Source: a virus (taxonomy: Duplodnaviria > Caudoviricetes). Taken from it: a stretch of 64,000 bases of DNA. The stretch lies in IMG/VR virus record IMGVR_UViG_3300044641_005618, one strand, 5' to 3'. Positions within the stretch are counted from its first letter, which is position 1. The number at the start of each line of letters is the position of its first letter. This document shows, in pieces, positions 1-64,000 of the stretch. Below the pieces are notes generated by a model that saw only the letters and a program-made list of their open reading frames with translations, had not been told where the DNA came from and did no database searches. Made by a program: the position numbers and the translations under genes.

Positions 1-172
1 TTCAAAAGCCGCATCGGCGCCATCAGCACCACCCGAGCGCAGTGTGAATCCTAGACGGTCCATCCTTGCCGAAATTCGGCCCATAAGTGCCAGAATCGGA
101 CCAGGTGTCTCTCGACTCCCAATTCCTGTGTACACTTTCATTGCCCCTTTAGCCTCAATCATTGTTTCTCAT

Positions 173-385
173 TCAGTTTTTATCTGTTTCTTGTTTTGTA
201 TTTGAATTTTTTGGTACAAACATAATTCCTTTTCCTTCCCGATCCGCTGCCGCCACCATTTCAAGAGTATCGATTGCGGCTCTAATTACCTCCGCTTTTG
301 ATACTTTCATGCTTGCTGATAGCTCTTCTAAGCGATCAACAAAATCGCTAGTGGCTCTAAATTCGATCCGTTCTTTTTGGGCCAT
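173..385 (-). CDS. Ribbon-helix-helix (CopG/Arc-like) DNA-binding protein
   Basis: MAQKERIEFRATSDFVDRLEELSASMKVSKAEVIRAAID: beta-ribbon plus two helices; ATG at 385 preferred over track start 406. Confidence 0.65.
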   Translation of the reverse strand: MAQKERIEFRATSDFVDRLEELSASMKVSKAEVIRAAIDTLEMVAAADREGKGIMFVPKNSNTKQETDKN

Positions 386-418
386 GGTGATAATTAACCG
401 AGGCACGGCCTCGGGCGA

Positions 419-679
419 TCAGCCCCAATAGGCAGGCACTGCCTGCATCCTGGGGGTGGGTTCGGGTGGTGGTGGCATTTGCACGTCCGGTCCGGTCCAA
501 GTAAGAGCTGGAGCTGAGTCTATGGAGTAGGGGTACAACCCGGTCATCCAGCCCCATGGCAGCAACTCAATCGAAGAAGGTATAATAACTCCGGCTTGTG
601 TAGGACCGTTGCGTAGCAGAATGATAACTTCTTTGCCGAGAAACTCTGCAAGATTAAGAATTGGTGACTCAAGAGTCAT
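419..679 (-). CDS. Hypothetical protein
   Basis: ORF track; overlaps neighbour by 4 bp. Confidence 0.6.
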   Translation of the reverse strand: MTLESPILNLAEFLGKEVIILLRNGPTQAGVIIPSSIELLPWGWMTGLYPYSIDSAPALTWTGPDVQMPPPPEPTPRMQAVPAYWG

Positions 680-894
680 GGCAAATACTTCATCACAATG
701 AGTCCTTCCGGTGTAAACCGGACCCGCGTGTTTTCTTGATCCAACTCAGTTAGTTCTGGGTGGCTTTGATCCACCACCAGCTTCCAAAGGAGGCTAGACA
801 CTGAGAGCCATCCGTCCCCTGAGTCCGTGCTGCGTTCAATCAGCCGTAACATGTTTCTTTGCGCATCTGTTATCGGTGGCTTGGGGTTGATCAC
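676..894 (-). CDS. Hypothetical protein
   Basis: ORF track; co-oriented and coupled to neighbour. Confidence 0.6.
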   Translation of the reverse strand: MINPKPPITDAQRNMLRLIERSTDSGDGWLSVSSLLWKLVVDQSHPELTELDQENTRVRFTPEGLIVMKYLP

Positions 895-967
895 GGCTTT
901 GCTTCGGTTCAGGGGGGTAGCGGAAATTCAAAAAACTTTGCTAAGATTCATTGGTTCGTTGGTAGAT

Positions 968-1243
968 CTACGCACGGGGCACCATTCCGTAGTCAGGCTC
1001 CAGAAAACTTTCCAAGTTGCTGTCGGGATGCACCTTCTCAGCCACAAGTAAAATAGCCCGGTGGCAGTCTTGCCTGGATCGCCGAGATCCAAGTTCGTAG
1101 GCGGAAAGTGCATAGGAGTGCGTCAACTGCAAAAAAGAGTCTCGCAAACCTGCGGGCATCTTCTCAACCTTCCTGCGGGCGTCTTCGGGAAGCCCCAGCC
1201 AAAGTGCTTCGAGATCGGCTTCTGCTTGGGGGTGGAATGCCAT
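968..1243 (-). CDS. Hypothetical protein
   Basis: ATG about 25 nt downstream of consensus promoter at 1269. Confidence 0.65.
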   Translation of the reverse strand: MAFHPQAEADLEALWLGLPEDARRKVEKMPAGLRDSFLQLTHSYALSAYELGSRRSRQDCHRAILLVAEKVHPDSNLESFLEPDYGMVPRA

Positions 1244-1268
1244 GGTTGCTTCGGAGTTGCCTGAAGTA

Positions 1269-1313
1269 ACTATACCGCTTTCTCTTCGAGAAAGAAAGGG
1301 GGGTAAACCGCCC
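1269..1313 (-). promoter_or_regulatory. Composite hairpin-spacer promoter copy
   Basis: minus: GGGCGGTTTACC..TTTCTC-GAA-GAGAAA GCGG TATAGT. Confidence 0.75.
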
Positions 1314-1323
1314 TGCCCTTATG

Positions 1324-1450
1324 CTACGGAGAAACGACCGATAAAACCTTGATAAGGGAGTGCCCGTCGATTTCAGGTTGATAGTTCTCACCAGTCTGCG
1401 GCAGCAGGAATCGCTTCTTCGATGGGGAGGTAAATTGTGTCGAATTTCAT
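1324..1450 (-). pseudogene. Small ORF, possibly with one extra base (ATT C CTG)
   Basis: MKFDTIYLPIEEAI in frame 0 would join LLPQTGENYQPEIDGHSLIKVLSVVSP* in +1 frame; span 127 = 3n+1. Confidence 0.3.
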
Positions 1451-1686
1451 GGGGCGGTCGGGTAAAATAAACCGAATAGATAAAGCACCGAAAGTAGCAC
1501 CACGAGGACAAACCCCAATGAGACTTGTATTTCAACTGGCGTAACCTCTTCGGGGGAACCCCGCTCTTTGTCCAGCTTACGAATGAGCTTCTCATTTGGG
1601 GTTAGCCTCAGCCCATCTTTCACCTCGACCCACCGAGACCCCTTCGGGTGACGGTGTTTTCGACTGAAGGGGTAGTTTCGTTGCAT
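1447..1686 (-). CDS. Hypothetical protein with C-terminal TM segment
   Basis: ORF track; hydrophobic C-terminus. Confidence 0.5.
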   Translation of the reverse strand: MQRNYPFSRKHRHPKGSRWVEVKDGLRLTPNEKLIRKLDKERGSPEEVTPVEIQVSLGFVLVVLLSVLYLFGLFYPTAP

Positions 1687-1687
1687 A

Positions 1688-2098
1688 CTAACCGCGAGCG
1701 ATCACTTCCCGAAGGAAAGCAAGACCGTCTTCAGTGGTGTCCGAGAAGTGGCTTTCGGCCTCTTCTCCTAACAGCCTGTTTCCTGCAATCCGAGGGTGGA
1801 CAGTGAAGCCCAGTTCTCCACACATAACTTGTGAGAAACCTCCGATGCAGTGAACCGTACCGCAGTTACTGGTGTTTATTCCCTCCCAGTAATTGGTGTA
1901 GTCCCCATTCAGGTGGTACGCAAACATATTGAAGTTATCCAAGTCACGCTCCACAATCCAGAGTGCAACGTGCCGTAAGTTCTCTCCTTGTTGTTCAGGG
2001 GAAAGCACAATGTCCCAACTTTCTGGAATGTGCGGGAGACTAGGGATGGTTAGTGAACTTGCCTGAGTGCTCGGACGTGTTTCGGTGGAGGTAGTCAT
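1688..2098 (-). CDS. Hypothetical protein, paralog of 2474-2932
   Basis: Shared LSPxQQxxNLxHVALWxVERDxxNFNM and CGTVHCIxGFSQVM motifs. Confidence 0.75.
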   Translation of the reverse strand: MTTSTETRPSTQASSLTIPSLPHIPESWDIVLSPEQQGENLRHVALWIVERDLDNFNMFAYHLNGDYTNYWEGINTSNCGTVHCIGGFSQVMCGELGFTVHPRIAGNRLLGEEAESHFSDTTEDGLAFLREVIARG

Positions 2099-2473
2099 TT
2101 TGTTTAGGGTTCGTTGTTTTTAAGTGAGCAGGGTCTCACGGGTCGTAGTTTACACCCGTAGTTTAACGTGGGTGGGTTGTTGCCCTGTAGCAATCACCGT
2201 CGTCCTGGAGACTGATGCCGCACAGAAGGTTGAAAAAACGCATTTTTTGCCTTGCGAAGGAAGCCGGTTTTCTCGGGAAAGTTGTCTCCTGGAGCAGGGA
2301 CCTCAGCCAGTGCTGCATCCACACGGCGGTCGAGATCGTCGAGTGTTGGCTCCCAATTCTCAAGTACTAGGTGGCCCGTCTGTGAATTGCACATTGACCG
2401 CAACACTGCAAGTGCAATTTGTTGCTTGCGGCACAAAGACCGCAGGTTTAGGATTTCGGTTTCCATTCTTGTT

Positions 2474-2932
2474 TCAAGCACTAGTACCAGGGGAATTACG
2501 TGAAATGACGTGCTGAAGGAAGGCGAGGCCATCTTCGTTGCTGTCGAAAAAGTGACATTGGGCTTCTACACCAAGCAAAAGTCGTCCAGCGGTCTCCGGG
2601 TGAAGCTCAAACCCCTTTTGACCGGCCATCACCTGGCTGAAACCAGCTATACAGTGGACAGTTCCGCATGTGCTGAGAATTTGTGGGAGTCCCTGACGGG
2701 TTATCCCGATTAAGCCACCCCAGGCGTCATGCCAGTGATCCATGTTAAAGTTGTGAGAATCGCGTTCGACCACCCACAAGGCCACATGTAGCAGGTTAGC
2801 CTCCTGCTGATCAGGGGAAAGCCGGTCGGCGAAGAGCCAAGTAACAGGAATGAAAGGTAAGGGGGGCAGTCCGAGGGGGGTGTCTAACGCGATTGCCTGG
2901 GCATGCCGGACCGCTTGTGCAGTGAGAGTCAT
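2474..2932 (-). CDS. Hypothetical protein, paralog of 1688-2098
   Basis: Same motifs; ATG 2932 (MTLTAQ) preferred. Confidence 0.75.
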   Translation of the reverse strand: MTLTAQAVRHAQAIALDTPLGLPPLPFIPVTWLFADRLSPDQQEANLLHVALWVVERDSHNFNMDHWHDAWGGLIGITRQGLPQILSTCGTVHCIAGFSQVMAGQKGFELHPETAGRLLLGVEAQCHFFDSNEDGLAFLQHVISRNSPGTSA

Positions 2933-3085
2933 TTTGTTTGGTAATGAGACGGGGGAGTCAGGCTCGGGTCTGGGGCCGATTGAGGACAAGAATAAACGAA
3001 ACCAAACCAAGCAACGTGAAGAAGATGCTGTGAAGTGCGGAAAGGTCGTTCAGGGGGAACATGGTTGCTCAAGTGGACTGAAGTA

Positions 3086-3130
3086 ACTATACCGCTTTCC
3101 TGTCGGAAAGGTAAGGGGGGTAAACCGCCC
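3086..3130 (-). promoter_or_regulatory. Composite hairpin-spacer promoter copy
   Basis: plus: actataccg ctttcc-tgtc-ggaaag gtaagggggg taaaccgccc. Confidence 0.75.
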
Positions 3131-3134
3131 CCTT

Positions 3135-3410
3135 TCAGAGTCTTACAGGAACAAGAGTGGCAGCCTCAGAGCGAGTGCGAGCTATCTCGTTGCAGTCGGC
3201 TTCACTCAGACCCGTCATGCTCTGCAGTTCGTGGTCTTGCACTCCATCCAAAACGGTCACGAGTGCGCGAGCAAAACGTTCGGCTTTCACCTCTGCTTCC
3301 CCTCGCTTCTCGTTCTCGTACAAGACACGGTTTTCAAGCGTTGTAAGCAAATCGGATGCGTTATCAAGGGGTCTTATAACTCTAAGAGTCACCGCGTTAG
3401 TGGAATCCAT
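3135..3410 (-). CDS. Hypothetical protein
   Basis: ATG 3410 follows promoter at 3437. Confidence 0.65.
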   Translation of the reverse strand: MDSTNAVTLRVIRPLDNASDLLTTLENRVLYENEKRGEAEVKAERFARALVTVLDGVQDHELQSMTGLSEADCNEIARTRSEAATLVPVRL

Positions 3411-3436
3411 TGTTTTTGGAGGAACACAACTCATTT

Positions 3437-3481
3437 AGTATACCGTTTCTGCCCCGCAGAGAAAAGGGGGGTAAACCGCCC
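3437..3481 (-). promoter_or_regulatory. Composite hairpin-spacer promoter copy
   Basis: plus: agtataccg tttctgc-ccc-gcaga gaaaagggggg taaaccgccc. Confidence 0.75.
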
Positions 3482-3524
3482 ATACTGGAGAGTTCACACA
3501 CGGTCAAGACCAACTCAAAGGAAA

Positions 3525-4688
3525 TCACACCAACTTAAAAAAGTCTTTTTTCGACAGTTGAACAATAACACCCTTCGAGACAGACTCAATGGTCAGGTTT
3601 TCGTCAGTAACCCCAACCCCGTCAACTTTTACAGAGCCTGCCTTTATTTTACGTCGAGCCTCGCTTGTGCTTTCTACCAAATTGAGTGTTTTTAGGATGG
3701 TAGCTAGACGGCAGGGAAAATCCACTCCCTTAGTCGAAACTTCCGGCACGTTAACTTCAATTGTCTGTGAGAAAACAAGGGCCTCGGAGTCTTTCAGTGC
3801 CTTCAGAGCTTTCTCCCTTCCATGGAAGGTGGAGACGACTTCTACGGCCATTCGCTTCTGTCTTTCTCGAGGATTTTCCGGAAACTGATCCAGGTTGCAG
3901 TCGGTGAGGAGTGTAATGTAATCGTTAACCAATTGGTCCGGAACCTTCTCAAGTTTAGAGAACATTTGAAGTGGGTGTTCGTCGAGTCCAATGGCATTGT
4001 TCAGACTTTTGCTCATTTTTTGCACTCCGTCGGTGCCCGGTAGAATTGGCATTAGCATACCAACTTGCTGGACCGGTGAGTCGAAATGTTTTTGAACCTC
4101 TCTACCCAAGCCAACATTGAATTTCTGGTCAGTGCCACCGAGCTCTACGTCCGACTCTACATGAAAACTGTCGTACCCTTGGAGCAAAGGGTACATAAAC
4201 TCGTGTAGCCTAATCGGAGTTTGTAACTCAATGCGGTGTGCAAAATCTTGCTTTGCAATCATTTGCTGTACAGTTGTTATGGACTGAAGTTTAACAATGT
4301 CTGACAAGTGTAGGCACTCTAAATGGCTAGAGTTGAGAACCAGCTCACATTTTTCCAGGTTTACGAAGCGTGATATTGCTGTAATGAAGCTGTCAATGTT
4401 GGAATCTACTTCTTCTTTTGAAAGTTGCTTTCTTACCGAGGACTTTCCCGTGGGGTCCCCTATTCTTGCAGTGAAGTCACCAATAATGACAACGGGAATG
4501 TGGCCCTGGTCCTGAAAAGTCCGTAGCTTACGAAGAAGTACAGAATGCCCCAGATGCAAAAAGTTTGAGGTCGGGTCGAACCCAAGTTTTATCCTCTTCT
4601 GGGTCGTGAAAAAAGTATCGTCTGCTATTGCGGGAAAAGTGTCAATTATTCCACGGGTTAGGCTTGAAGGAGGTTTAGATGTGAACAT
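3525..4688 (-). CDS. tyrS: Tyrosine--tRNA ligase
   Basis: GFDPTSNFLHLGH (HIGH), KMSKS, DVELGGTDQKFN, C-terminal S4 domain; promoter at 4708 places start at ATG 4688 rather than 4796. Confidence 0.95.
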   Translation of the reverse strand: MFTSKPPSSLTRGIIDTFPAIADDTFFTTQKRIKLGFDPTSNFLHLGHSVLLRKLRTFQDQGHIPVVIIGDFTARIGDPTGKSSVRKQLSKEEVDSNIDSFITAISRFVNLEKCELVLNSSHLECLHLSDIVKLQSITTVQQMIAKQDFAHRIELQTPIRLHEFMYPLLQGYDSFHVESDVELGGTDQKFNVGLGREVQKHFDSPVQQVGMLMPILPGTDGVQKMSKSLNNAIGLDEHPLQMFSKLEKVPDQLVNDYITLLTDCNLDQFPENPRERQKRMAVEVVSTFHGREKALKALKDSEALVFSQTIEVNVPEVSTKGVDFPCRLATILKTLNLVESTSEARRKIKAGSVKVDGVGVTDENLTIESVSKGVIVQLSKKDFFKLV

Positions 4689-4707
4689 AGGCTTGGTGAT
4701 TAAACTA

Positions 4708-4750
4708 ACTATACCGTTTCTGCAGAGCAGAAACAAGACGGAAAACAGAA
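4708..4750 (-). promoter_or_regulatory. Composite hairpin-spacer promoter copy (tyrS)
   Basis: minus TTGTTT-17 nt-TATAGT with TTTCTGC-TCT-GCAGAAA dyad. Confidence 0.8.
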
Positions 4751-4805
4751 CGTTTAGGGCGGTTTGCCCCCCTAAAACTTTGCACGACCCTAACAACTCG
4801 AAAGA

Positions 4806-5111
4806 TCACACATCCTGCGACTGGCTTTTCAGGGCAACCTCCAACTGCTGAAGTCGTAGCTCAATGCTTTGCAACCTGTCTTCCGTTTCCCTTTCCATTT
4901 TTATCCTGTGCTCACGGCGTTGAGCATGCTTAAGGTGAATCTCCTCCCGCAGTCTTGAGTTTTCTTTCTTAAGCCTTGCTGTTTGTTCCCTGTACTGGGC
5001 GGTCTCCTTTTCAATTATTGCTGTTTCCTCACGAATTCGAGCCGTTTCTTCTCTCGTATCTCTCGTCATTTGCTGTAGTCTCGAAATGTTGTCTTCCATC
5101 ACCCTGCTCAA
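4806..5111 (-). CDS. Coiled-coil hypothetical protein
   Basis: Heptad-like ETAxIxxE repeats. Confidence 0.65.
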   Translation of the reverse strand: MSRVMEDNISRLQQMTRDTREETARIREETAIIEKETAQYREQTARLKKENSRLREEIHLKHAQRREHRIKMERETEDRLQSIELRLQQLEVALKSQSQDV

Positions 5112-5374
5112 ACTTTTATTAGGGGGGTAGCCTTTCCCCCCCGTCTAGTGAAAGGTACATCAAGCGGTGCCGTGTGCGGGGCTCTCGTGGCACTAAGATA
5201 AACCCTGTGGTGCTTAAGACCGTTCACACAGTGAATCGTTGACTCCCCCGTTTTCCACCAATGTAGAGTGTCTTCAATCCACACGGATAAGCGAAAGGGT
5301 CGACTTCCGCCACGGGCACCGTCCTCCCATCCAAATCTTAATACCTTGTCAGTAATTGATCTTAGCTTGTTCAT
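5108..5374 (-). CDS. Hypothetical protein
   Basis: ORF track; 4-bp overlap. Confidence 0.55.
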   Translation of the reverse strand: MNKLRSITDKVLRFGWEDGARGGSRPFRLSVWIEDTLHWWKTGESTIHCVNGLKHHRVYLSATRAPHTAPLDVPFTRRGGKATPLIKV

Positions 5375-5488
5375 TTGTTTTCAACAAAGTAATTGTCTAG
5401 TCCGTTATTGTGCAAGTCTGCGCATAATAGTCACTTAGAGCAATTGACCTGGCTTGTTCTTCGTCGTTCGCCCAACAGTGCGTCGTTC

Positions 5489-5844
5489 TTACGAGTTCCC
5501 CTTTAGACCTGATACGGAGTTCTCTCGAGGGTGGAATAGCGCAACCAGCACCCACAACATAACACTTTTAACCTCACCAGACACTACTTTCACAAACCAG
5601 AACTTTTGCCCAGGGGGATTCTCCGTAAAAGGATCCAAGAAGTACTCTTTGATTTCCGAGTACGGACGACTCTTTTTAGGTCCTCAGCGAGTTTCATGGT
5701 TGAGAAACAGGCGCAAGTTGTCCTTTGCTTGCTCGGTCGGAAGCAGATAACGAACTGGAGCTAGCACAGGATTCCCGGCACTCTCACTCTCAAGAGAGCG
5801 GAAGTCGTGGTGAGGACATCATAAAAAGGGTCACGGCAGGGCAT
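5489..5844 (-). pseudogene. Disrupted hypothetical gene (1-base deletion plus in-frame TGA at 5684-5686)
   Basis: MPCRDPFY then protein-like frame CPHHDFRSLE...NHETR*GPKKSRPYSEIKEYFLDPF...; span 356 = 3n+2. Confidence 0.4.
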
Positions 5845-5882
5845 TTTACTCAGGGGTGTGGTTAGGGTTTTAAAGGGCTGAG

Positions 5883-6254
5883 CTACTTGAAGTTGGACTC
5901 CGCAGTTATCTGCTCTACGACGTCTTGCGCAAGAGCACGGCAGTTGCTTCGGCGATAGAGACCGACTACTGCCCAGTGGGGGAAGCCGTAAGCTCCTCCA
6001 GTATAGCTGTTGTCTCCGGTTTGGAAACCCCAAGAGAAGGAACCGTCATCGTTCAAATCGGCACCAATCGTCACCAAAAATCCCGGAATGCTGTCTTCCT
6101 CGTGAGCTCGGTAGTCGTTTTGAATGTCTTTTTTCAGAGATTTCAATAGGGATTCGACTTCTTTCTCAAGAACTTTTGTTGGAGCGAACGTCATTTGGAT
6201 AATTTGGGTGAACTCTTTAGGTTGGCGACCGCGCTCGGGACTCCGAGGAGCCAA
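5883..6254 (-). CDS. Hypothetical phage protein
   Basis: Conserved-looking WGFQTGDNSYTGGAYGFPHWAV motif; start may be ATG 6194. Confidence 0.7.
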   Translation of the reverse strand: MAPRSPERGRQPKEFTQIIQMTFAPTKVLEKEVESLLKSLKKDIQNDYRAHEEDSIPGFLVTIGADLNDDGSFSWGFQTGDNSYTGGAYGFPHWAVVGLYRRSNCRALAQDVVEQITAESNFK

Positions 6255-6514
6255 GTTAAGCGAAAAGCGCAGCCCCAGCGATCACAAATATACTTAAGGC
6301 TTGACTCGATGCTTTCCAGACTCGTGTAGCCATAGGTCTCCTCGCCGCTCCTTCTGTCTGGGTCGTAAGCAAAGTGAAAAGCCCGGAGCGCCTGAATGGC
6401 TTTCCTATTCTTCTCAATTTTACGTACCTCTTCACCCAGGTCCACAGGGTACGAGAAGTCGAAAACTTCACGTCGGATGCGCGATTGGAGCCGCTTTTTA
6501 ACTTTCTTTTTCAT
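6191..6514 (-). CDS. Hypothetical protein
   Basis: ATG directly below promoter at 6522. Confidence 0.65.
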   Translation of the reverse strand: MKKKVKKRLQSRIRREVFDFSYPVDLGEEVRKIEKNRKAIQALRAFHFAYDPDRRSGEETYGYTSLESIESSLKYICDRWGCAFRLTWLLGVPSAVANLKSSPKLSK

Positions 6515-6521
6515 GGTCTAA

Positions 6522-6590
6522 GTTTAGCTCTTTTGCTCCACGAAGGCAAGGGGGGAAACCGTCTGCCCCGGCACGGTTAACCGTTTTCTG
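6522..6590 (-). promoter_or_regulatory. Composite promoter copy inside 3' end of upstream ORF
   Basis: minus GGTTAACC..GGTTTCCC..TTGCCT-17 nt-TAAACT. Confidence 0.65.
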
Positions 6591-7195
6591 CTTACCCAGT
6601 CTCCGTAGCTTCCTTCAAAGTCCAACGGGTAAGGCTTCAGCACACTGAATCGTGCGGCTTCCTCCAAAGCGTCAAGTGCTTCACCCCTGGTTAGGAAGAC
6701 GACTATATTCCACCCAGGGGATACAACTTCCCCCTTAATATACTTTGCTCTTTCGTACACCCCTCTGTGAACGACACCCCAGCACCTTCCGGAGCCTTCG
6801 CAAACTCTTGCATGAGACACCCACTTACACCCCTGAAGACTAACCCCTCGTCTGGCGTCTGCAGGGACAACAAGTCTAATCAAGCCAGAGTCGGCTATCG
6901 TATAAGCATGAAATGCCCCCTGGACTGGAATACCCCCATGGTGGGGTAGGATGGTACCCACAAAAGAAGATTTGAGTGCCCCGAAACTACACCCCTCAAA
7001 CAAAGCACCTTTGAGTATAGCACCATTAAAGTTGCAACGGCGAATGAGGGAGTGCCTAAAGTCAGAACCAGTTAAGTCAGCGAAGCTGAAATCAACATCC
7101 CAGAGTTTGGACCTGAAGAAAGTGCTGTAAGGCATATCGGACCCCGAAAAGTCCTTAGAAACAAGGTGTTTCCGGTGGAAATTAGACTCCCTCAT
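6524..7195 (-). CDS. Pentapeptide-repeat protein
   Basis: DFSGSDM..DFSFADLTGSDFRHSLIRRCNFNGAILKGALF repeats. Confidence 0.8.
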   Translation of the reverse strand: MRESNFHRKHLVSKDFSGSDMPYSTFFRSKLWDVDFSFADLTGSDFRHSLIRRCNFNGAILKGALFEGCSFGALKSSFVGTILPHHGGIPVQGAFHAYTIADSGLIRLVVPADARRGVSLQGCKWVSHARVCEGSGRCWGVVHRGVYERAKYIKGEVVSPGWNIVVFLTRGEALDALEEAARFSVLKPYPLDFEGSYGDWVSRKRLTVPGQTVSPLAFVEQKS

Positions 7196-8403
7196 CCTTC
7201 TCCCCTGGTAGCTGCTTGCTCAACCCTACTGGCGTCACTGTTGGGGCGAGTGTGGCCCATCCACATACTTCCCGCTTCATATTCACCATTTGAAGATAGC
7301 ACTCCCACATTCTGGGGTAGGGGGATGGCATTGTGAGGGAGCCAGTGGGTTTGGAAAAATACTCCACCCTGACCATCTTTAGTGGAAGATAAACCAAACA
7401 CCCAGGACGGTGAAGCCCTGGCCGCAAGGGGTTTCATCAACCACCAACAGCGTCCCTCATTATCACAATCCTCTCTTCCCGGCAGCCGCTCGGATACAGA
7501 TACTGGCTCTAAGCCGTTTGACGGGCTATGCTTTCCGATTTCGTGTCGTTTGATCACCGACCTTATATTTTCCAGGAGTTCTTCACATTTTTCAAGACCT
7601 GATTCAAGGTGACCACATTGTTCGGCAAAATAATTATGAGCATTGCTGGGGCCGCAATCAACAGGGGACTCACCCTCAACTACATCTGTCAAGATGGCCT
7701 CAGCTTTTACCAAGGCATCGACAGTCTCTTTCACTTTCCCCTGGTCCACCTCATGCGTAATCCGCAGGGTGGCCAGCTCGGCAGCCTGCTGCTGGAGCAG
7801 GGTGGCAGAGCGGAAATACCAATCCTTTACTCCTAGGTCTGCCATCTGTCCACGCTTGTTAAGCCATTCCGCAACCCCCGCCACCTCCCCCGGCTCCGGC
7901 TCAGCCAGGGTGGCGGGGTTGCCCCGGCGGGCGAGGACGGCGCGAGCAGTTTTCCGCGCCTTGACCTGCATTGGACCGCCGCCACGCTCTACCCACTCGC
8001 TTAGGCCATAGATGGCGGGGATGTCGGGAACCGCGAACCTCATCGACGCGTAAACTAGCTGCGCCACCTGTTCGATCTGCTCGTCGCTTGGCCCATCACT
8101 CACCTCCGACGCTGGCGGGGTGGATTGGCCCCATTGGGCAAGGACAGCCAGCATCAGATCAGACAGCTCAAGGTGAGCCGATTCCAGGGAGCCGCCAGAC
8201 TTCAGCCATGTTGCCCAGGGCTCACGGCCACATGCGAAAGCGAGCATGCTCGCATGGTCTGGAATTGGCACATTCTCACTAGGCTCGGCATCTAGTGCAG
8301 CGGTAGCTGCATCAATGGCGTCATTTATTAAGCCGACATTGAAGGAGTCAGCGAAGTCGATTTCCTCTCCTTTAGAATTGACGTAGTTATGGGACTTTGC
8401 CAT
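7192..8403 (-). CDS. Mosaic hypothetical protein
   Basis: 403-aa ORF; ERLPGxEDCDxxGxCWW module shared with 34135-34563. Confidence 0.7.
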   Translation of the reverse strand: MAKSHNYVNSKGEEIDFADSFNVGLINDAIDAATAALDAEPSENVPIPDHASMLAFACGREPWATWLKSGGSLESAHLELSDLMLAVLAQWGQSTPPASEVSDGPSDEQIEQVAQLVYASMRFAVPDIPAIYGLSEWVERGGGPMQVKARKTARAVLARRGNPATLAEPEPGEVAGVAEWLNKRGQMADLGVKDWYFRSATLLQQQAAELATLRITHEVDQGKVKETVDALVKAEAILTDVVEGESPVDCGPSNAHNYFAEQCGHLESGLEKCEELLENIRSVIKRHEIGKHSPSNGLEPVSVSERLPGREDCDNEGRCWWLMKPLAARASPSWVFGLSSTKDGQGGVFFQTHWLPHNAIPLPQNVGVLSSNGEYEAGSMWMGHTRPNSDASRVEQAATRGEG

Positions 8404-8414
8404 TTTGACTCAGG

Positions 8415-8672
8415 TTAGTTGAAGGGAACGGGAAACAACTCAATCTTTACGGACACGTCGGCGTTCCTTCCTGTGTGCATTGGGGAGTCGTCATAGCTAA
8501 TGAACCAGTGGGCGTCACCTACACGGTAGGTTACTTGCTCTAGTGTCAACGTGCTTCCCTTTGCCGGAATACTACTTAATTCCAAGTCGTAAAATCTGCA
8601 CTCGATGGTGCGGTTTTCAAGGTGGGCGTTTGTGAATGTGACTTTGTACATTTGTCTCGGGTAGGTGCGCAA
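8415..8672 (-). CDS. Hypothetical protein
   Basis: ORF track. Confidence 0.55.
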   Translation of the reverse strand: MRTYPRQMYKVTFTNAHLENRTIECRFYDLELSSIPAKGSTLTLEQVTYRVGDAHWFISYDDSPMHTGRNADVSVKIELFPVPFN

Positions 8673-8687
8673 GGAGAAAGGGACTAG

Positions 8688-9797
8688 TCAGGAAATTCCG
8701 AGCAAAACGTCGAGCTTTTTCGGGGTTAAACCTTCGAGCCACTCTGCAAAGGATCCGACTTTGCCGGATCGAATCGCAAAGCATGCTCCAGAAAGTTCTT
8801 TTGACTCGGCAAGTACGGCTTGAGCGAAATCCTTCTGGTTAAGATGGTTGTGAGCCCTCATGTTCTCGCTCACCGCACTCTCCATCACTTCGATGGAACG
8901 CAGGTGAACGTCAAAACCCCTACGATACTCGGGAAAGTGAAGCAGAAACTCTTCCAAGTCGTCGTTCAGGAAAAGCTCGGAGAAATCCGGTTCTCCGTTT
9001 CCTTTAACCCTGTGCAACTGACAGTAGACGTTGGACTTGTCTTTCTGGCGGTTTCCGTTTCCGTCGACAATAATTACGCCTTCAGCGGTACCACGAGAAG
9101 AGTCGTTTACAAACTGGGTTACAGCTTCATGTGAGCGCAGGTCGTAGGTCTGAGCGAGATTGAATCGGTTCTCAAAGTACTTGAGATCCTTTTCGTTCAG
9201 GTCATCTATTACGCTACGGACAGTTAAGAGAGGTAAAAGGGGAGTCTCGTAGTCTACAACAATTTTGTTGTCTTTGTGGCACAATTCATAGATATACACG
9301 AAATTAGGGTCCAGGTCCACCCGCTCGTAGCCAACTTCGTCAAACACGTGCCAAAACAACTCGGAGAAGGAGCGACCCGTGGTTCCTACTTCCGAGGAAC
9401 CAGCGACTGAACCGGAGGTTGAAACTACCCAATCCCCCTTATAGCTAAACAACTTGATCAGAGACCCGTCATACTTCTCAGCTACACGGGCAGTGGACCA
9501 ATCAATCTCAGCGGCATACCCCTCGCCAACGTTGAAAAAGCGATCGAAGGCGTACGCAACCAGCCGAAAGTACGGGGAGCCCGTACCATCGTCAACGAGT
9601 TCGACTACGGCACCACGGCAGGCACGAACGATCGGCAGTGCCTTGTCCGCCATTACACTGCCGTACTTCAAGTTGTAGAGAGCAGGGTAACGTTCGTCGC
9701 GAGCAACACGAATGTCGTGTTCAGCGAGTGCTTCAAAAGCGGTCTCGACACGGTAGTTTAACCAGTCGATTAGAAAGTGGCGCAGGTTTATTTCCAT
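8688..9797 (-). CDS. T4 Rnl1-like RNA ligase
   Basis: Motif I EKYDGSLI, AFDRFFN, YELCH..N.IV, EGVII. Confidence 0.85.
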   Translation of the reverse strand: MEINLRHFLIDWLNYRVETAFEALAEHDIRVARDERYPALYNLKYGSVMADKALPIVRACRGAVVELVDDGTGSPYFRLVAYAFDRFFNVGEGYAAEIDWSTARVAEKYDGSLIKLFSYKGDWVVSTSGSVAGSSEVGTTGRSFSELFWHVFDEVGYERVDLDPNFVYIYELCHKDNKIVVDYETPLLPLLTVRSVIDDLNEKDLKYFENRFNLAQTYDLRSHEAVTQFVNDSSRGTAEGVIIVDGNGNRQKDKSNVYCQLHRVKGNGEPDFSELFLNDDLEEFLLHFPEYRRGFDVHLRSIEVMESAVSENMRAHNHLNQKDFAQAVLAESKELSGACFAIRSGKVGSFAEWLEGLTPKKLDVLLGIS

Positions 9798-9847
9798 TTT
9801 TTAGTATGGGGGTCAGCCGAGGAGGGAAAGGGAGTGAACGTTCCTCT

Positions 9848-10132
9848 TTAGGTGAAAGTCAGTCCAAGAGCTTCTTTCTCCTCTTGTGAGAGCTTCTTGA
9901 GAGCTTCCTGGCGAATTTTCTCCTTGCTGGCTTTCGCCTGAACGATGTCGTAGTCAATCACGTTAACCGGTTTAATCTCCCAGCCCCCTCTCCGGCCCAG
10001 TAACCCCATAACTCCAGGTTGCTCATCAATGTACCTTTCAGCGTGAGGCTGGTGAAGGAAAACGAGATTGGGAACCATTGGGCCCCTACCCTCGATATCG
10101 TCTGAACTGCGATACGTTTGCCAGATTTGCAT
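9848..10132 (-). CDS. Hypothetical protein
   Basis: ORF track; promoter at 10163. Confidence 0.65.
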   Translation of the reverse strand: MQIWQTYRSSDDIEGRGPMVPNLVFLHQPHAERYIDEQPGVMGLLGRRGGWEIKPVNVIDYDIVQAKASKEKIRQEALKKLSQEEKEALGLTFT

Positions 10133-10162
10133 TAGTTTGTCCGATGGGGTGTCTATGAAGCA

Positions 10163-10205
10163 ATGATACCGTTTCTGCAGAGCAGAAACAATGGCGGGAA
10201 GCCGC
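10163..10205 (-). promoter_or_regulatory. Composite hairpin-spacer promoter copy
   Basis: plus: atgataccg tttctgc-aga-gcagaaa caatggcgggaagccg. Confidence 0.7.
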
Positions 10206-10207
10206 TC

Positions 10208-10852
10208 TTAGCGGTTTTGTTCCCCGTTGTCCCACCTCGGCTCGGATCTTCTTCTAGGAAAGTTAGTCCCGAGGTCTCCTTTTATCTCTCCGTTGACGAG
10301 TACAACAAGGTGGTCTGTGCCGTAATCGTCCCAGTAGTCGGAGAACTTCGTGTCTACTGACAGAGTAACCTTGTGCTTGTAAAGAACTTGGCCGAGATCC
10401 TTTCTAAACTCGTCCATGTCGAACTTTTCGCCAGGGGTGTACGCAGCGGTCTCAACTATTTCGTCTCGAATGAGATTGTCCCAGTCGACGCAGTTGAAAG
10501 GCAGTTTTGTTGAGGACAGGTCTTCAGGTGTGAAGGAGGTTCGGAGTCTGACTCTCCACCCTTTTGTCCAAGTACGATCATCACGGACTCTTACCAGAGT
10601 GTAGCAGTAGGAGGATGGAACGTTCGGGTCCGTTGCTTTTGGGTGCATCCAGATGTCGGACACAACGTAGAGACCGTCTTTTACTGGACTCTTCCGAAAG
10701 TGAAGGTAAGGAACTTCAGTTCCCCAGGTTCGACCGTCGGGAGAATTTTTAAGTATTTTTCCAGGAACAAACACACTGTCCCCTGGCTTCAGCAAAAGTT
10801 GTCCTGTAACTGATTCAGGGGGAGACTTCATGGGTTGGGGTGCTTTGGTCAC
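10208..10852 (-). CDS. Hypothetical protein
   Basis: ORF track; promoter at 10859. Confidence 0.65.
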   Translation of the reverse strand: MTKAPQPMKSPPESVTGQLLLKPGDSVFVPGKILKNSPDGRTWGTEVPYLHFRKSPVKDGLYVVSDIWMHPKATDPNVPSSYCYTLVRVRDDRTWTKGWRVRLRTSFTPEDLSSTKLPFNCVDWDNLIRDEIVETAAYTPGEKFDMDEFRKDLGQVLYKHKVTLSVDTKFSDYWDDYGTDHLVVLVNGEIKGDLGTNFPRRRSEPRWDNGEQNR

Positions 10853-10858
10853 GAACCA

Positions 10859-10903
10859 ATTATACCGTTTCTGCAGAGCAGAAACAAGGGTGGAAACCGC
10901 CCC
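10859..10903 (-). promoter_or_regulatory. Composite hairpin-spacer promoter copy
   Basis: plus: attataccg tttctgc-aga-gcagaaa caagggtggaaaccgccc. Confidence 0.8.
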
Positions 10904-11183
10904 TCAAGGTAGTCAAGTTAGACGCGGAATGGCCTTGCGAGGCTTCGATGCAACGATGTAGTAGTCGGGAACATGATCCGCAGGGTTTACGGCGTTCACT
11001 GTAGTATACCGCTCGTTGGCCTCCACAAAAGTCGTGAAGAATTCGGACCAGGACTCGCTTCCCATTCTCGCTCAGACTCATACAAGTCAATAACCCAAAC
11101 ATCTTGAGCTGATCTTAAACCTTGCTCTTCGGTGATTCTTGCCATTTTACACTAGTGTGAAGGTGGTGGTGTGGGGCAACGGG

Positions 11184-11390
11184 CTAGTTACAGGTCTTGG
11201 GTCGGGGGACATGCTCTCGACGGGCCAGCTCTTCCTTGATTGCGGCTTTTCGGTGCTCAAACCGCTTAGTTGCGGAACCCTCTTCGTCTTCGTCGTAGGC
11301 GAAGCTGGAAAAGTTTGCTCGAAAGTATGTTAGCAACCTGTGAGTTGGCAATTTGAGAAGGGTTTCGAGTGAGTTGCGATTCGGGTCCAT
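11184..11390 (-). CDS. Hypothetical protein
   Basis: ORF track. Confidence 0.6.
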   Translation of the reverse strand: MDPNRNSLETLLKLPTHRLLTYFRANFSSFAYDEDEEGSATKRFEHRKAAIKEELARREHVPRPKTCN

Positions 11391-11440
11391 ACGAGATTAA
11401 TAGGCTGGGTGACTAAGGCGGGGTCAAGGGTGCGGGGCGA

Positions 11441-11761
11441 CTAGTCGTCCGCCCCAAACTCCTTCCTTAACGTTTCATACCTTTGCCGCCGCACTTCCTT
11501 TGCAATAGCTTCTTTTTTCGCCTTTTGACCAAGAGCCTTCACCCTTTTGTCCCGCTCTTCGTCTGTTTCTAGGCGGTGCTTGTAGAGATTGCACTCAACA
11601 GCACCGTCGTACCCTCTTGATTCGCGTTCCATACCCTCCCAACCCTCTTTCTCGAGCTTGTCAAGGGCTCTCTTAATGTCGCTGAACTTCCCACAGAAAG
11701 TGGTCTCATGGTCGAGATAAGAGGTCTCTTTAATTGTGATGTTCTCAGGGAGGTTTGTCAT
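11441..11761 (-). CDS. Hypothetical protein
   Basis: ATG 11761 follows promoter at 11787. Confidence 0.65.
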   Translation of the reverse strand: MTNLPENITIKETSYLDHETTFCGKFSDIKRALDKLEKEGWEGMERESRGYDGAVECNLYKHRLETDEERDKRVKALGQKAKKEAIAKEVRRQRYETLRKEFGADD

Positions 11762-11786
11762 TGGTTCGAGTATCTCTACTAAAGTA

Positions 11787-11830
11787 ATCATACCGTCTTT
11801 GCCGAGCAAAGACAAGGGTGGAAACCGTCC
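11787..11830 (-). promoter_or_regulatory. Composite promoter copy with compensated hairpin
   Basis: plus: atcataccg tctttgc-cga-gcaaaga caagggtggaaaccgtcc. Confidence 0.8.
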
Positions 11831-11845
11831 TCGGCGCCCATAGTG

Positions 11846-12263
11846 TCAAATCTTAGGGAAAAGCAGACTGTACGTGAGAATACTATCCGTTATCTTGTCC
11901 ACGGTGTGGTCAACGGCGGAAAGGGCATCGAGCTTTGCGGAAAGCTGTTGAATAGCCTCAATGAGTTGCTGAATCTGCTGCGGGTCTAGCGTAGGGGTTG
12001 CCATAGGCTTGCAAGTTTGTCTCTCTGGATTAGTGGGAGATGCCCACTGTTGGTAAGCTGTTTCTAGATCTTTGACTATGTTTGGGTTGGCTACAGGGTA
12101 ATACCCGTGGATAACATAACCTGTGGACTTGAGCCATTCGGGTGGTGTCCTTACCCGCTCTCCTCTCGGAATTACTCTGCGGTAAAAGTTTCCGTCGTCA
12201 AAGAGAAAGTCGTCTCTTAGTGGGTTCGAGTCGTGGCTTCTGTGGTGGGTTAGGAGTTTTCAT
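11846..12263 (-). pseudogene. Gene needing a +1 shift at GAA CCC A
   Basis: MKTPNPPQKPRLEP (stops at 12198-12200) joins a startless 138-codon frame LRDDFLFDDGNFYRR...FPKI*; span 418 = 3n+1. Confidence 0.5.
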
Positions 12264-12365
12264 TCGGTGGCTGTGTACCTTGGAGTCTCGTTGAAGGTTT
12301 CTCTAGCTATGTTGAACAATTTTGTGTGGGTTTAAGGTAACCGCCCTTGGATCGCCTTCTGCACT

Positions 12366-12548
12366 TCAATCGGTCGTTGGCATCAGACAGAGCTCGGACT
12401 TTGGAGGATTGTGTTCCTGAGCCATTGCCATTCCAAGGGACACTGTACCTGGGCTCTCTTTGTAGGAAGATCCGGTTAAACGTTCGGCGGCATCTAAGGG
12501 GTCGAAACTCAGGATCTTGTCGAAGGTTTCGCTAGTTGGGTTGGGCAC
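12366..12548 (-). pseudogene. Truncated or frameshifted hypothetical gene
   Basis: FDPLDAAERLTGSSYKE..QEHN, with protein-like continuation KVRALSDAND in another frame. Confidence 0.35.
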
Positions 12549-12577
12549 TTTCTTATAGTAGGTTACCAGAGCAAAGG

Positions 12578-12940
12578 TCAGACCTTAGGTTGTTTCGACG
12601 CCCAGTCCAAAACTGCGGCTTTCTCCACTGAGGAAAGCTTAGACAAGGCAAGTCCTACAAGTTGCTCTGCTTCTTTCTCACGAAGACGGCCCTCTTCGGT
12701 ACGCTTGAGCCATTCGCCACAGGTTTCGACAGCCCAAGTGCGGGATCTAGCATCGCACGGGTTCCATAAGAGTCCAGGTCGCGTGTTAAACCCCTCTTGT
12801 TCGGGAGACATCTCTGTAATCTCGGTAACAGTCTTTGTCGGGTCGCTGTCCCCGAACTCAAAGCCTCTGGCCTGTTTTGCGTCTTCGGCCAGCACAAAGT
12901 CAAATTCGTACCGCTCAACTTTGAAAAGTTTCTGTGCCAT
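12578..12940 (-). CDS. Hypothetical protein
   Basis: ATG below promoter at 12969. Confidence 0.65.
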   Translation of the reverse strand: MAQKLFKVERYEFDFVLAEDAKQARGFEFGDSDPTKTVTEITEMSPEQEGFNTRPGLLWNPCDARSRTWAVETCGEWLKRTEEGRLREKEAEQLVGLALSKLSSVEKAAVLDWASKQPKV

Positions 12941-12968
12941 TTGAAGAGTCTTTGGGGGTCACAAGTTA

Positions 12969-13031
12969 AGTATACCGCTTTCCTTACGGAAAGGCAAGGG
13001 GGGTAAACCGCCCCAGAGCAAACGGTTAACC
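12969..13031 (-). promoter_or_regulatory. Composite promoter copy with two upstream boxes
   Basis: ctttcc-ttac-ggaaag dyad; GTAAACC 13003 and GTTAACC 13025, 22 bp apart. Confidence 0.8.
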
Positions 13032-13400
13032 ACCCCAACGCGGAGCCCGAAGCTCTTCGAGTCTTTTGCTTCTCGTGGATTGGTGAATTCGGTCCGGCAC
13101 AACAAATAGGGACCATCGTCCCGCCCAGACGATTCGCCCCCAAGTACTGACACAACCCTCTGATGAAGGGTTTGAGTTTACCCACCGAAAGTTCCCCAGC
13201 CCACCATAACTCGAACTAATGTGAATAAACCGGCAGTCAACATGTGGCGGTAAGGCTGACTCACTGTGATCATAATTGCTAGGAAGCTCTAAGACATCAA
13301 AAGAGTTTTTCACTCGGTAGTAAAAGCGAAGCCATGCGGTTCGAAAGTTCATGGTGAAATCAAGAGTAGTACTCGTCAAAATCCCGAAGCAACCCGTCAA
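13026..13400 (-). CDS. Hypothetical protein
   Basis: ORF track; true start probably downstream. Confidence 0.5.
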   Translation of the reverse strand: MTGCFGILTSTTLDFTMNFRTAWLRFYYRVKNSFDVLELPSNYDHSESALPPHVDCRFIHISSSYGGLGNFRWVNSNPSSEGCVSTWGRIVWAGRWSLFVVPDRIHQSTRSKRLEELRAPRWGG

Positions 13401-13617
13401 AAGGTTCTTTGCAGCCGGTGTAAGCGTAAAGCTTATCGTTCATGGCATACCACGAAACATTCAGCAGGTACCAGAAAGTTGCGTGGTGGCCGTCGTGCCA
13501 GAAAAGACCTTCAGTGTCACAATCGAGGGCCCAAGAGGTAGTTTCCTGAGGCACTGAACACCAATTCTTCCAGTAGTTAAATGTTTTTATTGTGATTTGA
13601 AGAGAATTTGGTGTCAT
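13360..13617 (-). CDS. Hypothetical protein
   Basis: ORF track. Confidence 0.6.
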   Translation of the reverse strand: MTPNSLQITIKTFNYWKNWCSVPQETTSWALDCDTEGLFWHDGHHATFWYLLNVSWYAMNDKLYAYTGCKEPFDGLLRDFDEYYS

Positions 13618-13728
13618 TCTGCTTTAGGTCTCCCGCTTGCGTCGTAAGGGCTAGACTTATTTGACCGCACTACTGGCGGTGTCGGTAAAACTGGTTTTCG
13701 TGGAGTGTACGGTGATTGATTTCCGTTG

Positions 13729-14208
13729 TTACTGGTCATTTGGGGTCTCGTGTTTACTGGTTCTTGAGGTTGAGCAGACGATTGTAACGTTTATCACGCC
13801 ATTGCCGATATCTTGCGGAGAGTTGTTTGAATCGTCGCAAAAAACTTTCCAGTTTAGTACTGGCACAGACGGTAGTGGGATGTACTTTACAATCACGTCT
13901 CGTAGAGAGTCCTTGAGGGTTTCCACGTTAGACGCGTCTAAGCATTTACCATTAAATGGCTCAAAAGCGTCTTTTAGATCGTTGCGAACTCCCTCCAAAC
14001 ACTTGCTTGCGTAAATTTCACGTGCGGACCCCTCAGCCTCTTTGAGGCTACCCCAAGGACCCGAGTGTTCTTCCTCGTTCAACCAGCACCACTCACAGTG
14101 GTCGTACTCGTATATTTCTACGTGATTGCATCCCTCCTCCTCTCCAGGTAGGGGTGGAAAGTCAATAAAGTAGCTACCACCAGATTTATACAGAGGGAAA
14201 GGTGTCAT
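13729..14208 (-). CDS. Hypothetical protein
   Basis: ORF track; promoter at 14236; possible tail-sheath-like C-terminal signature (DDSNNSPQDIGNGVINVTI). Confidence 0.6.
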   Translation of the reverse strand: MTPFPLYKSGGSYFIDFPPLPGEEEGCNHVEIYEYDHCEWCWLNEEEHSGPWGSLKEAEGSAREIYASKCLEGVRNDLKDAFEPFNGKCLDASNVETLKDSLRDVIVKYIPLPSVPVLNWKVFCDDSNNSPQDIGNGVINVTIVCSTSRTSKHETPNDQ

Positions 14209-14235
14209 TTTTGTATGGGTCTTGGCTACTTGGTT

Positions 14236-14298
14236 ATTTTACCGCTTTTTCGGGGCAGAAACAAGCCGGGAAACCCCCCCGAAGCAAGCGGTTAACCG
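14236..14298 (-). promoter_or_regulatory. Composite promoter copy with two upstream boxes
   Basis: plus: attttaccgctttttcggggcagaaacaagccgggaaacc..gcggttaaccg. Confidence 0.7.
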
Positions 14299-14308
14299 AA
14301 TGTGCGGA

Positions 14309-14497
14309 CTAGTAGCCATCTGAGTCTAAAAATAAGTAAGTCCACCCACCGGCAATTACTGACACCGCTAGAATTTCAGGGGGCCAGCCCTGTCTCAAGG
14401 CACCATAAGCTGATCCGCACGCCACGGCAAAGTAAAGGGTGAGTTCAGCCAGCAACTTTACTCCCTTCATCGCCGATTTGACTTTTTTATTTGGCAC
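14309..14497 (-). CDS. Small membrane protein
   Basis: Two hydrophobic segments. Confidence 0.55.
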   Translation of the reverse strand: MPNKKVKSAMKGVKLLAELTLYFAVACGSAYGALRQGWPPEILAVSVIAGGWTYLFLDSDGY

Positions 14498-14500
14498 GGG

Positions 14501-14779
14501 CTAACCCTCTAAAACTATGACTCTCTTCGTTACCATGGGAATTTTAAGGTCAACAAGTTTACCGTTAACTTCGTCTCGATACTCACATATATTGTATACG
14601 AGGGAATAGTGATCGATGTTACTCTGCCACTTTGTAGTGTAGTTACAATGATTCACTTCCATGTTGTCAATGGTGAACTCGTTCTCAAAGCAATAGCCGT
14701 GTTTTCTGCGAGTAACCAGAATAACCTCTGTGTCATCAGGGTACTGGCTTAAAAGTTCTTGTAGGCGTTTATTTAACAT
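14501..14779 (-). CDS. Hypothetical protein
   Basis: MLNKRLQELLSQYPDDTEV; ATG 14779 preferred. Confidence 0.6.
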   Translation of the reverse strand: MLNKRLQELLSQYPDDTEVILVTRRKHGYCFENEFTIDNMEVNHCNYTTKWQSNIDHYSLVYNICEYRDEVNGKLVDLKIPMVTKRVIVLEG

Positions 14780-14786
14780 GGTGAGC

Positions 14787-15164
14787 TCAGTCGTAAAGGT
14801 CCCAAAGATTACTATAGGTGATATCTTGTGTTGTAGAATCCAGTCTAACCTGCCCTTCCCCAATAAGGTCTACAATTCTCTGTAATTCTCCAAGTATTTT
14901 GTGCCCATGGGCGGAGTCGTCCAGTGAGGTTTGCAGTGTCTCGCTATTTGTCTGGTTTGGTAACCTGTAGTTCCCTTTCAGTGCATCTGTAGCCGTCTTT
15001 AGGCACCTTTTGCAAGGAACTTGGCAACTCTCGCCCATTTGAGCGCACGCAGCCTGGTCTAAACTCTGAAATACCCAGTCAGAGCTATAAAGGGCTCTCC
15101 CGCACCAGGATGTCCCCTTTAGGTCCTCATGGGTGTGCCGTATACACTGCCCAGAGTCAGACAT
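14787..15164 (-). CDS. Hypothetical protein (Cys/His-rich)
   Basis: SWCG..CKRC; ATG 15164 preferred. Confidence 0.6.
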   Translation of the reverse strand: MSDSGQCIRHTHEDLKGTSWCGRALYSSDWVFQSLDQAACAQMGESCQVPCKRCLKTATDALKGNYRLPNQTNSETLQTSLDDSAHGHKILGELQRIVDLIGEGQVRLDSTTQDITYSNLWDLYD

Positions 15165-15747
15165 AGACGTACTCACGCCACTCTTCAACTTCCGCCGTGC
15201 TGATTGTAACGGACATTTTGCTGTAAGGTGCCTTCGGCTTTGAGGCGAGAGTGGTACCACGTCGAGTAACTCGGGTTTCCATCATCCCAATCTGAAAGCT
15301 ATCCCAGCTGAAAGGCAGCGAAGAAACGTTCGTGGTTTCCTTCGCAAACACCTTCTTCAGGGCAACCGCCCACTCTTCCGGAGTGCGATTGTCCTTGCAG
15401 TTGTTGCACTCAAGGCAGCTGGTAACCAGGTTCTGCCACGTGTCTTGACCACCTCTTGACTTTGGTAAAACGTGATCCAGTGTTAGTTTCGGACCGGAGT
15501 ACTCGCAATACTGGCAGGTGTGATTGTCCCGTTTTAGAATCAAGGTGCGAGATGGCTTCGCCGCTGCCATCTTGGCTTGGGGAACCTTAACGTACGTCTT
15601 TAGGCGAATGGTGCGGCTGGACACGACATGGGCCTTGTCCTTCAATACAAGCACTCTAGCCCTTCGCCACGAGGTCTGGTTCAAGGGTTCGTACGTGGCA
15701 TTTAAAACCAGAATGGTTTTCTTGTATGCGATTGTCTTGTAGTCCAT
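15157..15747 (-). CDS. HNH endonuclease (McrA-like)
   Basis: ILVLNATYEPL..RDNHTCQYC..LTLDHVLPKSRGG..WQNLVTSCLECN. Confidence 0.9.
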   Translation of the reverse strand: MDYKTIAYKKTILVLNATYEPLNQTSWRRARVLVLKDKAHVVSSRTIRLKTYVKVPQAKMAAAKPSRTLILKRDNHTCQYCEYSGPKLTLDHVLPKSRGGQDTWQNLVTSCLECNNCKDNRTPEEWAVALKKVFAKETTNVSSLPFSWDSFQIGMMETRVTRRGTTLASKPKAPYSKMSVTISTAEVEEWREYVYV

Positions 15748-15804
15748 GACCTTTGTGATTTAGGTGTTTCCCCATCGCACGAGGGAACGTTAGTTCTTTC
15801 AGAA

Positions 15805-15840
15805 TTATACCCCGGAACAGGGGGTGTAAACCCCCCTTGT
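15805..15840 (-). promoter_or_regulatory. Degenerate promoter copy
   Basis: plus: attatacccc..ggggtgtaaacccc; hairpin absent. Confidence 0.4.
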
Positions 15841-15847
15841 ACCAAGC

Positions 15848-17362
15848 CTAGGCCGCAGGGTAGAGAAGTCGAGTACGAATGTTAGGCAGTGAGTTTACGT
15901 CCTCCCCGTAGACCACGCTATTTAAGAACACGGTGCGAAGCTCACCTTGCTGCTCTTGCTCACGAGTCTGCTGTTGATGAAGGACAAAGTTCTCCCCATC
16001 CCTTTCAACTCGCAGTAGACCCAACGCCGACTTTTTCGTGCCGCTGTCTGTAATAGGGTCCTTCATAGTTTCAACGGCGACACCGTTAATTTGCCCCCAG
16101 GTCGTTTTGTATGCGATACCGAAAGTGTCCCGTGTATGGTATTGATAGGTGTAAGAACCGATACCAAACACAATGTTTTCGGACGCCCACCCAAGCTGCC
16201 TCATGTGCTCTAGGATGGCCCTGGCACGTGGAAGAGTGATCGAGTCGCCGTAAATTAAGCCAACTCGAGGGTTCAGTACCTTGAAACCCTTCTCGTTTAC
16301 CGTTCCTCCGAAGACCTCCCATAAAAGCTCAAGCGAGCCTTTGTACTCTCGGCTACCTGGATCAGCGTCAGCGTCACCGCAGATGATTTTCTCAGGGTCA
16401 CCACTGTCGGGACGGAAGACGACCTTGGCCAGCCCTAGCCCGTTTGGCTTACGGCTCAGAATATCTTCTTTCAGTTTGGGAGCAGTAACTGTGAGAGTGT
16501 CCCAGTAATTCCACGTGTCACTGACTACACTAATAACCCCCGAGGGGTAAACTTTCGAGATAATCCGGCGAATTGTCTCGACTTCGTTTTCCCGGCCTCC
16601 GAGGCAAGTTACACTGTGTTCTGTGGCGGGAACACTCCCCCCAATAAACTCGGAACCGCATTCGTAGTAATCTTCCAAGTAGTCAATGGAAAGGATTGTG
16701 TCCGTGCCCTTGAAGGAAAAAAGGTGGCCGATTTGGTGCGCAGCGGCATCGTGAATGCCTCCGACTCCGCGAGCGGAGAAGTCGTGCCCCTGAAAGTCAA
16801 CAAACTGCGGGTCACTCCCTGTGACTTCAGCGTAGTGGTCGAGAAGACGGCGAAACTCGTAAGCGATGGTTGCCACATTGATGGCCTTCCAAAGTTCCGA
16901 CGACTTGGCTGTTTCGACATAGTTGGTTAGCCACGGGGCCAGCCACTTAAACTCATTGTGAGTGTTTTGCGCCGTCAGAAACGGCACTCCAATGTTAACC
17001 CGGCTACCCTCAGGCAGAGCCTTTACGTGTAGCGGCATGTAGCCCAGGTCGTGAAGCTCAGCAATGTGGTCCGTGCCGACAACACCTTCTCCGAGCGAGG
17101 AGTCCATTCGCCGTTCGTACTTGTCTAACACTTTGGCCTTGGGTTGCTGGAAGAAGGTCTCATTCCAAAGGTCCCTAAGCATCCACTTCATTGTCCCTTG
17201 GACGTTCGCCACGACGATCTTGTGATCGAAGTCAGCGGGCATGTTCGCCAACCTGTCGGATCTTGCCGTCATATTGGCGTAGATTACCTCGGTGCCGTCT
17301 GGGTTTTGCGAAGGGTGTCCTGTCTTGTAAAAGTCGGTTGCGTGGGGCGCAAAAATTTTCAT
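15848..17362 (-). CDS. Nicotinamide phosphoribosyltransferase-like protein (Namat of a NARP1-type pair)
   Basis: TDFYKTGH, HDFSARG, SVPATEHS, SVVSDT, RPDSGDP, GLIYGDSIT. Confidence 0.9.
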   Translation of the reverse strand: MKIFAPHATDFYKTGHPSQNPDGTEVIYANMTARSDRLANMPADFDHKIVVANVQGTMKWMLRDLWNETFFQQPKAKVLDKYERRMDSSLGEGVVGTDHIAELHDLGYMPLHVKALPEGSRVNIGVPFLTAQNTHNEFKWLAPWLTNYVETAKSSELWKAINVATIAYEFRRLLDHYAEVTGSDPQFVDFQGHDFSARGVGGIHDAAAHQIGHLFSFKGTDTILSIDYLEDYYECGSEFIGGSVPATEHSVTCLGGRENEVETIRRIISKVYPSGVISVVSDTWNYWDTLTVTAPKLKEDILSRKPNGLGLAKVVFRPDSGDPEKIICGDADADPGSREYKGSLELLWEVFGGTVNEKGFKVLNPRVGLIYGDSITLPRARAILEHMRQLGWASENIVFGIGSYTYQYHTRDTFGIAYKTTWGQINGVAVETMKDPITDSGTKKSALGLLRVERDGENFVLHQQQTREQEQQGELRTVFLNSVVYGEDVNSLPNIRTRLLYPAA

Positions 17363-18300
17363 GGTTGGTTGCGGGGGGTGGGGTAGTTTTCGGTGCGAAG
17401 GTAGGTCAAGCTCGAGGGTAACTCTTGGTAAAAGTTTTTATAAGGGAGCAAGTTAGCAACGTGAAAGTTGTCGATTAAGCCCCCAAACACTTTAAAACCC
17501 TTGGAGAAAATTCCGTGAGTTACATAGAGGTCAATTCGAGACGGATCGAACTGACGCAGAACCTTGGCGAGTTCGATAAAGGTGCGACCACCGTCGCAGA
17601 TGTCGTCCACAATCAGAAGGTTTTTGCCCTTGTAACTGACGTCTTCTGGAACTTCCGTCCTTAGGATTTGCCCGTCTTCGGGGTTGCGAACTTTCGTAGC
17701 GTACACTACAGAGTGGAGTCCCAGTGCTTGTTGAACGAGGGTTGCTCTTTCGACTGCACCTTTGTCCGGAGCAATCACAATTGTCTTAGCACTAAACTCT
17801 TCCCCCCGGTCTTTGAACTTCTGGAGAAACAGTTGGGGTTGTAGGTTGTTGAACTCGCAGCCGATTTCGGTTCGAAAGAGCTCATTTGCAACGTGGCTGT
17901 GCACGTCCCATGTGTACACCCTATCGCCTACCCCGTCAAGGTAGGGTGCGAGAGCTTTTACAAAAGTTCTTAGCGAAAACGCTTCCCCTTCAGCACACTG
18001 GCGGTCTTGGCGGCTATAAGGTAAGTACGGGATGTTCAATTGTAGACTTCGCAGCACAGGAAGGTCTTTGATGGCCGACAGAGTCAGAAGAAGTTCGGCG
18101 AAACTTTCTCCGCTGTGTATGTCTGCGTCTACGATAATGTCCGTCGAACTCGTGGGAGTGTCATGCAACCGGACCTGCCTTTCACCGGCACTAAACGTAA
18201 AGGAGGTCTTTGAAATCTTGTACAGGTTTTGACCGTCACGATTCAAGTAAACCTCGATCGGCTCTGTTTTCTGATACTCTTTAGTTTTGGTCACGTGCAT
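17359..18300 (-). CDS. Ribose-phosphate pyrophosphokinase-like protein (Adps of a NARP1-type pair)
   Basis: FSAGERQV, PYLPYSRQDR, APDKGA, LIVDDICDGGRTF; 4-bp overlap with Nampt gene. Confidence 0.9.
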   Translation of the reverse strand: MHVTKTKEYQKTEPIEVYLNRDGQNLYKISKTSFTFSAGERQVRLHDTPTSSTDIIVDADIHSGESFAELLLTLSAIKDLPVLRSLQLNIPYLPYSRQDRQCAEGEAFSLRTFVKALAPYLDGVGDRVYTWDVHSHVANELFRTEIGCEFNNLQPQLFLQKFKDRGEEFSAKTIVIAPDKGAVERATLVQQALGLHSVVYATKVRNPEDGQILRTEVPEDVSYKGKNLLIVDDICDGGRTFIELAKVLRQFDPSRIDLYVTHGIFSKGFKVFGGLIDNFHVANLLPYKNFYQELPSSLTYLRTENYPTPRNQP

Positions 18301-18383
18301 TGTTGTTTTACGGTGTGAGCTTACTATAGCTTGTTTGGGTGCGAGGGTAAAGGACGGTTTCCCGCCGCGTACGGGGGGTGAAA

Positions 18384-18704
18384 CTAGACCGTATACCCAC
18401 TTCCGCTGCACTCGTACGGTAAGTCCTGCAGTACTCGATAGAAAAGCTCACGATATGCCTCGAAGGCGATCCTATTCATCCACAACACGCCGGATACCTG
18501 TATCCCGAGAGACTCTGCAAATTCTTTCGCAGTTGAACGAAGGTAGCAGTCTCCAATCGCCCCGTCTCTCTCAAACTGCTCGTAGTCTTCGATTAGTTGT
18601 TGGAGGTTTTGCTTGGTCAGTGCGTTAATTCTGTCTCTAAGGGGTGTCATTGGGTTTGCTCCGGCAAGGTAGTTTCTGAAAGCTTTCAGCGGGGTGTTTT
18701 CCAT
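18384..18704 (-). CDS. Hypothetical protein
   Basis: ATG below promoter at 18711. Confidence 0.65.
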   Translation of the reverse strand: MENTPLKAFRNYLAGANPMTPLRDRINALTKQNLQQLIEDYEQFERDGAIGDCYLRSTAKEFAESLGIQVSGVLWMNRIAFEAYRELFYRVLQDLPYECSGSGYTV

Positions 18705-18710
18705 AAACTA

Positions 18711-18773
18711 AGTATACCGTTTCTTCTCCGTAGAAACAAGCCGGGAAACCGCCCTTGGCGGTACGGTTAACCG
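18711..18773 (-). promoter_or_regulatory. Composite promoter copy with two upstream boxes
   Basis: GGAAACC 18744 and GTTAACC 18766; likely drives the NAD operon. Confidence 0.8.
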
Positions 18774-18942
18774 GCTCCTTGACCAACGGTATGTTTAATT
18801 AAAGGGAAGCTACTGGAGGTTCCTTTGCTGCCCCCTCAAAACTCATCTATTTGTTTGTGCGCCCTAGTGCTTCACTTATCAGAAACAGCCTAAGTAATTT
18901 AAAGTAAAGAGGGGGGGTTCACCCCCGTTCTTCTAACGGTAA

Positions 18943-19578
18943 TCAGAACTTAAACCCGAGCCCAACAGTGCCGACAGGGGCGTAAGCCGTTCCGGAAATA
19001 CCATTCGTCTGGGTTGGGAATTTCACATCAGCGAACCCGACGAGGGAAGGTGAGAAAGAACGCTCAACACCAGCAACGAAGAGGAACTGGGATCCTTGTC
19101 CGACACTTGTCTGGTAGTTGGCTTGTCCGTCGTTCGTCAACGCCCATTGACCACCTATACCAACGTAAAGGTTCGTGTCACTCACGTATGTTCCGGCTTC
19201 ACCGACTGGACCCGTTGGCCCTGTTGCCCCTGTTGCCCCTGTCACCCCAACCGCCTCTTCAATCGGAGCAATGCGACCGGAAAGAGAAAAGTCAACGGTG
19301 CCAAGGACACCAGCGGCAGAGCCAATTTGGCTGTCGGGGCCAGCCGCAAAGTTAAAGAAAGGGCGAACAGAGGTGGATACATTGGATGGCTCGCTCAGAC
19401 GGAACCGAGACTGAACCGAAACTCCAGCGACGGTGCGGTTCGAAGTGTACTCGGTACCGTCAACTCCTTGGCGGTTAAGATTCACTCCAACTCCGACGTA
19501 GTTTCCAACCTCGGACGCCACTACCGGAGTTGACAGGAAGGAAGCAACTGCTAACGCGGCAATAAGTTTAAAAGTCAT
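18943..19578 (-). CDS. Outer-membrane beta-barrel protein with Gly-X-Y insert
   Basis: Signal peptide, alternating beta strands, C-terminal GLGFKF; GVTGATGATGPTGPVGEAG insert. Confidence 0.7.
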   Translation of the reverse strand: MTFKLIAALAVASFLSTPVVASEVGNYVGVGVNLNRQGVDGTEYTSNRTVAGVSVQSRFRLSEPSNVSTSVRPFFNFAAGPDSQIGSAAGVLGTVDFSLSGRIAPIEEAVGVTGATGATGPTGPVGEAGTYVSDTNLYVGIGGQWALTNDGQANYQTSVGQGSQFLFVAGVERSFSPSLVGFADVKFPTQTNGISGTAYAPVGTVGLGFKF

Positions 19579-19700
19579 GTTTGTTTTTGTGTGTGTTTTC
19601 TGTACAGAACCGGGTTACATATCCCGGAAAGTAGTTGTAAGGGTGCGAACCTTTGCAAAACTTTGCTAACCCTCTTAGAGTTACAACTACGGTGGTTGCG

Positions 19701-19946
19701 TTAGTTCTCAGGACTTGTGGAGCCATGGCCAGGGCCATAAGTACAAAGGGCGACAGGGCTGCCGTTCTCCGTGCCTTCGGTCCAGTTTCCCCCAGATCGA
19801 ACACAGTCACTCATTCTGTACGGACTTTTACCGAATAGTAAACTCGATGAAACAGAGAGGAGTATGACAGTAATAGCGACGCAAATTACGAGTTCTATGA
19901 GAGTGAAGCCGTCAGGTTCTTTCGGCTTAAGCTGTTGCATTTTCAT
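19701..19946 (-). CDS. Type IV prepilin-like protein
   Basis: DGFTLIELVICVAI cleavage/N-methylation motif, hydrophobic helix, two Cys. Confidence 0.8.
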   Translation of the reverse strand: MKMQQLKPKEPDGFTLIELVICVAITVILLSVSSSLLFGKSPYRMSDCVRSGGNWTEGTENGSPVALCTYGPGHGSTSPEN

Positions 19947-20209
19947 GGACTAACCTCAAGAGAATTACATTCGATGGTGAAAAACGGTGTTGCACGGGTA
20001 GGCAGTATTGTGAATACAATCCCGAGCACTCTTGCAACATCTGCCACAAACCCCACGTCTACCTCGGAGCCTCGCTCAATCTTTCGAAGAAGTTCTACGG
20101 GTATTTGTGCGGCAAACGCAATGTCCTGCTTGGACCATCCCTGAGAAAGCCGTGCTTCGCACAATTGAGTCCCAAATCGTTGGGCGTGGGTTGAGTCGTA
20201 GAAAATCAT
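19943..20209 (-). CDS. Cro/C1-type HTH protein
   Basis: ARLSQGWSKQDIAFAAQIPVELLRKIERG. Confidence 0.8.
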   Translation of the reverse strand: MIFYDSTHAQRFGTQLCEARLSQGWSKQDIAFAAQIPVELLRKIERGSEVDVGFVADVARVLGIVFTILPTRATPFFTIECNSLEVSP

Positions 20210-20262
20210 TAGGCAGGACAGCTATGGGAAAGGGTGACAACCGAAGTTACCACCCTACGGGG

Positions 20263-20652
20263 TTAAATGCGAGTGATGCAAACGTTAGCGAGTCCACTCT
20301 CAGTTACTCGAAGACGCTGAGCAGATCCGTGCCCCAGGTCGATGATTCGTCCACCGACATAGGGTCCTCGGTCGTTAATGCGAACGTCGGCAATAAGACC
20401 GTTGTCGCGATTGACAACTCGCACCCAAGACCCGAGGGGGAGGTACGGGTGAGCAGCGGTCATGGTTCCGGGTCGGAAAGTCTCCCCGTTGGCAGTTTTA
20501 TTTCCGTAGAGGCCTGGACCGTACCAGCTGGCTTGACCGCACTGCTTGGCTTGAGCGGGTGCTCCGGAGAGAAGTCCGGCGGCGAGAAAGAATGAAGCGA
20601 GTCTTGTAAGACGCATGAAAAAAGTAGAGTTCAACATCCGTGTTCGTTGCAT
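20263..20652 (-). CDS. rlpA: RlpA-family (DPBB) lytic transglycosylase-like protein
   Basis: GQASWYG..TANGETF..TAAH..LPLGS.VRV.N..VRINDRGPY..RIIDL; start uncertain. Confidence 0.9.
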   Translation of the reverse strand: MQRTRMLNSTFFMRLTRLASFFLAAGLLSGAPAQAKQCGQASWYGPGLYGNKTANGETFRPGTMTAAHPYLPLGSWVRVVNRDNGLIADVRINDRGPYVGGRIIDLGHGSAQRLRVTESGLANVCITRI

Positions 20653-20771
20653 TACGCAACCACGGCTCAGTGCCCGTTGGCCCAGCGAAGGTATACCTAG
20701 CTGAAGCCGTTTCAGGCTGGACCCAAGTTTAGCTCGTGAAAGGCCCAAGGTAAAGTTCGGGAAACCGCCCA

Positions 20772-21410
20772 TCAACCTTCCTCCTGGCGCAACAACGCCA
20801 AGTTGTTCTCATAGAAGAGGCGAAGGTTGTCGTAGGTTTTAACCGGCTGACCGTAGTAGCTGCTTCCATTGTAAGTTGGAAGGGAAGCCCATTCTGGTGC
20901 GAGTCTTGCGAGTAGAGTTGGGGTAATCTTCCCAGAGTCAGCGATGTGCAAAGCGTCGCGTCGCTCGATTAAGTACAAGGCAGCCTGATCCTGGTTAGTG
21001 GGACCGAAATCGCTCAGGTTGAGCTTTCGGGCTGCCTCATACCAAGTACTTGGCAGAAACTGGTAGGCCCCCGCTGCTGCGCTAGCATAACGCGGCGAGT
21101 AGCGTACTTGGTTAGGGTGTCGGTCTAGCGTGGATACCATTCCACCCCCGAATACAACTCGGTAGCCGTCATTATGGCCTTCTTTCCAGGTTCCCTCGGC
21201 GAAGCGAATGGTGTTTAGTAGAGCTCTACGCTCAGGGGTGAGTTTGTAAGCGAGAGTCGGCAGAGAATTGATTGGACCGCAGCCTGTGCAAATGAAGCGC
21301 GATTCGAAAGTTGTTTCTGGGGCAATGTCCCTAGCGGCAACGGTGTTGCTGAAAGGGGTTGCAGCAGTTCCAACGAGGGAAACGGCCACAAATGTAGTGA
21401 GGTTGAGCAT
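20772..21410 (-). CDS. Lambda-like muramidase (GH104/GH24 type) with signal peptide
   Basis: ALLNTIRFAEG, SAAAGAYQFL, DFGPTNQD, LAPEWASLP. Confidence 0.85.
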   Translation of the reverse strand: MLNLTTFVAVSLVGTAATPFSNTVAARDIAPETTFESRFICTGCGPINSLPTLAYKLTPERRALLNTIRFAEGTWKEGHNDGYRVVFGGGMVSTLDRHPNQVRYSPRYASAAAGAYQFLPSTWYEAARKLNLSDFGPTNQDQAALYLIERRDALHIADSGKITPTLLARLAPEWASLPTYNGSSYYGQPVKTYDNLRLFYENNLALLRQEEG

Positions 21411-21613
21411 TTACTAAAGAGAATTCGGCATCCGTATAGGAAACGGTCACTCACCTGTTTCAAGGTGCATTTTCCCACGGCACATTTTATTTAAGAGCGC
21501 AATGTTAGGCTCCGAGTCCTACCTTGTCTGTGAAGACAAGGAACTCACTCATAATGGGCGACGTATTTACGTCTCAGGACTTTCACAGTATAGTCCTTTC
21601 TCGAGTTGGTAAA

Positions 21614-21802
21614 CTACCCGGCGTTGAAGGCGATAGGTATGTGTTCCACGCAATATTCACGGAATAATTCTTTCGTTTCTTACCAGCTTTCTTCTCTCGC
21701 TGGCTTTCCGAGTGCAGCGGCTGCTTGAGGAATGTTCCACTGGGCTGTGAAAAGCTTTTTCATTGCTTCGCCGTAAGCGATCTCACTGCGAGAGATTTTC
21801 AC
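21614..21802 (-). pseudogene. Small gene with in-frame TAA at 21680-21682
   Basis: VKISRSE..AQWNIPQAAAALGKPAREESW*ETKELFREYCVEH reads as one protein. Confidence 0.5.
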
Positions 21803-21955
21803 AGAGTGGTTTTGTACCGGTTTAACCCTTTCAGAAAGGTTTTCATGTCTGGGGTCTGGGCAGCATCCTGTCGAAACTGCTCACGGGAATCCGCTGCAAT
21901 GTTCTGTATAAGTGCCGCGAGAGTGCGGCTGGTTGTAGGGTCGTTAAGGTTCATT

Positions 21956-23176
21956 TTAGTCCGGTGTTAATTCAGGGTCGTTCGCTACGATGATTGCTCC
22001 ACGGTTGAGAACAACCCAGAAGTCTTGGCCGTCTGTTTGAGGAACTCTGTACGCATGTATCCCGAGTGATGCAGCGGCGGATCCAACATCGTGATGGTCA
22101 TACCCTGTTATCTCTCTTGCCTTTTTCAATGTTTCTTCTTCCCACTGCTTAAACTGCTTCCCCTCCCCCTCAAACTGAACGAGTCGTGCGTCGGACCGAA
22201 ATGCAAAAGCTGAAACCATGGTTGTGGCGTTTCTCCAGTCACCTGTATAGTCTTTCGCTGTCTCTTGGGCCCACTTATCATGTTTAACCTTGCCAGATGA
22301 AGGTGAAGAAGCAGAGTAACTCCCACTCCCGTAAATCCCGCCACCAGGAAAGTGCTTGTCTCCGTCTGGACCACCACCTTTGAACTGCAAGGAAAACTCA
22401 TTTGAACTTACGCCGCGATAGGCTACAATTGGCCTTCCGTCAGGGTTCCTAGCTATATCCTTTCTTGACTCTAGTTCCGATCGTGTTGCAACAACTTCCG
22501 GTCGAGCATGAAAACCTTGTCGTTCGTACACAGACGTGAGAATCGGTGGTAACAGAGTGCCCTTGCGAGCACTCGAAAGTGTTCGACCGAGCTCCATACC
22601 TTCCTTTTGCAGGTGTAAAAGCTTCTCTCTTGACACGTCGTCGGTAGGCTCTCCTATTGCTCGGACTCTTTTCTTCAGTGCTTCAAGTTCTTTTTCAAGA
22701 AGCTCAACCTCTTTCTCAACCGTGGCTTTCGGTAGAGGTTTGCTCGATCCGGGTGTTTGCGTGTACTTCGGTGAGTTTCTCCCTAATTCTTCGTATTGAC
22801 TCTGAAGAGCTCCCTTTTGTTGTGTCTGCTCTGCCTTCTTCTCCAAGTGGGACTTTAGGCGAAGATACCGCAAGGCGGTAAGTGCACTCTCAGTGAGATG
22901 TGTGCGGTACCCCGGCTTTGACAAGAGCATTCCCTCAAGAGTCTTTAGATTCTTGTTTAGATCGTCAGAGCCATTCTTTTGGTAAAGTTCTACACTCTTA
23001 AGCACAGACTCTCGTCGAATGCTGCGAGTTTCCTTTGCGGACTCCACCCCCTTGCGACATTGTCCTGCCGTACCGTACACCCCACCGTCCGGTTTCACAC
23101 AACGGGTAAAGTCGTGCACAAACGCCAGGGTATCAGGGGAAATTTCTCCGTACATTCGTACAACCGAAGCAAGCAC
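21956..23176 (-). CDS. Protein with N-terminal DFxRC-xxDG-xxYGT-xGxCRKG module and C-terminal ADP-ribosyltransferase-like domain
   Basis: IVAYRGVS and GGGIYGSGSYSAS resemble ART/PARP-like strands. Confidence 0.45.
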   Translation of the reverse strand: MLASVVRMYGEISPDTLAFVHDFTRCVKPDGGVYGTAGQCRKGVESAKETRSIRRESVLKSVELYQKNGSDDLNKNLKTLEGMLLSKPGYRTHLTESALTALRYLRLKSHLEKKAEQTQQKGALQSQYEELGRNSPKYTQTPGSSKPLPKATVEKEVELLEKELEALKKRVRAIGEPTDDVSREKLLHLQKEGMELGRTLSSARKGTLLPPILTSVYERQGFHARPEVVATRSELESRKDIARNPDGRPIVAYRGVSSNEFSLQFKGGGPDGDKHFPGGGIYGSGSYSASSPSSGKVKHDKWAQETAKDYTGDWRNATTMVSAFAFRSDARLVQFEGEGKQFKQWEEETLKKAREITGYDHHDVGSAAASLGIHAYRVPQTDGQDFWVVLNRGAIIVANDPELTPD

Positions 23177-23185
23177 TAAGGTACT

Positions 23186-23593
23186 TTACCCCTCCGCGTG
23201 GTTCTCCAAGCGGCCTTCCCGCATTAGTGAGAAAAAATGTGAAGCTACCGTTTGCCCCTTGATGTCCACCGGCGTAGCCCTGAGAGGAACCCATAAAGGG
23301 AACTCAGAGAGCAAATAACGGTGGTCTTCGTCGACCAGGCACGCTAGGGCACTGGGGTCAAACCCCTTGTAGTCCGGATCGTGAAATTCTACCACCGAGA
23401 GTCCGTAACTCCGAAGAACACACGAGAGTTGCAAAAGCTCCCACTTGTTCTCAGCCGATAGCCATACGAAAGGCGGGTGGTCTTGGGCTAAAGAATCAGG
23501 GTGTACTCTCGCAAACTCAACTTGTGCGTGAGCCGCCTGAATAGCTTGCTGAGCAGGGTCAAGGTCGCGGCGTGTGATCGCGTAGAAATGCAT
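23186..23593 (-). CDS. Peptidyl-tRNA hydrolase II-like protein
   Basis: FYAITRRDL..AQQAIQAAHA N-terminal signature. Confidence 0.6.
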   Translation of the reverse strand: MHFYAITRRDLDPAQQAIQAAHAQVEFARVHPDSLAQDHPPFVWLSAENKWELLQLSCVLRSYGLSVVEFHDPDYKGFDPSALACLVDEDHRYLLSEFPLWVPLRATPVDIKGQTVASHFFSLMREGRLENHAEG

Positions 23594-23609
23594 TTGCGGT
23601 TTCGAGAGC

Positions 23610-24491
23610 TTAAGTAAGGGTATTATACGTTATTTCAGAGTAGAAACAAGGGGGGGAAACCGCCCCAAACGAAAGGTCGTACAAAGTGCTTGCTATGAGC
23701 AAAAGTCTTTCACTGTCGTGCAACCCTGAAATCCACCGCTTTGGTATAGCCTTATACCCGTAGTAAGCACCCGCTAGCTGCCCCGTAATCGCAGCAACCG
23801 TGTCTGAGTCGTCCCCATAGTTCACAGCCTGCAGGATGGCCTCTTTAAAGGACGAAGTTGACCCAAAGTGGTAGAGAGCAGCGTCTAAGGACTTCGGTGC
23901 GTACCCGGAATTTTCAATTCCCTCCGGCGAGACTTCAGGTTTCTCCCCCGTACCATTCAAGTATCGGTGCAGCAAACGACCGAGATCTTTGCATAGGTCG
24001 GATGCCAAGTGGCCATGGGTTGTTGAGGATGACGCGTCACAAGCTGCTACAGCGTCCCCCTCACTCGATTTGTGGTAAACAATAGAAACGGGGGACAAAC
24101 GCATCAAAGACCCGTTTCCTTTCGAATTCTCCGGATAGAGACTCAAAGACCCCTCAACGAGAAAAGTCTCAATTGCACGGAGTGTTCCATTGCCGATGTC
24201 AAAACAGACTCCTGTTGAGCTGTTCCTTCCGTACTCGTACCAGTTGGAGTACCGACGCATTTGGTCTCCAAGATTGATCTGCCCATTGCAATGAATAAAA
24301 GACTCGGCAAGGCAAACAGCCTGCGATGTGTCGTCCGTCCAGTACCCTGAAGGCAGATTAAAGGGTCCTCCTTCTCGGTAGCCTGTGACTGGCTCGAATG
24401 TCCCTGGGGCTGAAAACTCCACTGGCGCACCCATCGCGTCACCAATTGCAAGGCCAATAAAGGCTCCGAGGCATTTGTCAAAAGTTGTCAT
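23610..24491 (-). CDS. ADP-ribosylglycohydrolase (DraG/ARH family)
   Basis: GLAIGDAMGAP, WTDDT, GNGSLMR, GDDSDTVAAITG. Confidence 0.92.
   Translation of the reverse strand: MTTFDKCLGAFIGLAIGDAMGAPVEFSAPGTFEPVTGYREGGPFNLPSGYWTDDTSQAVCLAESFIHCNGQINLGDQMRRYSNWYEYGRNSSTGVCFDIGNGTLRAIETFLVEGSLSLYPENSKGNGSLMRLSPVSIVYHKSSEGDAVAACDASSSTTHGHLASDLCKDLGRLLHRYLNGTGEKPEVSPEGIENSGYAPKSLDAALYHFGSTSSFKEAILQAVNYGDDSDTVAAITGQLAGAYYGYKAIPKRWISGLHDSERLLLIASTLYDLSFGAVSPPCFYSEITYNTLT
23621..23666 (-). promoter_or_regulatory. Degenerate composite promoter copy
   Basis: plus: attatacg..agaaacaaggggggg aaaccgcccc. Confidence 0.6.
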
Positions 24492-24727
24492 TTTTCCAAG
24501 TTGGTTTAAGAGGAGTGAACGGACCTGAGCTATTTGCGGGGAGCAAGGTAGCACTAAGAAACAGTGGCCTTACACTCTACACAAGTGCGATGCTCCCGCT
24601 CCCTTGAGTCGTAGGCTCCTAGACCTGGTGTAGACTGACCGGGAAGTACGTTGCCCCACGTGTAGGTTGGGGACCCGCACCAGGGGCAGGCGGTTGAGTC
24701 TAAAATCAACGAGGATAGCATTCGATG

Positions 24728-25423
24728 TTAAGCACGGGGAACCTTACCTCGAAAGGATATCTTAGCGTCAAAACCCTTCTGTGTCAACCGGTCCTTGTCC
24801 GATACATTGACAGGTGGAACATTGTCTGGGCTATCCCTCAGCGAGGTAATAAACATTGATATATTTTGGTACATTTGCTCAGCAGGAATTACTGAGGCGA
24901 AGCCCAATTTTCCAAGGTTTGGGATCTCGCGACTTACGGCCACTTGAGGCGACTTTTTAAGTCCGCTGAGCCTCGGAGTGGGCTCTATCACGAATACGGG
25001 AACCTGAAGTTGTCTTGAGATATCCACACAACTTTTGTTCGGAACACCCCATATTTCGTCCATCCTAATTTCTTCGAACCATCTCCGGTGGCTGCTGTGT
25101 AGCATGCGCAAGGATGGGTGGTCTTCTGTAATTAGTTTCCAATCGGGTGTGGAACTTTCTTTTGAAACAAGAAGGTAGAGCTCTCCGCAAACTGAGCACC
25201 ACTTAAACACCCAAGGAAGGATCTCCCCGTAGTAGTTTCGTCTGCAAGGTACGTCAGGTATGTTGTCGGTTTGGTTCACGTTTACGTACACATTCGAAGA
25301 GTCCGATTGACCAGACTGTGACAGCTCTCTGCGAACGTACGTGTTTGAGGGGTCACCACCTTCTTGAGAGTACAAGTACTCCACATAGTCGTAGTAGTCC
25401 TTGAACTTTGACTGAATCTTCAT
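24728..25423 (-). CDS. Conserved-looking hypothetical phage protein
   Basis: MKIQSKFKDYYD...KGFDAKISFR. Confidence 0.7.
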   Translation of the reverse strand: MKIQSKFKDYYDYVEYLYSQEGGDPSNTYVRRELSQSGQSDSSNVYVNVNQTDNIPDVPCRRNYYGEILPWVFKWCSVCGELYLLVSKESSTPDWKLITEDHPSLRMLHSSHRRWFEEIRMDEIWGVPNKSCVDISRQLQVPVFVIEPTPRLSGLKKSPQVAVSREIPNLGKLGFASVIPAEQMYQNISMFITSLRDSPDNVPPVNVSDKDRLTQKGFDAKISFRGKVPRA

Positions 25424-25477
25424 TGTTCCTACTGATTTGGGCTCTGCCTGGTTCTGTTAGGATAACGTGTTGGTGGC

Positions 25478-25687
25478 TTAGAGAGATGCTAGTACGGTGA
25501 ACGCCTCAAGAGTGTCGTAAGTTTGGGATCGTCCCCAGTGATTTCTGGCTTCCTTGTCCCACCACTCTGACGGCAACACATCGGAACCAACTCGGGGGCC
25601 AAACTCAGTTACTAGCCATCTCTCCCTATCAGGGGTCCAGTCGGCTATATATTTTCCCCCATCGGGTCCCTTCAGTAGCATTATCAT
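25478..25687 (-). CDS. Hypothetical protein
   Basis: ORF track. Confidence 0.55.
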   Translation of the reverse strand: MIMLLKGPDGGKYIADWTPDRERWLVTEFGPRVGSDVLPSEWWDKEARNHWGRSQTYDTLEAFTVLASL

Positions 25688-26052
25688 ACTCTGTCCAACC
25701 GCCGTGAGACTTCTCTCGCCGCTTCTTCAGCGTTTTCCGCTTTCTGCCTCAAGTCCAGGATGATACGGGCAAGGTTAATAAACACTTTCTCTTGAGACAC
25801 GGACAAGTTCGTCCAGTTAATTCCCGCGTCGCTCGTCGGATTCGGGGTGACCTCTTCGGTGTTCAAACCAGACAAGATCTCCCGCATGACCTGGTGTGTG
25901 TCCCACTCCACCTTAAACCGGTAGAAGTCTTCTGAACTTTTGAAATCTGCCCAATTAAATACACCGTAGTTTCGTATTTCTACGGGGTACAACATTAGTT
26001 TCTTGGCCTTTTTCTTTCCTGAAGGACTAAGGGCCTTTAGTTCAAGGTTCAC
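25684..26052 (-). CDS. Hypothetical protein
   Basis: ORF track. Confidence 0.6.
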   Translation of the reverse strand: MNLELKALSPSGKKKAKKLMLYPVEIRNYGVFNWADFKSSEDFYRFKVEWDTHQVMREILSGLNTEEVTPNPTSDAGINWTNLSVSQEKVFINLARIILDLRQKAENAEEAAREVSRRLDRV

Positions 26053-26109
26053 AGTGTTTCAGCGTGGGTTGGAGTGTAGGGTGCTGTTTTGGCCAGGAAA
26101 GTTGGCGGT

Positions 26110-26430
26110 GTAAGGGGGCCGAAACCCCCCGAGTTATGAGTCAGAGTGCGGTTGCTCAAACGGCAACGGCAATCCTCTCGAATTTGACGATGTTGTTAGC
26201 GTCTATTTTGTGCTTATGCAAGCGGCTTTCACTCAGGCGACATCTTTACCCTAGCGAGACCATGGCACCCCCTTGACTAGAGGTGGGAGTTTAACCCACA
26301 GTGACCCTGCCTTCTCAGTAAGTCGGAAGGTTGAAGAAGGGACGGTCACGTTCTCAAATGGAGGTGAGGGGATTCGAACCCCTGTATAGGGCACTATCTT
26401 CCAGAGCTACCCCTAGTTTAGAGTCGTATG
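26110..26430 (-). ncRNA. ssrA: Circularly permuted (two-piece) tmRNA
   Basis: T-arm and 3' acceptor CAGGGGTTCGAATCCCCT-CACCTCCA end at 26359; 86-nt intervening segment; 5' GGGGGTG starts 26272 (G3.U70); tag ANNIVKFERIAVAV* at 26200-26156. Confidence 0.9.
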
Positions 26431-26444
26431 GTAGGACTGTCCGC

Positions 26445-26642
26445 CTAATAAACTCCTATTCTTAGCCCACTCGTTTCAGGGGCGGGAGTTGACCACGAGC
26501 TTACCCCTATGCAAGCTCCGGACGGTAAATTGAGTTGTAGGTATTCTCCGCAGTGTGAGCCCTGGTAATCTTTAACCTCTAAGTAAGAGTAGCTCAGAAT
26601 GTCTCCGTTTTCTACCAACTTTTCTAGGTCTCCTTCAGTCAT
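26445..26642 (-). CDS. Hypothetical protein
   Basis: ORF track. Confidence 0.55.
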   Translation of the reverse strand: MTEGDLEKLVENGDILSYSYLEVKDYQGSHCGEYLQLNLPSGACIGVSSWSTPAPETSGLRIGVY

Positions 26643-26899
26643 GACACATTAAGCCCCTCAAGTTTCGGTTTCACGTCGTACTTCCGTACTAAAAGTGCTA
26701 AAAGCTCTTTCTTCAGCCCCTTAAACACCCCTACAACTTGGTCCTGAGGGACAGCGTAGCAGGGTCCAACCCTGGTGCTCGCCCACGGGATAACCTGCCT
26801 CGTACTGAGTATTTCTTTTTGGAACTTATAGAGTAGGTTATCCACTTCAATCATAAGGTTTAGTTTGTAGTCATCTTCGGAACAATCAAGGTGAGACAT
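26639..26899 (-). CDS. Hypothetical protein
   Basis: ORF track. Confidence 0.55.
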   Translation of the reverse strand: MSHLDCSEDDYKLNLMIEVDNLLYKFQKEILSTRQVIPWASTRVGPCYAVPQDQVVGVFKGLKKELLALLVRKYDVKPKLEGLNVS

Positions 26900-26911
26900 T
26901 GTGTTAACAGT

Positions 26912-27082
26912 TTAACTGTGAGATGGGGTGAGTAAACCGGCTTCAGAATTCATGAGAACACACTCTGCTTGCACAGAAGGGTGCCAGAATCCTTTTATCT
27001 CGGAAAACGGGACGTAGTTTTCCCTGGCCCAGCTACGAAAAGAGTCCTCTTCTTCAGCTGTGAGACTACGATAGAGTTCCAT
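26912..27082 (-). CDS. Small hypothetical protein (below track cutoff)
   Basis: MELYRSLTAEEEDSFRSWARENYVP..FWHPSVQAEC, 56 aa, translated by hand. Confidence 0.65.
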   Translation of the reverse strand: MELYRSLTAEEEDSFRSWARENYVPFSEIKGFWHPSVQAECVLMNSEAGLLTPSHS

Positions 27083-27269
27083 GGACTTTGCGGGAGTTAC
27101 CTGAGAGTGTTTTTAGTGTAGTCAAAACCGGGACTTCTGGCGAAAGACCCTGCTTCGGGAGACCCTGAATAGAGCAGAGAGGGATAGTGCCACAATTATC
27201 AGGATCCAGAGGCCATCCACAACTGTGCTACTCAGGGCTATGGGGTCTCCCAAGGTCTGCGAGGGGACT

Positions 27270-27569
27270 TCAGTCTGAGTCTGGTGACGCTTTTCCATTT
27301 GGTGAGAAGGGCGGAGTAAGCAGTGTGGGGTTGAAGGGGACGAGAACCTCGGACCAGAAGGAGTCACCGTTGGGGCACTTGTAGAGAAACTCCCAAGTTT
27401 GTGTCCCAACACTTTGTGCTCCAGCGATTAACTTGCAGCTTTCCTCTGTGACTTTCTGAGCGTCCTTTGACCAGAAAGGTCTCCACCCCTCCGGGTGGTA
27501 TGCGAAAGCAGGTTGTGCCGAAGAAAACGAGCATAGGGCGCAGAGGATTAAGCTCAGTATAAACTTCAT
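27270..27569 (-). CDS. Secreted hypothetical protein
   Basis: Signal peptide MKFILSLILCALCSFSSA. Confidence 0.6.
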   Translation of the reverse strand: MKFILSLILCALCSFSSAQPAFAYHPEGWRPFWSKDAQKVTEESCKLIAGAQSVGTQTWEFLYKCPNGDSFWSEVLVPFNPTLLTPPFSPNGKASPDSD

Positions 27570-27746
27570 AGGGGCAGGGTTAAAGGACAAGATCCCAGTT
27601 AGGGTCTCCCGAGAGGTCGACCCATACGCAGTACCCACTCTTGGAAGAGACAAGTACTTTGTTGCCAGTGCGTTTTTCCAGCCGAACGGCGCTGTCACCG
27701 CCCATCGACTTTTCCAGGGCTGCCCTGGCTTTGTTTGACCGGGGGA

Positions 27747-27989
27747 CTAAGCGCATTCCTCCATCTCAGGGTGGTACAGCGGAGTGGTAAGACTCCCCCA
27801 GTTATCGCCTAGGAAGGCCAGGAACCCTGGGACAAGAGTGTCGCTGTAGAAGGGGTCTAGGTCCTCTGGGACTCGGCTATAAGCCGTGGGGCTCAGCTTC
27901 ATGAGCTGGTTAACAAGGTGTTGACCCCACCGAATACCCTTGGTCTGGGGTTGGTTGGAAGCCCATTCGACAAATTCCTGAAAGTCCAT
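27747..27989 (-). CDS. Hypothetical protein
   Basis: RWGQHLVN..DPFY motif. Confidence 0.65.
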   Translation of the reverse strand: MDFQEFVEWASNQPQTKGIRWGQHLVNQLMKLSPTAYSRVPEDLDPFYSDTLVPGFLAFLGDNWGSLTTPLYHPEMEECA

Positions 27990-28042
27990 TGGGTCTCCTG
28001 AGTTAGGGGGCTAAGTGTCTGAGCACCGCTGCTCATGTAAAT

Positions 28043-28105
28043 ACTATACCGTTTCTTCGGAGCAGAAACAAGACGGGAAACCGCCCAGGATCAAACGGTT
28101 AACCG
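28043..28105 (-). promoter_or_regulatory. Composite promoter copy with two upstream boxes
   Basis: plus: actataccgtttcttcggagcagaaacaagacgggaaacc..acggttaaccg. Confidence 0.8.
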
Positions 28106-28134
28106 TTCCCGGTCTGGCCAAGAAACTACAGGAC

Positions 28135-28623
28135 TCAGGTGAAGGAAGGCTCAAGGAGCAACGACAGCATTTCCTGTATGGTCGCGTAGATGGGATCTTC
28201 AACTGTAAAGGCGAACTTTTCGGTTGCCTTGTCGTCAATCCACTCTCTCACTCCTGTTCCGAACTCGGTGGACCTTGCGTACCAATCGCAAACCATCTCC
28301 GCGACGTAAACTTTGGGCATGTCGTGAATGCTCCCCCAGTATTCAGGGTGGTGCGGGTTTACTGACTGGTGGTGTTTTACGACTTCGGACAGCAAGGGGT
28401 CTGAGTGAAAAAGGTGTGCAAACTCAATTCCCTTGAACTTTGAATTGTCATGGATCTGCCCGTTTGCGATTAAGTTGCGCCCCAGCTCAATGTCGCCACG
28501 TTTCATTAGCTTCAGGCCAAGCTTGTAACAGCTCCTCTGCACGTTTTTTATGTGGGAGAAAACCAACTCAATTTTTTCGACGGCTTCAGTCTCAATTGTC
28601 ATGTGAGTAGTAAGCATTCGCAC
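28135..28623 (-). CDS. DUF5662-like (HD-related) protein
   Basis: HIKNV, HDNSKF, HH..N.HHPEYW, EMVCDW. Confidence 0.7.
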   Translation of the reverse strand: MRMLTTHMTIETEAVEKIELVFSHIKNVQRSCYKLGLKLMKRGDIELGRNLIANGQIHDNSKFKGIEFAHLFHSDPLLSEVVKHHQSVNPHHPEYWGSIHDMPKVYVAEMVCDWYARSTEFGTGVREWIDDKATEKFAFTVEDPIYATIQEMLSLLLEPSFT

Positions 28624-28644
28624 AGAAAAATGTTACCCTTGCTC

Positions 28645-29787
28645 TCACCGGTGCTCAATACAACCGAGACTTTGAAATTTTTCCACAGTCTCAGCGCAGA
28701 GGGTATTGATGAGTTGGTCATCTACCGTGCTCGGTAAGACGCACTCGTTCTTCATTACGTGCTCAGCCTCCTTAAACAGTTGAGTTACAATTGAGCTTAG
28801 TTCGTCATACGTAATCCTGCCGTACTTAATGTCCAGAAGAAACTCTGCGTCCCCAACCAACTTTCTGTTCACAAGAAGCTCTCCGGTTCTCATCCCCTCA
28901 ATGGCCATCTTCATAAGCCGAACACAGTGGCTGGCGTTCTTGCCGTCGTACCCGCAAGCTCGCTCGACTTCGGATCGCTTCACATTCCGATTAGTCAACC
29001 AATCTTGGTAATTACTCCACCGTTTTAAATCTGACCGGTACTGCTGGCTTGAGTGAAGAAGGGCCATGTACTCGTCACTTGCCCTCGTGATTTTCTGCGT
29101 CTCGTCGAAGCACTCTTCCGGTAAGACACTCTGCTTCAGGATTCCCTTCCAATCAACTCGGTCGTTGAGTAACTCGTACAGCTCGACTGAAGGCTGGTAG
29201 TATTCGATTCTGTCTTTAATCAGCAAGTACAAGTACTCAATGAATGACTCGATTTGAGAGGGGGTTAAGCTCGGCGAAGAAACCCCGTAGTCCTCCCACG
29301 TCGGTCGCCGTGTTGGAGGGTTTAAGAGCCACTTGCGGTGAGTCTCCATTTTCTTGATCTGGGACCTTGCGTACTGAACGAATGTGCCAGAGATTCTCTT
29401 GGAAATGAGCTTCCTTCGGTTATCAATTAGCGACTGCCCCAGAAAGTCAAGGTATAGGTAGCTTTCGGGAGTTTGCCACAGCATCTCCAAAATGTTTGGG
29501 TTTTGCGACCGCAACAAGCTTAGGTACCTGCGAATGCCGTACACAACTGAGTCGGAATTGTCTAACTCAGGGAATCTTGAGTTAAACTCACCCTCGTCGT
29601 GTTGCTCCCCTGCCCACCCTTTATCCTTTTGCTCAAATGTTTCGAGAGTGGTGTAAAACCGCTGTGGCGCAACACAGATGCCCTTAAAGTCCAGGTCAGA
29701 CATCTCGGTGTTGAGGCCATAGGCGTGGCTGCCTGACTTGCAAAACAGGATCATCCCGTCTTCAATTTCTTTTCGTGTAATTGTCAT
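28645..29787 (-). CDS. Pol-beta superfamily nucleotidyltransferase (RlaP/PF10127-like)
   Basis: GSHAYGLNTEMSDLDFKGI; C-terminal YDGKNASHCVRL. Confidence 0.85.
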   Translation of the reverse strand: MTITRKEIEDGMILFCKSGSHAYGLNTEMSDLDFKGICVAPQRFYTTLETFEQKDKGWAGEQHDEGEFNSRFPELDNSDSVVYGIRRYLSLLRSQNPNILEMLWQTPESYLYLDFLGQSLIDNRRKLISKRISGTFVQYARSQIKKMETHRKWLLNPPTRRPTWEDYGVSSPSLTPSQIESFIEYLYLLIKDRIEYYQPSVELYELLNDRVDWKGILKQSVLPEECFDETQKITRASDEYMALLHSSQQYRSDLKRWSNYQDWLTNRNVKRSEVERACGYDGKNASHCVRLMKMAIEGMRTGELLVNRKLVGDAEFLLDIKYGRITYDELSSIVTQLFKEAEHVMKNECVLPSTVDDQLINTLCAETVEKFQSLGCIEHR

Positions 29788-29830
29788 TTTTTCCAGTTAC
29801 TGGTTTGTTTACGTGTGTTACTAGCGGTTT

Positions 29831-30121
29831 TCAATCCCAGTCCCTTACGTCAGCAATCTCATACCAGTCATACTCCCGGTCTGGGTCTTTGCTGCACTTA
29901 ATACAGTAGGTTATGTCGTTGCTTTTTAGTTGGCCTTTCATGGGGCCAGACTTGAAGAATCGTGGACAATCAACGTACTCGATTTGCTCTCTAGCCTTGC
30001 TCACAGTTTCAAAACGAGCTATCCAATCTTCTGACCCTCGTGAAGGGTAGTAATGATCGCCGGCAATTAAGAGGAAAGGCTTGTCCATGCTTAAGCTCAG
30101 GTTGTTTTCGGAGTGTGACAA
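29831..30121 (-). CDS. Hypothetical protein
   Basis: FLLIAGDHYYPSRG..DWI motif. Confidence 0.65.
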   Translation of the reverse strand: MSHSENNLSLSMDKPFLLIAGDHYYPSRGSEDWIARFETVSKAREQIEYVDCPRFFKSGPMKGQLKSNDITYCIKCSKDPDREYDWYEIADVRDWD

Positions 30122-30124
30122 CTA

Positions 30125-30182
30125 AGTGTAGCGAGTGTTTGTAACGTGAACAAGACAGGGAACCCCGCCAAGGGTTAATCGG
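30125..30182 (-). promoter_or_regulatory. Degenerate composite promoter copy
   Basis: plus: agtgtagcg..aacaagacagggaacccc..gggttaatcgg. Confidence 0.55.
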
Positions 30183-30395
30183 TCAAACCTTTACTAAATC
30201 GGCAGGGTCACAAGCCTGAGATGTAGCCCCGTCCCACCCAAAACGGGACACTGCCTCGTTGAACTTTACGAAAACATTCTTACCATTGTGAGAGGACACC
30301 GTGCCGTACTCAACGTCAAAGTGGTCTAGGCATCCTGAGGCATGGAGTGGGACGTAGGCCACTCGTGTTCCAGGTGTTGCGAGTTCGATGTTCAT
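30183..30395 (-). CDS. Hypothetical protein
   Basis: ORF track. Confidence 0.6.
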   Translation of the reverse strand: MNIELATPGTRVAYVPLHASGCLDHFDVEYGTVSSHNGKNVFVKFNEAVSRFGWDGATSQACDPADLVKV

Positions 30396-30634
30396 TGTTT
30401 TCGGGGTTGTTTCAGCTTGTTTAACTCGTTTAACTCAATTTCAAGCCCCAGCTCTTTAAGGGCCAGCTCCTGGGCTCTTAGCCTCAGTGTGTCTTCTCGA
30501 AAAGAAAGTTCTTCCTCCTTCAGGGCGAGGGTCTCAGCTCGAAGATCTTCGAGTCTTTTGCCCCTCGGAGGCAGGGGCATTCGCATCCACAATGGTAAGA
30601 AGGCTGGGCACCACATTTGTTTAAGGAGACTCAA
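30392..30634 (-). CDS. Coiled-coil hypothetical protein
   Basis: ORF track. Confidence 0.55.
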   Translation of the reverse strand: MSLLKQMWCPAFLPLWMRMPLPPRGKRLEDLRAETLALKEEELSFREDTLRLRAQELALKELGLEIELNELNKLKQPRKQ

Positions 30635-31239
30635 GAGCTGCCGAGGACAAAACGTACGAATCGCTTCACAACGATGTTTTCGCCAACTACCGCAGCGAAG
30701 TTCTTCACGTATGTTTCGATACTCATTGAGTTGTCTTTGATGTAGGGCTGGTCCATGAGAGACAGCTCTCTGAATCGCTTTGCCACACGACCCTCAACGA
30801 TCTTGTTTCGCATTGCTTCGGGTTTCTTAGCAAGATCTGCCTTGCCGGACTCAATCCGAGTCTCCTCAAGGAGAGTCTCCTCAGGGATATCAAAGATTGA
30901 AACGTGGCACACAGAGGGGCACGCTGCAATTTGCATCGAAAGATTTCGAACAAGTTCCTGGAAAGGCTCCGATTTGGCCACAAAATCCGTTTCGCAGTTC
31001 ACCTCGATAAGGACTCCAACCTTACCGCCAGTGTGAATGTAGCTGCCCACAGTACCTTCTCGTGCGCTCCGACCAACCTTACCATCGGCTAAGGCCACTC
31101 CTCTCTGCCGCAACCACGTGATCGCACCGGCCTCATCACTGTCAGAAAAAATAAGTGCTTCTTTGCAGAGAATCAGGCCCGCACCGGTCTTTTCTCGCAG
31201 GGACTTAACTTGTAGGATTGTTGGAGGGGTGGAAGCCAT
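30631..31239 (-). CDS. tsf: Translation elongation factor Ts (short cyanobacterial/plastid type)
   Basis: VKSLREKTGAG, EVNCETDFVA, MQIAA, VKRFVRFVLG; about 200 aa. Confidence 0.95.
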   Translation of the reverse strand: MASTPPTILQVKSLREKTGAGLILCKEALIFSDSDEAGAITWLRQRGVALADGKVGRSAREGTVGSYIHTGGKVGVLIEVNCETDFVAKSEPFQELVRNLSMQIAACPSVCHVSIFDIPEETLLEETRIESGKADLAKKPEAMRNKIVEGRVAKRFRELSLMDQPYIKDNSMSIETYVKNFAAVVGENIVVKRFVRFVLGSS

Positions 31240-31280
31240 TTTACTTAGGTGTGGTAGAGGGGGTTATTCAGGCTGTAAAT

Positions 31281-31345
31281 ACTATAACGCTTTCTCTTCG
31301 AGAAACCAAGCCGGGAAACCGTCCCGAGCAAACGGCTAACCGCCC
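31281..31345 (-). promoter_or_regulatory. Composite promoter copy (tsf)
   Basis: tttctc-ttc-gagaaa dyad; gggaaacc and ggctaacc boxes. Confidence 0.8.
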
Positions 31346-31465
31346 AGGAGCGCAGGAATGTGTAGAGAAAGAGGCACTCCCAACAGCTGTGCGAAAGAGA
31401 TCTCGGACTGAACTCCAGTGGACTCACTCCAACCAGGCAAGGTTAAGACGTAGAGCTCGTCGGAC

Positions 31466-31816
31466 TTACTGAGCAATGTTAGGCACCTTTTCGTAGGAAG
31501 TCACTGTTTTCTCCCGCATTTCAAAGAATTGATACACGAAGCTAGTGTCTCCGACACTGTCGTTTTCGTTCTTAATATGGGTAACTTGGCGTATTCCAAG
31601 GAAAGACCCGTGAATCTTGATCACTTCTGTGGAAATTTCGTACCACCTGTGCCTATCAAGGTCTAAGTCCCTAGCCACAACTTCGTAGTCGGTGCCGTAG
31701 AAGAAGTTTTCGTAAATGTCTTCCGGAAGGTCGTCGATCCAGTAACCCGTTTGCTTGAGGTTAAGCCCTTGAAGTTTGCTTAAGAGGTTGCTGAAGGTTG
31801 TTTGGGGTTTGCTCAT
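31466..31816 (-). CDS. Hypothetical protein
   Basis: HRWYEISTEVI motif. Confidence 0.65.
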   Translation of the reverse strand: MSKPQTTFSNLLSKLQGLNLKQTGYWIDDLPEDIYENFFYGTDYEVVARDLDLDRHRWYEISTEVIKIHGSFLGIRQVTHIKNENDSVGDTSFVYQFFEMREKTVTSYEKVPNIAQ

Positions 31817-31830
31817 TGGGGGTCAGTAAG

Positions 31831-32055
31831 TCAGTCGTCGGACTCAATTGTGTACTCTATGCGTAATAGTGTGCAAAGTTCTCGCGCAAAATAAATCTCT
31901 CCGACTCTGCACCCTGTGTCAAAAGCGTCGTCGACCCTGTCTATGTTGTGCAGGTCGAAGTCATATGTCCCTTGCTCGTCCGTCCGGTCTAGAAGGTGGC
32001 GCCTTGAGGCCACTAACCTTAGCTTGTCAATCAGTTTAGCGTTGATTAGTTCCAC
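31831..32055 (-). CDS. Hypothetical protein
   Basis: ORF track. Confidence 0.6.
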   Translation of the reverse strand: MELINAKLIDKLRLVASRRHLLDRTDEQGTYDFDLHNIDRVDDAFDTGCRVGEIYFARELCTLLRIEYTIESDD

Positions 32056-32064
32056 TTATCTCCC

Positions 32065-32502
32065 TCACCAGTTCCCTACGAGATAATCTTCACTTGCGCG
32101 CTCCTCTAATGCGGTCTTCGGCCAATCTATGGTACCATCCGTGGCGCGATCATCGGTGTCATCCTCAGCACCCTCTTCTTCGAAGTAGCTAAGCGGGTTA
32201 ATGCCCGTTGCCATCCCGTGGATCTCGAAGAAGTTTACAATTTCTTCCTTATCTGTTACGAAAGTGAAGTTTTCCACGGATACAACTCCGGAAATTTCGC
32301 TGTGCTTGCCGAGAACTTCGCCGAAATAAAGTTCTTCACCACTATCGACCAACCTTTTGACATCCCGAGGTTCGGCAACAAAAATTCCCTCAAGCTCGCC
32401 CATTCTTCCGCAGTCGAAGAAGAACTTGTAAATAGCTTTTTTCATCTGTTTTGTGTTGGTTGCAATTGATTGGTGCGGCTTAACTATTTTTGCAGTAGTC
32501 AT
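32065..32502 (-). CDS. Hypothetical protein
   Basis: DCGRMGELEG..YFGEVLGKHSEI motif; ATG 32502 preferred. Confidence 0.7.
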   Translation of the reverse strand: MTTAKIVKPHQSIATNTKQMKKAIYKFFFDCGRMGELEGIFVAEPRDVKRLVDSGEELYFGEVLGKHSEISGVVSVENFTFVTDKEEIVNFFEIHGMATGINPLSYFEEEGAEDDTDDRATDGTIDWPKTALEERASEDYLVGNW

Positions 32503-32595
32503 GTTTCGTCGTTTGAGGTCTGTAAAAGGGACAACCTGTCTGTCCGTAGTTTGCGGTCCCCCTTGTAGCCAGGAAAACCACATCAGGGCGAGAGG

Positions 32596-33522
32596 TTAAC
32601 CGAACCTTTTCGGAGTCAAGCTTTGAAAGTAAGAGATTAAGTCGGTGTTGTCGAACGATGTACGCTCGCTACTCCTGCTTGTTTTTGCGTATGTGCCGTC
32701 GACGGCGTCGATGTACATTGTGAAGCTACCGTCGTCTCCCATGTAAAACTTCGACCAACCTTCGTTCGTTAGCAATCTCCTGATGTTAAGTTGGTCCACT
32801 GCAAGATTGTCAAACGATAAGTGTGTCTTTCCGAGGAAAGTTGGAATGGCCCGGCACCACTCGGAAAGCAGCTGCTTGGTTTTGTTACCGTAGAACTGGA
32901 CACCACGACCAAAGGTTTTGTACCCGAGCACAAGAGTTTTGCTGTTTGGGAGGGTGCTTAGGTCGGATAGAACTCTGGGCGAGTGCACACCAGCAATCAC
33001 ATGAAACACGGTGTGCGGGTTGTTTTTCAGGAATTGTCTTACCAGGGGCAGGTTCGAACCTGTAACTGAAACACCAATACCTTTTATTAAATCTTTCCGT
33101 CGCAAGTAGCTCAAAAGAAACTTGTAGGGTTCCAGGTGTCTCTCGTTTACGGTTAAATTAGCCACCAACCCTTTGGTCTTAACTTTGCGAAGGAAAGGTA
33201 TGAGATCAGGGTGGGATAGGGGGTTCCCACCCCCAATCGCCAGCTCTACCCCTGGAGGTAAAGGCTCCAAAGCTTTAAGCAAACGGATAAGATCCCCGTG
33301 CTTTCCTTCGAGAGTGGAGTTTTCATGGCAGTAGGGGCACGCCAGGTCGCAAAAGTTTGTAATCTTTATGTCGATGCTTTCCGGGTGTTCGGCCCAAGGT
33401 GGGTCTGCGTCCAGAGTTTCTCGACTCTTGGTGCCGCCAGACCACAAAGTAACGTTGCAGTTGCCGTTTTTGTACGCGTGAAGGACTGTCTCAGTAGTTG
33501 TCATTGTCGGTATGAAGGACAC
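32596..33522 (-). CDS. Radical SAM protein
   Basis: DIKITNFCDLACPYCHE (CxxxCxxC), AIGGGNPL. Confidence 0.9.
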   Translation of the reverse strand: MSFIPTMTTTETVLHAYKNGNCNVTLWSGGTKSRETLDADPPWAEHPESIDIKITNFCDLACPYCHENSTLEGKHGDLIRLLKALEPLPPGVELAIGGGNPLSHPDLIPFLRKVKTKGLVANLTVNERHLEPYKFLLSYLRRKDLIKGIGVSVTGSNLPLVRQFLKNNPHTVFHVIAGVHSPRVLSDLSTLPNSKTLVLGYKTFGRGVQFYGNKTKQLLSEWCRAIPTFLGKTHLSFDNLAVDQLNIRRLLTNEGWSKFYMGDDGSFTMYIDAVDGTYAKTSRSSERTSFDNTDLISYFQSLTPKRFG

Positions 33523-33952
33523 TGCGAGGGTTGAAGATGAACTGGCGCAAAAGTTCTGGGTCTTCGAACAAGTAGTCTAGCTGACCCCCTTCAACAGACT
33601 GGTGGTCGATGTATGAGGTTTCCCGTGCATCGCTAGACCAGTCTGTGGAAAAGTTGTACACGACGTTTGAGCAACCCGTTTGCTGCTTGATCACTGTGTC
33701 AAGAACTTCCTTGAACTCCGCACTCTTTTCCCCGGACCAATCGGAAACGTAAATGGCCGCGTAACTCGCCTTAGTGTCCGCATCGGAGTAGTCTTCCACT
33801 TCCCAGCCAAACTGTCCCCCATTGAGGACCACTTCCCCCTGTTCGTTCAAGGGCAAGGTATCAAGGAGATCTGTGGAACCTGAAGAGATGCTTAACGAGT
33901 GGGTGCTTGAGCTGTTGGTTTCAAAAACTGCTTGTCTTGTTTGAATGGTCAT
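33491..33952 (-). CDS. Hypothetical protein with FETNSSSTHS N-terminus
   Basis: MTIQTRQAVFETNSSSTHSLSI; overlaps radical SAM gene. Confidence 0.75.
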   Translation of the reverse strand: MTIQTRQAVFETNSSSTHSLSISSGSTDLLDTLPLNEQGEVVLNGGQFGWEVEDYSDADTKASYAAIYVSDWSGEKSAEFKEVLDTVIKQQTGCSNVVYNFSTDWSSDARETSYIDHQSVEGGQLDYLFEDPELLRQFIFNPRSVLHTDNDNY

Positions 33953-34134
33953 CGTTTGTGAGTGGGTCTGAGAGATTAAGTACTGGAAAATTTGTGTCGT
34001 AAGCTTGGGGGAACGCTCGTGAAAAGAGGAGTGGGACTTTCAAGCCACCCACTTTTCTGAAAACTTTTAGAAAGTTCGCATACTTTTTAGGGGGTGTCGT
34101 TCTGCTTGCCGTCTGATTTGTGACCCGTGCCAGT

Positions 34135-34563
34135 TTAGAGCATGGGGCGAGCAGGTACCTCAGGAAGCGCGTAGTAGGGTAACCAGTGGCTGCCGTCCCC
34201 AACCCTGGCCGAGTATTTCCACGAGCTGCAGGAGTACATTGGGTGAGAGCTTCCCCTTATGGCGGGGTTGCCCCACCAGCAGTACCCGTTGGAGTCGCAA
34301 TCTTCAGTTCCAGGTAGCCGTTCGGTCTTAGGGACAGGGTTCAACGGGTTGTACGGAAGGAGGTCCAAAGGGTTTCCGTCGTAGTCGCCGGTACTGGCGG
34401 CGGACAAAGCGTCAAGTACTTTTGCGCTCGCGTTGAGAACCCCGCAAACTTGGTAGATGGCTGCACAGAGGTCGCGAAGCTTTCTAACTTCCCGTCGGGA
34501 CCGGTCGAATCCAAGCTCAGCTAAACCCTGTGAGTAGTGTTGTTGTGTAGGCATGAGCTTCAC
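34135..34563 (-). CDS. Hypothetical protein
   Basis: ERLPGTEDCDSNGYCWW module. Confidence 0.65.
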   Translation of the reverse strand: MKLMPTQQHYSQGLAELGFDRSRREVRKLRDLCAAIYQVCGVLNASAKVLDALSAASTGDYDGNPLDLLPYNPLNPVPKTERLPGTEDCDSNGYCWWGNPAIRGSSHPMYSCSSWKYSARVGDGSHWLPYYALPEVPARPML

Positions 34564-34590
34564 AGTTTTACAAATATAGAGGGAATGAAC

Positions 34591-34791
34591 TCATTTGAGA
34601 ACACGTCTCAGAAAGTTGTTCAGGAGGAACAAAGGCCAAAGCAACGCAACCTTCGCTGGTTTAACCGGAGACTTGTACGTACCCCATGTGAAAACATCAC
34701 CTAAAATTAGTTCCACTCGGTGAACAAGTGCAACTACCACAACACCTGAGATGTAGATCGTTGTCAAAATTTGGATCACTGTGAGTGTCAT
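34591..34791 (-). CDS. Small membrane protein
   Basis: Hydrophobic; ALLWP motif. Confidence 0.55.
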   Translation of the reverse strand: MTLTVIQILTTIYISGVVVVALVHRVELILGDVFTWGTYKSPVKPAKVALLWPLFLLNNFLRRVLK

Positions 34792-34923
34792 GGGGTTGAA
34801 AGAAGAAGTCGTAGGATGCGGACAGCACTCAGCAAGTCTTTGTCCGTTAGGCTAATCAAGTAGAGTTGCTCTGCGGCGATGCACTCAGCGTCGCCTTCAA
34901 AAAGACGTATCAGCCTCCCGATC

Positions 34924-35523
34924 TCAGCCAGGTCTTGGATGGGAAGTTGTGTTAGCGACATGAGGTCTCTCTTCTGTCTCCTTTATTATAGCGGCTTTTC
35001 CTCCGCAAAACGAGGAGGGGGAAACCGCCCCCCCCCTTCTAGTCTTAGGGGGCCAGTGTGCCAGGGCTTCTTCTACTATATGAGCCACTCGGCCAAGGTA
35101 GTCGTCTGAGCCCCAAGATGATCGGTCTTCTATCCAAGTCAGGATTTCTGAGCGTGTGGGTTTGTTACTTTGCACTTCAAATACCTCCTGATCAGTTTTC
35201 TTATCCCCGGAGTAAACACCCTTCACACCACCTTCTTCTTTCGGGTCGCAGTAGAACTCAGGGTGGTCCATGTAATAACCTAACGTGTTACCGGCTTCGC
35301 CATCGTCAGGCCAGTAAGAACGATTCCAGTGACCTTCGGAATCTAGAAGGCCGGCAGAGATCAGAAATTGCCTGGCCCAGCCCGGCTCCTTCAGCTTCTC
35401 GTCCACCCAGGCCAGATTCTCAGACGTCAAACGGGACTCCGGACCCTGGCCTGAGGGAGTGTTAGTGGGGTCTTCTGAAACAAGGGTGCTCAATGCAAGA
35501 GAAGCCTCCTTCAGGACCCCCAT
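34924..35523 (-). CDS. Hypothetical protein
   Basis: ORF track; C-terminus runs through promoter element. Confidence 0.6.
   Translation of the reverse strand: MGVLKEASLALSTLVSEDPTNTPSGQGPESRLTSENLAWVDEKLKEPGWARQFLISAGLLDSEGHWNRSYWPDDGEAGNTLGYYMDHPEFYCDPKEEGGVKGVYSGDKKTDQEVFEVQSNKPTRSEILTWIEDRSSWGSDDYLGRVAHIVEEALAHWPPKTRRGGAVSPSSFCGGKAAIIKETEERPHVANTTSHPRPG
34985..35036 (-). promoter_or_regulatory. Composite promoter copy
   Basis: plus: attatagcgg..gggggaaaccgccc. Confidence 0.65.
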
Positions 35524-35648
35524 TCAGTCGCTCCGCCCTTTGGGACGCAGTGGTTGTCTCAGCGTCTGTAAAGAACAAGTAAGAATTGCAAGCGGCGAGC
35601 ATCCTGGAGCAAAGCTCACGAAAGTTATAACTCATGGCGTTTATTGCG

Positions 35649-36287
35649 TTACCTGGTTAGCGGGCCTCGACTTTTAAAGTCTTCTATAGTTTTCTTGTAA
35701 CTTTGTTGAGCTACCTTGTTTCGAGCATCAATTTTAGTGATCCGTGCCGCGTACCGCTGTTGTTGTTCCGTAGACATAACGAGCCGAATCTCCTCGACAG
35801 CGCCGAAACACTTGTCGATCTCTTTAGCTATGCTCAGAACCCTACTAGTACCTTCTTCATGGTCCGAGAAAGCATCATACACTTTCCCGTAACACGAAAG
35901 GGGACCTGCTAAGGTAGCCAGGGCGCGAGCAATGGCGTTCCAACGTCGTATCTCGTCTGAGTTTGAAATGAAGTCAGAGCCCGGCAGGCTGGGTTTCCCC
36001 TCTGGTCTCCAACCTAACCAAGAGATGGCGTCTCTAAGGACCTCTGTGTTGTTTAGTCCACGATGCCCTATGGCAATATCGTTGGTTTCGTCTAATACCG
36101 GCCCATTCAGTGCGGCCCGAGCTCTTTCAAGGAGCTTGTCGTGTTTTCCGATTAGGTCTGAGCACTGAGCGTAGACCTCTGGAAAACTGACATAGCAGCA
36201 GTCGCTCGTTCGGTCAAGCGCCTCAGATGCCTCGTCCAGGGCAACTAGCAGCTCGGTGCACAGTTTACGAAAGTTCTGTTCCAACAT
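35649..36287 (-). CDS. Hypothetical protein
   Basis: ORF track. Confidence 0.6.
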   Translation of the reverse strand: MLEQNFRKLCTELLVALDEASEALDRTSDCCYVSFPEVYAQCSDLIGKHDKLLERARAALNGPVLDETNDIAIGHRGLNNTEVLRDAISWLGWRPEGKPSLPGSDFISNSDEIRRWNAIARALATLAGPLSCYGKVYDAFSDHEEGTSRVLSIAKEIDKCFGAVEEIRLVMSTEQQQRYAARITKIDARNKVAQQSYKKTIEDFKSRGPLTR

Positions 36288-36289
36288 TA

Positions 36290-36544
36290 CTATTCCAGGG
36301 GTAGGTTCGCTTTTGCCTTAAAAGATTGTTCCAGGTTCTCAGCTTGGCTCCCAGGAGTGTACTCACCAGTGTCCACGAAAAACCAGTATCCCAAGAACTC
36401 ACGCGAGATGGTTTGTCTTGACACGTTTGTTTTCTTCCACCACAGTGCTCCCGTGGTAGTAGTGACAGTTACGTCGGCAAAGTACGTGTAGTCGAGTGCG
36501 CTTTTTCCGGTGATTTTAGTTGGCGTAAAGTCAGATAGGATCAT
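36290..36544 (-). CDS. Hypothetical protein
   Basis: YWFFVDTGEYTPG motif. Confidence 0.65.
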   Translation of the reverse strand: MILSDFTPTKITGKSALDYTYFADVTVTTTTGALWWKKTNVSRQTISREFLGYWFFVDTGEYTPGSQAENLEQSFKAKANLPLE

Positions 36545-36819
36545 TGGCCGGGTTTTGGGGTAGGCAGGAGAGGGAGGGAAAGAGTCATACGAACATTATG
36601 CTGAGCTTCGTTCCACCCTATTTCTGCTCTTATTTGCTCATACCAAACGATGTAGTCAAGGGCTGACTTTTCTAAGGGATTGGTTGAACCCCAAGTCCTG
36701 GTGTCTTGTTCCTGGGAGTCAAGTTCTTTCAGTAGGGCAGAGCGATACTGACCAAGAGTCTGAAAACTAATGGCATAGGAATCATCGGCGATTAGGTCTC
36801 GGAGAATGCTGAGTGACAT
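36541..36819 (-). CDS. Hypothetical protein
   Basis: LRDLIADDSYAISFQTLGQYRSALLK motif. Confidence 0.65.
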   Translation of the reverse strand: MSLSILRDLIADDSYAISFQTLGQYRSALLKELDSQEQDTRTWGSTNPLEKSALDYIVWYEQIRAEIGWNEAQHNVRMTLSLPLLPTPKPGQ

Positions 36820-36864
36820 GCGTAGCTCTTGTGGTGTGATGGGGGAATACTAGTTCTTTTGATA

Positions 36865-36930
36865 ACTATAGCGTGTAACTCATCAGAAAACAAGCCGGGA
36901 AACCGTCCCAGGGCAAACGGTTAACCGCCC
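36865..36930 (-). promoter_or_regulatory. Composite promoter copy with two upstream boxes
   Basis: plus: actatagcg..aaacaagccgggaaacc..acggttaaccgccc. Confidence 0.75.
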
Positions 36931-36949
36931 CTTTAGAGTGTAACAACTA

Positions 36950-38626
36950 CTAACCAAGCTTGTGCACTGTGGAATTTCCTATCGCAACTCCCAAGAGAAA
37001 AGAATCCTCGCATGCTTCTCGAACGTGAACGCCACCATAAACACGTCCTATGGCATTTTCCAAGCCAGCTTCAAAGAAGCTGTTATCTTTCCACAGGCTA
37101 GAGCTTGTCACGGAGCTTATATCACCTAGACTCCCGTTTGCAATGCGACCGTCAAAAGATCGAGACTTTCCGGGCAGGTCCTGCGAAGTTGTTGACCATA
37201 CGAGGTTGTCACCAAAAAAGTGTGTCATTACACTCGCAAATACTCCACCCATTACTGAGTGGCCAGATATAAAGTCAGGGGACGGTGGAGATTGTACTCC
37301 GTTTATGGAGGAAAGCAACGACTTCCACTCTGTGTCTCGGACAGTGAGGTCTGAGCCGTCTTCGTCGGAAAAACTGCCAGTGATTACGTCCCACGGTCGA
37401 GGCTGAACATTGTCGTATTTTTTCTTCCATGCCACGGTTACGGCGTCTGCCATGGCGACGCTTAAGCTAGCGAATAACCTAGCGTTGTTAGCTGGGGTTG
37501 TTGCTTGGTTCGTTGCTATTTCAGTCGCAATATCAAACAACTGACCATACGGCCTATAGGTGTCAGGCCGATCGTAAGCCCAAAAAAGAGCAATGTCCGT
37601 CTGGTCGGCATTGCGGCGCGAGGTGGTGGTTGCAGTGTTTGTTAGTCCGCCGTACAAACGCACTTCAGCTAAGTCTCTGGCGTACAGGTCCAAGTTCACG
37701 TCTGGCCTCCCCTGCAGACCGTTGGTCCTATGTGTAACTTCACTGTCTAAACCCCAAGGTTTTACTGTGCCCCAATTGGGGCCTAGAGCAGCCCCTGCAT
37801 TGGGTCCGCTTGAGGCTGGCATCCAGGTATATCCCGGAAAGCTATTAGTAGGGGGTTGATAAGGTGTATTATTTGTTGATCCGTCGTTGGATCTTAGTGA
37901 GCGGATTTGATCAGCTATTCCGGACCCCAGGGCTAAGCCAGAGTGAATGCTCTGCGAGGTTCCCGTCAGATTGGCCAGACTTGATTTGTAGTGCTTTTGG
38001 AGTATTTCTTGTTCTCCAGGAAGCTCCAACGAAAGAATGCGGTAGGCCGCACCAATCAAAGCGGCATCTACGCTAGCGGCAGCGGGTGCGTTTTGGTCGA
38101 TCTTGTAGAATGCCACTTGATCACCGAACGCTGCCCGAGTGTCCAACATTGCCGTGGAAAGCATTGCCATCAGACGACTACCCGTGGTAGGAGGCACTCC
38201 AGGTTTTCTATTGCTGCCCGCTGATTGGATTGCTTCCAGAGCACAGCTAATCCAAGACAGAACTTGGTCGGGACCAGGCTGATTGACCGGTGGCGTGATG
38301 TTGGCGGCCTTTTGGTTGCGAAAGAAAGCGGCCTTCTGATTAGTGCTTAAAGAGCGAATGTCGCCGAAACCAACTTTGTCGAGTCCATTTACGCTGCCAT
38401 AAGTAATCGCAACGGTGTCCGTGGCCTGGATCGGTGTGGCGAGGTTCAGGCGGATGGTGGTGCCGCCGCCGCGCAGCATGGCGGGGCCAGTGAGGCTGCG
38501 ACGGACTCCGTTGACGGAAACCTGAAAGCGGCTGAAACTGGGCAGAATGCTGTTGAGGGTGTCGCTATAGCGCAGCTCGACGAACGACTCTTTTGCAATT
38601 AGCTCAACCAGGGTTAATGGTTTCAT
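36950..38626 (-). CDS. Vanadium-dependent haloperoxidase/PAP2-family protein with N-terminal SwmB-like domain
   Basis: K-YDNVQP-RP, PDFISGHS, R-VYGGV-H active-site motifs; N-terminal LRYSDTL..FQVSVNG..TVAITY. Confidence 0.8.
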   Translation of the reverse strand: MKPLTLVELIAKESFVELRYSDTLNSILPSFSRFQVSVNGVRRSLTGPAMLRGGGTTIRLNLATPIQATDTVAITYGSVNGLDKVGFGDIRSLSTNQKAAFFRNQKAANITPPVNQPGPDQVLSWISCALEAIQSAGSNRKPGVPPTTGSRLMAMLSTAMLDTRAAFGDQVAFYKIDQNAPAAASVDAALIGAAYRILSLELPGEQEILQKHYKSSLANLTGTSQSIHSGLALGSGIADQIRSLRSNDGSTNNTPYQPPTNSFPGYTWMPASSGPNAGAALGPNWGTVKPWGLDSEVTHRTNGLQGRPDVNLDLYARDLAEVRLYGGLTNTATTTSRRNADQTDIALFWAYDRPDTYRPYGQLFDIATEIATNQATTPANNARLFASLSVAMADAVTVAWKKKYDNVQPRPWDVITGSFSDEDGSDLTVRDTEWKSLLSSINGVQSPPSPDFISGHSVMGGVFASVMTHFFGDNLVWSTTSQDLPGKSRSFDGRIANGSLGDISSVTSSSLWKDNSFFEAGLENAIGRVYGGVHVREACEDSFLLGVAIGNSTVHKLG

Positions 38627-38771
38627 AGACTAGAACTGAGTGTAGAAAACGGATGAAGAATTTCCGGGGGTACGCCCGGAGAACATTCGTTTTAAGGGGG
38701 TTTAGCACCCCCTTAGTTTTGGGTGCACTCGGTTAAAGTAAACCCGTAACCCCTGGGTCATTTTGCGCTAG

Positions 38772-39449
38772 CTACCAACCTACCCGTCCAAGTTCAACAT
38801 TTTGCGCCTCAAGCTCTGCTATCCTGGCTTCCTGCTCCTGTACTAAAATCGCAGCGCAAGCGAGTCGTTCTGCCATGCTAACCCTTCCTTCGTAGGAAGC
38901 TTCTCCCGACTCAGTCTGTAGCCATTCCACAACATTTTTCACGTTTTGATTCTCAGGTGATGGCGGCCTTCTGTTGGGTAGCTCCGACAGCTGAAAGGCA
39001 ACGTTTTCGATATCCCAGCGGTCCTCACTCCCTGGCTCCATATACTCGGCAGTAGTGTTAAGTGCATGAATCAAGGCGTCCACATCTGCCAAAGGTGTAC
39101 AATCCGGTGTAATGCTTTGACCATTCTGATGTAGCATCATGGCAAAGTTTGCAACATCCACTGGGTCCCCTTTGCGAATGTGTTCGCATAGAAGACGAGA
39201 CAGGTGCTCAGCGGATGCTTCTTTCCACCCTTGCTTGCCTTCTTTGCTCTTTCGGGAAAGTTTAAGCTTCATTTCAGCGGCAAACTGGTCAACGGCGAGC
39301 CGGTCTGTTTCTTCTAAGGCAGGTGTACCAGAGTGTGTGTGTAATGCGGGATTAAGCAACGGTGCAGTAGCAGGATGAGTTAGCAGATGACGAGCAAGGT
39401 CTTCTATCGTAAAACCAGCGGTAATTGGGTTAAGAGTGTCACCCCGCAT
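38772..39449 (-). CDS. Hypothetical phage protein
   Basis: AVDQFAAEMKLKL..KGDPVDVANFAMMLH domain. Confidence 0.7.
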   Translation of the reverse strand: MRGDTLNPITAGFTIEDLARHLLTHPATAPLLNPALHTHSGTPALEETDRLAVDQFAAEMKLKLSRKSKEGKQGWKEASAEHLSRLLCEHIRKGDPVDVANFAMMLHQNGQSITPDCTPLADVDALIHALNTTAEYMEPGSEDRWDIENVAFQLSELPNRRPPSPENQNVKNVVEWLQTESGEASYEGRVSMAERLACAAILVQEQEARIAELEAQNVELGRVGW

Positions 39450-39664
39450 TATATCCGCAAGATCATCAACCGTGAGGGGCGGGTAGCACTAGGCTTGGGG
39501 TGCGCGTACAGCGCTATAAGATAATGGACTTGATCTCGAAGGTAGTCCACAACTTTTTCTGGAGTCGGAGTAATTCCGGCCCACTGCCAAAGAGAAGGGC
39601 CATCGCCTCCAATTTCATCGACAAAGCTCGTAAGGGCTTTTGCCCAGTCATTTGTTGTTGTCAT
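39449..39664 (-). CDS. Hypothetical protein
   Basis: ORF track. Confidence 0.55.
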   Translation of the reverse strand: MTTTNDWAKALTSFVDEIGGDGPSLWQWAGITPTPEKVVDYLRDQVHYLIALYAHPKPSATRPSRLMILRI

Positions 39665-40245
39665 GGTTGTTCGGTTGTAGTTGTTGGGGCAGGGCAGCAG
39701 AAGTAGCTAGCGATCTTTGGAGCCCACCACAACGGATCACCTATAACTGTGCCCTCGGGCATTTCCCCCTCAAGCCAATTAGCAAAGTCAGGGTACCACT
39801 GGTCTACTCCCTGGCTCCGGGGTGGCAAAGCTACCCTGTGGGCAAGGGCGGTGCGAACAATCTCCAGAATTGCGACAACAACGGTGTCAAAGTCGTTTGA
39901 GTCAACAAACATCGCAATTTCGTTGTCTACACACAGTTGTCTAACATCGGCTAGGCTCGATCCCTGATTCGGTGAAGGTCCGGACCCGCTAAACTCGGCC
40001 AACGCCTCTGCCCCGAACACGTCAGCTACAACCCAAGGGTCAATGTAACGGGCTTCAAAAGGGCTAGGTTGAAACTTGCCGAAGCAAAACGCAATACCTT
40101 GCTCGACGAGGCGCAATTGCTTGCTTTTACCCGGTGCCTGTGTCACTGAAGTTTCCTTTTCCGTCTCAGCAAGGGCAGTGCTGTTCTTCCCAATAATACT
40201 GCGAAACCGCAGCATGTAATCCGCGTGCTCATGATCGGTGCTCAT
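39661..40245 (-). CDS. Hypothetical protein
   Basis: ORF track. Confidence 0.6.
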   Translation of the reverse strand: MSTDHEHADYMLRFRSIIGKNSTALAETEKETSVTQAPGKSKQLRLVEQGIAFCFGKFQPSPFEARYIDPWVVADVFGAEALAEFSGSGPSPNQGSSLADVRQLCVDNEIAMFVDSNDFDTVVVAILEIVRTALAHRVALPPRSQGVDQWYPDFANWLEGEMPEGTVIGDPLWWAPKIASYFCCPAPTTTTEQP

Positions 40246-40730
40246 GGTGCGATTCTGTCGATATTTTCTTGTACTAGATACTCAAGCTCGTCAATTCTAG
40301 CGTCCTGCTTCGAGATGAGTTCTGCGGCGCGGAAAAGTAGGGCAGGGGGAACTACGTGACATTGACCAAAGTGTTCTAAGCTTTTAGCCGTCGCCCACAG
40401 GGAGCTCTCTAGGTATACTATCTCATCTTCGTCTACCGGGTTCGTTTGGCCCGGAGTCTTTAGCAAGGCAGTGCGAGCATCGTCAATGGCGTCAGTCCAG
40501 GAATTTGCGATTGCCGGGTCAGGTCCATTTTGGTCCTCAAGTTCAATCAACCGCTTCAAAGCGGATCTCATAGTTACAGTCATTGTTAGTTTGGAAAGAG
40601 GTCTAAGGCCACCGCAATTTCCCAACACAAGAGCAGAGTCTGGAAAGCAGTGAAGAGGGTGTAGAATGTAATTTGTGCAGGCATTCGAAACAGGGTAGAG
40701 CGAGTGTGAGGGGTTTGACTCGTGGCGCAT
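40242..40730 (-). CDS. Hypothetical protein (true start likely near 40583)
   Basis: ORF track. Confidence 0.5.
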   Translation of the reverse strand: MRHESNPSHSLYPVSNACTNYILHPLHCFPDSALVLGNCGGLRPLSKLTMTVTMRSALKRLIELEDQNGPDPAIANSWTDAIDDARTALLKTPGQTNPVDEDEIVYLESSLWATAKSLEHFGQCHVVPPALLFRAAELISKQDARIDELEYLVQENIDRIAP

Positions 40731-41119
40731 TCATGCTCTTGTCTCTCTTCTCCAGGGTAGGGGTCGCAGGTCTCCAGCCGTGCGCACGTTGCTGTAGCTT
40801 GCGCAACAACGTCTGACCAGGAGATCCCATTGGCCTCTGTAATTGACATCAAGACAAGTAGAACATCTGCGGCTTCCGACTTCGGATCACCACGCTTCCC
40901 ACGAATCGCCTCAATTAGTTCTGATGCCTCAAGGTGTAGGTATGCACCACGAGCCGACCAGTGCAGTGACCAACCACGCCTCTTGCACATTGCTAGAATA
41001 CGTGGTGCTAATCGGGCTTCTGCAAAGCTGCGTCTAATCCGGTCGACTCGCGCTATGGATCTAGCATTAATCGCCTGACTTCTGGCGACTATGCTCTGAT
41101 CATCAGTTTCCTTACTCAT
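40586..41119 (-). CDS. MazG-like nucleotide pyrophosphohydrolase
   Basis: HLEASELIEAI..DPKSEAADVL (ExxE..ExxD). Confidence 0.7.
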   Translation of the reverse strand: MSKETDDQSIVARSQAINARSIARVDRIRRSFAEARLAPRILAMCKRRGWSLHWSARGAYLHLEASELIEAIRGKRGDPKSEAADVLLVLMSITEANGISWSDVVAQATATCARLETCDPYPGEERQEHECATSQTPHTRSTLFRMPAQITFYTLFTAFQTLLLCWEIAVALDLFPN

Positions 41120-41301
41120 TTCACACCAAGTTCGGAGTCGGGTTCGGGTGGGAAATAACCACCAGAAAGTTTGGCCATTGAGTATAGTGCATCTCGAACA
41201 ATCTCAGCTTCTTCGCCATACAAACAAGCACGTTCTAAAAAGTTCAACCTGCTGTAGATTGTTTCAAAGGCTTCCTTTGGTGTTAGTTTGGTGTTTTCCA
41301 T
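41116..41301 (-). CDS. Hypothetical protein
   Basis: ORF track. Confidence 0.55.
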   Translation of the reverse strand: MENTKLTPKEAFETIYSRLNFLERACLYGEEAEIVRDALYSMAKLSGGYFPPEPDSELGVK

Positions 41302-41319
41302 TTGTTTTGCTGTGTTGTT

Positions 41320-41652
41320 TCAGTTACGGTTAAGTCGTTTCGATTTAAAGAAACCGAGAATTCGATCGACGCTATCTTCGATGCCTTCATTAGGCGCTAA
41401 CTGTGCAAGAGCCCAAATCTCGTGAGCATCGCCCATGCTTAGCCCAGGTTGCCTCTGGTCTGTGACACAAGACGCTTGAAATTGCTCCTCAAGAAAGGAT
41501 TCCAACGTGATGTAGTTGTCTTTAGAAAACTCTTCCGCAGCAGCTTGACGAACCATAAGGTACAGGTTCTGGATTCGTATGTCGTGGTCAGGGCCTTGGC
41601 GGACCTGGCGCTTGAAAATACGCTTAAGGAGAAACTGTTCGAGGAGGGTCAT
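41320..41652 (-). CDS. Hypothetical protein
   Basis: ATG below promoter at 41679. Confidence 0.65.
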   Translation of the reverse strand: MTLLEQFLLKRIFKRQVRQGPDHDIRIQNLYLMVRQAAAEEFSKDNYITLESFLEEQFQASCVTDQRQPGLSMGDAHEIWALAQLAPNEGIEDSVDRILGFFKSKRLNRN

Positions 41653-41678
41653 AGGACTTCAGGGTTTGCACTAAAGTA

Positions 41679-41740
41679 AGTATACCGTTTCTGCGCCGCA
41701 GAAACAAGCCGGGAAACCGCCCCGGAGCAACCGGTTACCC
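41679..41740 (-). promoter_or_regulatory. Composite promoter copy with two upstream boxes
   Basis: tttctgc-gcc-gcagaaa dyad; boxes at 41712 and 41734. Confidence 0.85.
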
Positions 41741-41807
41741 TTCCTTGTCGGGGTGGCAAGGGCAACCCTTGAGGGTTGGTAACCCTACGTAACAGCACAG
41801 AAGGGAC

Positions 41808-42131
41808 TTAGGGTCGGTCAACCTCTACAAACTTAAGCTGGTTTAACTCAACGATTTTCCTTTTCAGTGAGTCAATCTTTCGACCCAACCGCCTCTCCGC
41901 GTCCGCTGCGGCTTCGACCCAGCTTCGGTGCCAGTCGCCACGGCCAAGAAATAGGGTATGGTAAGCTGCTTTATAGGGCTTTTCTGAGAAATACCCGTCG
42001 ACCGTAGCCTTTCCAGTGACCTTAAAAATTCCCTTGGAAAGGGCGTACTTCGTACAGTATACAGTCTCATACGTCTCAGGGGTTGCAATGCTTTCGATGG
42101 TTTGGGACGATGTAAATTCAGGTGCGGTCAT
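41808..42131 (-). CDS. Hypothetical protein
   Basis: YCTKYALSKGI motif. Confidence 0.65.
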   Translation of the reverse strand: MTAPEFTSSQTIESIATPETYETVYCTKYALSKGIFKVTGKATVDGYFSEKPYKAAYHTLFLGRGDWHRSWVEAAADAERRLGRKIDSLKRKIVELNQLKFVEVDRP

Positions 42132-42195
42132 GTGTTTTGTGCGGGAGTTGAAGGGTATTAACTAAGGTTGGCTTAGGGAAGTGGACAAGGGGGCA

Positions 42196-42267
42196 AACCC
42201 ACGACTGGATTCGAACCAGCGACCTGCCGCTTACGAAACGGCTGCACTACCGCTGTGCTACGTGGGT
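42196..42267 (-). tRNA. tRNA-Thr(CGT)
   Basis: Cloverleaf folded by hand; loop TTCGTAA. Confidence 0.9.
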
Positions 42268-42448
42268 GGGTTCTCCCCGGCCCTACCTTAGCATCTTTCT
42301 CGATCGAGTCGAAACTCGGCCTGAATTTGCTTGTAGACGCTTCGCTTCCACTCGGGCTCTCTCACTACGGGGATTTGATACGGGATCTCACTCAGCAAGC
42401 GCACCTCAACGGTGTTGTCTTTCACGTTTGACGCCATGACAGTATCCC

Positions 42449-42670
42449 TCAGGTGTTGTTTTTTGGACAAGCTTTGTTCAGCGCACGAATCGCCGAGAGT
42501 GCGCTTCGAACTTCGAATGGTGTTCGGCACCACTCTAAAGCGTTGGATACCTGTCTGCGGTTTGAGCACATTTCTTGCGCCCAAAATCGGAACAGTTCCG
42601 CGTCTTCCCCGTCTTTTTCAGTTCCCATGAAGACTCCCGACGTTTTCACAAACTTTCCGAATGTTTTCAT
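42449..42670 (-). CDS. Hypothetical protein
   Basis: ORF track. Confidence 0.5.
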   Translation of the reverse strand: MKTFGKFVKTSGVFMGTEKDGEDAELFRFWAQEMCSNRRQVSNALEWCRTPFEVRSALSAIRALNKACPKNNT

Positions 42671-42881
42671 GGGTGGAATCAGTTACACCGAAGTCGCACA
42701 TGCTCGGAGGATTACCCGCAGCGTGGAGGGCGATTAACTCAGCTTCCAGCGCCGGAGTGTGTCGAGAACGAGTGCGCAAGTACCACACGTCTTGAGCGCA
42801 ACTCACAGAAACTCCGAGTTCGGCTGCAATGTCTCTCATGTACTGCTCCAGCTCATCGTAGTACTCTTGTTGTTCATTCAT
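42618..42881 (-). CDS. Hypothetical protein
   Basis: ORF track. Confidence 0.6.
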   Translation of the reverse strand: MNEQQEYYDELEQYMRDIAAELGVSVSCAQDVWYLRTRSRHTPALEAELIALHAAGNPPSMCDFGVTDSTHENIRKVCENVGSLHGN

Positions 42882-43101
42882 GAGAGTTTGCTGAGGTGGA
42901 TGTAGGGGTTAAACATTTCCATGGAAGTTCATCTTCGTAGTTCCCCATTAGTAGTCTAACCCAGAGTTTTCCGTGAGAGTCGAGAGCAACTACATGTTCG
43001 GTTACAACAGTAGTTATTTTACTGTCGTCCGGGGTGGTGTAAGCTGTAACGCTCTGAGGGACTACCTTAAAGGAGACAATTTTCTCAGGGAAGTTGTTCA
43101 T
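42874..43101 (-). CDS. Hypothetical protein
   Basis: ORF track. Confidence 0.55.
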   Translation of the reverse strand: MNNFPEKIVSFKVVPQSVTAYTTPDDSKITTVVTEHVVALDSHGKLWVRLLMGNYEDELPWKCLTPTSTSANSHE

Positions 43102-43104
43102 GGG

Positions 43105-43497
43105 TCAGGGAAAGGGTACAAACTCGCAAACGAGGGAAAGACCAAAGTTCTCTCTTTGAATTGCAAGTGGAGATTGAAGCATCACATTCGACTCAACGGG
43201 GCGAACTCCAGGAAGCATCGAAATTGTCATGTGAGGGTTCTTGTTCAAGCAAACACTCCGGATCCCGCTCGGAAGTTCAACTCGTAAGGCATGAATGCGG
43301 TCGTTGAAACAATTTTCAGTGGCACGAACTGTGAAAGTTCTCCCTAAGATCCCGTCTGGAATCTCGTTCTCCACCACACCAAACTGCAAAGTAACGTGAA
43401 AGTGCTCAGCAGCTTGGCTGAAGATTGGGTGAACTGGGGAGTTCTGGTCCGGTTTGGACAACCAGAGAATCCCACGGCGAGGGGCGGTGTTTTCCAT
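43105..43497 (-). CDS. 2H phosphoesterase (tRNA-ligase CPD / Acb1-like fold)
   Basis: Two HxT motifs: HFHVTLQF and NPHMTIS. Confidence 0.75.
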   Translation of the reverse strand: MENTAPRRGILWLSKPDQNSPVHPIFSQAAEHFHVTLQFGVVENEIPDGILGRTFTVRATENCFNDRIHALRVELPSGIRSVCLNKNPHMTISMLPGVRPVESNVMLQSPLAIQRENFGLSLVCEFVPFP

Positions 43498-43503
43498 ACT
43501 TGT

Positions 43504-43567
43504 ACTATACCGCCTTTTGCTCTGTGAGGGAAAGCGGGGAAACCGTCCGAGTTAGGGCGGCTACCCC
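43504..43567 (-). promoter_or_regulatory. Composite promoter copy
   Basis: plus: actataccg..ggggaaaccgtcc..ggcggctacccc. Confidence 0.7.
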
Positions 43568-43731
43568 CCTCTCGAACCTAAGCAAATAGCGCCAATCCAA
43601 TAATTCCTCCGCCTAGCATTGCGAGAATGTATCCCATTGTCCCCGGTATGGCAAATCCAGCGGCCATGAAAATGACACCGGTAAGTAGGAGGAGGGGGTA
43701 CAGAGCTAATAAGCTTCTCATTTGTTTGTAA

Positions 43732-43992
43732 TCAGTTCAGTAGTGGCTTTCTTACGCCGTTGTTGTGAATGGCGCTTATACGCAAATTTTCCAAAGTCCC
43801 TGTCTTAGCCACATCGTTAAAGTAAGCATTCCAGTCTTCGTGAGGGTACGGAGGAGTCCCAGACATAACACAGCTAGTGGCCAGAGTTAATGGTTTGGGC
43901 CCATTCGCACAACATGCGAGAGCAGGGTCCAGGGGATCAAGGTTTTCGGAGTTTAGGGTTGAGGTTATAGTGGGCTTACTTAGGGGGGACAA
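43732..43992 (-). CDS. Hypothetical protein
   Basis: ORF track. Confidence 0.45.
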   Translation of the reverse strand: MSPLSKPTITSTLNSENLDPLDPALACCANGPKPLTLATSCVMSGTPPYPHEDWNAYFNDVAKTGTLENLRISAIHNNGVRKPLLN

Positions 43993-43999
43993 GGGTAAA

Positions 44000-44073
44000 C
44001 GCCCTGTGCAGGATTTGAACCTGCGACATTCTCTTTAGGAAAGAGATGTTCTAATCCACTGAACTAACAGGGC
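44000..44073 (-). tRNA. tRNA-Arg(CCT)
   Basis: Cloverleaf; loop TTCCTAA. Confidence 0.92.
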
Positions 44074-44145
44074 TTTTGGCTTAAGCCCGTATGGTCCCTG
44101 CAAGGGGCAAACCGGACTCAGTATGATGGTAACCTTATGGGGTTA

Positions 44146-44219
44146 CGCCCCCTAGAGGATTCGAACCTCTGACACCACGGGCCGAAACCGTGTGCTCTAA
44201 TCCGCTGAGCTAAGGAGGC
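44146..44219 (-). tRNA. tRNA-Arg(TCG)
   Basis: Cloverleaf; loop TTTCGGC. Confidence 0.9.
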
Positions 44220-44245
44220 TTGGCTGCATAATTTGCCGGGGGTGA

Positions 44246-44512
44246 CTACCCCATTTGACGTGCAAATCTTCCCTCGGCGCACACCTTTACCCCTGGGTGG
44301 TGATAGACGGGGAAGTGAATTTGCCCATCCAAGAAAACTAACCTGTAGTGGTTCTTAACAAGGAAGTTTTCAAAGTTTGTAGCGTTCAGAGTCTCAATTC
44401 GCCTTAGCGTCTCAAGGGTTTTGCAATGATTTTGTAGCAGAGTAACTTGCCTCTGCAACGCCACGTTTTTGTTGTGCAATTCCACGTTTTGTTTTCTCAT
44501 GTGCGTCACCAC
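44246..44512 (-). CDS. Hypothetical protein
   Basis: ORF track. Confidence 0.5.
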   Translation of the reverse strand: MVTHMRKQNVELHNKNVALQRQVTLLQNHCKTLETLRRIETLNATNFENFLVKNHYRLVFLDGQIHFPVYHHPGVKVCAEGRFARQMG

Positions 44513-45039
44513 CGACTTGTAGTTGGTTTGGGTGCAAGTCCCAGGATTTCAAGATCGTCCTTGCTTAAGGAAGCCAAAAGTTCGGCTTTCCGTTCTCGAA
44601 CTCGCTTCTCTTCATCCTTTACTCGTTGAACCTCGCTCAGGAACTCATTTGCGTCCCAGAGGTCGGACTCAAGGGAATTCAGTTCTTGTTGTGACTGAGG
44701 ACCCTGCCGAGAGAATTTCACACCGCCACCACCCATCGGATGTGAAGTGTCGAGCGTAAGGGAGAATCGATCCGGTGTTACAGCCTCACCGAACTCACTG
44801 TAGGTGATTCGTTCAAGGATGGGGTCCACCCTAAGCTCTCTGGCTTTAGCCATAAGGCTCAGGATGGTCCACGGCAACTCTGCTGTCGCCGCAGCCAAAT
44901 TCGCCTCAAGATCCTTTTGCTGCTGCGCAGCTTTCTCAGCCTTTAGATGAGCTTTGCGTTCTGCTCGGTCTTTACTAGCTGCCCACTGGGCAACTGTTTG
45001 AGTGGTTTCTTCGTCAGAAATTTGGCTGGGGTTGGTCAT
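44506..45039 (-). CDS. Hypothetical protein
   Basis: ATG 45039 follows promoter at 45065. Confidence 0.65.
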   Translation of the reverse strand: MTNPSQISDEETTQTVAQWAASKDRAERKAHLKAEKAAQQQKDLEANLAAATAELPWTILSLMAKARELRVDPILERITYSEFGEAVTPDRFSLTLDTSHPMGGGGVKFSRQGPQSQQELNSLESDLWDANEFLSEVQRVKDEEKRVRERKAELLASLSKDDLEILGLAPKPTTSRW

Positions 45040-45064
45040 TGTTTCGAGTGGCTCGACTGAATTA

Positions 45065-45130
45065 ATCATACCGTTTCTTCGGTGCAGAAACAAGCGGGGA
45101 AACCGTCCCAAATGAAACGGTTTACCGCCC
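45065..45130 (-). promoter_or_regulatory. Composite promoter copy with two upstream boxes
   Basis: Boxes at 45098 and 45120. Confidence 0.8.
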
Positions 45131-45148
45131 TCTCACCCCCGAAGCTAC

Positions 45149-45493
45149 TCAGGAAGCAACTGCAACGGTAGGAACTAAGGAAGTGTCCCGACCCGCTTGA
45201 GCCCTCATTTCAGAGCGGATTCGAAGCATCGCCTGTGCTTGAAGGGCAACGTCGTTAACGGCGAGCTGAAGCTTAGAATGGTAGCTGGTGTAGGAGCCGT
45301 AGGAACGTCCGTACTTAAGGTTCCACTCGTCTTGGCGTTCTTGCGGCCAGACGTAGGAGAACACAGGAAGATCTTCGATGCTTCTCTGAGAGTCCTTGAT
45401 TTCCATTTTACGAGTGCGCTGACGCTCGCTGAGCTGAGCGTAGGCGAATTTCCATGCGGCAACTCCACGCAGGTGGGTTTCGCGGTCTTGCAT
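45149..45493 (-). CDS. Hypothetical protein
   Basis: AAWKFAYAQLSERQR motif. Confidence 0.65.
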   Translation of the reverse strand: MQDRETHLRGVAAWKFAYAQLSERQRTRKMEIKDSQRSIEDLPVFSYVWPQERQDEWNLKYGRSYGSYTSYHSKLQLAVNDVALQAQAMLRIRSEMRAQAGRDTSLVPTVAVAS

Positions 45494-45513
45494 TGTTTTG
45501 TAAGGTTGGTTAA

Positions 45514-45586
45514 CACCGGCAGAGGGATTTGAACCCCCGACATCAAGCTTAGAAGGCTCGCGTTCTGTCCGCTGAACTATGCCGGC
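45514..45586 (-). tRNA. tRNA-Arg(TCT)
   Basis: Cloverleaf; loop CTTCTAA. Confidence 0.92.
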
Positions 45587-45640
45587 TTGCTCAGGAGTGG
45601 GCTACACGGGGCCACACCTGCTTGGTTTTAGCCAAGTGCG

Positions 45641-45937
45641 TTATGCACCGGGGTACTCTTCAAGGTAGCCCTTGTACCAGTCCTGGGCAGCCCCTGAAAT
45701 AACCCCTTCAACCATGTTCTTCAAAATCCAGAGCTGGCGATCAGGAAACGCTGTCATTTTCAGGTGAGTGTATCTGAGTGCGCCCCAGGCCTGCAAGAAC
45801 TTCAGGTCTTGCTCCGGGAACAAAATCAGGAGCAAAGAGTCTACTAAGGGGCGTTTCTCGAAACCGCGAGTCATACTCGCAAGAGTTTCTTCGATGGCGG
45901 TGATCTGGGCGGGGCTGAGGCTGAGGTTGTTTTCCAT
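45641..45937 (-). CDS. Hypothetical protein
   Basis: ATG below promoter at 45944. Confidence 0.65.
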   Translation of the reverse strand: MENNLSLSPAQITAIEETLASMTRGFEKRPLVDSLLLILFPEQDLKFLQAWGALRYTHLKMTAFPDRQLWILKNMVEGVISGAAQDWYKGYLEEYPGA

Positions 45938-45943
45938 GAACTA

Positions 45944-46010
45944 ACTATACCGTTTCTACCCCCGCAGAGACAAGGGGTAAACCGCCCCCGAGAAGGAGGG
46001 TAAACCGCCC
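45944..46010 (-). promoter_or_regulatory. Composite promoter copy with two upstream boxes
   Basis: GTAAACCGCCC at 45977 and 46000. Confidence 0.8.
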
Positions 46011-46270
46011 TAGTTTAGTCGTTGCCAGTTGTGAGACAGGGAGGGGACGTCGGAGCGCCGAGTGCCCCGTAGGTGAAAGCAGAGCCAAAGAGAACCGCCC
46101 TGATCCACTGCAAGAATGTACGAGTCGCTGCCTAAACGTGAGTCACCGGGGACAAGCTCATAACTAATGATGCTGTCCGGTGCGGGAGGACGTGGGATTT
46201 CTGGGGTATGAGGGTTGTCAAAGTCCATAGTGACCTGGGGCAGGTGTACGGCGCAGTATAGCCTATTCAA
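46010..46270 (-). CDS. Hypothetical protein
   Basis: ORF track. Confidence 0.5.
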   Translation of the reverse strand: MNRLYCAVHLPQVTMDFDNPHTPEIPRPPAPDSIISYELVPGDSRLGSDSYILAVDQGGSLWLCFHLRGTRRSDVPSLSHNWQRLN

Positions 46271-46432
46271 GGGTCCGTAAAGCCCTCCTTGCTAGACGTC
46301 GTCGAGTGCGAGATATCTGTCTTTTTATGTAGGGTAGAGACCGCAGGTGGCTCTTCCACCTACGCTTTCCTCGCTGCCACAGCAGGATTGACTCCTGTTT
46401 TGACTCAGGTTTTGCCATGCTTCTTTAGGGTG

Positions 46433-46682
46433 TCAGGATTCTGATAGGTTTTGTAGGCGTGCAAGCCTTCTGCACCTTTCCTCAAGAGAAACAATGTCAC
46501 CAGAGGGAACCATACGATGGGTACCATCACCGATAGGGTCAGCCCCATAGTCAGGGTCACCTGGCTTCCATGCGGTTATTGGTTTGGGGGGGGGGGGAGT
46601 AGAATCTGCCCATCGACTCCGCCATCATTCGCTTTTGCCCCTCGGCGGTTGAGTGGTCGTACTTTCCTGTGGTCTTTTTCAT
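46433..46682 (-). pseudogene. Gene out of frame at a C12 tract (46586-46597)
   Basis: MKKTTGKYD..GRFYS-C12-KPITAWKPGDPDYGADPIGDGTHRMVPSGDIVSLEERC; C11 or C14 restores frame; span 250 = 3n+1. Confidence 0.7.
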
Positions 46683-46734
46683 TCGACTATGTTGAAGAGT
46701 GTGTCAGGGTGTTTGCAGGTGTGCAAGCTTAATC

Positions 46735-47544
46735 TCAACCAAGGTGATCCTTCGGTGTCCCCCTTGAGGGAAGCTCCCCGAATAGAACAACGTACCAGTC
46801 TTTCAAACTTCCAAGGTTCTCGGAGAAGGAGTGCGGCGGCTCAACGCCACCACCTTTGCGAACCTGGCCAACCAATTGTCCGTCTCCTTTGTCCACAAAT
46901 CCTATTCGCTCGTAGGCTTTCTTGCGTTTGTCTCCTCTGCCGTCCTCGTCGTAGGCGTAACAATGAATGACATCACCGGGGCTAAGAGACTGCGTGAGGA
47001 GCCCAAACATACGTCTTACGGTGAGTGCCGCTTTGACTTTGTCGCGAGGGTCTTCTATACTCCCGTAGTCGTACTCCCCATTTACAAGAAAATCAACTTC
47101 CTTCGTGTTCCCCTTGAATTTTAGGGAAACTTCGTCAAAGTCGTTCAGTCTTCTCTTTAAGGAGACAAAAGTCTGGTTCGACACGACAACTGTGGACCCA
47201 TCGTCTAAGTTTCGTATGTTGTTGGCCTTGTCACGATTTAGGTTAAACCTCTTGATAGCAATATCTCGTCTTTCGGGCTCATCAACTAGCTTTTCGTTAA
47301 TCTGTTTGGCCCACCAGCGATCTTCGTACTCTTGTTCCTGTTTCTCCTCGTCGGACCTCTTCACCGCCCTGCGCAGGACTTCCTTCACCTGCTCTACGCC
47401 TTTACGGCACTTTCCCGATGTTCCGTACGCAGTGCCGTCTTTCCTCACACAACGTGCGAAGTCGAGCGTGTACCCCTCAGGTAAAAGTTGCGAGAGTTTT
47501 CGAAAACTTTCGTAAGAAAAAGAACTTTGCATGGAAGGGGGCAC
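46735..47544 (-). CDS. Protein with N-terminal DFxRC-xxDG-xxYGT-xGxCRKG module
   Basis: LDFARCVRKDGTAYGTSGKCRKGVE matches 21956-23176. Confidence 0.7.
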   Translation of the reverse strand: MPPSMQSSFSYESFRKLSQLLPEGYTLDFARCVRKDGTAYGTSGKCRKGVEQVKEVLRRAVKRSDEEKQEQEYEDRWWAKQINEKLVDEPERRDIAIKRFNLNRDKANNIRNLDDGSTVVVSNQTFVSLKRRLNDFDEVSLKFKGNTKEVDFLVNGEYDYGSIEDPRDKVKAALTVRRMFGLLTQSLSPGDVIHCYAYDEDGRGDKRKKAYERIGFVDKGDGQLVGQVRKGGGVEPPHSFSENLGSLKDWYVVLFGELPSRGTPKDHLG

Positions 47545-47583
47545 TCTTACAAATTTACCCTCTTACCTAGAAATCATCCGTAA

Positions 47584-47655
47584 AAGCTGTAGCAGGAATC
47601 GAACCTGCGACCCACTCCGTATGAAAGAGCTGTTCTACCGCTGAACTATACAGCC
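47584..47655 (-). tRNA. tRNA-CAT (elongator Met or Ile2)
   Basis: Cloverleaf; loop TTCATAC. Confidence 0.85.
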
Positions 47656-47902
47656 TTGTTCCCGCCGTGTGGCGGGGTTTTAAGCAAAGATTTATTGTAC
47701 CCTCAGCTAAGACTCGTAAACGCACTGAGCTGCTTCAGGAGCCAAATAGAGTGTACAATTCCACCCACGAACGCAACGCCAATGAGACCACTTACCCAAC
47801 CGACTCTGCGTTCGTGCCGCATTATTTTTTTCATCAGCAATCTCGCTGGCGATACGGGTTATTTCTGCCAGAGTGGGTGGGTCGAGGAGTGTCATTGTTT
47901 GC

Positions 47903-48226
47903 TCAACATTTAATCCTGGTGGTCGATGTACGATCTTCTCCGTGCGCCGTATGGTGCCCCGACTCTGGACACGTGGATTCACTCTGTGGCACCCCCCACT
48001 TGTAAGGAGGGCGCTCTACCGCTGAGCTAACCGAGTGTATATTTGGTGAGTGAAGCCTATTTAGGGCTTCTTGTTCTTTCGGACCACTAAAGGAAGGGTC
48101 AATCTCGTGGTAGAAAACCATACTCAAGTGGTTTTGGATCGTTTCAACTTGCGTCGGTGTGAGTGTGACCGGTTCGGCAAGCTCGAAGAATCCTTGAAGC
48201 CAGTAGCAAAAGTCGCGTGATTTCAC
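47903..48226 (-). CDS. WLQGF-family hypothetical protein (contains a tRNA-half copy)
   Basis: MKSRDFCYWLQGFFE. Confidence 0.7.
   Translation of the reverse strand: MKSRDFCYWLQGFFELAEPVTLTPTQVETIQNHLSMVFYHEIDPSFSGPKEQEALNRLHSPNIHSVSSAVERPPYKWGVPQSESTCPESGHHTAHGEDRTSTTRIKC
47995..48038 (-). repeat. 44-bp exact copy of the 5' half of tRNA-Val(TAC)
   Basis: Identical to 54953-54996. Confidence 0.9.
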
Positions 48227-48265
48227 TTTAATTAGGTGTTAGGGTGAGTTGTGTAAGGGATCAAA

Positions 48266-48529
48266 TCAGCAGCGGTAAATTTCACCGTTCGGGCCGGTGC
48301 CGCCAGGACGCCACGGGGTCGTACCTGTGAGTGTCTCTGTAACGGGGGTATTGGCCGTGTCAGACTTCACCTTGTTCAGGTTACCTTTGATGAGACTTAC
48401 TTGGTTTTCATTCAGTTCTACACCTGTGACACCAAGGATGAACCCCTGGAGCCAAGTTGAAAATTCGTCTTTGTTCATTTTGTATGAAAGATGTGAGTGA
48501 AGTAAAGAAGTTAGATTGAAGTGAGCCAC
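48266..48529 (-). CDS. WLQGF-family hypothetical protein
   Basis: MNKDEFSTWLQGF; start likely ATG near 48478. Confidence 0.65.
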   Translation of the reverse strand: MAHFNLTSLLHSHLSYKMNKDEFSTWLQGFILGVTGVELNENQVSLIKGNLNKVKSDTANTPVTETLTGTTPWRPGGTGPNGEIYRC

Positions 48530-49680
48530 CTCTCCCTCTCTTCGGACCTGAGAATGACTTGTTCGCCGTTTTTCACAGCCTCCTTTGCAATTTTGTAGAT
48601 AGCAATGGCGCGACGAAACACTTCAGCCGCATTCAGTCCAGTAATTTCCTGAATCTCGTGAAACTCTTGTGCGAGTTCGACGCTCATTCTTACCTCAAAG
48701 TGGTTGCATGGAGTTGTAGGGCTGAGCAAAGATTCTTGGTCATACAGGGGCCACTCCTCCCTTTCTGTTTTGTCTTCTTCGGTGCGAACAACATCTTGGA
48801 CAACTGAGAGAAGAATCTTGTGTCCGTCCAAGTCAGTGTTCTGGCTACCCTCGTGTCCCCCTGGAGTCCACAGCTTTCGTGTCTTGTCCATGAAAGTGTC
48901 AAGGACAATACCCTTTAGGCAGTCTGAGAGAAACTCTTTCAGGTTGCACAGTCTTTCTCCCTGGCTAAGGCTCGCTGCTGTTGCAATACTAAAGACAATA
49001 TCATCAACATTTAACGATGAAGCCGTCCTGTTGCCACTAAACAGCCCAGACAGTAATTGCTCTGTAAACAACGAGCCTGACCAGTCTAAGATATACTTGA
49101 TTTTGTGCAACTCGGGGAATTTTGCGGAAACTACCCAGGTTGGCCCATACCCGTTATTCCGGTCGTTGAAAGCCTTTTCAATTTTCTCAGACACCGCCCC
49201 AAGCTGTTCTAAACAGTCACGGTAAGTGTAAGACTTTGAATCTTGGTAGTTGTATAACGAGAAGCGGTTCAGGACCCCGTCTACAACGTCTTTGCGCATC
49301 ATCGTAAATTTCACTGGCCTATTGCCCCTGTGGCTGGAAACTTGAAGGCGGTCTTCGTGACAGGACTCGAAGAACTTATCAATGTCGAACTCTTCGCGCT
49401 TCACGGTGATGTCGTGGTAGCTATTCGCCCCAACTTCAAGCTCAACGAGGTTCTTTCGTAAGCCATCGAGGAGGTAGGGAAGGCTAATGCCAGAGGAGTT
49501 CTCTCCGCCACCGTAATCGTCGTACACGCTGGTGAACGGCACAAGACACGGTGTGTAAAGGCAGCTAGAATAGCAAAAGTCACCCTTATTTACATTTTCC
49601 TCAAGGATAAACACATAGACGGGTTGCCCAGCATGAATGTGAAGGTTGGATAGACCACAAGTTTTGTTCCAGCTGCCCAT
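48511..49680 (-). CDS. Hypothetical protein with C-terminal RHH-like domain
   Basis: MGSWNKTCGLSNL N-terminus; FEVRMS..AEVFRRAIAIY C-terminus. Confidence 0.7.
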   Translation of the reverse strand: MGSWNKTCGLSNLHIHAGQPVYVFILEENVNKGDFCYSSCLYTPCLVPFTSVYDDYGGGENSSGISLPYLLDGLRKNLVELEVGANSYHDITVKREEFDIDKFFESCHEDRLQVSSHRGNRPVKFTMMRKDVVDGVLNRFSLYNYQDSKSYTYRDCLEQLGAVSEKIEKAFNDRNNGYGPTWVVSAKFPELHKIKYILDWSGSLFTEQLLSGLFSGNRTASSLNVDDIVFSIATAASLSQGERLCNLKEFLSDCLKGIVLDTFMDKTRKLWTPGGHEGSQNTDLDGHKILLSVVQDVVRTEEDKTEREEWPLYDQESLLSPTTPCNHFEVRMSVELAQEFHEIQEITGLNAAEVFRRAIAIYKIAKEAVKNGEQVILRSEERERWLTSI

Positions 49681-49689
49681 TTTATTGTA

Positions 49690-50106
49690 TTAGCGAGATG
49701 TGAAGTTTCGGTGAAGCTGTGCGTCAGTCAACGTTTGTGTTACAGCTGGCCCCGTATAAACCTTGTGGGGGTTCCAGGGTTCGATACCAGGGTGCCTGTA
49801 AGGGTTATACGGAATGGGGATTTGAACCGGGGCTTGCGGCGACCACGGAGAGGGTACGAAGGGCGAAAGAGGGACTTTCTTCTCCCTGTCTCTTAAGTAC
49901 TCGTCGTAGACTCTGCGAAGTTCCTCCGATACTGTGTCGCTGGTGCGGGAGTCTGTGTCTGGGTTAAAATGAGAGAAAACTGTGTGGAGCTTTTCCTTTA
50001 AGGCAGAAAGCTGGTTGGATGTAAGTTCACTGCCAGCTCCATCTAAGAAGCCTTGAAGCCAGATGCAAAATGTTTCCGGGGTTGTCTTCGGTTGTGTGTC
50101 TGTCAT
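49690..50106 (-). CDS. WLQGF-family hypothetical protein
   Basis: TPETFCIWLQGFLD. Confidence 0.7.
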   Translation of the reverse strand: MTDTQPKTTPETFCIWLQGFLDGAGSELTSNQLSALKEKLHTVFSHFNPDTDSRTSDTVSEELRRVYDEYLRDREKKVPLSPFVPSPWSPQAPVQIPIPYNPYRHPGIEPWNPHKVYTGPAVTQTLTDAQLHRNFTSR

Positions 50107-50133
50107 GGCTACTCGTCTAGGTTCTCACAAGGG

Positions 50134-50553
50134 TCATAGGGGGTTGGGCACGCCTCGGATTGTATCAAGGTGCCACCATAGAGATTTCCCAGGCTTATCA
50201 CTTATTTCCGGGAACAACGCGATAAGGGCACTCCCTTCTTCCTGAGTTATAACCTCTGCACGCCGAAAGCCGTTCCCCCGAAAAAGATTACCATCCGAGT
50301 CCACGATGTCGTGTCTAAGGCTGGTGTACTGAGTGAGAGGGTTACGGTAAATGCCCACACAGAACTGATCACAGGGGTCGCCGTCGTCGTACTTGGTGGC
50401 GAGGACGTAGTCCCCCTTTTGTAAGGGTGGTAGTTCTGCAGTCAAAACCCAAAGGGGTGTGTTTAGAACTTGTTGAACTACGGTATTTTTTCCTTCGATA
50501 ATCTCTTGGACTTTTACGAGACTCGTAGGGGTGTCATTAGGGTCAACGACCAT
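50134..50553 (-). CDS. Hypothetical protein
   Basis: GDYVLATKYDDGDP.DQFCVG..FRGNGFRR motif. Confidence 0.7.
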   Translation of the reverse strand: MVVDPNDTPTSLVKVQEIIEGKNTVVQQVLNTPLWVLTAELPPLQKGDYVLATKYDDGDPCDQFCVGIYRNPLTQYTSLRHDIVDSDGNLFRGNGFRRAEVITQEEGSALIALFPEISDKPGKSLWWHLDTIRGVPNPL

Positions 50554-50588
50554 ATTCTATTTCGTTGCGAGGGGATTGTTCACTTAAG

Positions 50589-50831
50589 TTACCGATGAGC
50601 AACAACAACGTAGTCTTTGAGCCGAGACTCCGGGATCGCTTTGGGATCCCCATTCGCAAAAAACATACGCTGGGCTGCCAGGTAGCCCCCAGTGTGCAAA
50701 TGCGGTGTTACAAGGAACACCTGATAAAGATTACCGTCCCGTGTGTTCCGGAAAATACGGTTTTCGTCACTACGTGGAGCTTTATCGAAGACAAATCCCT
50801 GGTCAACGAGTTGTTTCAGTGTTGTTTTCAT
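50589..50831 (-). CDS. Hypothetical protein
   Basis: ORF track; promoter at 50881. Confidence 0.6.
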   Translation of the reverse strand: MKTTLKQLVDQGFVFDKAPRSDENRIFRNTRDGNLYQVFLVTPHLHTGGYLAAQRMFFANGDPKAIPESRLKDYVVVAHR

Positions 50832-50880
50832 ACAGGGCTTCAGTGGTTTTTATGAGTTGGGTGGTGCTTTCCCTGGAGCA

Positions 50881-50947
50881 ACTATAGCGTTTTCCTTCTG
50901 GAAAACAAACGGGGAAACCGCCCCAGGGCAAGGGGTGGAAACCGCCC
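50881..50947 (-). promoter_or_regulatory. Composite promoter copy with two upstream boxes
   Basis: ttttcc-ttct-ggaaaa dyad; boxes at 50913 and 50937. Confidence 0.8.
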
Positions 50948-51237
50948 TAAAGCAAGATTTTCGACGGCGAAATGCGCACCAGGTCGTTCTGATAGTTTGA
51001 CTCAAGCCGCAGCCAAAAGCCCGCCGTGTGCCCGAGGACGTTTGCAAGAGCCTCAGCCGTAGCCCCCGTGATCGCTGTGCGCCCATTTAAAAGGTCATCA
51101 ACGCCTTCGGCACTGAAATCCAGCCGCTGGGCCAGCTCGGCGCGGGTCCAGCCGAGTTCCTCAAGGACCACCCCGATCAATTCACCGGGTGGTGATGCCC
51201 AATCGGCGTTAAATGTGTCAGTGGTTGGCTCAGACAA
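50947..51237 (-). CDS. HigA-family antitoxin-like HTH protein
   Basis: SPPGELI..WTRAELAQRL..AITGATAEALANVLGHTAGFWLRLESNY. Confidence 0.85.
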   Translation of the reverse strand: MSEPTTDTFNADWASPPGELIGVVLEELGWTRAELAQRLDFSAEGVDDLLNGRTAITGATAEALANVLGHTAGFWLRLESNYQNDLVRISPSKILL

Positions 51238-51247
51238 GGGTAGTCAC

Positions 51248-51982
51248 CTACTTGACTGCAAGAATATCTAACTCTCTGTTAAAGGGGTTAATGCCATTGG
51301 CATAAACGGATACGCAGCCGAGTGTCTCGCCAAGGGGCTGAACTCTGTATGAAACTTGCCACAGATCGTCGCCCCAGACTACCTGGTGGACGGTGATGGC
51401 CTTATTGTTGCGAAGAGTCAAGATATCTCCGGGCTTAACTACGTGGTTTCCAATGGTTAAGGGTGTGGCGGGAGTAGTTTTAACGGGCGCAGACTCCACA
51501 ACCCTTGTAAGAAGGGTGAACTCCTCATCGGTAAACTGGTCACGTACTCCTTTTAGCAGCGCCAGCGCACGCTCGTTAGGCGTGAGCTCTGGCTTCGGAC
51601 GCCAGCTGGGTGTGTGAAGCCATGGCAATAAATCGGGCCTGTCTCCGTCAGTCTTGAGTGCTCCGCAGTGGTTTGAAGCAACGGACGTCCAGTGGGTGTT
51701 TCTCCAGTACCCGTACTCAAGAATCTGCACCTGCCCCTTATAAAGGTCCCCATCTGCCTCAGTCGGAGGCCTGTCCCGAATGCCATCCGTTGGCATTTGA
51801 TGCCTCAGTTCTTCAACAGCCTTGGCTGCTCCCCATTGGGCCCAGAAGGCTGCGGACTGAATCGTATTGCGATGTGTGTTATTTGCAATGTAGTCAACAT
51901 ACTCCGCTGGAGGGGTGATGCTGTTGGGGTCAAACATGGTTCGCTTGGGGGGTGGGGTTTCAGGTTTTCGGTCAAGCTGCAA
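51248..51982 (-). CDS. Mosaic hypothetical protein
   Basis: ORF track. Confidence 0.6.
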   Translation of the reverse strand: MQLDRKPETPPPKRTMFDPNSITPPAEYVDYIANNTHRNTIQSAAFWAQWGAAKAVEELRHQMPTDGIRDRPPTEADGDLYKGQVQILEYGYWRNTHWTSVASNHCGALKTDGDRPDLLPWLHTPSWRPKPELTPNERALALLKGVRDQFTDEEFTLLTRVVESAPVKTTPATPLTIGNHVVKPGDILTLRNNKAITVHQVVWGDDLWQVSYRVQPLGETLGCVSVYANGINPFNRELDILAVK

Positions 51983-52211
51983 CTAAGTATCCGTATGCCT
52001 CTTCCGTTTCTTTGTTATAGTGAATTTCCTCAGTCAGCTTGGCTAGTCTGTTGGATACGCAAAAGGATGTAGCTGCACGGACAGCGTCGGAGGATCCCAC
52101 AAGGGTGTAGGCGTCGCCACTGCGAAAGAACTACTCAACCCTTGAGCCGCACCCCTTAAGGATTTGGGCTTCGATCTCGCGAGCGACGGGAGGAAGAGTG
52201 GCTGGGGTCAT
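51972..52211 (-). pseudogene. Small gene with in-frame TAG at 52131-52133
   Basis: MTPATLPPVAREIEAQILKGCGSRVE*FFRSGDAYTLVG..YGYLVAA*; directly below promoter. Confidence 0.6.
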
Positions 52212-52232
52212 GGGCGGGGCTTCAATGAAGTA

Positions 52233-52298
52233 ACTATACCGTTTCTGCGCTGCAGAAACAAGGGTGGAAACCGTCGGTTTAGGTTCGGTAAACCGCCC
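52233..52298 (-). promoter_or_regulatory. Composite promoter copy (reference example)
   Basis: -10 TATAGT 52238-52233; -35 TTGTTT 52261-52256; 17-bp spacer with dyad; boxes at 52266 and 52288. Confidence 0.85.
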
Positions 52299-52326
52299 AC
52301 TTTAGTGTAACCTTGCGACAGGGACC

Positions 52327-52566
52327 TCAGTCGTGCTCGGCCAAAGTCACCTCCGGCTCATTTTGTACGCCGTAGAAAACATTACCTTTTACAACTTCCC
52401 TGTGTGCTTCAAACTCCCATACGCTTACACTCTTCCCCTCATCGCCATCTATTTTACAGATAAAGGGTACCTCTAACGCTTTGTCTACGGCGTCCTCTCT
52501 GTCTACGGCGTCCACAATCATATGGACGCTCATTGTACAGGGGAGAATGACTTCGAACTTAGGCAT
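52327..52566 (-). CDS. Hypothetical protein
   Basis: ORF track. Confidence 0.6.
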   Translation of the reverse strand: MPKFEVILPCTMSVHMIVDAVDREDAVDKALEVPFICKIDGDEGKSVSVWEFEAHREVVKGNVFYGVQNEPEVTLAEHD

Positions 52567-52602
52567 GGGTTGAGTTAGAATGAAACGAGTGTGTTGTTTA
52601 GG

Positions 52603-52902
52603 CTACTCAGCGATACTGACGCTGGTGAGGGGTCCGCAAGTCGGGGTTGAGCAAACCCGGCACATCCAAGACGCGGTGTAATGCTGCAACTCAGTCAACT
52701 TGCTGAACATATCATCTCGGTCAAGCTGGGCTTGCTTCCAGGCACACTCTGAGTGAAAGTCCCTAGCGTCACAGGTGGTGACTGCCAGAGCCTCGCAGGC
52801 CCAGTTAATCGCCCGGTACGCAGCCTGGTACTCGTCGGCTAGCTCTTTAGCTCCAGTGCCGGAGCCTTCTGAGTGGGCCGTGGGCAGTTCGAATTTAAAC
52901 AG
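52603..52902 (-). CDS. Hypothetical protein lacking a canonical start (CTG start or +1 from GTG ACC C)
   Basis: 100-codon open frame LFKFELPTAHSEGSGTGAKELADEYQAAY.. translated by hand. Confidence 0.5.
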   Translation of the reverse strand: MFKFELPTAHSEGSGTGAKELADEYQAAYRAINWACEALAVTTCDARDFHSECAWKQAQLDRDDMFSKLTELQHYTASWMCRVCSTPTCGPLTSVSIAE

Positions 52903-53134
52903 GGGTCACGCAGTTAGGGGTTTTAAGGCACCAGTTGAACCTATTAAACCTGTCAATTTCGGCGGGTAAGTCGTGTATTGCTCTCATTACCAGAGCGTGT
53001 TTCCTTATGAAATCAGGGCAAACACGCGGATAGTTGGCTACCACCTTTTCAACTGCAGCTGTCCCATGATAGTCTAACCAAGACTGACTTTCTTTTAGTA
53101 GTCTAGTCCTTGTTTTCTCAGAAATCGGTACCAT
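52895..53134 (-). CDS. Hypothetical protein
   Basis: ORF track. Confidence 0.5.
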   Translation of the reverse strand: MVPISEKTRTRLLKESQSWLDYHGTAAVEKVVANYPRVCPDFIRKHALVMRAIHDLPAEIDRFNRFNWCLKTPNCVTPV

Positions 53135-53446
53135 GCGCCAATGCAGTGAGTTGGGGTGTGGGGCTTGGGTAGCGTGACATTCTACTTAGTGCGGTGGGTT
53201 TTCAAGTGAGCCACGGTGAAAGAGTCAATCAAATCAGCCTGCGTTGAAACTTGCGCAGATAACGCCTTGCGGCAATCCAGGAGCAGCGCTGCCAATCAAT
53301 TCTACCTTAACCATGTCGGGATTCTAACATCCACTCCCGAACGGTGTGGCGGGGATGAAATCTTGGGTTTGGGGTTTCCACGTTGTTAATCGGTTTTAGT
53401 TTAAGGGTAGCTTTGACGGGCTACCCTGGAAGCCTTAAGCGTCGTG

Positions 53447-53893
53447 TCAGATGCAAGTTTGAGAGAGGATGTCAAGATTGGCATCGACCCACTCTTTCCC
53501 GTTGCTATAAACCTCGTCCGTAACCCCAATCGCAATATAGTCAGGGTGGTACACTTTCGTGTCACCTTCAAGGGTCTCAAGGGTGATCTCGAAGCCTAGC
53601 GGCACTTGGACAATTTTGGCCAGAGCCTTGCGCCGATACACTCCCGAATTCGGCACAGTCTCTTCCCAGCTATCTGCAAAGATGTCAATCTTGCAAGGGT
53701 ACGAATCGGTGCCATCGAGTGGTGTGAGTACGTAGTCCACTCCTTGTACCGCTTCTAATTCTCCCCAAGGAAAAGAGAAAACCTCCCTACCGGACGTCTC
53801 ACGTTTTTGCACCAAAGTTTTTCGACGGGCAAGGGTCGGGGCACCGAACTGAGCTTCAACTTGGGAACCAGTTGAGAAAGTTAGTTGTTTCAT
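53447..53893 (-). CDS. Hypothetical protein
   Basis: GVDYVL..DSYPCKIDIFADSWE motif. Confidence 0.65.
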   Translation of the reverse strand: MKQLTFSTGSQVEAQFGAPTLARRKTLVQKRETSGREVFSFPWGELEAVQGVDYVLTPLDGTDSYPCKIDIFADSWEETVPNSGVYRRKALAKIVQVPLGFEITLETLEGDTKVYHPDYIAIGVTDEVYSNGKEWVDANLDILSQTCI

Positions 53894-53940
53894 TGTATTC
53901 TGGGAGTAGAGAGATGGCGTTGGATTCCCTTTGAGGGGAA

Positions 53941-54014
53941 AGTTCCAGGTCGGAGTCGAACCGACGAAATACGGACTTTGCAGGCCCGCGCCTTAACCAC
54001 TTGGCGACTGGAAC
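53941..54014 (-). tRNA. tRNA-Cys(GCA)
   Basis: Cloverleaf; loop CTGCAAA; U73. Confidence 0.92.
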
Positions 54015-54256
54015 GTGCTTCGGGGTTGTTTCCCCCTGGTTCAACCTTAGCGGGTTTACGGGGGAGGTAACCCGTCTAAACCTCAAGGCTCCGTGAGCAA
54101 TTGCTCTATCTGAGCAAGGATTGACTCCGTGTAACCGGCGATGAAGCCGTAGGCTTGTTTGGTTCCCATCTGACCGGACAGTGCCTTGGACCGGGCTTCC
54201 TTCTCCGACTGAATGAGTCGGAGGATTTGTTGCTTGGTGGTTTCTTCCATGCACTT

Positions 54257-54321
54257 ACTATACCGTTTCTGCGGGGTAGAAACAAGCCGGGGAACCGGCC
54301 AAGGCTGGGCGGTTAACCGCC
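54257..54321 (-). promoter_or_regulatory. Composite promoter copy with two upstream boxes
   Basis: plus: actataccgtttctgcggggtagaaacaag..ggggaacc..gcggttaaccgcc. Confidence 0.8.
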
Positions 54322-54376
54322 TTCAACCGAACGGGAAATTACAAACTCTTTCAGCTTCTGCAGGACTCCTATGGCG

Positions 54377-54760
54377 TTAAATCTGTGAAAAGACCAAGGC
54401 CAAGTAAGTGAGTTGGTGAAGAAGCTGGTCAATGCCGATGAGCACCCAGAACTCCTTGTTGGTTGGTGAGAGCCTTAGGGTTCGAGCAAGATTTTGCTTT
54501 AGCCAGTCAATGTGATAATGTAGCACACCGTCAATCAACCCTAAGAAGATAGACTCAGGAGGGAAGAAGGGAAGGAACACGAGCATTGTTGCAAGTGCGT
54601 GCTTCGCCGAGTGCTGTATTCCATTGGGATGGAGGTAGGTGCCCTTGTGCTTCACCTCGTCGTCTGTTTGCAACAACCAGTCCACAACAAAGTGCTTGAC
54701 AAGGAGCAAAGTCACAAGGAGCAAGGCTCGTGAGGGATCCATACAAATACTCGCACTCAA
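54377..54760 (-). CDS. DUF3307-like membrane protein
   Basis: KHFVVDWLLQT..H..HYHID..GIDQLLH. Confidence 0.8.
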   Translation of the reverse strand: MSASICMDPSRALLLVTLLLVKHFVVDWLLQTDDEVKHKGTYLHPNGIQHSAKHALATMLVFLPFFPPESIFLGLIDGVLHYHIDWLKQNLARTLRLSPTNKEFWVLIGIDQLLHQLTYLALVFSQI

Positions 54761-54765
54761 AGAAA

Positions 54766-54836
54766 AGCCCCCAGCGAGAGTTGAACTCGCGTCTCCTCCT
54801 TACCAAAGAGGCACTCTGCCACTGAGCTATAGGGGC
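54766..54836 (-). tRNA. tRNA-Thr(GGT)
   Basis: Cloverleaf; loop TTGGTAA. Confidence 0.92.
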
Positions 54837-54922
54837 TTGCCGTGGATTTAAGTCCAGGGGGTTGGTATGGTGGCTTCATACCTGGGATGCGAAGGAGCGA
54901 TCTTTTCAAGGAAGGCTCCAAA

Positions 54923-54994
54923 TACTCGGTGCCGGGATTGAACCGGCGACATCCCACTTGTAAGGAGGGCGCTCTACCGCTGAGCTAACCGAGT
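54923..54994 (-). tRNA. tRNA-Val(TAC)
   Basis: Cloverleaf; loop CTTACAA. Confidence 0.9.
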
Positions 54995-55106
54995 GTTTAT
55001 TTGGAAGATCTTCATGAAGAAGTCTCAGGGAGTCAAGGTGGTCACCACCTCTAAGGGTGTGGGACTCTAAGTGTTTTACGTTAGTGAAACCTGTGCCCTA
55101 TCGCTT

Positions 55107-55307
55107 TCAACCCAGGAGGACAAAAACGGAGTTTTGAATCACGTCCGTACCCAAATAGGTCGGACCCTCATCAGTAACAAAGTTGAAGAACTTAAGATCT
55201 TTCATCTTCGTAGTCAACGTCTCTTCGAGACAGTGTCTTTTGAGGTCCGTTATGTGAAGCTCTACAGAGAGGAAAGTACCCATAGGGGTGATTGCTTTGA
55301 TTTTCAT
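55107..55307 (-). CDS. Hypothetical protein
   Basis: ORF track. Confidence 0.55.
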   Translation of the reverse strand: MKIKAITPMGTFLSVELHITDLKRHCLEETLTTKMKDLKFFNFVTDEGPTYLGTDVIQNSVFVLLG

Positions 55308-55341
55308 CGTTGGCTCTAAGGGTCAAGGGGTGGGTGGGGTG

Positions 55342-55507
55342 TTAACCCACGGGTTCAGCTTCGCGTCCTGACTCGATCCCTGCGTCCAGGAGAGCTGAGA
55401 CAAGGGATAGGAATCTAGCCTGAATTAAGGGGTCTGGGTCAACGTGATCTGCGGCAAACCGCCAGACACGGTCGGTCAGACTAAGGTTTTGGTTCAGGGG
55501 GGTCCAT
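55342..55507 (-). pseudogene. Gene out of frame at a C6 run just after its ATG
   Basis: ATG GAC CCC C CTG AAC gives MDPLNQNLSLTDRVWRFAADHV..; span 166 = 3n+1; directly below promoter. Confidence 0.65.
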
Positions 55508-55530
55508 GGTGCTTTGGTTCCAACCTAACT

Positions 55531-55596
55531 ACTATAGCGTTTCTGTCCCGCAGAAACAAGGGTGGAAACCGTCGGTGCAAGGGCGGTAAACCGCCC
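55531..55596 (-). promoter_or_regulatory. Composite promoter copy with two upstream boxes
   Basis: Boxes at 55564 and 55586. Confidence 0.85.
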
Positions 55597-55622
55597 TAGG
55601 GCGATTTGGTTAACCTTGCTAT

Positions 55623-56201
55623 CTAAGGGTTAGGGCAACGAGTTTGAAAACACCCGTAGTAGGCTCGTCCGTAGCACCCGAACTCGGACAGATTGGCGGT
55701 GCAACCTAGCTGGCCTATCCACTCATTCAGAGAAACTTCGGTGAGTTTGTGAGGGTGGCCTTCGTGGGCCGGGACGTCTACCCATTCGAAAATTCGGAAA
55801 ATCGGTGCGGCTCTCAGGGCGTTACGAATGATCTTTGCAGGGTCTACGGTGTGCTGGAGGCAATTGTACATCCATACCTCGTCCCACCCTTCCTCTTCAA
55901 TGTCTTCCCCCAGCGAAACCGAAACCGAGATGTTTTTAGTCTCGTACCGGTCAACGGTCCATTGGGGGTAGGCAATCGGGTCTACAACTTTTCCTTCAGA
56001 TAGGTTTACAGCTTTTAGGAGAAGACTACTCGGGCCACCCCCAATATCAAGGACTCTCTTTCCGGCCACGTCAAAACCGTAGTGAGTCTGACGCAATCCC
56101 ATTAGTCTCCCGTAGACAAACTGCTTCGTTTCTTCGTCGTAAGTATTGCAACAGTCGCCCCAATAGGCTTTTTCAAACTCATAGTCTTCGTCGTGACTCA
56201 T
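55623..56201 (-). CDS. Class I SAM-dependent methyltransferase
   Basis: RVLDIGGGP motif I; WDEVWMYNCLQH. Confidence 0.8.
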   Translation of the reverse strand: MSHDEDYEFEKAYWGDCCNTYDEETKQFVYGRLMGLRQTHYGFDVAGKRVLDIGGGPSSLLLKAVNLSEGKVVDPIAYPQWTVDRYETKNISVSVSLGEDIEEEGWDEVWMYNCLQHTVDPAKIIRNALRAAPIFRIFEWVDVPAHEGHPHKLTEVSLNEWIGQLGCTANLSEFGCYGRAYYGCFQTRCPNP

Positions 56202-56246
56202 TTTAGAGTACCGTGGTTTACGGGGGGGTTTGCGCTAGCAAAACAA

Positions 56247-56329
56247 TGGGTGTGGTAAGGATTCGAACCTACGTGTGCATAACAAACCGGGTTACAGCCG
56301 GTTCCCTTCGACCGCTCGGGCACACACCC
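56247..56329 (-). tRNA. tRNA-Tyr(GTA)
   Basis: Class II cloverleaf; loop CTGTAAC. Confidence 0.92.
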
Positions 56330-56362
56330 TTTTACTTTGAGCTGTGACTCAAAGGTTGTACA

Positions 56363-56411
56363 AGATGATTGTTTTTCTACCAAAAAGAAATTGTGAATCG
56401 CTGAATCATCT
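56363..56411 (-). repeat. 49-bp hairpin repeat, copy 1 of 3
   Basis: AGATGATT-CAGCGATTCACAA-TTTCT-TTTTGGT-AGAAA-AAC-AATCATCT. Confidence 0.9.
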
Positions 56412-56433
56412 TAGTTTTGCATTCGCAAAACAG

Positions 56434-56505
56434 TCCGAGAGGGGAATTTCGAAATCCCGACTTCTGGTTCCCAAAACCAGTGCTCTTCCTCTGAGCTACC
56501 CCCGG
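56434..56505 (-). tRNA. tRNA-Pro(TGG)
   Basis: Loop TTTGGGA; T-stem mismatch. Confidence 0.85.
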
Positions 56506-56565
56506 TTAGAGCCGTTTCGTCTTATATAGACCCGGACGGACAGACCGGGTGGGGTATTCCCCGAG

Positions 56566-56638
56566 TGGAACCATGGGGTTACGATCCCCATACCCCCTGC
56601 TTGCAAAACAGGTGCTCTACCAATTGAGCTATGGCCCC
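56566..56638 (-). tRNA. tRNA-Ala(TGC)
   Basis: G3.U70; atypical T-loop ATCGTAA. Confidence 0.88.
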
Positions 56639-56812
56639 TTGCGCTAAGCGTGTAACTTAGGTGTTTTACCCTACTAGGGGCAAATTGCTCTACCAGTTGC
56701 AAGTTTGTTAGTTTCCCTATGCTAAATCCAACTACTTTCAAGATCGGTGAATTTAGGGATTTTCGTCACTTGCTCGGCGAACCCAACCGCATAGGGCCCA
56801 TTGCGGTTGGTA

Positions 56813-56884
56813 TCGGAATGGCCGGGATCGAACCGACGACTTCTCGCCCCCCAGACGAGCGCTCTCCCTCTGAGCTACATTCCG
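56813..56884 (-). tRNA. tRNA-Pro(GGG)
   Basis: Loop CTGGGGG. Confidence 0.9.
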
Positions 56885-57003
56885 TTATAGACCGTTTACC
56901 CGCCACGGTCAAGGAGATTGACTTAACTCTTCAGTTAAAACTGTGAGCAGTGTCGGCACCACTTTCTAAGTCAGTTCCGAAGCTTGTAACCGTGGGTTAA
57001 ACA

Positions 57004-57053
57004 AGATGATTGTTTTTCTACCAAAAAGAAATTTGTGAATCGCTGAATCATCT
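57004..57053 (-). repeat. Hairpin repeat, copy 2 of 3 (one extra base)
   Basis: Matches 56363-56411. Confidence 0.9.
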
Positions 57054-57092
57054 TCGAAAATGCTATCGCATTTCTACCCTGTGAAGGGAAGA

Positions 57093-57164
57093 TCGGAAAT
57101 CTCGGCATCGAACCGAGTACTCACGGGCTTCAACCGTGCGCTTTACCCTTCAAGCTCATTTCCG
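57093..57164 (-). tRNA. tRNA-Phe(GAA)
   Basis: Loop TTGAAGC. Confidence 0.85.
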
Positions 57165-57223
57165 TTGTGACCAAGGTTCGTGCCCTGGAAAGTTGTTACC
57201 CTTGAGGGAACCCCGAAGGCAAA

Positions 57224-57294
57224 CTGGGCGCACGGGACTCGAACCCGCAACCTTCCCCATCTCAGAGGACGCTCTGCCATTGAGCTAGCACCCA
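57224..57294 (-). tRNA. Atypical tRNA, anticodon GAG (Leu) on a class I body
   Basis: 4-bp anticodon stem, loop CTGAGAT, 5-nt variable loop, U1-A72, G73. Confidence 0.6.
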
Positions 57295-57423
57295 AAACTC
57301 CCTAGCACAGTATCTGCAAATACCATTTTAAGGAGGGTTTACGCGATTGCAGTCGCTTAACCTAAGGAATCACACCTTTGTTACCATCAGTATCCCATGG
57401 CTTTGGGTTTTGCGTTAGCAAAA

Positions 57424-57495
57424 CGGTTCCAAGGGGATTCGAACCCCTGCTTCCTCTTAGACAGAGAGGTGTGTTAGCCGCTACACTATGAAACC
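57424..57495 (-). tRNA. tRNA-Asp(GTC)
   Basis: Loop CTGTCTA; G73. Confidence 0.9.
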
Positions 57496-57693
57496 TTTCG
57501 CCTTGGGTTTTCACCAAGGTCTTTCACCCCCTAAGGGGCTGCCAGGAAACCACTCCTGGACTTTTGCTGGGCTATAGCAAACACCTCGCCCACAGTGAGT
57601 TATCGGCTCATGTCAGGTTTCTCACTAACCTTGCACCCCGCTCTTTTTCGTACACGGGGTGTCCCTTAAACAGGGCACGCTGTATCTTTCTGG

Positions 57694-58443
57694 TCAGGGG
57701 GCCAACAGTGCCTTAGTAGAAAGCTTCCTGGAGTAAGGGGGTTCCCCCTTCCAGTGCTTTTTAAATACTCTTTTAACCTGAGTATGGGAAACTCCCCAAA
57801 GGTTAGATACCTTTTGTACCCAACCATACTTACTTAGGTCTATCCCGGCAGTTTTGACTTTTTCAAATCTTTCCTTTATAGTTTCATCGGACAGTCTGTG
57901 AGAACTATTAAGGGACCTCATTTTGTCTCTAAACTCAGGGTCTTTCCACTTTTCTGTCATTGTGTTGGACATCCTTTCCCTTTCGGCCCCGCAAGCGTAT
58001 CTCTTTAAATTAGCTTCAGACGCTCTTTTAAGCATGAATTCTTTATACTCCGGGTTTTGCCACTGGAGTTTTCTGGCTTTAGAAAGCATGGCTCTGTGTT
58101 TTTCGTCGGACCACCATAGTTTATTTAGCCTCTTCATGGTGTTAGATCTAACTGCCAAAGAAGTTACTGATCCGCAATTCTCGTTCAAGCATAGGGGATC
58201 GTTCAGGTGAGGAGAAATTAGCTCTTGCTCCCGCATATTGGCTGTTTTCCAACCCTTTTCAGAGTTGTCGAAAGTTTCTAGAATCTCTTTTATAGGCGTA
58301 TGAAGTTTCCAAAATTCCTTGTGAGTACATGGAGAACCCATATAGTACTCGTCAAATTTTTTCTCTTTATGTATACCCAAATACCATTCGGGTCTACCTT
58401 CAAAAGTTATCCGGTATAAATAGATCCGTGGCTCCATCTTCAA
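57694..58443 (-). mobile_element. Free-standing GIY-YIG (Seg-like) homing endonuclease gene in the tRNA cluster
   Basis: RIYLYRITF..WYLGIH..YMGS, REQEL, CLN: Seg-type GIY-YIG pattern. Confidence 0.75.
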
Positions 58444-58464
58444 AGCGCAATGCTAAGAAGTTTT

Positions 58465-58526
58465 ACCCGGACTACACCCGATGAGATACTTGAACTCTCG
58501 AGTCTGGTACACCAAGCTACCAGGGC
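58465..58526 (-). ncRNA. Candidate tRNA-elbow mimic (D-loop-like hairpin plus T-arm)
   Basis: CTGGTA-GCTTGGTG-TACCAG then GAGAG-TTCAAGT-ATCTC; occupies a tRNA slot in the operon. Confidence 0.35.
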
Positions 58527-58554
58527 ATTGTTTAAAGTTCTCGTTAAGAGAACA

Positions 58555-58636
58555 TACCGACCGAGAGACTCGAACTCTCACTCCTTTCGGAACCTGATTT
58601 TGAGTCAGGCGCGACTACCAATTCCGCCAGGCCGGC
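58555..58636 (-). tRNA. tRNA-Leu(CAA)
   Basis: Class II; loop CTCAAAA. Confidence 0.93.
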
Positions 58637-58757
58637 AATGTTTAAATTTTCAAGTTGCCCCCCCGCAAGAGCGGAAGCGAGGCGGAAGCCGAGCTTCCCA
58701 ACCACTCCTTTAGTATAACCGGTTTCTCCGTGGGGCGAAAGGGCGGTTTACCGTCCC
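58637..58757 (-). promoter_or_regulatory. tRNA operon promoter plus conserved leader with boxA-like GCAACTTGAAAA
   Basis: Leader similar to 60878-61005 and 62823-62941. Confidence 0.7.
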
Positions 58758-58771
58758 TTTGCTGGGGGCCT

Positions 58772-58966
58772 TCAGGTTAATACGGTGTCCCACACCGCCC
58801 CCGTAACTGCATCGACAATGTAAATGTCCTCACCAGTTGAGCGGGAAATGTCGCGAGCTGCGTTTATTGCCTCGCCGTAGCTTGGGTAGCTTTCACCCCC
58901 AACAGAATCCCCGGTCACGGCTTTCTTGAGATAAAAGGTCATTAGTTTGTTCCGGCTACAGTGCAA
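58772..58966 (-). CDS. Hypothetical protein
   Basis: ORF track; real start likely ATG near 58942. Confidence 0.5.
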   Translation of the reverse strand: MHCSRNKLMTFYLKKAVTGDSVGGESYPSYGEAINAARDISRSTGEDIYIVDAVTGAVWDTVLT

Positions 58967-59010
58967 TCATAGCGCCTTTCCTCGGAAAGGGAAAGGGCGG
59001 TTTACCGCCC
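58966..59010 (-). promoter_or_regulatory. Composite promoter copy
   Basis: ctttcc-tc-ggaaag dyad; gggcggtttaccgccc. Confidence 0.7.
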
Positions 59011-59211
59011 GTTTTCAGAAGGAAGCTTGTTACTACCGTCAAGAACTTTGAGTGCAAAGACCTCGGCAAGGGAATATTCATCAAGTCCGGATCGAACGAG
59101 GAAGCTTTTCCGGATCAACTGCTCGACAACCTCTTTAATGAAGGGTGTGTTGTAGTAGATCCCGTCTATGTTGACGGCTTTGTACGAGTGCCAAGATGGG
59201 CTGTTTTCCAT
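59002..59211 (-). CDS. Hypothetical protein
   Basis: ATG below promoter at 59218. Confidence 0.55.
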   Translation of the reverse strand: MENSPSWHSYKAVNIDGIYYNTPFIKEVVEQLIRKSFLVRSGLDEYSLAEVFALKVLDGSNKLPSENGR

Positions 59212-59217
59212 AAGGTA

Positions 59218-59260
59218 TGCATAGCGTTTTGCGAGGCAGACACAGGGGTCTAAACCGTCC
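59218..59260 (-). promoter_or_regulatory. Degenerate composite promoter copy
   Basis: plus: gcatagcgttttgcgaggcagacacaggggtctaaaccgtcc. Confidence 0.6.
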
Positions 59261-59277
59261 TTTTTCCGTGCAAACTA

Positions 59278-59348
59278 CACCGGAGAGAGGAATCGAACCC
59301 CCGTTTTCTGGTTTGGAAGCAGTAGTCTTACCACTAGACGACTCCGGC
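59278..59348 (-). tRNA. tRNA-Trp(CCA), weak anticodon stem
   Basis: Loop TTCCAAA; A.A and C.C mismatches; G73. Confidence 0.7.
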
Positions 59349-59379
59349 ATTTTACTTAAGTTTTCTCGTGAGAGAAAAG

Positions 59380-59461
59380 AGCGGGTAACAGGATTTGAAC
59401 CTGCGTGAACTATTCGCCTCTTGTTTGGAAAACAAGTGCTCTACCGCTGAGCTATACCCGC
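59380..59461 (-). tRNA. tRNA-Gly(TCC) with long variable arm
   Basis: GCGGGTA/TACCCGC-U73; loop TTTCCAA; 15-nt extra arm AGGCGAATAGTTCAC. Confidence 0.8.
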
Positions 59462-59492
59462 ATTTTACTTGAGTTTTCTCGTGAGAGAAAAG

Positions 59493-59565
59493 AGCTGTCG
59501 ACGTGACTCGAACACGCGACTTTCTACTTGGAAGGAAGACACTCTACCGACTGAGTTACGACCGC
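59493..59565 (-). tRNA. tRNA-Gly(TCC)
   Basis: Loop CTTCCAA; G3.A70 mismatch. Confidence 0.8.
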
Positions 59566-59600
59566 ATTTTGCTTTAGTGTAATTTCGCGTAAGCGAAAAG

Positions 59601-59673
59601 GGTGATAGACGGGACTCGAACCCGCTAATTACTGGTTCACAACCAGTTGCCTAGCCCTTTGGCTTCTACCACC
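59601..59673 (-). tRNA. tRNA-His(GTG)
   Basis: Encoded G-1 and C73; loop TTGTGAA. Confidence 0.92.
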
Positions 59674-59704
59674 ATTGTAGGGGAGTTTCTGACTAATTTA
59701 AGCT

Positions 59705-59753
59705 AGATGATTGTTTTTCTACCAAAAAGAAATTGTGAATCGCTGAATCATCT
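59705..59753 (-). repeat. 49-bp hairpin repeat, copy 3 of 3
   Basis: Identical to 56363-56411. Confidence 0.9.
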
Positions 59754-59775
59754 AAGTTTTGCAAAAGCAAAACAA

Positions 59776-59849
59776 TGGCGGACCGGGGAATTGAACCCCT
59801 GTTCCTCTGGGTTATGGGCCCAGCGTGACTACCGTGACACTCGTCCGCG
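59776..59849 (-). tRNA. Initiator-type tRNA-fMet(CAT)
   Basis: 1:72 mismatch (C.C), three G-C pairs in anticodon stem, loop CCCATAA. Confidence 0.8.
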
Positions 59850-59899
59850 TTACACCTTTACTATAGCGTTTAAGCTAGGAGTAAACTTCTCAAGGCAAG

Positions 59900-59970
59900 T
59901 TCCTAAGATAGGATTCGAACCTATATAATCTCCTTCAAAGGGAGGTGTCCTTCCGTTAGACGACTCAGGA
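59900..59970 (-). tRNA. tRNA-Gln(TTG)
   Basis: U1-A72; loop CTTTGAA. Confidence 0.85.
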
Positions 59971-60045
59971 TCGGCTGCCTTAAGTAGGGAGGCTATTATA
60001 GCCCCCTAAGATGAAAGTAAACTCTTGGCTAAGGTAGCAAGGAAA

Positions 60046-60164
60046 GGAGCAAGGTTGGACTTGAACCAACGGCTTGCTTTGCCCTCCAGCGTTACGGTCC
60101 TTTACCGAGGCTTTCCTTAGAAAGCCTGAGGAGGTTGCCGCTCTACCAACTGAGCTACTTGCTC
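60046..60164 (-). ncRNA. tRNA-framed RNA A (119 nt, 69-nt multi-hairpin in place of anticodon arm)
   Basis: Acceptor GAGCAAG/CTTGCTC, canonical D-arm, T-arm GTTGG-TTCAAGT-CCAAC. Confidence 0.75.
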
Positions 60165-60214
60165 TTTGCACCCTGAATTAAGTCAAGGAGCTAGAGTTCT
60201 CCGTAAAGAGAACA

Positions 60215-60296
60215 TACCCGCCGGGAGACTCGAACTCCCACGCCTTTCGGCACTAGTTCCTAAAACTAGCGTATATACCAATTTCACCAGGCGGGC
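60215..60296 (-). tRNA. tRNA-Leu(TAG)
   Basis: Class II; loop TTTAGGA. Confidence 0.93.
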
Positions 60297-60324
60297 TTGA
60301 CTGTGATCCCTATTTAAGGGAAAG

Positions 60325-60396
60325 AGCGAATGAAGGGATTTGAACCCTCGACATTCTCGTTGGCAACGAGGTACTCTACCGCTGAGTTACATTCGC
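60325..60396 (-). tRNA. tRNA-Gly(GCC)
   Basis: Loop TTGCCAA; U73. Confidence 0.93.
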
Positions 60397-60441
60397 ACTT
60401 CAACCACAGTGGGGTGAACAGATTGCCCACAGTGGGGCAAA

Positions 60442-60529
60442 CGGAGAGAACAGGAATCGAACCTGCGCAGGGGGTCTCCCCCCTGTAACCGTTTTCAAGA
60501 CGGTCTCCTCGTCCAGCCGGACTCTCTCC
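60442..60529 (-). tRNA. tRNA-Ser(TGA)
   Basis: Class II; loop CTTGAAA. Confidence 0.92.
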
Positions 60530-60579
60530 AATTACCATAACACGGTAAGTTTGTAGCTAGAAAACCGAAAGGTTTTCAA

Positions 60580-60738
60580 TGGGATATGTTGGAATCGAAC
60601 CAACGCTCTCTCAACTGATCAGGTTGTGAGCGTGCTGTTACAAAGGCGAAGGTCGGGGATCAATCCGCCATTAGACACTCGTACTGAAGCACTCACCTGG
60701 GTAATGTGCCCAGGGCTCTACCGCTGAGCTAATTTCCC
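60580..60738 (-). ncRNA. tRNA-framed RNA B (159 nt, CAT-loop hairpin plus about 90-nt variable domain)
   Basis: Acceptor GGGAAAT/ATATCCC, D-arm, CCTGGG-CACATTA-CCCAGG, T-arm GTTGG-TTCGATT-CCAAC. Confidence 0.75.
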
Positions 60739-60805
60739 GTTAACTCTGTTGACCGGAATTGAATCGGTCCCTGAACGTGCTGCCGTTTTTCTGCAAAGCA
60801 GAAAA

Positions 60806-60877
60806 TGGGGCATCTCGGATTCGAACCGAGGACTGACCGGTTAAAAGCCGGATACTCTACCGCTGAGTTAATGCCCC
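60806..60877 (-). tRNA. tRNA-Lys(TTT)
   Basis: Loop CTTTTAA. Confidence 0.93.
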
Positions 60878-61005
60878 CCGTATTAAATTTTCAAGTTGCC
60901 TTTTGCTTTCGCAAAAGCGGGGAGGAGGTGAGGGCGAAGCCCTCTCTCAACCACCCTTTTAGTATAGGGTTTCTGCGGGGCAGAAACAAGGACGGGAAAC
61001 CGCCG
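60878..61005 (-). promoter_or_regulatory. tRNA operon promoter plus boxA-like leader
   Basis: TTGTTT-17-TATACT with dyad; GCAACTTGAAAA at 60899-60888. Confidence 0.75.
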
Positions 61006-61007
61006 TA

Positions 61008-61232
61008 TCAAAGGGTGAACTCAAATACAACCTTGCGAACAAAGAAATCGTCAAGGTGCCCGTTGCCGTACATCCTGACGCAGTCCTGCAGCTTCGCAAG
61101 AATCTCGTCGTGGGTGGGAGCGGATGCCCCCTCTTCCAGAAGCTCGGTGAGTTCTCCAGCGATGGATACACAAAGCTCGTTCTCTTTGCGAACACTCAAC
61201 CCTTTAAGGGTGCCGAAAGTTGCTTGAGCCAT
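61008..61232 (-). CDS. Hypothetical protein
   Basis: ATG 61232 follows promoter at 61264. Confidence 0.55.
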   Translation of the reverse strand: MAQATFGTLKGLSVRKENELCVSIAGELTELLEEGASAPTHDEILAKLQDCVRMYGNGHLDDFFVRKVVFEFTL

Positions 61233-61263
61233 TTTGATTTGGAGGACCAACGGTAACAATTTA

Positions 61264-61326
61264 AGTTTAGCCGGTTTCACCGTGAAGCGAAAGGGCGGGA
61301 AACCGCCCCGGTTCGTTCGGTTAACC
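61264..61326 (-). promoter_or_regulatory. Composite promoter copy with two upstream boxes
   Basis: minus TTTCGC-17 nt-TAAACT; TTCAC-G-GTGAA dyad. Confidence 0.7.
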
Positions 61327-61344
61327 GAGCGAATCACGGAGCAA

Positions 61345-61415
61345 AGCCCAACCAGGGAATCGAACCCTGCTCTGCAGTTTACAAAACTGCTGCATCACCA
61401 CAATGCTTGAAGGGC
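61345..61415 (-). tRNA. tRNA-Thr(TGT)
   Basis: Loop TTTGTAA. Confidence 0.88.
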
Positions 61416-61445
61416 ATTTTCCTTGTAGTTCTCGGGGGAGAACAA

Positions 61446-61534
61446 CGGAAGATGTGAGATTCGAACTCACGGAGCTGCTTGCGCAGCTCAACTGTTTAGC
61501 AAACAGTCGCCTTCAGCCACTCGGCCAATCTTCC
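61446..61534 (-). tRNA. tRNA-Ser(GCT)
   Basis: Class II; loop TTGCTAA. Confidence 0.93.
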
Positions 61535-61554
61535 AAAATTTCTCGTTGGAGAAA

Positions 61555-61627
61555 TTGCCCCAACCGGATTCGAACCGGTATTTCCACCTTGAGAAGGTAG
61601 CGACCTAAGCCATTAGTCGATGAGGCC
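61555..61627 (-). tRNA. tRNA-Glu(CTC)
   Basis: Loop TTCTCAA. Confidence 0.85.
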
Positions 61628-61664
61628 GTTTTCTGCGAAAAACAGAGAGTTTGCTTAAGCAAAG

Positions 61665-61737
61665 TAGGAATGACAGGATTCGAACCTGTGTATCTCGGTA
61701 ATCGGCCGAAGGTATTAGACCACTATACGACATTCCC
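61665..61737 (-). tRNA. Atypical tRNA, anticodon GAT (Ile) on a Glu/Asp-like body
   Basis: Loop CCGATTA (C33, U37); 4-nt variable loop. Confidence 0.6.
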
Positions 61738-61798
61738 AGAAAACGAGCAGTTACGTATGATGCTCAGCACAGGTTTCCCAGCAAAAGGGCTGAGAGGA

Positions 61799-61870
61799 TG
61801 GGAGCACTCGGGAACGATCCGAGGGCCTTTTCCGTGTCGAAGAAACGCTCTACCACTGAGCTATGCTCCC
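61799..61870 (-). tRNA. tRNA-Val(GAC)
   Basis: Loop TCGACAC (C33); T-loop ATCGTTC. Confidence 0.8.
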
Positions 61871-61981
61871 AACCGGAGCAGTCACGCTCCGTACCTAGTT
61901 TCCTATAATTGCCTACTCGTGTCATCGCGGAAGTTGACGAAACTTCTAGAACTTTCGGCTCAAGTGGTGTTAGGCACCAGA

Positions 61982-62136
61982 CTAAAGTGGAGAGACTCGA
62001 ACTCTCATAGCAGGATTACGTCTAGCTGTCACCTGCACGGTGGTTGCAACCATGAGCTAGGAGGTTGCTATTTGTTCACAACCCCATCCGTATTGGCTGA
62101 ATCCACACCGCCGTATACCAATTCCGGCACACTTCG
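61982..62136 (-). ncRNA. tRNA-framed RNA C (155 nt, about 104-nt multi-helix insert)
   Basis: Leu-type D-arm CCG-GAATTGGTATA-CGG, T-arm GAGAG-TTCGAGT-CTCTC, acceptor CGAAGTG/CACTTTA. Confidence 0.7.
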
Positions 62137-62202
62137 TTCTTAACGTATGAAGAGAATCTGAAATAGGTTCTCTTCCCGTTTAGTATTCTCCTGAAGGAGA
62201 AA

Positions 62203-62283
62203 CTGGAGTGGAAGGATTCGAACCTTCATTGTCTTTCGACACTGGTTAACAGCCAGCTGCATTACCAATTATGCTACACCCCA
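62203..62283 (-). tRNA. tRNA-Asn(GTT) with long variable arm
   Basis: U1-A72, G73; loop CTGTTAA; extra GTC-GAAA-GAC hairpin. Confidence 0.85.
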
Positions 62284-62434
62284 TTGCACCCTGCGTTACG
62301 GCAGGGGATAGTAAGAAGCACTCTGGGGTCGCGAGCGTCCCCGTGTGAGTACGAATCGTTACTGAATCCGGTTATTACTGTCCCTTAAGTTGCAAACCGG
62401 CAACCTCGCTTAAGGAATTTTCGCGTTAGCGAAA

Positions 62435-62507
62435 TGGAGACAATCGGAATTGAACCGATCACAAGTCGCTTGCGAAGCGTCCTCGCCACCTTGGAACATG
62501 TGCCCCC
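62435..62507 (-). tRNA. tRNA-Ala(CGC)
   Basis: G3.U70; loop TTCGCAA; atypical D-arm. Confidence 0.8.
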
Positions 62508-62613
62508 GTTTTCCTATCAGGAAACAAAAGTTAGCCGATAGGGGCAGAGCGTCTCACCTCTGCGAGGAACGTTTCAGTTCGTTTTCCCCCTTAGGGAAGT
62601 TGCCCGAAGGCAA

Positions 62614-62686
62614 TGGGTTTGGTGGGATTCGAACCCACAACATACCGGGTAAGAGCCGGTTACTCTGCCAATTGAGCTACAAACCC
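62614..62686 (-). tRNA. tRNA-Lys(CTT)
   Basis: Loop CTCTTAC. Confidence 0.92.
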
Positions 62687-62749
62687 GAACCCCAAGTTTA
62701 GAAAGCACCATCGCAGGTACTTGGGCAACCTTTTCCGCTAACGCGGAAA

Positions 62750-62822
62750 TGGGAACGGTCGGAGTCGGACCGACGGCCTATCGGTTATCAGCCGATTGCT
62801 CTTACCGCTGAGCTACGCTCCC
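62750..62822 (-). tRNA. tRNA-Ile(GAT)
   Basis: Loop CTGATAA. Confidence 0.9.
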
Positions 62823-62941
62823 TTGGTATTAAGTTTTCGAGGTGCCGTCCGCAAGAGCGGGAGCGAGGAGGAAGCCGAGCTTCCCAACCACCCCTTTAGT
62901 ATAGGGTTTTTCACCGGGGAAGTAAAGCGGGGAAACCGCCC
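62823..62941 (-). promoter_or_regulatory. tRNA operon promoter plus boxA-like leader
   Basis: TATACT -10; GGAAGC-TCG-GCTTCC hairpin; GCACCTCGAAAA. Confidence 0.7.
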
Positions 62942-63047
62942 TCTTGAACCCCCAGTCGCAAGCTAGCTTAGCTCACCCTCTTAAAAAGTAAACCTTTTAA
63001 GGCTGTCGAATACTTCTGCAATCTCGGTGAAGCCCAAGTAGCGCAGG

Positions 63048-63203
63048 CTAATAACCAGCTTTCTCTAAAGCTTCGCGTACCATGTCGATTTCGTCGTTCC
63101 AGGCGTACATTCCATCTAAGCTGTCTAGCCTTGCGGTCAAGGCATCAAAAGCCAGCATAATCTCTTTGCTGTCACGTTCGCTAGCTTTGATTTCGTTGGA
63201 CAT
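63048..63203 (-). CDS. Small hypothetical protein
   Basis: ATG 63203 follows promoter at 63229. Confidence 0.55.
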   Translation of the reverse strand: MSNEIKASERDSKEIMLAFDALTARLDSLDGMYAWNDEIDMVREALEKAGY

Positions 63204-63228
63204 GGCGTTGAGGGGTTTGACTGTTGTG

Positions 63229-63272
63229 ACTATAGCGGTTTTCACCGGGGAAGTAAAGCGGGGAAACCGCCC
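63229..63272 (-). promoter_or_regulatory. Composite promoter copy, near-identical to 62900-62941
   Basis: ttttcaccggggaagtaaagcggggaaaccgccc shared. Confidence 0.75.
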
Positions 63273-63279
63273 TGCTGGC

Positions 63280-63681
63280 TCAGTTCCAGGGTGCAAACAA
63301 TTCGCCGCTCCCGTACCCAGTTAGCGTATTCATTACTCGACCCCACCACGAGGTTCTTCGATTAAGGACTCTGCGTGCCTGAACGTGAGAGACGGAGGGC
63401 ACGGATACCTCCGTGACACCGTCCTTCAAGTAATAGGTGACCCAGTGTCCCACCCATTTCCACGGGCTAACCAGAACCGCGTCCCCGTTGCTGCCAAGGT
63501 AAGCACTCTCACAGAAGACTATATAGGAATACTCTCCTACTTCTTCACCTGTGCTAGGGTGGGTAAAGCGAGTGGTCACCGTAACCTGCTTGTCTGAGTG
63601 ATTGTCAATCGAAAACAATGTAGTTTTCTCGATGAGCGAAGGTTTTGTGGAGAACATAGGTTTGCTTGTGTGTATTAACAA
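63280..63681 (-). CDS. Hypothetical protein
   Basis: ORF track. Confidence 0.55.
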   Translation of the reverse strand: MLIHTSKPMFSTKPSLIEKTTLFSIDNHSDKQVTVTTRFTHPSTGEEVGEYSYIVFCESAYLGSNGDAVLVSPWKWVGHWVTYYLKDGVTEVSVPSVSHVQARRVLNRRTSWWGRVMNTLTGYGSGELFAPWN

Positions 63682-63690
63682 AAGGGATGG

Positions 63691-63879
63691 TTAGACTCCG
63701 AACCTAACCTTCTCAACTCCGAACCAGTCCCCGTCGTCTTCTGGAGGTTCGTTAGGTAAGCCAAGGTTGAAGCCGGCTGTTAGGGCGAGGGTCTCAGTTG
63801 AGTGAGCAGAGACGAGTAGGCTTTGCCGAATGTCAAAGTCTCCCCATCTGAAAATTAGGAGGACGAAAATGTGGTCCAT
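63691..63879 (-). CDS. Hypothetical protein
   Basis: ORF track. Confidence 0.55.
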   Translation of the reverse strand: MDHIFVLLIFRWGDFDIRQSLLVSAHSTETLALTAGFNLGLPNEPPEDDGDWFGVEKVRFGV

Positions 63880-64000
63880 TGTGAGCTGGTGAGACTAGCG
63901 GAGTCAAAACTTTTGTGAGTGGGGTTGCTTATGATCTTTCAGTGGCAACCAGGGAAGTCGTTTCGCAAACGTTCATAAGTCTCTGAGACGGTTCTTCGCA

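Follow-up and report, generated by a model that had tools for sequence, protein, structure and literature searches.

Cassettes in the window and in a related genome

The window (the whole 64,000-nucleotide stretch of phage DNA analysed) carries a dispersed promoter-like unit, or cassette, of about 70 bases. With a strict -10 anchor, 29 good copies were located on the minus strand (a profile search gave about 30), and no convincing copy was found by profile search on the plus strand of the window. The restriction to the minus strand that had been predicted originally was upheld; the count predicted was about 33. A 16-mer taken from the core occurs 14 times with up to three mismatches, against 0.47 expected. 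The cassettes, each with its -10 hexamer and the position of the latter, and the tyrS module are listed below.

1262..1313 (-): cassette, TATAGT 1274-1269; stem CTTTCTC-gaa-GAGAAAG; proximal box only; ATG 1243
3079..3130 (-): cassette, TATAGT 3091; stem CTTTCC-gaca-GGAAAG; proximal box only
3430..3481 (-): cassette, TATACT 3442; 5-bp stem; downstream flank of tyrS module
3466..4710 (-): tyrS module (TyrRS), ATG 4688; between two cassettes
4701..4768 (-): cassette, TATAGT 4713; 8-bp stem GTTTCTGC-tct-GCAGAAAC; predicted promoter of tyrS
6514..6582 (-): cassette, TAAACT 6526; stemless; both boxes; leaderless ATG 6514
10156..10207 (-): cassette, TATCAT 10168; 8-bp stem
10852..10902 (-): cassette, TATAAT 10864; 8-bp stem; ortholog in the relative has another perfect stem, GTTTTGC/GCAAAAC
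11780..11830 (-): cassette, TATGAT 11792; stem GTCTTTGC-tcg-GCAAAGAC; right arm uncompensated in the relative's ortholog
12962..13031 (-): cassette, TATACT 12974; stem CTTTCC-gtaa-GGAAAG; both boxes
14229..14297 (-): cassette, TAAAAT 14241; stemless; both boxes
18704..18772 (-): cassette, TATACT 18716; imperfect stem; both boxes; leaderless ATG 18704; heads PRPP-synthetase-like and NAPRTase genes
23615..23665 (-): cassette, TATAAT 23627; stemless
28036..28104 (-): cassette, TATAGT 28048; a single mismatch breaks the stem; leaderless ATG 28036
31274..31341 (-): cassette, TATAGT 31286; stem TTTCTC-gaa-GAGAAA; both boxes
34978..35030 (-): degenerate cassette, TATAAT 34990; stemless
36858..36926 (-): cassette, TATAGT 36870; stemless (0 kcal/mol); both boxes
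41672..41739 (-): cassette, TATACT 41684; 8-bp stem; both boxes
43497..43548 (-): cassette, TATAGT 43509; stemless; leaderless ATG 43497
45058..45126 (-): cassette, TATGAT 45070; broken stem; both boxes
45937..46006 (-): cassette, TATAGT 45949; broken stem; leaderless ATG 45937
50874..50943 (-): cassette, TATAGT 50886; stem GTTTTCC-agaa-GGAAAAC; both boxes
52226..52294 (-): cassette, TATAGT 52238; 8-bp stem; both boxes; sequence 3' of -10 replaced in the relative
54250..54318 (-): cassette, TATAGT 54262; broken stem; leaderless ATG 54250
55524..55592 (-): cassette, TATAGT 55536; 7-bp stem, 5-nt loop; both boxes
58959..59010 (-): cassette, TATGAT 58971; stem CCTTTC-cgag-GAAAGG; box GGGCGG-taaa-CCGCCC, then T-tract (terminator-like)
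60954..61005 (-): cassette, TATACT 60966; 8-bp stem; then AAAAGGGTGGTTG leader and tRNA-Lys
61257..61326 (-): cassette, TAAACT 61269; 4-bp stem; both boxes
62891..62941 (-): cassette, TATACT 62903; stemless; then AAAGGGGTGGTTG leader and tRNA-Ile
63222..63272 (-): cassette, TATAGT 63234; weak stem

A 277-kb relative with 92% identity contains 83 cassettes. Every cassette in either sequence is co-oriented with its gene, and the units stand ahead of about 85 non-structural genes; their predicted placement before tyrS (ATG 4688), NAD-salvage genes (18716) and tRNA genes (60966, 62903) was confirmed, and most of the downstream genes tested lack a Pfam family. [quoted passage not shown] In the relative, all cassettes are confined to the non-structural region (0-171 kb) except two, at 252 kb (preceding a sigma gene) and 268 kb; between 160 and 277 kb the plus strand is dominated by GGGTAAA motifs. 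The phage-wide regulon of sigma-70-geometry promoters that had been proposed is supported.

Core promoter and predicted start site

The core comprises CTTGyyT, a 17-bp spacer and TATAGT, a sigma-70-type geometry, and the copy at 52233-52298 reads TTGTTT, 17 bp, TATAGT, as had been claimed. Among the 83 relative copies, A-11 and T-7 are invariant (83/83), T-12 and G-14 are each present in 81, a purine occupies the predicted +1 in 80, and the -35 carries CTTG. An ATG is situated exactly 6 nt past the hexamer in 15/83 copies of the relative and 6/29 of the window (21/112 combined), those at 18704, 43497 and 45937 being ORF starts, i.e. the first start codon following a stop; offsets of 7-19 nt hold at most one, and a second ATG cluster lies at 22-33 nt. 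The 6-nt spacing implies leaderless mRNAs, from which we infer a start site 7 nt past the hexamer. The metatranscriptome data consist of assembled contigs, which break or mis-join at the cassette repeats.

Polymerase genes, sigma factors and host

Polymerase searches were carried out on the 98%-complete relative. No N4-size or T7-type RNA polymerase was detected there, nor were beta or beta' domains (controls positive in 14/14 genomes) or any ORF above 1590 aa; its nine largest ORFs gave structural or replication family matches, or no match. Of the phage RNA polymerase and sigma factor for which the original prediction had proposed a search, only the latter was found: two divergent SigF/FliA-like genes, both resembling group 3, are located in the late region of the relative, and a degenerate cassette precedes one of them. 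The nearest TyrRS clusters point to a cyanobacterial host, as does the tmRNA tag, and the phage is probably a freshwater cyanophage of about 277 kb.

Spacer dyad

A perfect stem of at least 5 bp is present in 15/29 window copies and 38/83 relative copies. In 24 of these 38 its centre falls 12 nt before the hexamer, at -24, and in 9 more within half a nucleotide of that position. The stems comprise about 8-10 different sequences, including those quoted originally (GTTTCTGC/GCAGAAAC; GTCTTTGC/GCAAAGAC at 11792; CTTTCC/GGAAAG at 3091 and 12974; CTTTCTC/GAGAAAG at 1274 and 31286). The claim that pairing is kept while the sequence changes was borne out: in the 83 relative copies 73.7% of cells pair, versus 62.5% in shuffles (none of 500 was as high) and 45-54% with the registers slid, and native arms out-pair chimeric arms, also without consensus arms and after de-duplication (p<=0.003).

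The original prediction was that a structure (cruciform or hairpin) rather than a sequence is read in the spacer. Such an extruded structure might be recognised by a dedicated polymerase as in N4, or act as a supercoil switch for host polymerase. The fixed stem position, the variety of stems, the excess of pairing over both controls, the stability of the single-stranded DNA hairpins (-4.5 to -7.3 kcal/mol) and some loops of CGAAG type speak for it. The N4 virion RNA polymerase uses three promoters with a hairpin centred at -11, needs specific bases at -11, -10, -8 and +1, and depends on gyrase, SSB and an injected polymerase of 3500 aa (PMC4496689). The present stems resemble these in size (5-8 bp, loop of about 3 nt) and in that some stem bases vary while pairing is kept. 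In contrast to N4, the dyad is centred at -24 within a complete sigma-70-type promoter, the loop has no information content in the 83 relative copies, half of the copies are without a stem, and no such polymerase was detected in the relative. Moreover, 43% of the relative copies have a stem of at most 3 bp, and the copies without a usable stem (about half) are no different in their -10, -35 and box; every copy has strong sequence signals (-35 CTTG, G-14, TAnnnT). Single changes in close strains abolish the stem in 10 of the 30 orthologous pairs whose arms differ, and the leaderless ATG spacing suits a sigma-70 start site. A structure-read promoter is accordingly judged very improbable.

Occupation of the dyad as an operator by a dimeric phage or host regulator, e.g. 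a repressor for early shut-off with the variant stems as tolerated or class-specific operators, also appears unlikely. The symmetric conserved pairs T-30/A-18, C-26/G-22 and G-33/C-15 suit two half-sites, the freely varying loop suits a central spacer, and the position would block polymerase. A single protein specificity does not, however, predict changes on both sides, as seen at -27/-21 (G:C 30, C:G 19, T:A 10) and -29/-19 (T:A 39, C:G 26); the stem classes differ in register by 0.5 nt, and the symmetry is missing in many copies. MerR promoters, which share a dyad within the spacer, typically have spacers of 19-20 bp instead of the 17 bp present here.

Because only about 46% of the copies have a stem of at least 5 bp and close strains often break it, the dyad is regarded as an accessory feature and not as the recognition signal, a view that may understate a real function, as pairing exceeds chance.

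Recombination at cassettes

Related strains have swapped genes between cassettes, which serve as recombination junctions. The tyrS module is absent from the relative, and one chimeric cassette stands in its place (G002_78602), in which the upstream half of the cassette at 4713 is joined to that at 3442 from the loop onwards; tyrS was thereby removed. Of 66 indel ends, 11 lie no more than 30 nt from a cassette, versus 4.5 expected (p=0.006, with the whole window and not only intergenic DNA as the null). At some orthologous sites wholly different spacers lie beside flanks of 97-99% identity, and between the cassette at 11792 and its ortholog the right arm has changed at two positions at once, which makes the 11792 arms perfectly complementary.

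These exchanges of whole spacers and the concerted change at 11792 also suit a functionless origin of the pairing, by which quasi-palindrome template switching and gene conversion would keep correcting an accidental repeat between the T-rich -35 end and AGAAAC at -20 to -15, promoter elements that are each selected independently. Both arms are conserved even in unpaired copies (e.g. the AAACACGC class), the constraint on pairing is weak, and unpaired columns show mutual information just as high, a sign of subfamily structure. Against this, the superiority of native arms survives de-duplication, and the distant lineage L079 (44% GC), whose cassette has a leaderless ATG, has in the same place a perfect 8-bp stem whose sequence is different. 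A purely functionless pairing is considered unlikely.

Upstream boxes

The proximal box is found in 28/29 window and 77/83 relative copies and the distal box in 15/29 and 43/83, respectively. The predicted 22-bp spacing of the GGTTWMCC boxes was confirmed in 11/15 window and 29/43 relative copies, and with the start taken 7 nt past the hexamer their centres fall at -42.5 and -64.5, close to the -43 and -65 claimed. In 40/43 cassettes the two boxes can pair in RNA, giving a stable GC-rich hairpin that stops immediately ahead of the T-rich -35 (median -12 kcal/mol); cassettes with one box have only a weak upstream hairpin (median -7 kcal/mol). Chimera tests gave no support for covariation in any box hairpin.

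Lambda cI acts at PRM near -42, and class II CRP, FNR and NtcA sites are centred at -41.5. The near-palindromic box at -42.5, which abuts the -35, and the second one two helical turns upstream resemble such arrangements, with the differences that these boxes may also represent the arms of a terminator-like RNA hairpin and match no described site found in the literature. The cassettes might be middle promoters dependent on a phage factor, the boxes binding an activator made by the phage or delivered with the virion, or a phage sigma reading the cassettes. Besides the box position, this is favoured by conservation extending to the would-be hairpin-loop positions T-44 and T-43 (71-76/83 in the relative), by the near-confinement of the box to cassettes, and by L079, in which the box and the 22-bp spacing are kept. 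It is made rather doubtful by a -35 and -10 that are already of primary-sigma type, by phage sigmas that resemble group 3 and of which one itself sits behind a cassette, by the alternative pairing of the boxes at the T-tract, and by the lack of an identified candidate binding protein or of a box match in the literature searched. Judged from sequence, the boxes can equally be sites of protein contact or a terminator-like RNA hairpin.

Proposed function and relation to known systems

The cassettes are best explained, with good but not full confidence, as early promoters of the non-structural genes of a phage of about 277 kb, read by the host, portable and prone to recombination, with the dyad as an accessory; the early timing is suggested by gene content alone. 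Host RNA polymerase with its primary sigma would read CTTGyyT (-36 to -30), G-14 and TATAGT (-12 to -7) and start at the purine 7 nt past the hexamer, where about one gene in five would begin leaderless, most others having leaders of about 13-27 nt. The GGCGGTTTMCC box abutting the -35, and its second copy 22 bp further up in half of the cassettes, may be contacted by a protein or by polymerase itself; alternatively, in read-through RNA the boxes would pair as a GC-rich hairpin followed by CUUGUUUCU, damping transcription from the upstream gene, and both could hold together. The spacer inverted repeat, built from the T-rich -35 end and the A-rich element at -20 to -15, would be weakly maintained in its pairing and dispensable for promoter identity. 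With single genes flanked by some of about 85 near-identical cassettes, genes would be inserted, deleted and replaced through recombination from one cassette to another.

The nearest known system is that of the promoter-early stem-loops (PeSLs) in the T4-type phages RB49/phi1, PST/T4 and nt-1/KVP40; these flank ORFans, have their stem-loop most often between -35 and -10, and recombine by crossovers within it (Arbiol et al. 2010, PMC2839356; Comeau et al. 2014, PMC4122927). The original prediction missed this system, in which a promoter is already combined with a stem-loop between -35 and -10 (PMC2839356); the spacer inverted repeat may be the equivalent of that stem-loop. The present cassettes share with PeSLs their dispersal as dozens of intergenic units, the sigma-70-like early promoter, the usual place of the stem-loop, neighbouring genes of unknown function, and insertions, deletions and replacements among close relatives whose junctions fall within the cassettes and at times within the stem-loop. 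They differ in several respects: the phage may not be T4-type, has a Pol-gamma-like DNA polymerase and gave no Gp23 match in a search run without a positive control; the spacer stem is T-rich/A-rich instead of polyG/polyC; one or two GC-rich GGCGGTTWMCC boxes stand upstream in place of an AT-rich tract; no Shine-Dalgarno element is included, with a fifth of the genes apparently leaderless; and about 60% of the genome is covered, whereas PeSLs occupy discrete hyperplastic regions. The cassettes are a known phage design in a new lineage and a new form.

Cassette survey and reference genome

The repeated units of the window, cassettes of about 70 bases that combine a sigma-70-type promoter, an inverted repeat (dyad) in the -35/-10 spacer and one or two GC-rich boxes upstream, are probably early promoter cassettes of the PeSL type (promoter-early stem-loop, defined in T4-type phages) that are used by the host polymerase and double as recombination junctions. 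The observation behind the original prediction was confirmed; its interpretation stands in part only.

All substantial genes of the window (50% GC) lie on the minus strand, among them 33 tRNA genes and a permuted tmRNA. The core 16-mer (≤3 mismatches) occurs 14 times on the minus strand versus 0.47 expected. A profile made from the copies marks about 30 sites on that strand and no convincing one on the plus strand, and the strict -10 hexamer anchor gives 29 copies. The predicted restriction to the minus strand therefore holds, but the number, given as about 33, is lower under the strict anchor.

The record G002 (277,244 bp, estimated 98% complete), found by a pattern scan of viral contigs and aligned with the window at about 92% identity across 52 kb, served as genome-wide proxy for the window's phage. 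Its 83 hexamer-anchored cassettes follow gene orientation throughout (plus strand at 4-44 kb, minus at 49-143.5 kb, plus at 143.9-170.5 kb); only two lie past 170.5 kb, at 252 kb ahead of a sigma gene and at 268 kb. The same species complex also includes several shorter contigs (85-96% identity). Two viral-contig pattern scans for distant relatives returned almost solely this complex (85-100% identity), a genome-contig scan for distant relatives gave no match, and a near relative was not found in searches of phage collections. The sole exception in the viral-contig scans was L079 (IMGVR_UViG_3300010885_051957; 6.4 kb, 44% GC), which is otherwise without nucleotide similarity and has the same boxes, again spaced by 22 bp, in each of two cassettes:

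L079 5100-5177, minus strand, cassette
L079 5646-5723, minus strand, cassette

In one, the stem is GTTTTTTC-aac-GAAAAAAC and the ATG is leaderless; in the other, a 5-bp stem is displaced so that it abuts the -10 hexamer.

Many lake metagenomes contain the phage, as do more than 20 lake metatranscriptomes. The RNA runs that hold it are assembled contigs, with ends and joints falling within repeated cassettes, including joints between distant ones (window 52241 to 41705; 45962/54278). Such contigs carry no information on where transcripts start, and it is a practical caution that the repeated cassettes break and mis-join assemblies of this phage.

Promoter core and predicted start site

Hexamer-anchored copies align gap-free from about -50 to +10, numbered with the start site set 7 nt after the hexamer. 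The core CTTGyyT, 17 bp, TATAGT is found in the 29 window and 83 G002 copies, across many intergenic regions, which bears out the sigma70-like geometry originally proposed. The sigma-70 elements (-35 TTGnnn, 17±1 bp spacer, -10 TAnnnT) are all present, the purine start 6-8 nt downstream being a prediction; judged by its sequence, the core amounts to a full promoter of the primary-sigma type, its spacer being 17 bp long.

Table. Conserved positions of the cassette (counts of 83 G002 copies)
-10 hexamer: T-12 81, A-11 83, T-10 76, A-9 78, T-7 83
Directly upstream of -10: G-14 81, C-15 70
-35 region: C-36 76, T-35 73, T-34 79, G-33 57
Predicted +1: purine in 80
Spacer loop, columns -25 to -23: information essentially nil
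Proximal box, conserved positions: G-50, G-49, C-47, G-46, G-45, T-44, T-43, T-42, M-41, C-40, C-39

An ATG lies exactly 6 nt past the hexamer in 15/83 G002 and 6/29 window copies; any single offset of 7-19 nt has an ATG in at most one copy, and a second ATG cluster follows at 22-33 nt. Three of the window positions (18704, 43497 and 45937) are listed ORF starts, meaning the first start codon following a stop. This spacing fits a start site 7 nt after TATAGT, as do the +1 purine and the invariance of A-11 and T-7, and the layout fits predicted leaderless mRNAs for about one-fifth of genes and short leaders for the others. Many of the genes predicted to be leaderless open with ATGGAAAAC (MEN[T/N]) or ATGGAAGA; either the gene start travels with the cassette or the opening is a preferred context for leaderless initiation. 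Genes with the common opening are the following:

Window 18704, 43497, 45937, 54250
G002 23815, 24258, 52203, 61456, 123281

Pairing in the spacer dyad

The spacer dyad had been described as changing its sequence while keeping its pairing. About ten different perfect stems were indeed found (GTTTCTGC, CTTTCC, TTTTCC, CTTTCTC, GTTTTCC, GTTTTGC, GTTTTCTC, TTGTTTTC, GTCTTTGC and TTTGC), and pairing exceeds chance, but a perfect stem of at least 5 bp is present in only 38 of the 83 G002 copies (46%), and 36 copies have 3 bp or fewer. The centre of these 38 stems lies 12 nt before the hexamer (-24) in 24 and within 0.5 nt of this point in 9 more, and the position-fixed dyads have loops of 3-5 nt.

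Native left and right arms were compared with arms mixed between copies, after identical arms had been collapsed and consensus-arm copies removed. Stems of at least 5 bp were formed by 33% of native versus 18% of chimeric arms (p=0.003), and stems of at least 6 bp by 22% versus 7%. In the 83-row G002 alignment (A1), 73.7% of cells pair versus 62.5% after shuffling (0/500 reach the observed value), and only 45-54% pair when the registers are slid by 1-3 columns. Two pairs vary on both sides, namely -27/-21 (G:C 30, C:G 19, T:A 10) and -29/-19 (T:A 39, C:G 26). As a caution, mutual information is equally high between unpaired columns, which points to subfamily structure. Counts of wobble pairs versus C:A mismatches are confounded by arm composition and were left unused.

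That a structure rather than a sequence is read in the spacer is not supported, given stem-less copies with the same spectrum of -10 hexamers and single changes that break stems between strains. Both arms are conserved promoter elements themselves, and in the AAAC(A/C)CGC class the right arm is kept although it has no complement. Among 47 non-redundant orthologous strain comparisons the arms differ in 30, and a stem is then present in both alleles in 6, in one allele in 10 and in neither in 14; where one allele alone keeps it, the loss often stems from a single change. Presence of the dyad correlated neither with the share of leaderless starts nor with which -10 hexamer a copy carries. As single-stranded DNA, the stems have folding energies of -4.5 to -7.3 kcal/mol, with a value of 0 for some cassettes. 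We conclude that the pairing is real and weakly maintained, yet does not define the promoter.

The upstream boxes

The proximal GGTTWMCC box (≤1 mismatch) occurs in 77/83 G002 and 28/29 window copies, and the distal one in 43/83 and 15/29, respectively. The predicted spacing of 22 bp was upheld in 29/43 G002 and 11/15 window copies with two boxes (range 20-24). Longer forms of the box are nearly confined to cassettes (CGGTTAACCG 26/26, GCGGTTTMCC 49/57), and a literature search for the box sequence returned primer sequences only.

The boxes may be read as the contact site of a protein or of the polymerase: the proximal box abuts the -35 element, centred at -42.5, T-44 and T-43, which would fall in a hairpin loop, belong to the most conserved positions, and both boxes are kept at 22 bp in the distant contig L079. 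They may equally be read as the arms of a predicted RNA hairpin. A GC-rich hairpin is predicted upstream of -35 in most copies, and since each box is near-palindromic, the distal box pairs through its right half with the left half of the proximal one. In 40/43 two-box cassettes (median -12 kcal/mol) the end of the last predicted helix falls at -42 to -36, directly before CUUGUUUCU; single-box cassettes reach only about -7 kcal/mol. A simple terminator scan (hairpin plus T-tract) flags several cassettes, and the median position of upstream stop codons is -74.5, so that a predicted terminator at the box would be well placed. Chimera tests show no covariation for this hairpin, native arms being no better than mixed ones in two-box (p=0.9) and single-box cassettes (p=0.99) and marginal for the proximal box alone (p about 0.03-0.07); both arms are conserved, so these tests do not decide between the readings.

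A functional DNA or RNA structure in the spacer, combined with phased GGCGGTTWMCC boxes that bind a new activator at -42.5/-64.5, is improbable on this evidence. In such a scheme, a cruciform or hairpin might make about 40 early promoters respond jointly to supercoiling, or a structure-specific phage protein might switch the promoters off or recombine them.

Cassettes as recombination junctions

A tyrS segment of 1.24 kb (window 3466-4710) lies between the cassettes with hexamers at 4713 and 3442 and is missing from G002, where the site holds one cassette that nearly exactly matches the 4713 copy from the distal box through CTTGTTTCTGC and the 3442 copy from the loop GGG onward. At 52238, window and G002 are alike upstream bar one loop base, differ in one -10 base and are unrelated downstream. 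Wholly different spacers stand beside flanks of 97-99.6% identity at some orthologous sites. Ends of indels (≥40 bp) fall within 30 nt of a cassette in 11/66 cases versus 4.5 expected with the whole window as null (p=0.006).

T4-type PeSLs combine a sigma-70-like early promoter with a stem-loop in cassettes that are scattered, adjoin ORFans and bring about modular shuffling; one crossover was mapped to the loop (Arbiol et al., PMC2839356; Comeau et al., PMC4122927). Each sequence-level PeSL trait that could be tested is found here: the sigma-70-like consensus repeated across many intergenic regions, a stem-loop in the spacer of 46% of copies with a predicted GC-rich hairpin upstream of -35 in most, and cassettes that form junctions of gene insertion, deletion and replacement (the chimeric tyrS cassette, the indel-end enrichment and the swapped spacers). 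As to the PeSL link with small genes of unknown function, ORFs following cassettes lacked a Pfam family in 9/10 cases of one tested set and 2/10 of another, both sets consisting of ORFs downstream of cassettes only. The cassettes differ from T4-type PeSLs in their T/A-rich spacer stem, in having GC-rich boxes where those have an AT-rich upstream tract, in lacking a Shine-Dalgarno element, with frequent predicted leaderless starts, and in their spread over about 60% of the genome. The phage lineage probably differs as well: among its replication and virion genes, the Pol-gamma-like polymerase and the Mu-like protease do not resemble those of T4. A Gp23 search gave no match, its control being likewise silent.

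Polymerase, sigma factors and host

N4 hairpin promoters are centred at -11, need specific loop and stem bases and are read by a 3500-aa virion polymerase (PMC4496689). The proposed N4 analogy fails on each point: the centre of the dyad precedes the hexamer by 12 nt (-24 relative to the predicted start), its loop columns carry no information, and the largest ORF in G002 (98% complete) has 1590 aa, hence none approaches the N4-type size. Of the nine largest ORFs, five have matches in structural or replication families; the other four are without any match. Beta and beta' domains were absent from G002 in searches that found them in 14/14 control genomes, and the T7-type polymerase family PF00940 gave no match there in a search run without a positive control. 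For sigma factors the search was positive, with two divergent SigF/FliA-like genes at 252.2 and 258.7 kb of G002, the first preceded by an adjoining degenerate cassette. GGGTAAA motifs are concentrated on the G002 plus strand at 160-277 kb, where cassettes are absent. In the simplest scheme, host polymerase with the primary sigma factor would read the cassettes and the phage sigma factors would read late genes.

The host is likely cyanobacterial, as indicated by the tmRNA tag, the nearest TyrRS clusters, which are cyanobacterial, and the presence of a pentapeptide-repeat protein and the Pol-gamma-like DNA polymerase. The tag called by ARAGORN, ANNIVKFERIAVAV*, resembles cyanobacterial tags. 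A search for the host through TyrRS in genomes gave a single match (27%), judged spurious. RNA genes and leaders of note are the following:

Window 26065-26448, minus strand, permuted (two-piece) tmRNA (Rfam RF04321, 68 bits)
Window 60046-60164, 47980-48036 and 59776-59849, minus strand, Rfam tRNA matches uncalled by ARAGORN
Window 60954-60880 and 62891-62825, minus strand, tRNA-cluster cassette leaders
G002 40567, 43920, 138798 and 141539, tRNA-cluster cassette leaders

One of the uncalled tRNA matches spans 119 nt with a large insert and two are weak (31-32 bits). A common leader, AAA(A/G)GGGTGGTTG..., follows the cassettes at the head of tRNA clusters; it has a GC hairpin, extends for about 75-85 nt up to the first tRNA and may be either a small RNA or a leader that is processed. 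In G002 (255794-258763; L026:15794-18763), an intein with an HNH motif interrupts the large subunit of ribonucleotide reductase, which is also fused to a glutaredoxin domain. Three genes situated among cassette-driven ones together suggest RNA repair or counter-defence:

Window 8688-9797, minus strand, T4-type RNA ligase
Window 23610-24554, minus strand, ADP-ribosylglycohydrolase
Window 28645-29787, minus strand, RlaP-like nucleotidyltransferase

Implications

If true, a functional hairpin with activator boxes would be a structure-plus-sequence promoter code in a host-polymerase-dependent jumbo cyanophage. The survey maps about 85 promoters, the probable early regulon of an uncultured phage that is abundant in lakes, and predicts widespread leaderless translation. 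The clean gain or loss of tyrS between two cassettes illustrates in a concrete case how such phages acquire host-like translation genes. Under the favoured PeSL-type reading, the principle that portable promoter–hairpin cassettes express and shuffle accessory genes extends to an apparently unrelated jumbo phage that probably infects cyanobacteria, which suggests that the design is general beyond T4-type phages.

Follow-up and report, generated by a model that had tools for sequence, protein, structure and literature searches.

A permuted tmRNA gene with a valine-ended tag, predicted to serve ribosome rescue, in a large freshwater cyanophage

tmRNA is the RNA that frees stalled ribosomes. A circularly permuted, two-piece tmRNA (ssrA) gene with a cyanobacterial-type tag had been predicted, from the letters alone, in the 64,000-nt stretch of viral DNA analyzed here (IMG/VR record IMGVR_UViG_3300044641_005618, hereafter the window), which raises the question of whether a phage carries a working gene of this kind and what it would do during infection. 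ARAGORN analysis reports a permuted tmRNA on the minus strand (26065-26448) with the tag ANNIVKFERIAVAV, exactly the one that had been predicted, and all coordinates given for the locus proved correct when the sequence was read again. The expected fit to the Rfam models holds for RF04321 (tmRNA_permuted; 68.1 bits for a cut-off of 47, E 5.6e-11 for the whole window), which matches end to end (full model 1-213) over 26156-26414, but not for the older cyano_tmRNA model RF01851, which spans 26114-26439 with 58 bits, under its cut-off of 70. This sub-threshold score results mainly from the 83 nt that stand where the model expects 9, and the cut-off is passed by sister phage genes (76 bits for locus L006 and 123 bits for the gene of Synechococcus phage S-CBWM1). 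Rfam reports no glutamine riboswitch for the window gene.

The RNA contigs described below, along with sequence conservation, suggest gene limits at ~26072-26445. The order of the parts is permuted, the acceptor 3' strand CACCUCC (26366-26360) lying upstream of the 5' strand GGGGGUG (26272-26266) on the minus strand. The acceptor piece, or 3' half of the tRNA-like domain (26359-26445, delineated by the sequence and by covariation in 10 phage relatives), comprises a 5' hairpin recognized by covariation (26438-26422), the T arm AGGGG/UUCGAAU/CCCCU with its loop UUCGAAU (26383-26367), the acceptor 3' strand and the discriminator A (26359). The CCA is not encoded, A26359 being followed by UUU. An intervening segment of 86 nt, the spacer (26273-26358, delimited by alignment with S-CBWM1 and by its folds), separates this piece from the coding piece (26072-26272, from sequence and covariation, its 3' end near 26072 being hinted at), which opens with the acceptor 5' strand. 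The GGGGGTG/CACCTCC-A stem of the original prediction is therefore present in the sequence together with its G3.U70 pair (26270 with 26362), and both pieces contain strands of the long-range helix P2. Within the coding piece, a small hairpin that is invariant in the alignment of relatives (26223-26212) precedes the tag frame called by ARAGORN (26156-26200), which consists of the GCU resume codon, located 72 nt after G1, 14 codons in all and a UGA stop (26158-26156). RNAalifold places this stop codon in the inner-stem loop (26167-26163/26155-26151) of helix 5 (26138-26179). As had been predicted, the frame running from 26200 to 26156 is followed by a GC-rich hairpin (26113-26130), the 3'-terminal and last element of the cyano_tmRNA model, which is devoid of a U tract. 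A consensus scan returned no promoter-like or terminator-like site adjoining the gene.

The assignment of this gene to a phage is upheld by its nearest record, a viral contig of 277,244 bp rated 98% complete (G001), which contains the same tmRNA, a large terminase gene and a psbA-type reaction-centre gene (Photo_RC, 284 bits). The search of the isolate phage collection returned S-CBWM1 as the sole match (77.6% identity over the alignable part), a phage whose recorded host is Synechococcus sp. CBW1002. The carrier is a freshwater (lake) cyanophage of ~277-280 kb related to S-CBWM1. ARAGORN finds 33 tRNA genes in the window, all on the strand of the tmRNA, and the PHROG-type genes include a tyrosyl-tRNA synthetase, a T4 Rnl1-like RNA ligase, an ADP-ribosylglycohydrolase, a NAMPT with a PRPP synthetase, and an RlaP nucleotidyltransferase. 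The original prediction had reported no smpB in the window, and tblastn with two Cyanobiaceae SmpB proteins agrees (best E 0.4). Likewise, four phage records, three of them at least 98% complete, yielded no SmpB-family gene (G001, S-CBWM1 itself or G273, the complete 279-kb G274, and the fragment G272), and no RF-1/ArfB-type domain was found in G001, G273, and G274. SmpB is present in both Cyanobiaceae genomes tested. Since the phage encodes no SmpB, that of the host must serve.

Relatives of the gene were collected by pattern scans of viral and metagenome collections and by a structural search for the T arm (5 bp with a 7-nt loop), the acceptor stem (7 bp with G3.U70) and the discriminator A. 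The relatives lie on contigs of up to 279 kb and amount to 13 distinct genes, from lake viral and metagenome contigs, that form one phage clade found in phage genomes of 139-279 kb. Some members of this clade escape detection by ARAGORN. The remaining 18-mer matches were discarded: in cellular genomes the search returned chance matches only, in unrelated taxa, and among the nine non-tmRNA viral matches eight are chance matches to one unrelated phage family and the ninth (L014) is a separate chance match.

RNAalifold analysis of 10 aligned phage relatives predicts 61 pairs, of which 23 are kept by changes on both sides. Covariation is found at four of the seven acceptor-stem pairs and all five T-arm pairs, in helix P2 and in the 5' hairpin, and five different acceptor stems are in use within the clade, with G3.U70 identical in 10/10 aligned relatives and unvarying in further full genes as well. 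The inner stem of helix 5 also covaries, columns 286/298 being occupied by UA, CG, AU, and GC. As minimum-energy folding of the two strands failed to return the tmRNA fold, covariation was relied on instead. Together with the ARAGORN and RF04321 hits, it bears out the circularly permuted tmRNA of the original prediction, and, as judged from these sequences, recurrence of the same gene with compensatory changes in relatives puts the predicted tmRNA far beyond chance. The peptide is conserved as well: among nine aligned Val-ended genes, 1, 2, and 7 sites of the tag vary at codon positions 1, 2, and 3, respectively, and the final GUU-UGA is unvarying. Pair-preserving changes and the mostly third-position variation of the tag show that selection acts on the RNA in two capacities, tRNA mimic and translated message, which argues against a relic as well as against a pure decoy.

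The decoy reading deserves attention, since the phage lacks an SmpB of its own. The phage RNA would then titrate host SmpB (or AlaRS/EF-Tu) and shut down host trans-translation, the tag being irrelevant. Such a role has been proposed for the RNA of mycobacteriophage DS6A: a similar molecule reduced to the tRNA-like domain strongly inhibits tmRNA, perhaps by titrating SmpB (PMC4131195), and the DS6A form is likewise said to inhibit in E. coli (PMC11915505). In addition, one subgroup of the clade (L012, L033, L038, and L162) exhibits a non-canonical T loop, GGCAGUA or GGCAGUU. However, a reading frame would be of no use to a decoy, whereas the 14 codons of the tag persist with changes mostly at third positions, the stop codon keeps its place in the helix-5 loop, where there is covariation, and the context of the resume codon and its 72-nt spacing are conserved, so that a decoy role appears improbable.

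The RF01851 cut-off is passed in only 2/151 sampled Cyanobacteriota genomes but in 104/121 genomes of the family to which those two belong, a family of small genomes (1-4 Mb) with the tag ANNIVRFSRQ.APVAA, which we take to be the Cyanobiaceae; the cyanobacterial permuted lineage is named in PMC11915505 and PMC9004378. The two-piece tmRNAs of this family, found in marine as well as freshwater picocyanobacteria, and the window gene share the permuted order, the 5' and terminal hairpins, the absence of an encoded CCA, the ANNIV start of the tag and the distance from G1 to the resume codon, which is 72 nt in 29/31 Cyanobiaceae genes and 73 nt in the other two, as compared with 98-101 nt in one-piece genes. 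In contrast, the Cyanobiaceae genes score 274-326 bits, their acceptor stem GGGGCUG/CAGCUCC is invariant (31/31), their spacers measure 6-46 nt, and their tag has 16 residues, the window tag having 14, with KFER in place of RFSRQ and a Val end. In the tree, the phage clade (support 100/99) and the Cyanobiaceae clade (100/95) each occupy one side of a branch, and the phage clade, unlike the Cyanobiaceae genes in its five acceptor stems, sits on a long stem branch outside all 30 distinct sampled cellular sequences. The tree alignment has 225 columns and an outgroup picked by tag similarity, so that the depth of the split is uncertain; the predicted phage lineage is nonetheless an old, phage-resident one rather than a recent capture.

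This placement bears on the alternative that the gene is a passenger, namely a decaying host tmRNA acquired by imprecise excision or recombination, or the remnant of an attachment site. Integration does often target tmRNA genes, pieces of which are found in prophages (PMC9004378); degraded second tmRNA copies also exist in Cyanobiaceae chromosomes (L177-L179), and the window gene itself is below the RF01851 cut-off. These low-scoring second copies were considered as a possible host link and rejected, as they are of the degraded host type and not of the phage type. A decaying passenger is very hard to reconcile with a complete gene that belongs to a well-supported clade outside the sampled host sequences, spread over phage genomes of 139-279 kb with its structure kept by compensatory changes, and we regard it as the least probable reading of the locus. 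As for the host, the permuted family, the 72-nt distance and the recorded host of S-CBWM1 all point to the picocyanobacterium of the original prediction; this support is indirect, and a picocyanobacterial host is the best inference for this uncultured phage, not a proven one.

The closest comparison is with S-CBWM1 (Aokuangvirus; NC_048106, ~23885-24202), in which the tmRNA falls in an annotation gap, no RNA feature being recorded between gp33 and gp34. Both genes belong to the same phage clade (100/99) and share the acceptor stem GGGGGUG/CACCUCC, the 72 nt from G1 to the resume codon, the invariant hairpin before the tag, tRNA-rich surroundings and the absence of a phage smpB. They differ in that S-CBWM1 possesses a 17-nt spacer and a 15-residue Ala-ended tag, ANKIVAFHRQAVSCA, and reaches 123 bits on RF01851, while in the window gene the spacer measures 86 nt, the tag has 14 residues and a Val end, and the score is 58 bits. 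The extra spacer length amounts to a single insertion of ~70 nt.

Spacer length is 6-46 nt in the 31 Cyanobiaceae genes; most phage genes fall within 6-29 nt, and spacers of 82-86 nt occur only in the type of the window and in locus L015. The mature ends are thus constant across the phage clade, although its spacers differ in length between 6 and 86 nt. The window spacer folds as had been described, with the stems GUGACC/GGUCAC and CCUUCU/AGAAGG, and contains a third hairpin; its folding energy is -26.8 kcal/mol, with a z-score of only -2.1. Both long spacers (z-scores -2.1 and -2.7) consist of a long hairpin and a small one (5 bp with a 7-nt loop), enclosed by a short stem. In the outer stem of the long hairpin, two double changes set the window apart from L015, and both preserve base pairing. 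The small hairpin of the window (26299-26283) resembles a T arm and is three mismatches away from that of the tRNA-Lys encoded by the phage; in L015, by direct reading of the sequences, one mismatch separates the two. The spacer might be a slot that releases a small tRNA-arm-like RNA of ~85 nt with defined ends, its bounds presumably being set by RNase Z and RNase P, as in standard tRNA processing.

Comparison with the metagenome strain L174 (94.65% identity to the window over 2.3 kb) speaks to this point. The flanks of this strain are 5.3% diverged, but it shows 0/239 differences in the mature parts against 11/86 in the spacer (Fisher p = 2.7e-7). Differences confined to the spacer fit a segment that is discarded between two selected pieces, and thereby indirectly favor the two-piece model. 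The same contrast between gene and flanks is a further argument against a decaying passenger. Several of the L174 changes break the predicted fold of the spacer, which would speak against a strongly constrained function of the insertion.

Other identities of the spacer were tried and rejected. Rfam analysis of the window spacer alone, with E up to 10, returns noise only; the L015 spacer gives manA at 10.3 bits (cut-off 55.2) and YrlA at 10.9 bits, and no tRNA match. A search of G001 and G272-G274 for manA RNA found none, but it was positive in no control genome either. A repeated mobile element is not indicated, the spacer being present as a single copy in G001 and its hairpin pattern being limited to three tmRNA loci of the viral collection. 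Lastly, a 32-codon GTG frame runs through the window spacer, but in L174 its start is GTT and a 1-nt deletion follows, and L015 contains no matching frame, so that a small gene was discarded.

The locus is represented in assembled lake metatranscriptome contigs, in which neither contig ends, nor uncovered flanks, nor contigs across the spacer can establish processing. The gene region is present in contigs from four lake studies. In three runs, from three of these studies, the contigs end at 26427-26445, where the gene has its 5' edge, and leave the upstream ORFs uncovered; this hints, if weakly, that an RNA begins in that place. The spacer is crossed without interruption by two contigs (runs X3 and X4), which could derive from precursor RNA or from contaminating DNA. 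In addition, a 60-nt contig joins U26072 head to tail to A26273, one base before G1, and forms a cycle in the assembly graph with a 201-nt contig (26072-26273). This joint comes from one run, with a depth of 2 and 30 nt per side, and does not figure among the joints that the tool lists. Neither the viral nor the metagenome DNA collection contains the 26072/26273 junction sequence, which weakly argues against a tandem variant at the DNA level. We treat the contig as a lead only: it may reflect a circular coding piece, a template switch of the reverse transcriptase or a fault of assembly, and either of the first two would place RNA ends at ~26272/26273 and 26072. If the coding piece is circularized, as this single contig hints, the phage RNA ligase may perhaps do so.

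Taken as a whole, the locus is very probably a working permuted ssrA gene of a large freshwater cyanophage, its function being predicted from sequence and conservation. We infer that it would be transcribed as one precursor, which the host tRNA-processing enzymes would cut after A26359, with subsequent addition of CCA, and before G26272, the 86-nt spacer being thrown away. As the transcript contains no encoded CCA and has the acceptor 3' strand in its interior, charging is possible only after cutting, and a functional product is necessarily in two pieces. The acceptor piece (~85 nt) and the coding piece (~200 nt) would be held together by the 7-bp acceptor stem and helix P2, and charged by the host alanyl-tRNA synthetase through G3.U70. 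Host SmpB and EF-Tu would then bring the RNA to ribosomes stalled on broken messages, where translation would resume on GCU and add ANNIVKFERIAVAV, so that tagged peptides would end in ...KFERIAVAV, as (A)NNIVKFERIAVAV or ANKIVKFERTAVAV. The compatibility of host SmpB is assumed here, given how far the phage RNA lies from the sampled host tmRNAs (58-123 versus 274-326 bits). With this assumption, host-SmpB-dependent trans-translation during infection is a likely role. The benefit to the phage would probably be to keep ribosomes free while host RNA synthesis fails and mRNAs are cut, which fits the at least 33 tRNAs, the tyrosyl-tRNA synthetase and the RNA ligase of this phage. To our knowledge, nobody has shown a benefit of tmRNA to a phage.

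The tag is the part in which the clade departs most clearly from its cellular counterparts. Its cyanobacterial character, as originally predicted, is evident from cellular cyanobacterial tags of 14 residues, such as ANNIVKFERVAVAA, which nearly match ANNIVKFERIAVAV, and from the ANNIV start common to Cyanobiaceae tags. The nearest cellular tags, ANNIVKFERVAVAA or ANKIVKFERAAVAA, belong to one-piece tmRNAs (Pleurocapsales, Allocoleopsis, Stenomitos, and diatom spheroid bodies), but those genes, which are unpermuted, with 98-101 nt from G1 to the tag, and unlike the phage genes in all aspects of structure, form a separate clade and are all Ala-ended; we take the likeness of the tags to reflect shared ancestry or short-peptide convergence. 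The valine end, which had been singled out as unusual, stands apart from all 54 cellular cyanobacterial tags, which end in Ala (54/54), as do three tags of T4-like cyanophages. Val is the final residue of 11 of the 13 tags of the clade, the exceptions being L162, with Ile, and S-CBWM1, with Ala. With the rest of the tag almost as in cellular tags, the change is specific to the last residue.

What this residue does can be approached by analogy with reporter data from Synechocystis, in which ssrA ends -AAV and -ASV destabilize the protein, less than -LVA does, as in E. coli (PMC2860132). By this analogy, the valine end is probably a weaker but still working degradation signal, a reading that we hold with about half of our confidence; it is doubtful that it would be equivalent to Ala as a degron, and equally doubtful that it would be redirected or non-degradative. 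The Val/Ile tag may be an adaptive re-tuning towards slower or redirected proteolysis. In the stronger form of this idea, rescue occurs without destruction of the product: the Val/Ile tag would be a poor ClpXP/ClpAP substrate or a handle for another factor, and ribosomes would be recycled while truncated, mostly phage, proteins are spared proteolysis or given a different fate. Val or Ile in 12/13 genes of the clade, against Ala throughout the cellular tags, the likeness to ANNIVKFERVAVAA that confines the change to the last residue, and the weaker degrons formed by Val-ended variants in Synechocystis (PMC2860132) all lean this way. However, Val-ended variants are still degraded in both E. coli and Synechocystis, so that the term non-degradative exceeds the data; moreover, the clade includes the Ala-ended tag of S-CBWM1, and no phage protease or adaptor was identified beside the gene. 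We consider rescue without destruction possible but unlikely. Slightly less likely still is that the tmRNA of the clade has become a phage-specific tool in up to three ways, by its tag, its spacer slot and a circular coding piece. The preferred reading remains ribosome rescue by host-dependent trans-translation.

Permuted tmRNAs are found in several other aquatic phages. The T4-like cyanophages (Kyanoviridae S-SSM7, S-CAM1, and Sf-FS3), whose hosts are marine Synechococcus, contain cyanobacterial-type permuted genes, often beside tRNA genes, which we confirmed with RF01851 (109-143 bits), S-CAM3 and S-SSM6a being matched as well. In contrast to the window gene, with which the phage collection search detects no nucleotide similarity, their tags keep ANNIVAFSR and an Ala end. 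The Methylophilales phage Melnitz and the pelagimyophages, all myophages, also possess a permuted ssrA, for which ribosome rescue or selective tagging during infection has been proposed (PMC9004378), but of the alphaproteobacterial type, and some with a glutamine riboswitch in the 3' domain, none being reported in the window.

The original prediction presumed that two-piece tmRNAs had yet to be well described in phages, which no longer holds. A 2014 listing of phage tmRNAs comprises one-piece forms only (PMC4131195). Buchholz et al. (2022) reported tmRNAs in 402 of 18,146 phage genomes, with 133 unique structures, 53 of which ARAGORN called two-piece, 50 of these 53 being from aquatic phages (PMC9004378). 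Table S1 of the same study lists S-CBWM1, S-CAM1, S-CAM3, S-CRM01, S-SSM7, and S-SSM6a as permuted, and the legend of its Fig. 5 describes the cyanobacterial tmRNA lineage as one that cyanophages share (PMC9004378). A two-piece phage tmRNA as such is therefore already on record in cyanophages, and the finding in the window is mostly ordinary. In the searchable literature, we found no description of the Val/Ile-ended freshwater clade, of the tRNA-arm-like spacer insertion or of the possible circular form.

Phage tmRNAs are rarely annotated, the copies of S-CBWM1, S-SSM7, S-CAM1, and Sf-FS3 being missing or placed under 'hypothetical protein', and in practical terms the present analysis yields a corrected annotation and adds support for a picocyanobacterium as the host of this uncultured lake phage of 280 kb. 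Beyond this, the clade constitutes a clean natural experiment, in which the tag is of the cellular type save for its last residue and the RNA is strongly selected, and a cultured relative exists in S-CBWM1, which grows on Synechococcus CBW1002. If the valine end alters proteolysis, these phages would not only borrow a protein-quality-control signal of their host but would edit it.

The permuted tmRNA gene extends to isolated cyanophages, four of which carry one without an RNA annotation in their public records: S-CBWM1 (locus L001, 4001-4318), S-SSM7 (L180, 540-891), S-CAM1 (L181, 546-860), and Sf-FS3 (L182, 544-871). In the S-SSM7 record, a CDS annotated as a hypothetical protein, SSSM7_025, overlies the gene. 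The S-CBWM1 genome also holds a psbA-type gene (L184 and L185; G273:C1:111309-112992) that the Photo_RC profile matches in two pieces ~780 nt apart, as if it were interrupted.

Although tmRNA genes are present in the long-spacer relative L015 and in the contigs L034, L037, L039, L040, and L041, ARAGORN reports no tmRNA in any of these six. The missed genes have the acceptor stem GGGUCCG/CGGAUCC, and structural search identifies a full tRNA-like domain in all three of those checked (L015, L034, which is a 279-kb contig with terminal repeats, and L037), whose tmRNA sequences are matched by those of L039, L040, and L041. The L015 gene is also recovered by the Rfam permuted tmRNA model RF04321, with 55.8 bits. 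In one subgroup of the clade (L012, L033, L038, and L162), the T loop is non-canonical, reading GGCAGUA or GGCAGUU in place of UUCGAAU, but the alanine-identity pair G3.U70 and the tag are kept; the L162 tag ends with an isoleucine (...TAVAI).

In the lake metatranscriptome run X1, a 60-nt contig joins position 26072, on the 3' side of the coding piece, to position 26273, the base preceding the 5' end of that piece. It would represent a head-to-tail junction of a 202-nt RNA, and this junction was not found in the DNA collections searched.

Around the tmRNA gene, phrog and Pfam matches identify a translation and RNA-repair group of four minus-strand genes (3525-4796, 8688-9797, 28645-29787, and 28135-28623), comprising a tyrosyl-tRNA synthetase (phrog_9270, E-value 7.5e-76), a T4 Rnl1-like RNA ligase (phrog_562), a nucleotidyltransferase of the RlaP "RNA repair pathway" type (PF10127), and, grouped with these, a DUF5662 protein. 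Aminoacyl-tRNA synthetases are seldom carried by phages. An NAD salvage pair, formed by nicotinamide phosphoribosyltransferase and ribose-phosphate pyrophosphokinase, and an ADP-ribosylglycohydrolase are also encoded on the minus strand (15848-18411 and 23610-24554). Regarding tRNAs, three Rfam matches are absent from the ARAGORN output, at 60046-60164 and 47980-48036, which are of odd length (119 and 57 nt), and at 59776-59849 (minus strand), while the Rfam tRNA-Sec match at 60442-60530 is the same site as the tRNA-Ser(tga) of ARAGORN.

Some Cyanobiaceae chromosomes possess a second, degraded copy of the host-type permuted tmRNA (66-168 bits), as in L177 (G159:C11), L178 (G189:C1), and L179 (G166:C8). 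The T arm is deleted in one of these three copies, and an intact tmRNA gene lies 3 kb away from one of them. These second copies are probably leftovers of island integration.

Lastly, the strain on metagenome contig Ga0214163_1014935 (L174), aligned with window positions 26065-26460, shows no difference over the 239 positions of the mature tmRNA parts but 11 over the 86 of the spacer, with a flank divergence of 5.3%. The spacers of the strains L003, L009, and L165 are identical to that of the window at a flank divergence of ~10%, and the overall pattern suggests recombination patches.

Follow-up and report, generated by a model that had tools for sequence, protein, structure and literature searches.

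Candidate mini Y RNAs in a phage tRNA array: a repeated stem-bulge-stem motif coupled to the gene of a predicted Ro60-like protein

Three repeated elements lying between tRNA genes in the window (the whole 64,000-nt stretch of viral DNA analysed) were assigned, with moderate confidence, as putative "mini Y RNAs", that is, stem-bulge-stem RNAs that would be released from tRNA transcripts and bound by a Ro60-like DUF2828/DUF7788 protein. The elements belong to a motif family that shows covariation and strand bias, occurs in two topologies, and is genomically coupled to a gene whose product is predicted to have a Ro60-like fold.

Exact searches recovered all three elements listed in the initial annotation, each on the minus strand: copy 1 at 56363..56411 (49 nt), copy 2 at 57004..57053 (50 nt, with one extra A 5' of the inner hairpin), and copy 3 at 59705..59753 (49 nt, the same sequence as copy 1; repeat family D19). 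In 100 dinucleotide shuffles of the sequence, there were no matches. All 34 tRNA/tmRNA genes of the window were also on the minus strand. The proposed location 20 to 40 nt downstream of tRNA-Pro, -Phe, and -fMet was borne out, with distances from the tRNA 3' ends of 21 nt for tRNA-Pro(UGG) (56433..56505), 39 nt for tRNA-Phe(GAA) (57093..57164), and 22 nt for the initiator-like tRNA-Met(CAU) (59776..59849), the last of which scored 31.2 bits with the Rfam tRNA model and received no ARAGORN call. The genes downstream of copies 1, 2, and 3 were tRNA-Tyr (56247-56329), tRNA-Pro GGG (56813-56884), and tRNA-His (59600-59672), respectively. Each tRNA-element spacer contained an additional 7-bp tetraloop hairpin on the minus strand: GUUUUGC-GAAU-GCAAAAC before copy 1 (56414..56431) and GAAAUGC-GAUA-GCAUUUUC before copy 2 (57056..57074), both read from the sequence, and GUUUUGC-UUUU-GCAAAAC before copy 3 (59756..59773); the first and third belong to repeat family D19. 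These spacer hairpins, like the link to a Ro60-like gene and the tRNA-embedded form of the motif, went beyond the initial annotation.

Read along the minus strand, copy 1 consists of the 5' strand of stem S, AGAUGAUU (56411-56404), CAGCGAU (56403-56397), an inner hairpin, UUUCU/UUUUGGU/AGAAA (56390-56374), an A-rich AAC (56373-56371), and the 3' strand of stem S, AAUCAUCU (56370-56363), together with a flanking pair, A(56412):U(56362), and an invariant G at 56361. The 8-bp closing stem described initially was present, but its true length in the window copies is 9 bp, as the flanking -1/+1 bases pair as well. RNAfold gave total energies of -8.7 to -10.4 kcal/mol for the window copies (z of -1.6 to -2.2). 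The inner 5-bp stem, also described initially, was thermodynamically marginal, and RNAfold favoured a 3- to 4-bp alternative; this stem is backed by family-wide covariation rather than by folding energy. Copies 1, 2, and 3 scored 61.2, 61.5, and 64.4 bits with model R1 and 61.1 (E 4e-10), 59.7, and 60.9 bits with model R2, whose training set was restricted to protein-anchored loci. An Rfam search of the window copies, RF02553 included, returned no match at E <= 10, so that the elements are not a described Rfam motif; a match to one was what the initial annotation had named as counting against it. The near-identity of copies 3 and 1 reflects recent gene conversion of a tract of ~70 nt that includes the upstream small hairpin; in G001, a relative 97-99 % identical to the window phage, the orthologue of copy 3 keeps its termini and differs in its interior between identical flanks.

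The checks of copy number, context, and covariation in phages that had been suggested at the outset revealed that the family numbers at least 131 distinct free-standing copies in uncultured cyanophage-like contigs. In the consensus, the terminal stem is 9 bp long and has an invariant AGAU/AUCU tip, after which comes an invariant G. Four nucleotides past the AGAU tip lies a conserved, unpaired CAGCAAU, and a variable inner hairpin and an A-rich return strand complete the motif. The +2 G was present in all 124 distinct copies compared, CAGCAAU or CAGCGAU in 108 of them, and the AGAU/AUCU tip likewise in 108. The terminal helix was 93-94 % paired, with both-sided changes in 6-7 of 10 pairs, and its compensatory stem variants included AGAUGGUU/AACCAUCU, AGAUAGUU/AACUAUCU, and AGGUAAUU/AAUUACCU. 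The covariation score was 0.29-0.36, versus 0.09-0.12 in shuffles (0/500 shuffles reached the observed value), and the signal collapsed in slid controls; covariation was seen in both the terminal and the inner helix. The structure and sequence of the motif are thus under selection. All 98 scorable copies had the same orientation as the tRNAs, and all 146 copies had that of the DUF2828 gene. In most phages, the element begins 1-2 nt past one tRNA and stops 6-8 nt short of the next. In bacterial genomes, the motif was not found above chance.

The DUF2828 gene was present in 5/5 motif-bearing phage records, lying among the motif copies in every one, versus 0/14 control genomes. Of 44 motif loci, 26 had the gene within ~5 kb, against three loose-pattern loci out of 218, each a true carrier, and none of 24 chance genomic hits. 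In a reciprocal test, in which loci were picked by close protein homologues, 47 of 49 loci had free copies, at ~3 per locus, and embedded copies were present in 42. Furthermore, 12 arrays shared the layout tRNA-Val, motif, gene, motif, tRNA-like gene, motif. With model R2, copies adjoined a 46 %-identity homologue, directly 5' of the start codon, and weak same-strand matches lay ~300 nt 3' of the gene at four 41-43 %-identity homologues. In the lineage of the window, the DUF2828/DUF7788 gene lies roughly 10-14 kb before the window; the three window copies are ~70 kb from it and do not adjoin it. Co-location of this kind establishes functional coupling of motif and gene rather than the identity of the molecule that binds the RNA.

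The protein combines a helical-repeat domain (DUF2828) with a vWA/MIDAS domain (DUF7788) carrying an invariant DVSGSM MIDAS motif, and its family of >7,600 members is annotated only as DUF. The Pfam TROVE model did not match it. For an AF2 model of the protein (pLDDT 68), the top 13 PDB matches were all full-length Ro60/TROVE structures (E 4e-8 to 6e-4), a modest similarity with TM-scores of 0.34-0.42 on a mid-confidence model; the predicted fold had full-length matches to Ro60/TROVE proteins only.

In addition to the free form, a circularly permuted version of the same motif was found in genes of 112-120 nt that have a tRNA shape, where it is set within the anticodon stem; two of these genes are in G001. 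The insert, 38-48 nt long, occupies the 5' strand of this stem in the order A-rich, (N)AUCU, loop, AGAU(N), CAGCAAU, and its covarying closing pair and AGAU-to-CAGCAAU spacing are identical to those of the free form. One tRNA-like body bears Pro, Thr, Asn, or Val anticodons. Taking out the insert restored a perfect anticodon arm in several genes, including those of L024 (Pro, ACG^GC-AUUGGGA-GCCGU) and G001 (Lys-UUU, CG^CCU-CUUUUAA-AGGCG), and many carriers kept a canonical arm after removal (Lys-UUU, Pro-UGG, Thr-UGU, Asn-GUU, and Val-UAC; the Thr, Asn, and Val arms were derived by hand).

In the proposed role, the elements would be part of the tRNA transcripts, and the usual maturation of tRNA ends would free them, with RNase Z cutting upstream and RNase P downstream; this route is suggested because, in most phages, the element ends lie near both flanking tRNAs. 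The idea in the initial annotation of a small RNA from the tRNA polycistron is thus retained in outline, given the shared orientation of 98/98 copies and their closeness to tRNA ends, with release as a presumed step, but the specific functions offered for it failed. Once freed, the elements would be bound by the Ro60-like protein of the phage as its RNA ligand and, if the parallel with Ro60 and its Y RNAs applies, might gate the protein ring or regulate it. The module-bearing RNAs of tRNA shape could tether the protein to tRNA-handling enzymes, and in AT-rich relatives a copy abutting the Shine-Dalgarno sequence of the gene may act as an autoregulatory operator. In line with this proposed role, the invariant G of the motif is, in several phages, the first G of the GGAG ribosome-binding site of the gene.

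The restored anticodon arms point towards another reading, in which the motif is an RNA-processing or splicing signal, acting as a ~40-nt protein-dependent intervening sequence in tRNA genes and as an excised spacer or punctuation between genes. Excision would leave the anticodon-stem duplex nicked, and a phage RNA ligase of the Rnl2 type could repair the nick; an RNA ligase (PF09414) was found in 4/5 records, and G001 has a PHA02142-OB + RNA_ligase protein. Free copies at each junction flanking the gene or a tRNA-like gene, and a connectivity-independent motif resembling archaeal bulge-helix-bulge sites, also fit this reading. It was nevertheless judged unlikely: the splicing endonuclease (PF01974) and RtcB (PF01139) were absent from all five records, the viral and metagenome collections yielded neither an intron-less allele nor a spliced junction, and the interrupted genes were redundant with normal tRNAs of the same array (L007; Lys-UUU in the window). 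Moreover, the anticodon loops of the interrupted genes drift, with one body bearing any of the four anticodons named above, some loops 6 or 8 nt long, and C37 and A34 present; the putative splice sites lay at varying distances from the motif (4-11 nt), and ordinary tRNA junctions of the same arrays do without such a spacer. The group I intron model (RF00028) did not match the 38-48-nt insert. It also seems distinctly doubtful that the motif is the docking site of a phage ribonucleoprotein machine acting on tRNAs, in which the Ro60-like protein binds the handle, the capped branch of the anticodon stem, and directs removal of the ~40-nt insert, with the phage RNA ligase sealing the nick and the free copies regulating or competing.

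A purely cis-acting element (a translational operator, a transcript stability element, or a processing site), read by another host or phage factor and with DUF2828 merely as the regulated neighbour, would suit those phages in which the invariant G of the motif lies inside the GGAG ribosome-binding site of the gene; some copies stop 5-6 nt short of the start of the tblastn match, with the AUG 8-9 nt farther along, and others begin 10-100 nt past the stop codon. This is improbable, since the window copies, like many others, are found between tRNAs, distant from any ORF, and an mRNA operator poorly explains the form embedded in tRNA-shaped RNAs. The initial annotation's anticodon-stem-loop decoy or sponge, directed against a host anticodon nuclease, drew on the 5-bp stem and 7-nt loop of the window copies, with U at loop position 2 and G at 6; the equivalent hairpin of the embedded form is a real anticodon arm, and the genome encodes RNA-repair enzymes. 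The loop is, however, the least conserved part of the family (3-10 nt), the geometry of an anticodon arm (5-bp stem, 7-nt loop, U33, purine 37) is seen in no more than 22 of the 124 distinct copies, and orthologous copies of close relatives differ in their loops while keeping the stem and CAGCAAU, which lie outside the hairpin; the decoy is therefore highly unlikely. No better standing was given to the suggested mini mobile element, a tolerated selfish palindromic DNA element (MITE- or RPE-like) in and between tRNA genes. Although the element has 8-bp terminal inverted repeats, copies within genes, and three near-identical copies in the window, the last feature is explained by gene conversion. 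Target-site duplications were not found, nor were empty sites in the viral and metagenome collections, and bacterial genomes lacked the motif beyond chance; the copies keep a single orientation (98/98 and 146/146) and orthologous positions across diverged phages, and within-genome copies have diverged with pairing kept by compensatory change, all of which makes a selfish element very improbable. A CRISPR repeat, already dismissed in the initial annotation, was rejected again: the copies form no array, being spaced 641 and 2701 nt apart with tRNAs between, and there was no match to an Rfam CRISPR direct repeat.

Under the mini Y RNA reading, DUF2828/DUF7788 gains a concrete candidate RNA ligand, and structural work gains what would be the smallest Y-RNA-like module so far. 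The structured RNA module itself, with 131 distinct free-standing copies as well as embedded ones, is absent from Rfam, and it accounts for the odd "tRNAs with inserts" of cyanophage tRNA arrays. These findings suggest that, besides serving decoding, phage tRNA arrays act as operons for RNA-protein machines. Were the splicing reading true, the insert would constitute a new type of tRNA intron, and handle-directed removal, if true, would represent a protein-guided class of tRNA intervening sequences unknown in bacteria and their viruses.

Stable non-tRNA RNAs of phage tRNA clusters include the T4 species 1 and 2 RNAs and T5 RNA1, which are 100-140 nt long and tRNA-framed. The present elements resemble them in lying within phage tRNA operons, in their presumed release by tRNA enzymes, and in their obscure function; those RNAs are not known to be linked to a Ro60-like protein. 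Archaeal bulge-helix-bulge motifs occur in tRNA introns and in permuted and split tRNAs. They share with the present motif the use of one local structure in several connectivities, at non-canonical anticodon-stem sites and between genes, but here the bulge-helix-bulge geometry was not evident, no splicing endonuclease or RtcB was found, and it is the junction strands that hold the conserved nucleotides. RNA-binding proteins are known to use translational operators, such as the MS2 coat protein hairpin and those of T4 RegA. In some relatives a copy of the presumed RNA ligand similarly overlaps the ribosome-binding site of the gene for the Ro60-like protein and might regulate it, a likeness limited to gene-proximal copies and thus exclusive of the three in the window.

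Conservation of Ro60/Y RNA particles extends from bacteria to humans, and their phage roles and RNA recognition are known from very few cases. The Y RNAs of phages and bacteria lie beside Ro60 genes and have a terminal 5'-3' stem, a motif-bearing bulge, and a second stem (PMC12135203; PMC4201824), the conserved motif being GNCGAA(N)G/CGAA (PMC4201824; PMC12135203). Compared with YrlA/YrlB (Chen et al. 2014, PMC4201824; RF02553) and with Yrl1/Yrl2 of Thermus phage phiLo (PMC12135203), the present elements would likewise be small non-coding RNAs encoded beside the gene of a ring-shaped helical-repeat + vWA protein, adjacency to a Ro60-type gene being found at the family level (47/49 loci, 5/5 genomes). 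Also shared are the terminal 5'-3' stem, a large internal bulge that contains a short conserved motif, and the second stem, all of which were present here, as well as association with tRNA-like modules, occurrence in phages, and several copies per locus. They differ in that the bulge carries CAGCAAU/CAGCGAU with the AGAU/AUCU tip and 3' G rather than GNCGAA(N)G/CGAA, in that the protein is annotated only as DUF2828/DUF7788 and escapes the Pfam TROVE model, and in that the Rfam YrlA model (RF02553) gave 17.1 bits for an embedded/free pair against a threshold of 69. At ~50 nt, versus 80-130 nt, the element is smaller than any described Y RNA. Finally, the tRNA-like partners found here have normal tRNA topology with the handle branching from the anticodon stem, whereas YrlA has its two ends in the handle and a capped acceptor.

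Exact sequence searches placed the 49-mer AGATGATTCAGCGATTCACAATTTCTTTTTGGTAGAAAAACAATCATCT on the minus strand of the window at 56363-56411 (copy 1) and 59705-59753 (copy 3), and a sequence search placed copy 2, which has one additional A, on the same strand at 57004-57053; dinucleotide shuffles gave zero matches to the element. On the same strand of the window lie 33 tRNA genes plus a tmRNA gene of the permuted, two-piece type (26065-26448), and Rfam adds a few tRNA genes not called by ARAGORN. Copy 1 begins 21 nt past tRNA-Pro(UGG), copy 2 begins 39 nt past tRNA-Phe, and copy 3 begins 22 nt past an initiator-like tRNA-Met(CAU), which was detected by Rfam only (59776-59849, minus strand; 31 bits) and which has a C1xC72 mismatch and an anticodon stem closed by three G-C pairs. 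Since the copies, positions, and tRNA distances were all confirmed, the description of the repeat in the initial annotation was correct, the strand having been unstated there. Every tRNA-to-copy spacer (3/3 window copies) contains an extra 7-bp tetraloop hairpin. Such hairpins, with the consensus GUUUUGC-NNNN-GCAAAAC, lie directly 3' of several tRNAs of the window's lineage, with or without the motif (56228-56246, 56414-56431, 57056-57074, 57405-57423, and 59756-59773, all on the minus strand); they are candidates for 3'-trailer or processing hairpins. A domain search of the ORFs within the tRNA array gave no useful matches.

The pattern AGATGATTCAGC...AATCATCT alone matched 43 viral contigs; bacterial and archaeal genomes totalling approximately 600 Gb gave 24 matches, which is roughly what chance would produce, and none of these was near a tRNA or DUF2828 gene. 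Loosening the stem halves uncovered compensatory stem variants, and the matches to two relaxed patterns were mostly due to chance. A covariance model, R1, found approximately 118 copies in 100 loci; the window has three of these, and other arrays have as many as six each. In this set, the terminal helix was 94% paired, and both sides had changed in 7 of its 10 pairs; the covariation score was 0.286 versus 0.090 in shuffles, with 0/500 shuffles scoring as high, and slid controls collapsed. A second set, anchored on the protein described below, gave the same covariation outcome.

Among 124 distinct parsed copies, the helix tip AGAU/AUCU was found in 108, as was an unpaired heptamer, CAGCAAU or CAGCGAU; the base pair just outside the tip covaries (U:A, A:U, and G:C), and a G follows on the 3' side in 124/124. 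Tip variants in the motif family include AGGU and AGUU. In the return strand, 76% of the bases are A. An inner hairpin is present in 123/124 copies, with a free loop sequence and a loop length of 3 to 10 nt, and an anticodon-arm-like geometry fits just 22/124. The inner 5-bp stem proposed for the window copies has comparative support across the motif family, although RNAfold picks another fold, and the folding energies of these copies are weak (-8.7 to -10.4 kcal/mol; z, -1.6 to -2.2). A pseudoknot between the inner hairpin loop and CAGCAAU, judged by eye, was not above chance. All 98 scorable copies lie on the tRNA strand, and in most phages the element begins 1 to 2 nt after a tRNA without encoded CCA, with the next tRNA 6 to 8 nt downstream. 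Comparison with Rfam assigned the motif to no family even at an E value of ≤10, and permissive scans matched neither a ribozyme nor an sRNA family. The repeats are genuine, and selection acts on them as RNA, on structure as well as on sequence. In some free-type copies (L032:4332-4392, L027:5559-5619, and L043:2006-2090, in contigs of other motif-bearing phages), the inner hairpin resembles a T arm (GGUUCGAUUCC), a hint of recombination between the module and parts of tRNAs.

The nearest relative identified for the window is G001, a 277-kb phage record that is 97 to 99% identical in the region. Copy 3 and its G001 counterpart match at the termini but differ in the interior (UCC-UUCGUUAUU-GGA in G001) and in the spacer hairpin, whereas the flanking tRNAs are identical between the two phages. 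Copies 1 and 3 of the window are therefore identical through recent gene conversion of a tract of approximately 70 nt (repeat family D19), and their identity is no evidence for transposition. A whole-tRNA indel also separates these phages, which are otherwise 97 to 99% identical: a 146-bp insertion with an extra tRNA-Ile(UAU) lies between tRNA-Ala and tRNA-Pro(GGG) in G001 (133890-134037) and is missing at window position ~56697.

With the Rfam tRNA model, tRNAs of 112 to 120 nt were found adjoining the elements, and their approximately 40 extra nucleotides proved to hold the motif in circularly permuted form, the site of insertion being the anticodon stem, on its 5' strand. The embedded order is an A-rich strand, (N)AUCU, a 5- to 6-nt loop beginning N-G, AGAU(N), and CAGCAAU 4 to 5 nt on; the invariant tip is the same as in the free form, and the closing pair covaries likewise (A:U, 16; U:A, 9; G:C, 1). 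Removal of the insert, the boundaries of which were set manually and with the help of the Rfam tRNA alignment, yields, e.g., an ACGGC-AUUGGGA-GCCGU anticodon arm; brute-force deletion combined with ARAGORN was too permissive to be informative about "introns." G001 has two embedded-form genes, at approximately 59.9 and 60.8 kb, one of which becomes a canonical tRNA-Lys(UUU) upon removal of a 41-nt block; a fourth free copy comes after the other gene. Both forms are thus present in the lineage of the window itself. One tRNA body, with a GGGGAAG-type acceptor and the anticodon stem ACGGC/GCCGU, bears Pro, Thr, Asn, or Val anticodons among related phages (loci L024, L011, L013, L017, and L048), reflecting either anticodon remoulding or a loop without decoding constraint. 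In the window, a 119-nt tRNA-framed gene at 60046-60164 (minus strand; Rfam tRNA, 45 bits) has a 46-nt structured anticodon-arm insertion that is not the CAGCAAU motif, and no deletion restored a canonical anticodon loop. The tRNA at 60442-60530 (minus strand) was best matched by tRNA-Sec in Rfam (53 bits) and called tRNA-Ser(UGA) by ARAGORN.

Pfam TROVE, the model of the Ro60 family, was not found in the records searched. A DUF2828 gene scored above the cutoff in 5/5 motif-bearing records, always amid motif copies, and in 0/14 control genomes. The gene lay within approximately 5 kb at 26/44 motif loci versus 3/218 loose-pattern loci, all three of which are true motif carriers, and 0/24 chance loci. 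The order tRNA-Val, motif, gene, motif, tRNA-like gene, motif, tRNA-like gene, motif is common to 12 arrays. When the search was begun from the protein, free copies were found at 47/49 loci with close homologues and embedded copies at 42/49, all on the gene's strand. A second model, R2, trained on protein-anchored loci alone, recovered the three window copies at approximately 60 bits; it also found copies adjoining a 46%-identity homologue, again just upstream of the start codon, and weak same-strand matches approximately 300 nt past four more distant homologues. The DUF2828 plus DUF7788 protein, of approximately 490 amino acids (e.g., L307:802-2280, minus strand), has more than 7,600 homologues; its versions in GC-rich and AT-rich phages share 62% identity, and its MIDAS signature, DVSGSM, is invariant. 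For its AlphaFold2 model (pLDDT, 68), the best 13 PDB matches were Ro60/TROVE proteins, all full-length, from phage phiLo, Deinococcus, Xenopus, and human (E values, 4e-8 to 6e-4; TM scores, 0.34 to 0.42). In several AT-rich phages, a motif copy abuts the gene's ribosome-binding site, with the invariant G being the first G of a GGAG 8 to 9 nt upstream of the AUG; this overlap suggests that the gene may be autoregulated through its proximal copy.

We give somewhat better than even odds to the repeats being small Y-RNA-like ligands of the phage Ro60-like protein, with binding, release, and function all predicted. A role of the motif in processing or splicing is less probable. The five phage records contained neither a splicing endonuclease nor RtcB, a search for uninterrupted counterparts as an intron-less allele gave only an unrelated tRNA-His, and the predicted spliced Lys-UUU junction of G001 (...GGTAGAGCACG joined to CCTCTTTTAAAGGCG...) was found in neither the viral nor the metagenome collections. 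Moreover, the interrupted tRNA genes duplicate normal tRNAs, and their anticodon loops drift, with 6- and 8-nt loops included; it was this drift, together with the DUF2828 linkage, that demoted the motif as a splicing signal. There is little support for reading the repeats as decoys, mobile elements, or CRISPR.

The carriers of the motif are probably cyanophages, given the cyanobacterial-type tmRNA and wcaG RNA motif that they contain. They are absent from GenBank, among whose phages a 59-bp stretch was the sole relation to the window's tRNA region and an AT-rich array had no relative. A related phage contig has a group I intron near its DUF2828 locus (L054:843-1040, minus strand; RF00028, 53.6 bits). 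G001 encodes a 359-amino-acid phage RNA ligase (PHA02142 OB-fold plus RNA_ligase PF09414; L294:1462-2541, minus strand) at approximately 71.7 to 72.8 kb, approximately 5 kb before the window; the same family occurs in 4/5 motif-bearing records. Upstream of ORFs in the window, a repeated module consists, in gene-strand order, of one or two GC-rich hairpins (GGGCGGUUUCCCGCCC type), an GUUUCUGC-N4-GCAGAAAC hairpin, and GGTATAGT (41670-41745, 45056-45131, 52224-52299, 54248-54323, 55522-55597, 60959-61004, 62896-62941, and 63227-63272), and it resembles a terminator combined with a promoter or operator specific to the phage.

Published Y RNAs sit beside Ro60 genes and combine a terminal and a second stem with a large bulge that holds a conserved motif of the CGAA type; bacterial YrlA adds a tRNA-like domain (PMC4201824, PMC12135203). 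The phage module has the same stem-bulge-stem architecture and the same genomic habit. It departs from the published RNAs in conserved sequence, size (approximately 50 nt), protein family, and tRNA-like partner topology, and it fails the Rfam YrlA model. On this balance of likeness and difference, we do not claim membership in YrlA; our claim is that the module would work like a Y RNA.
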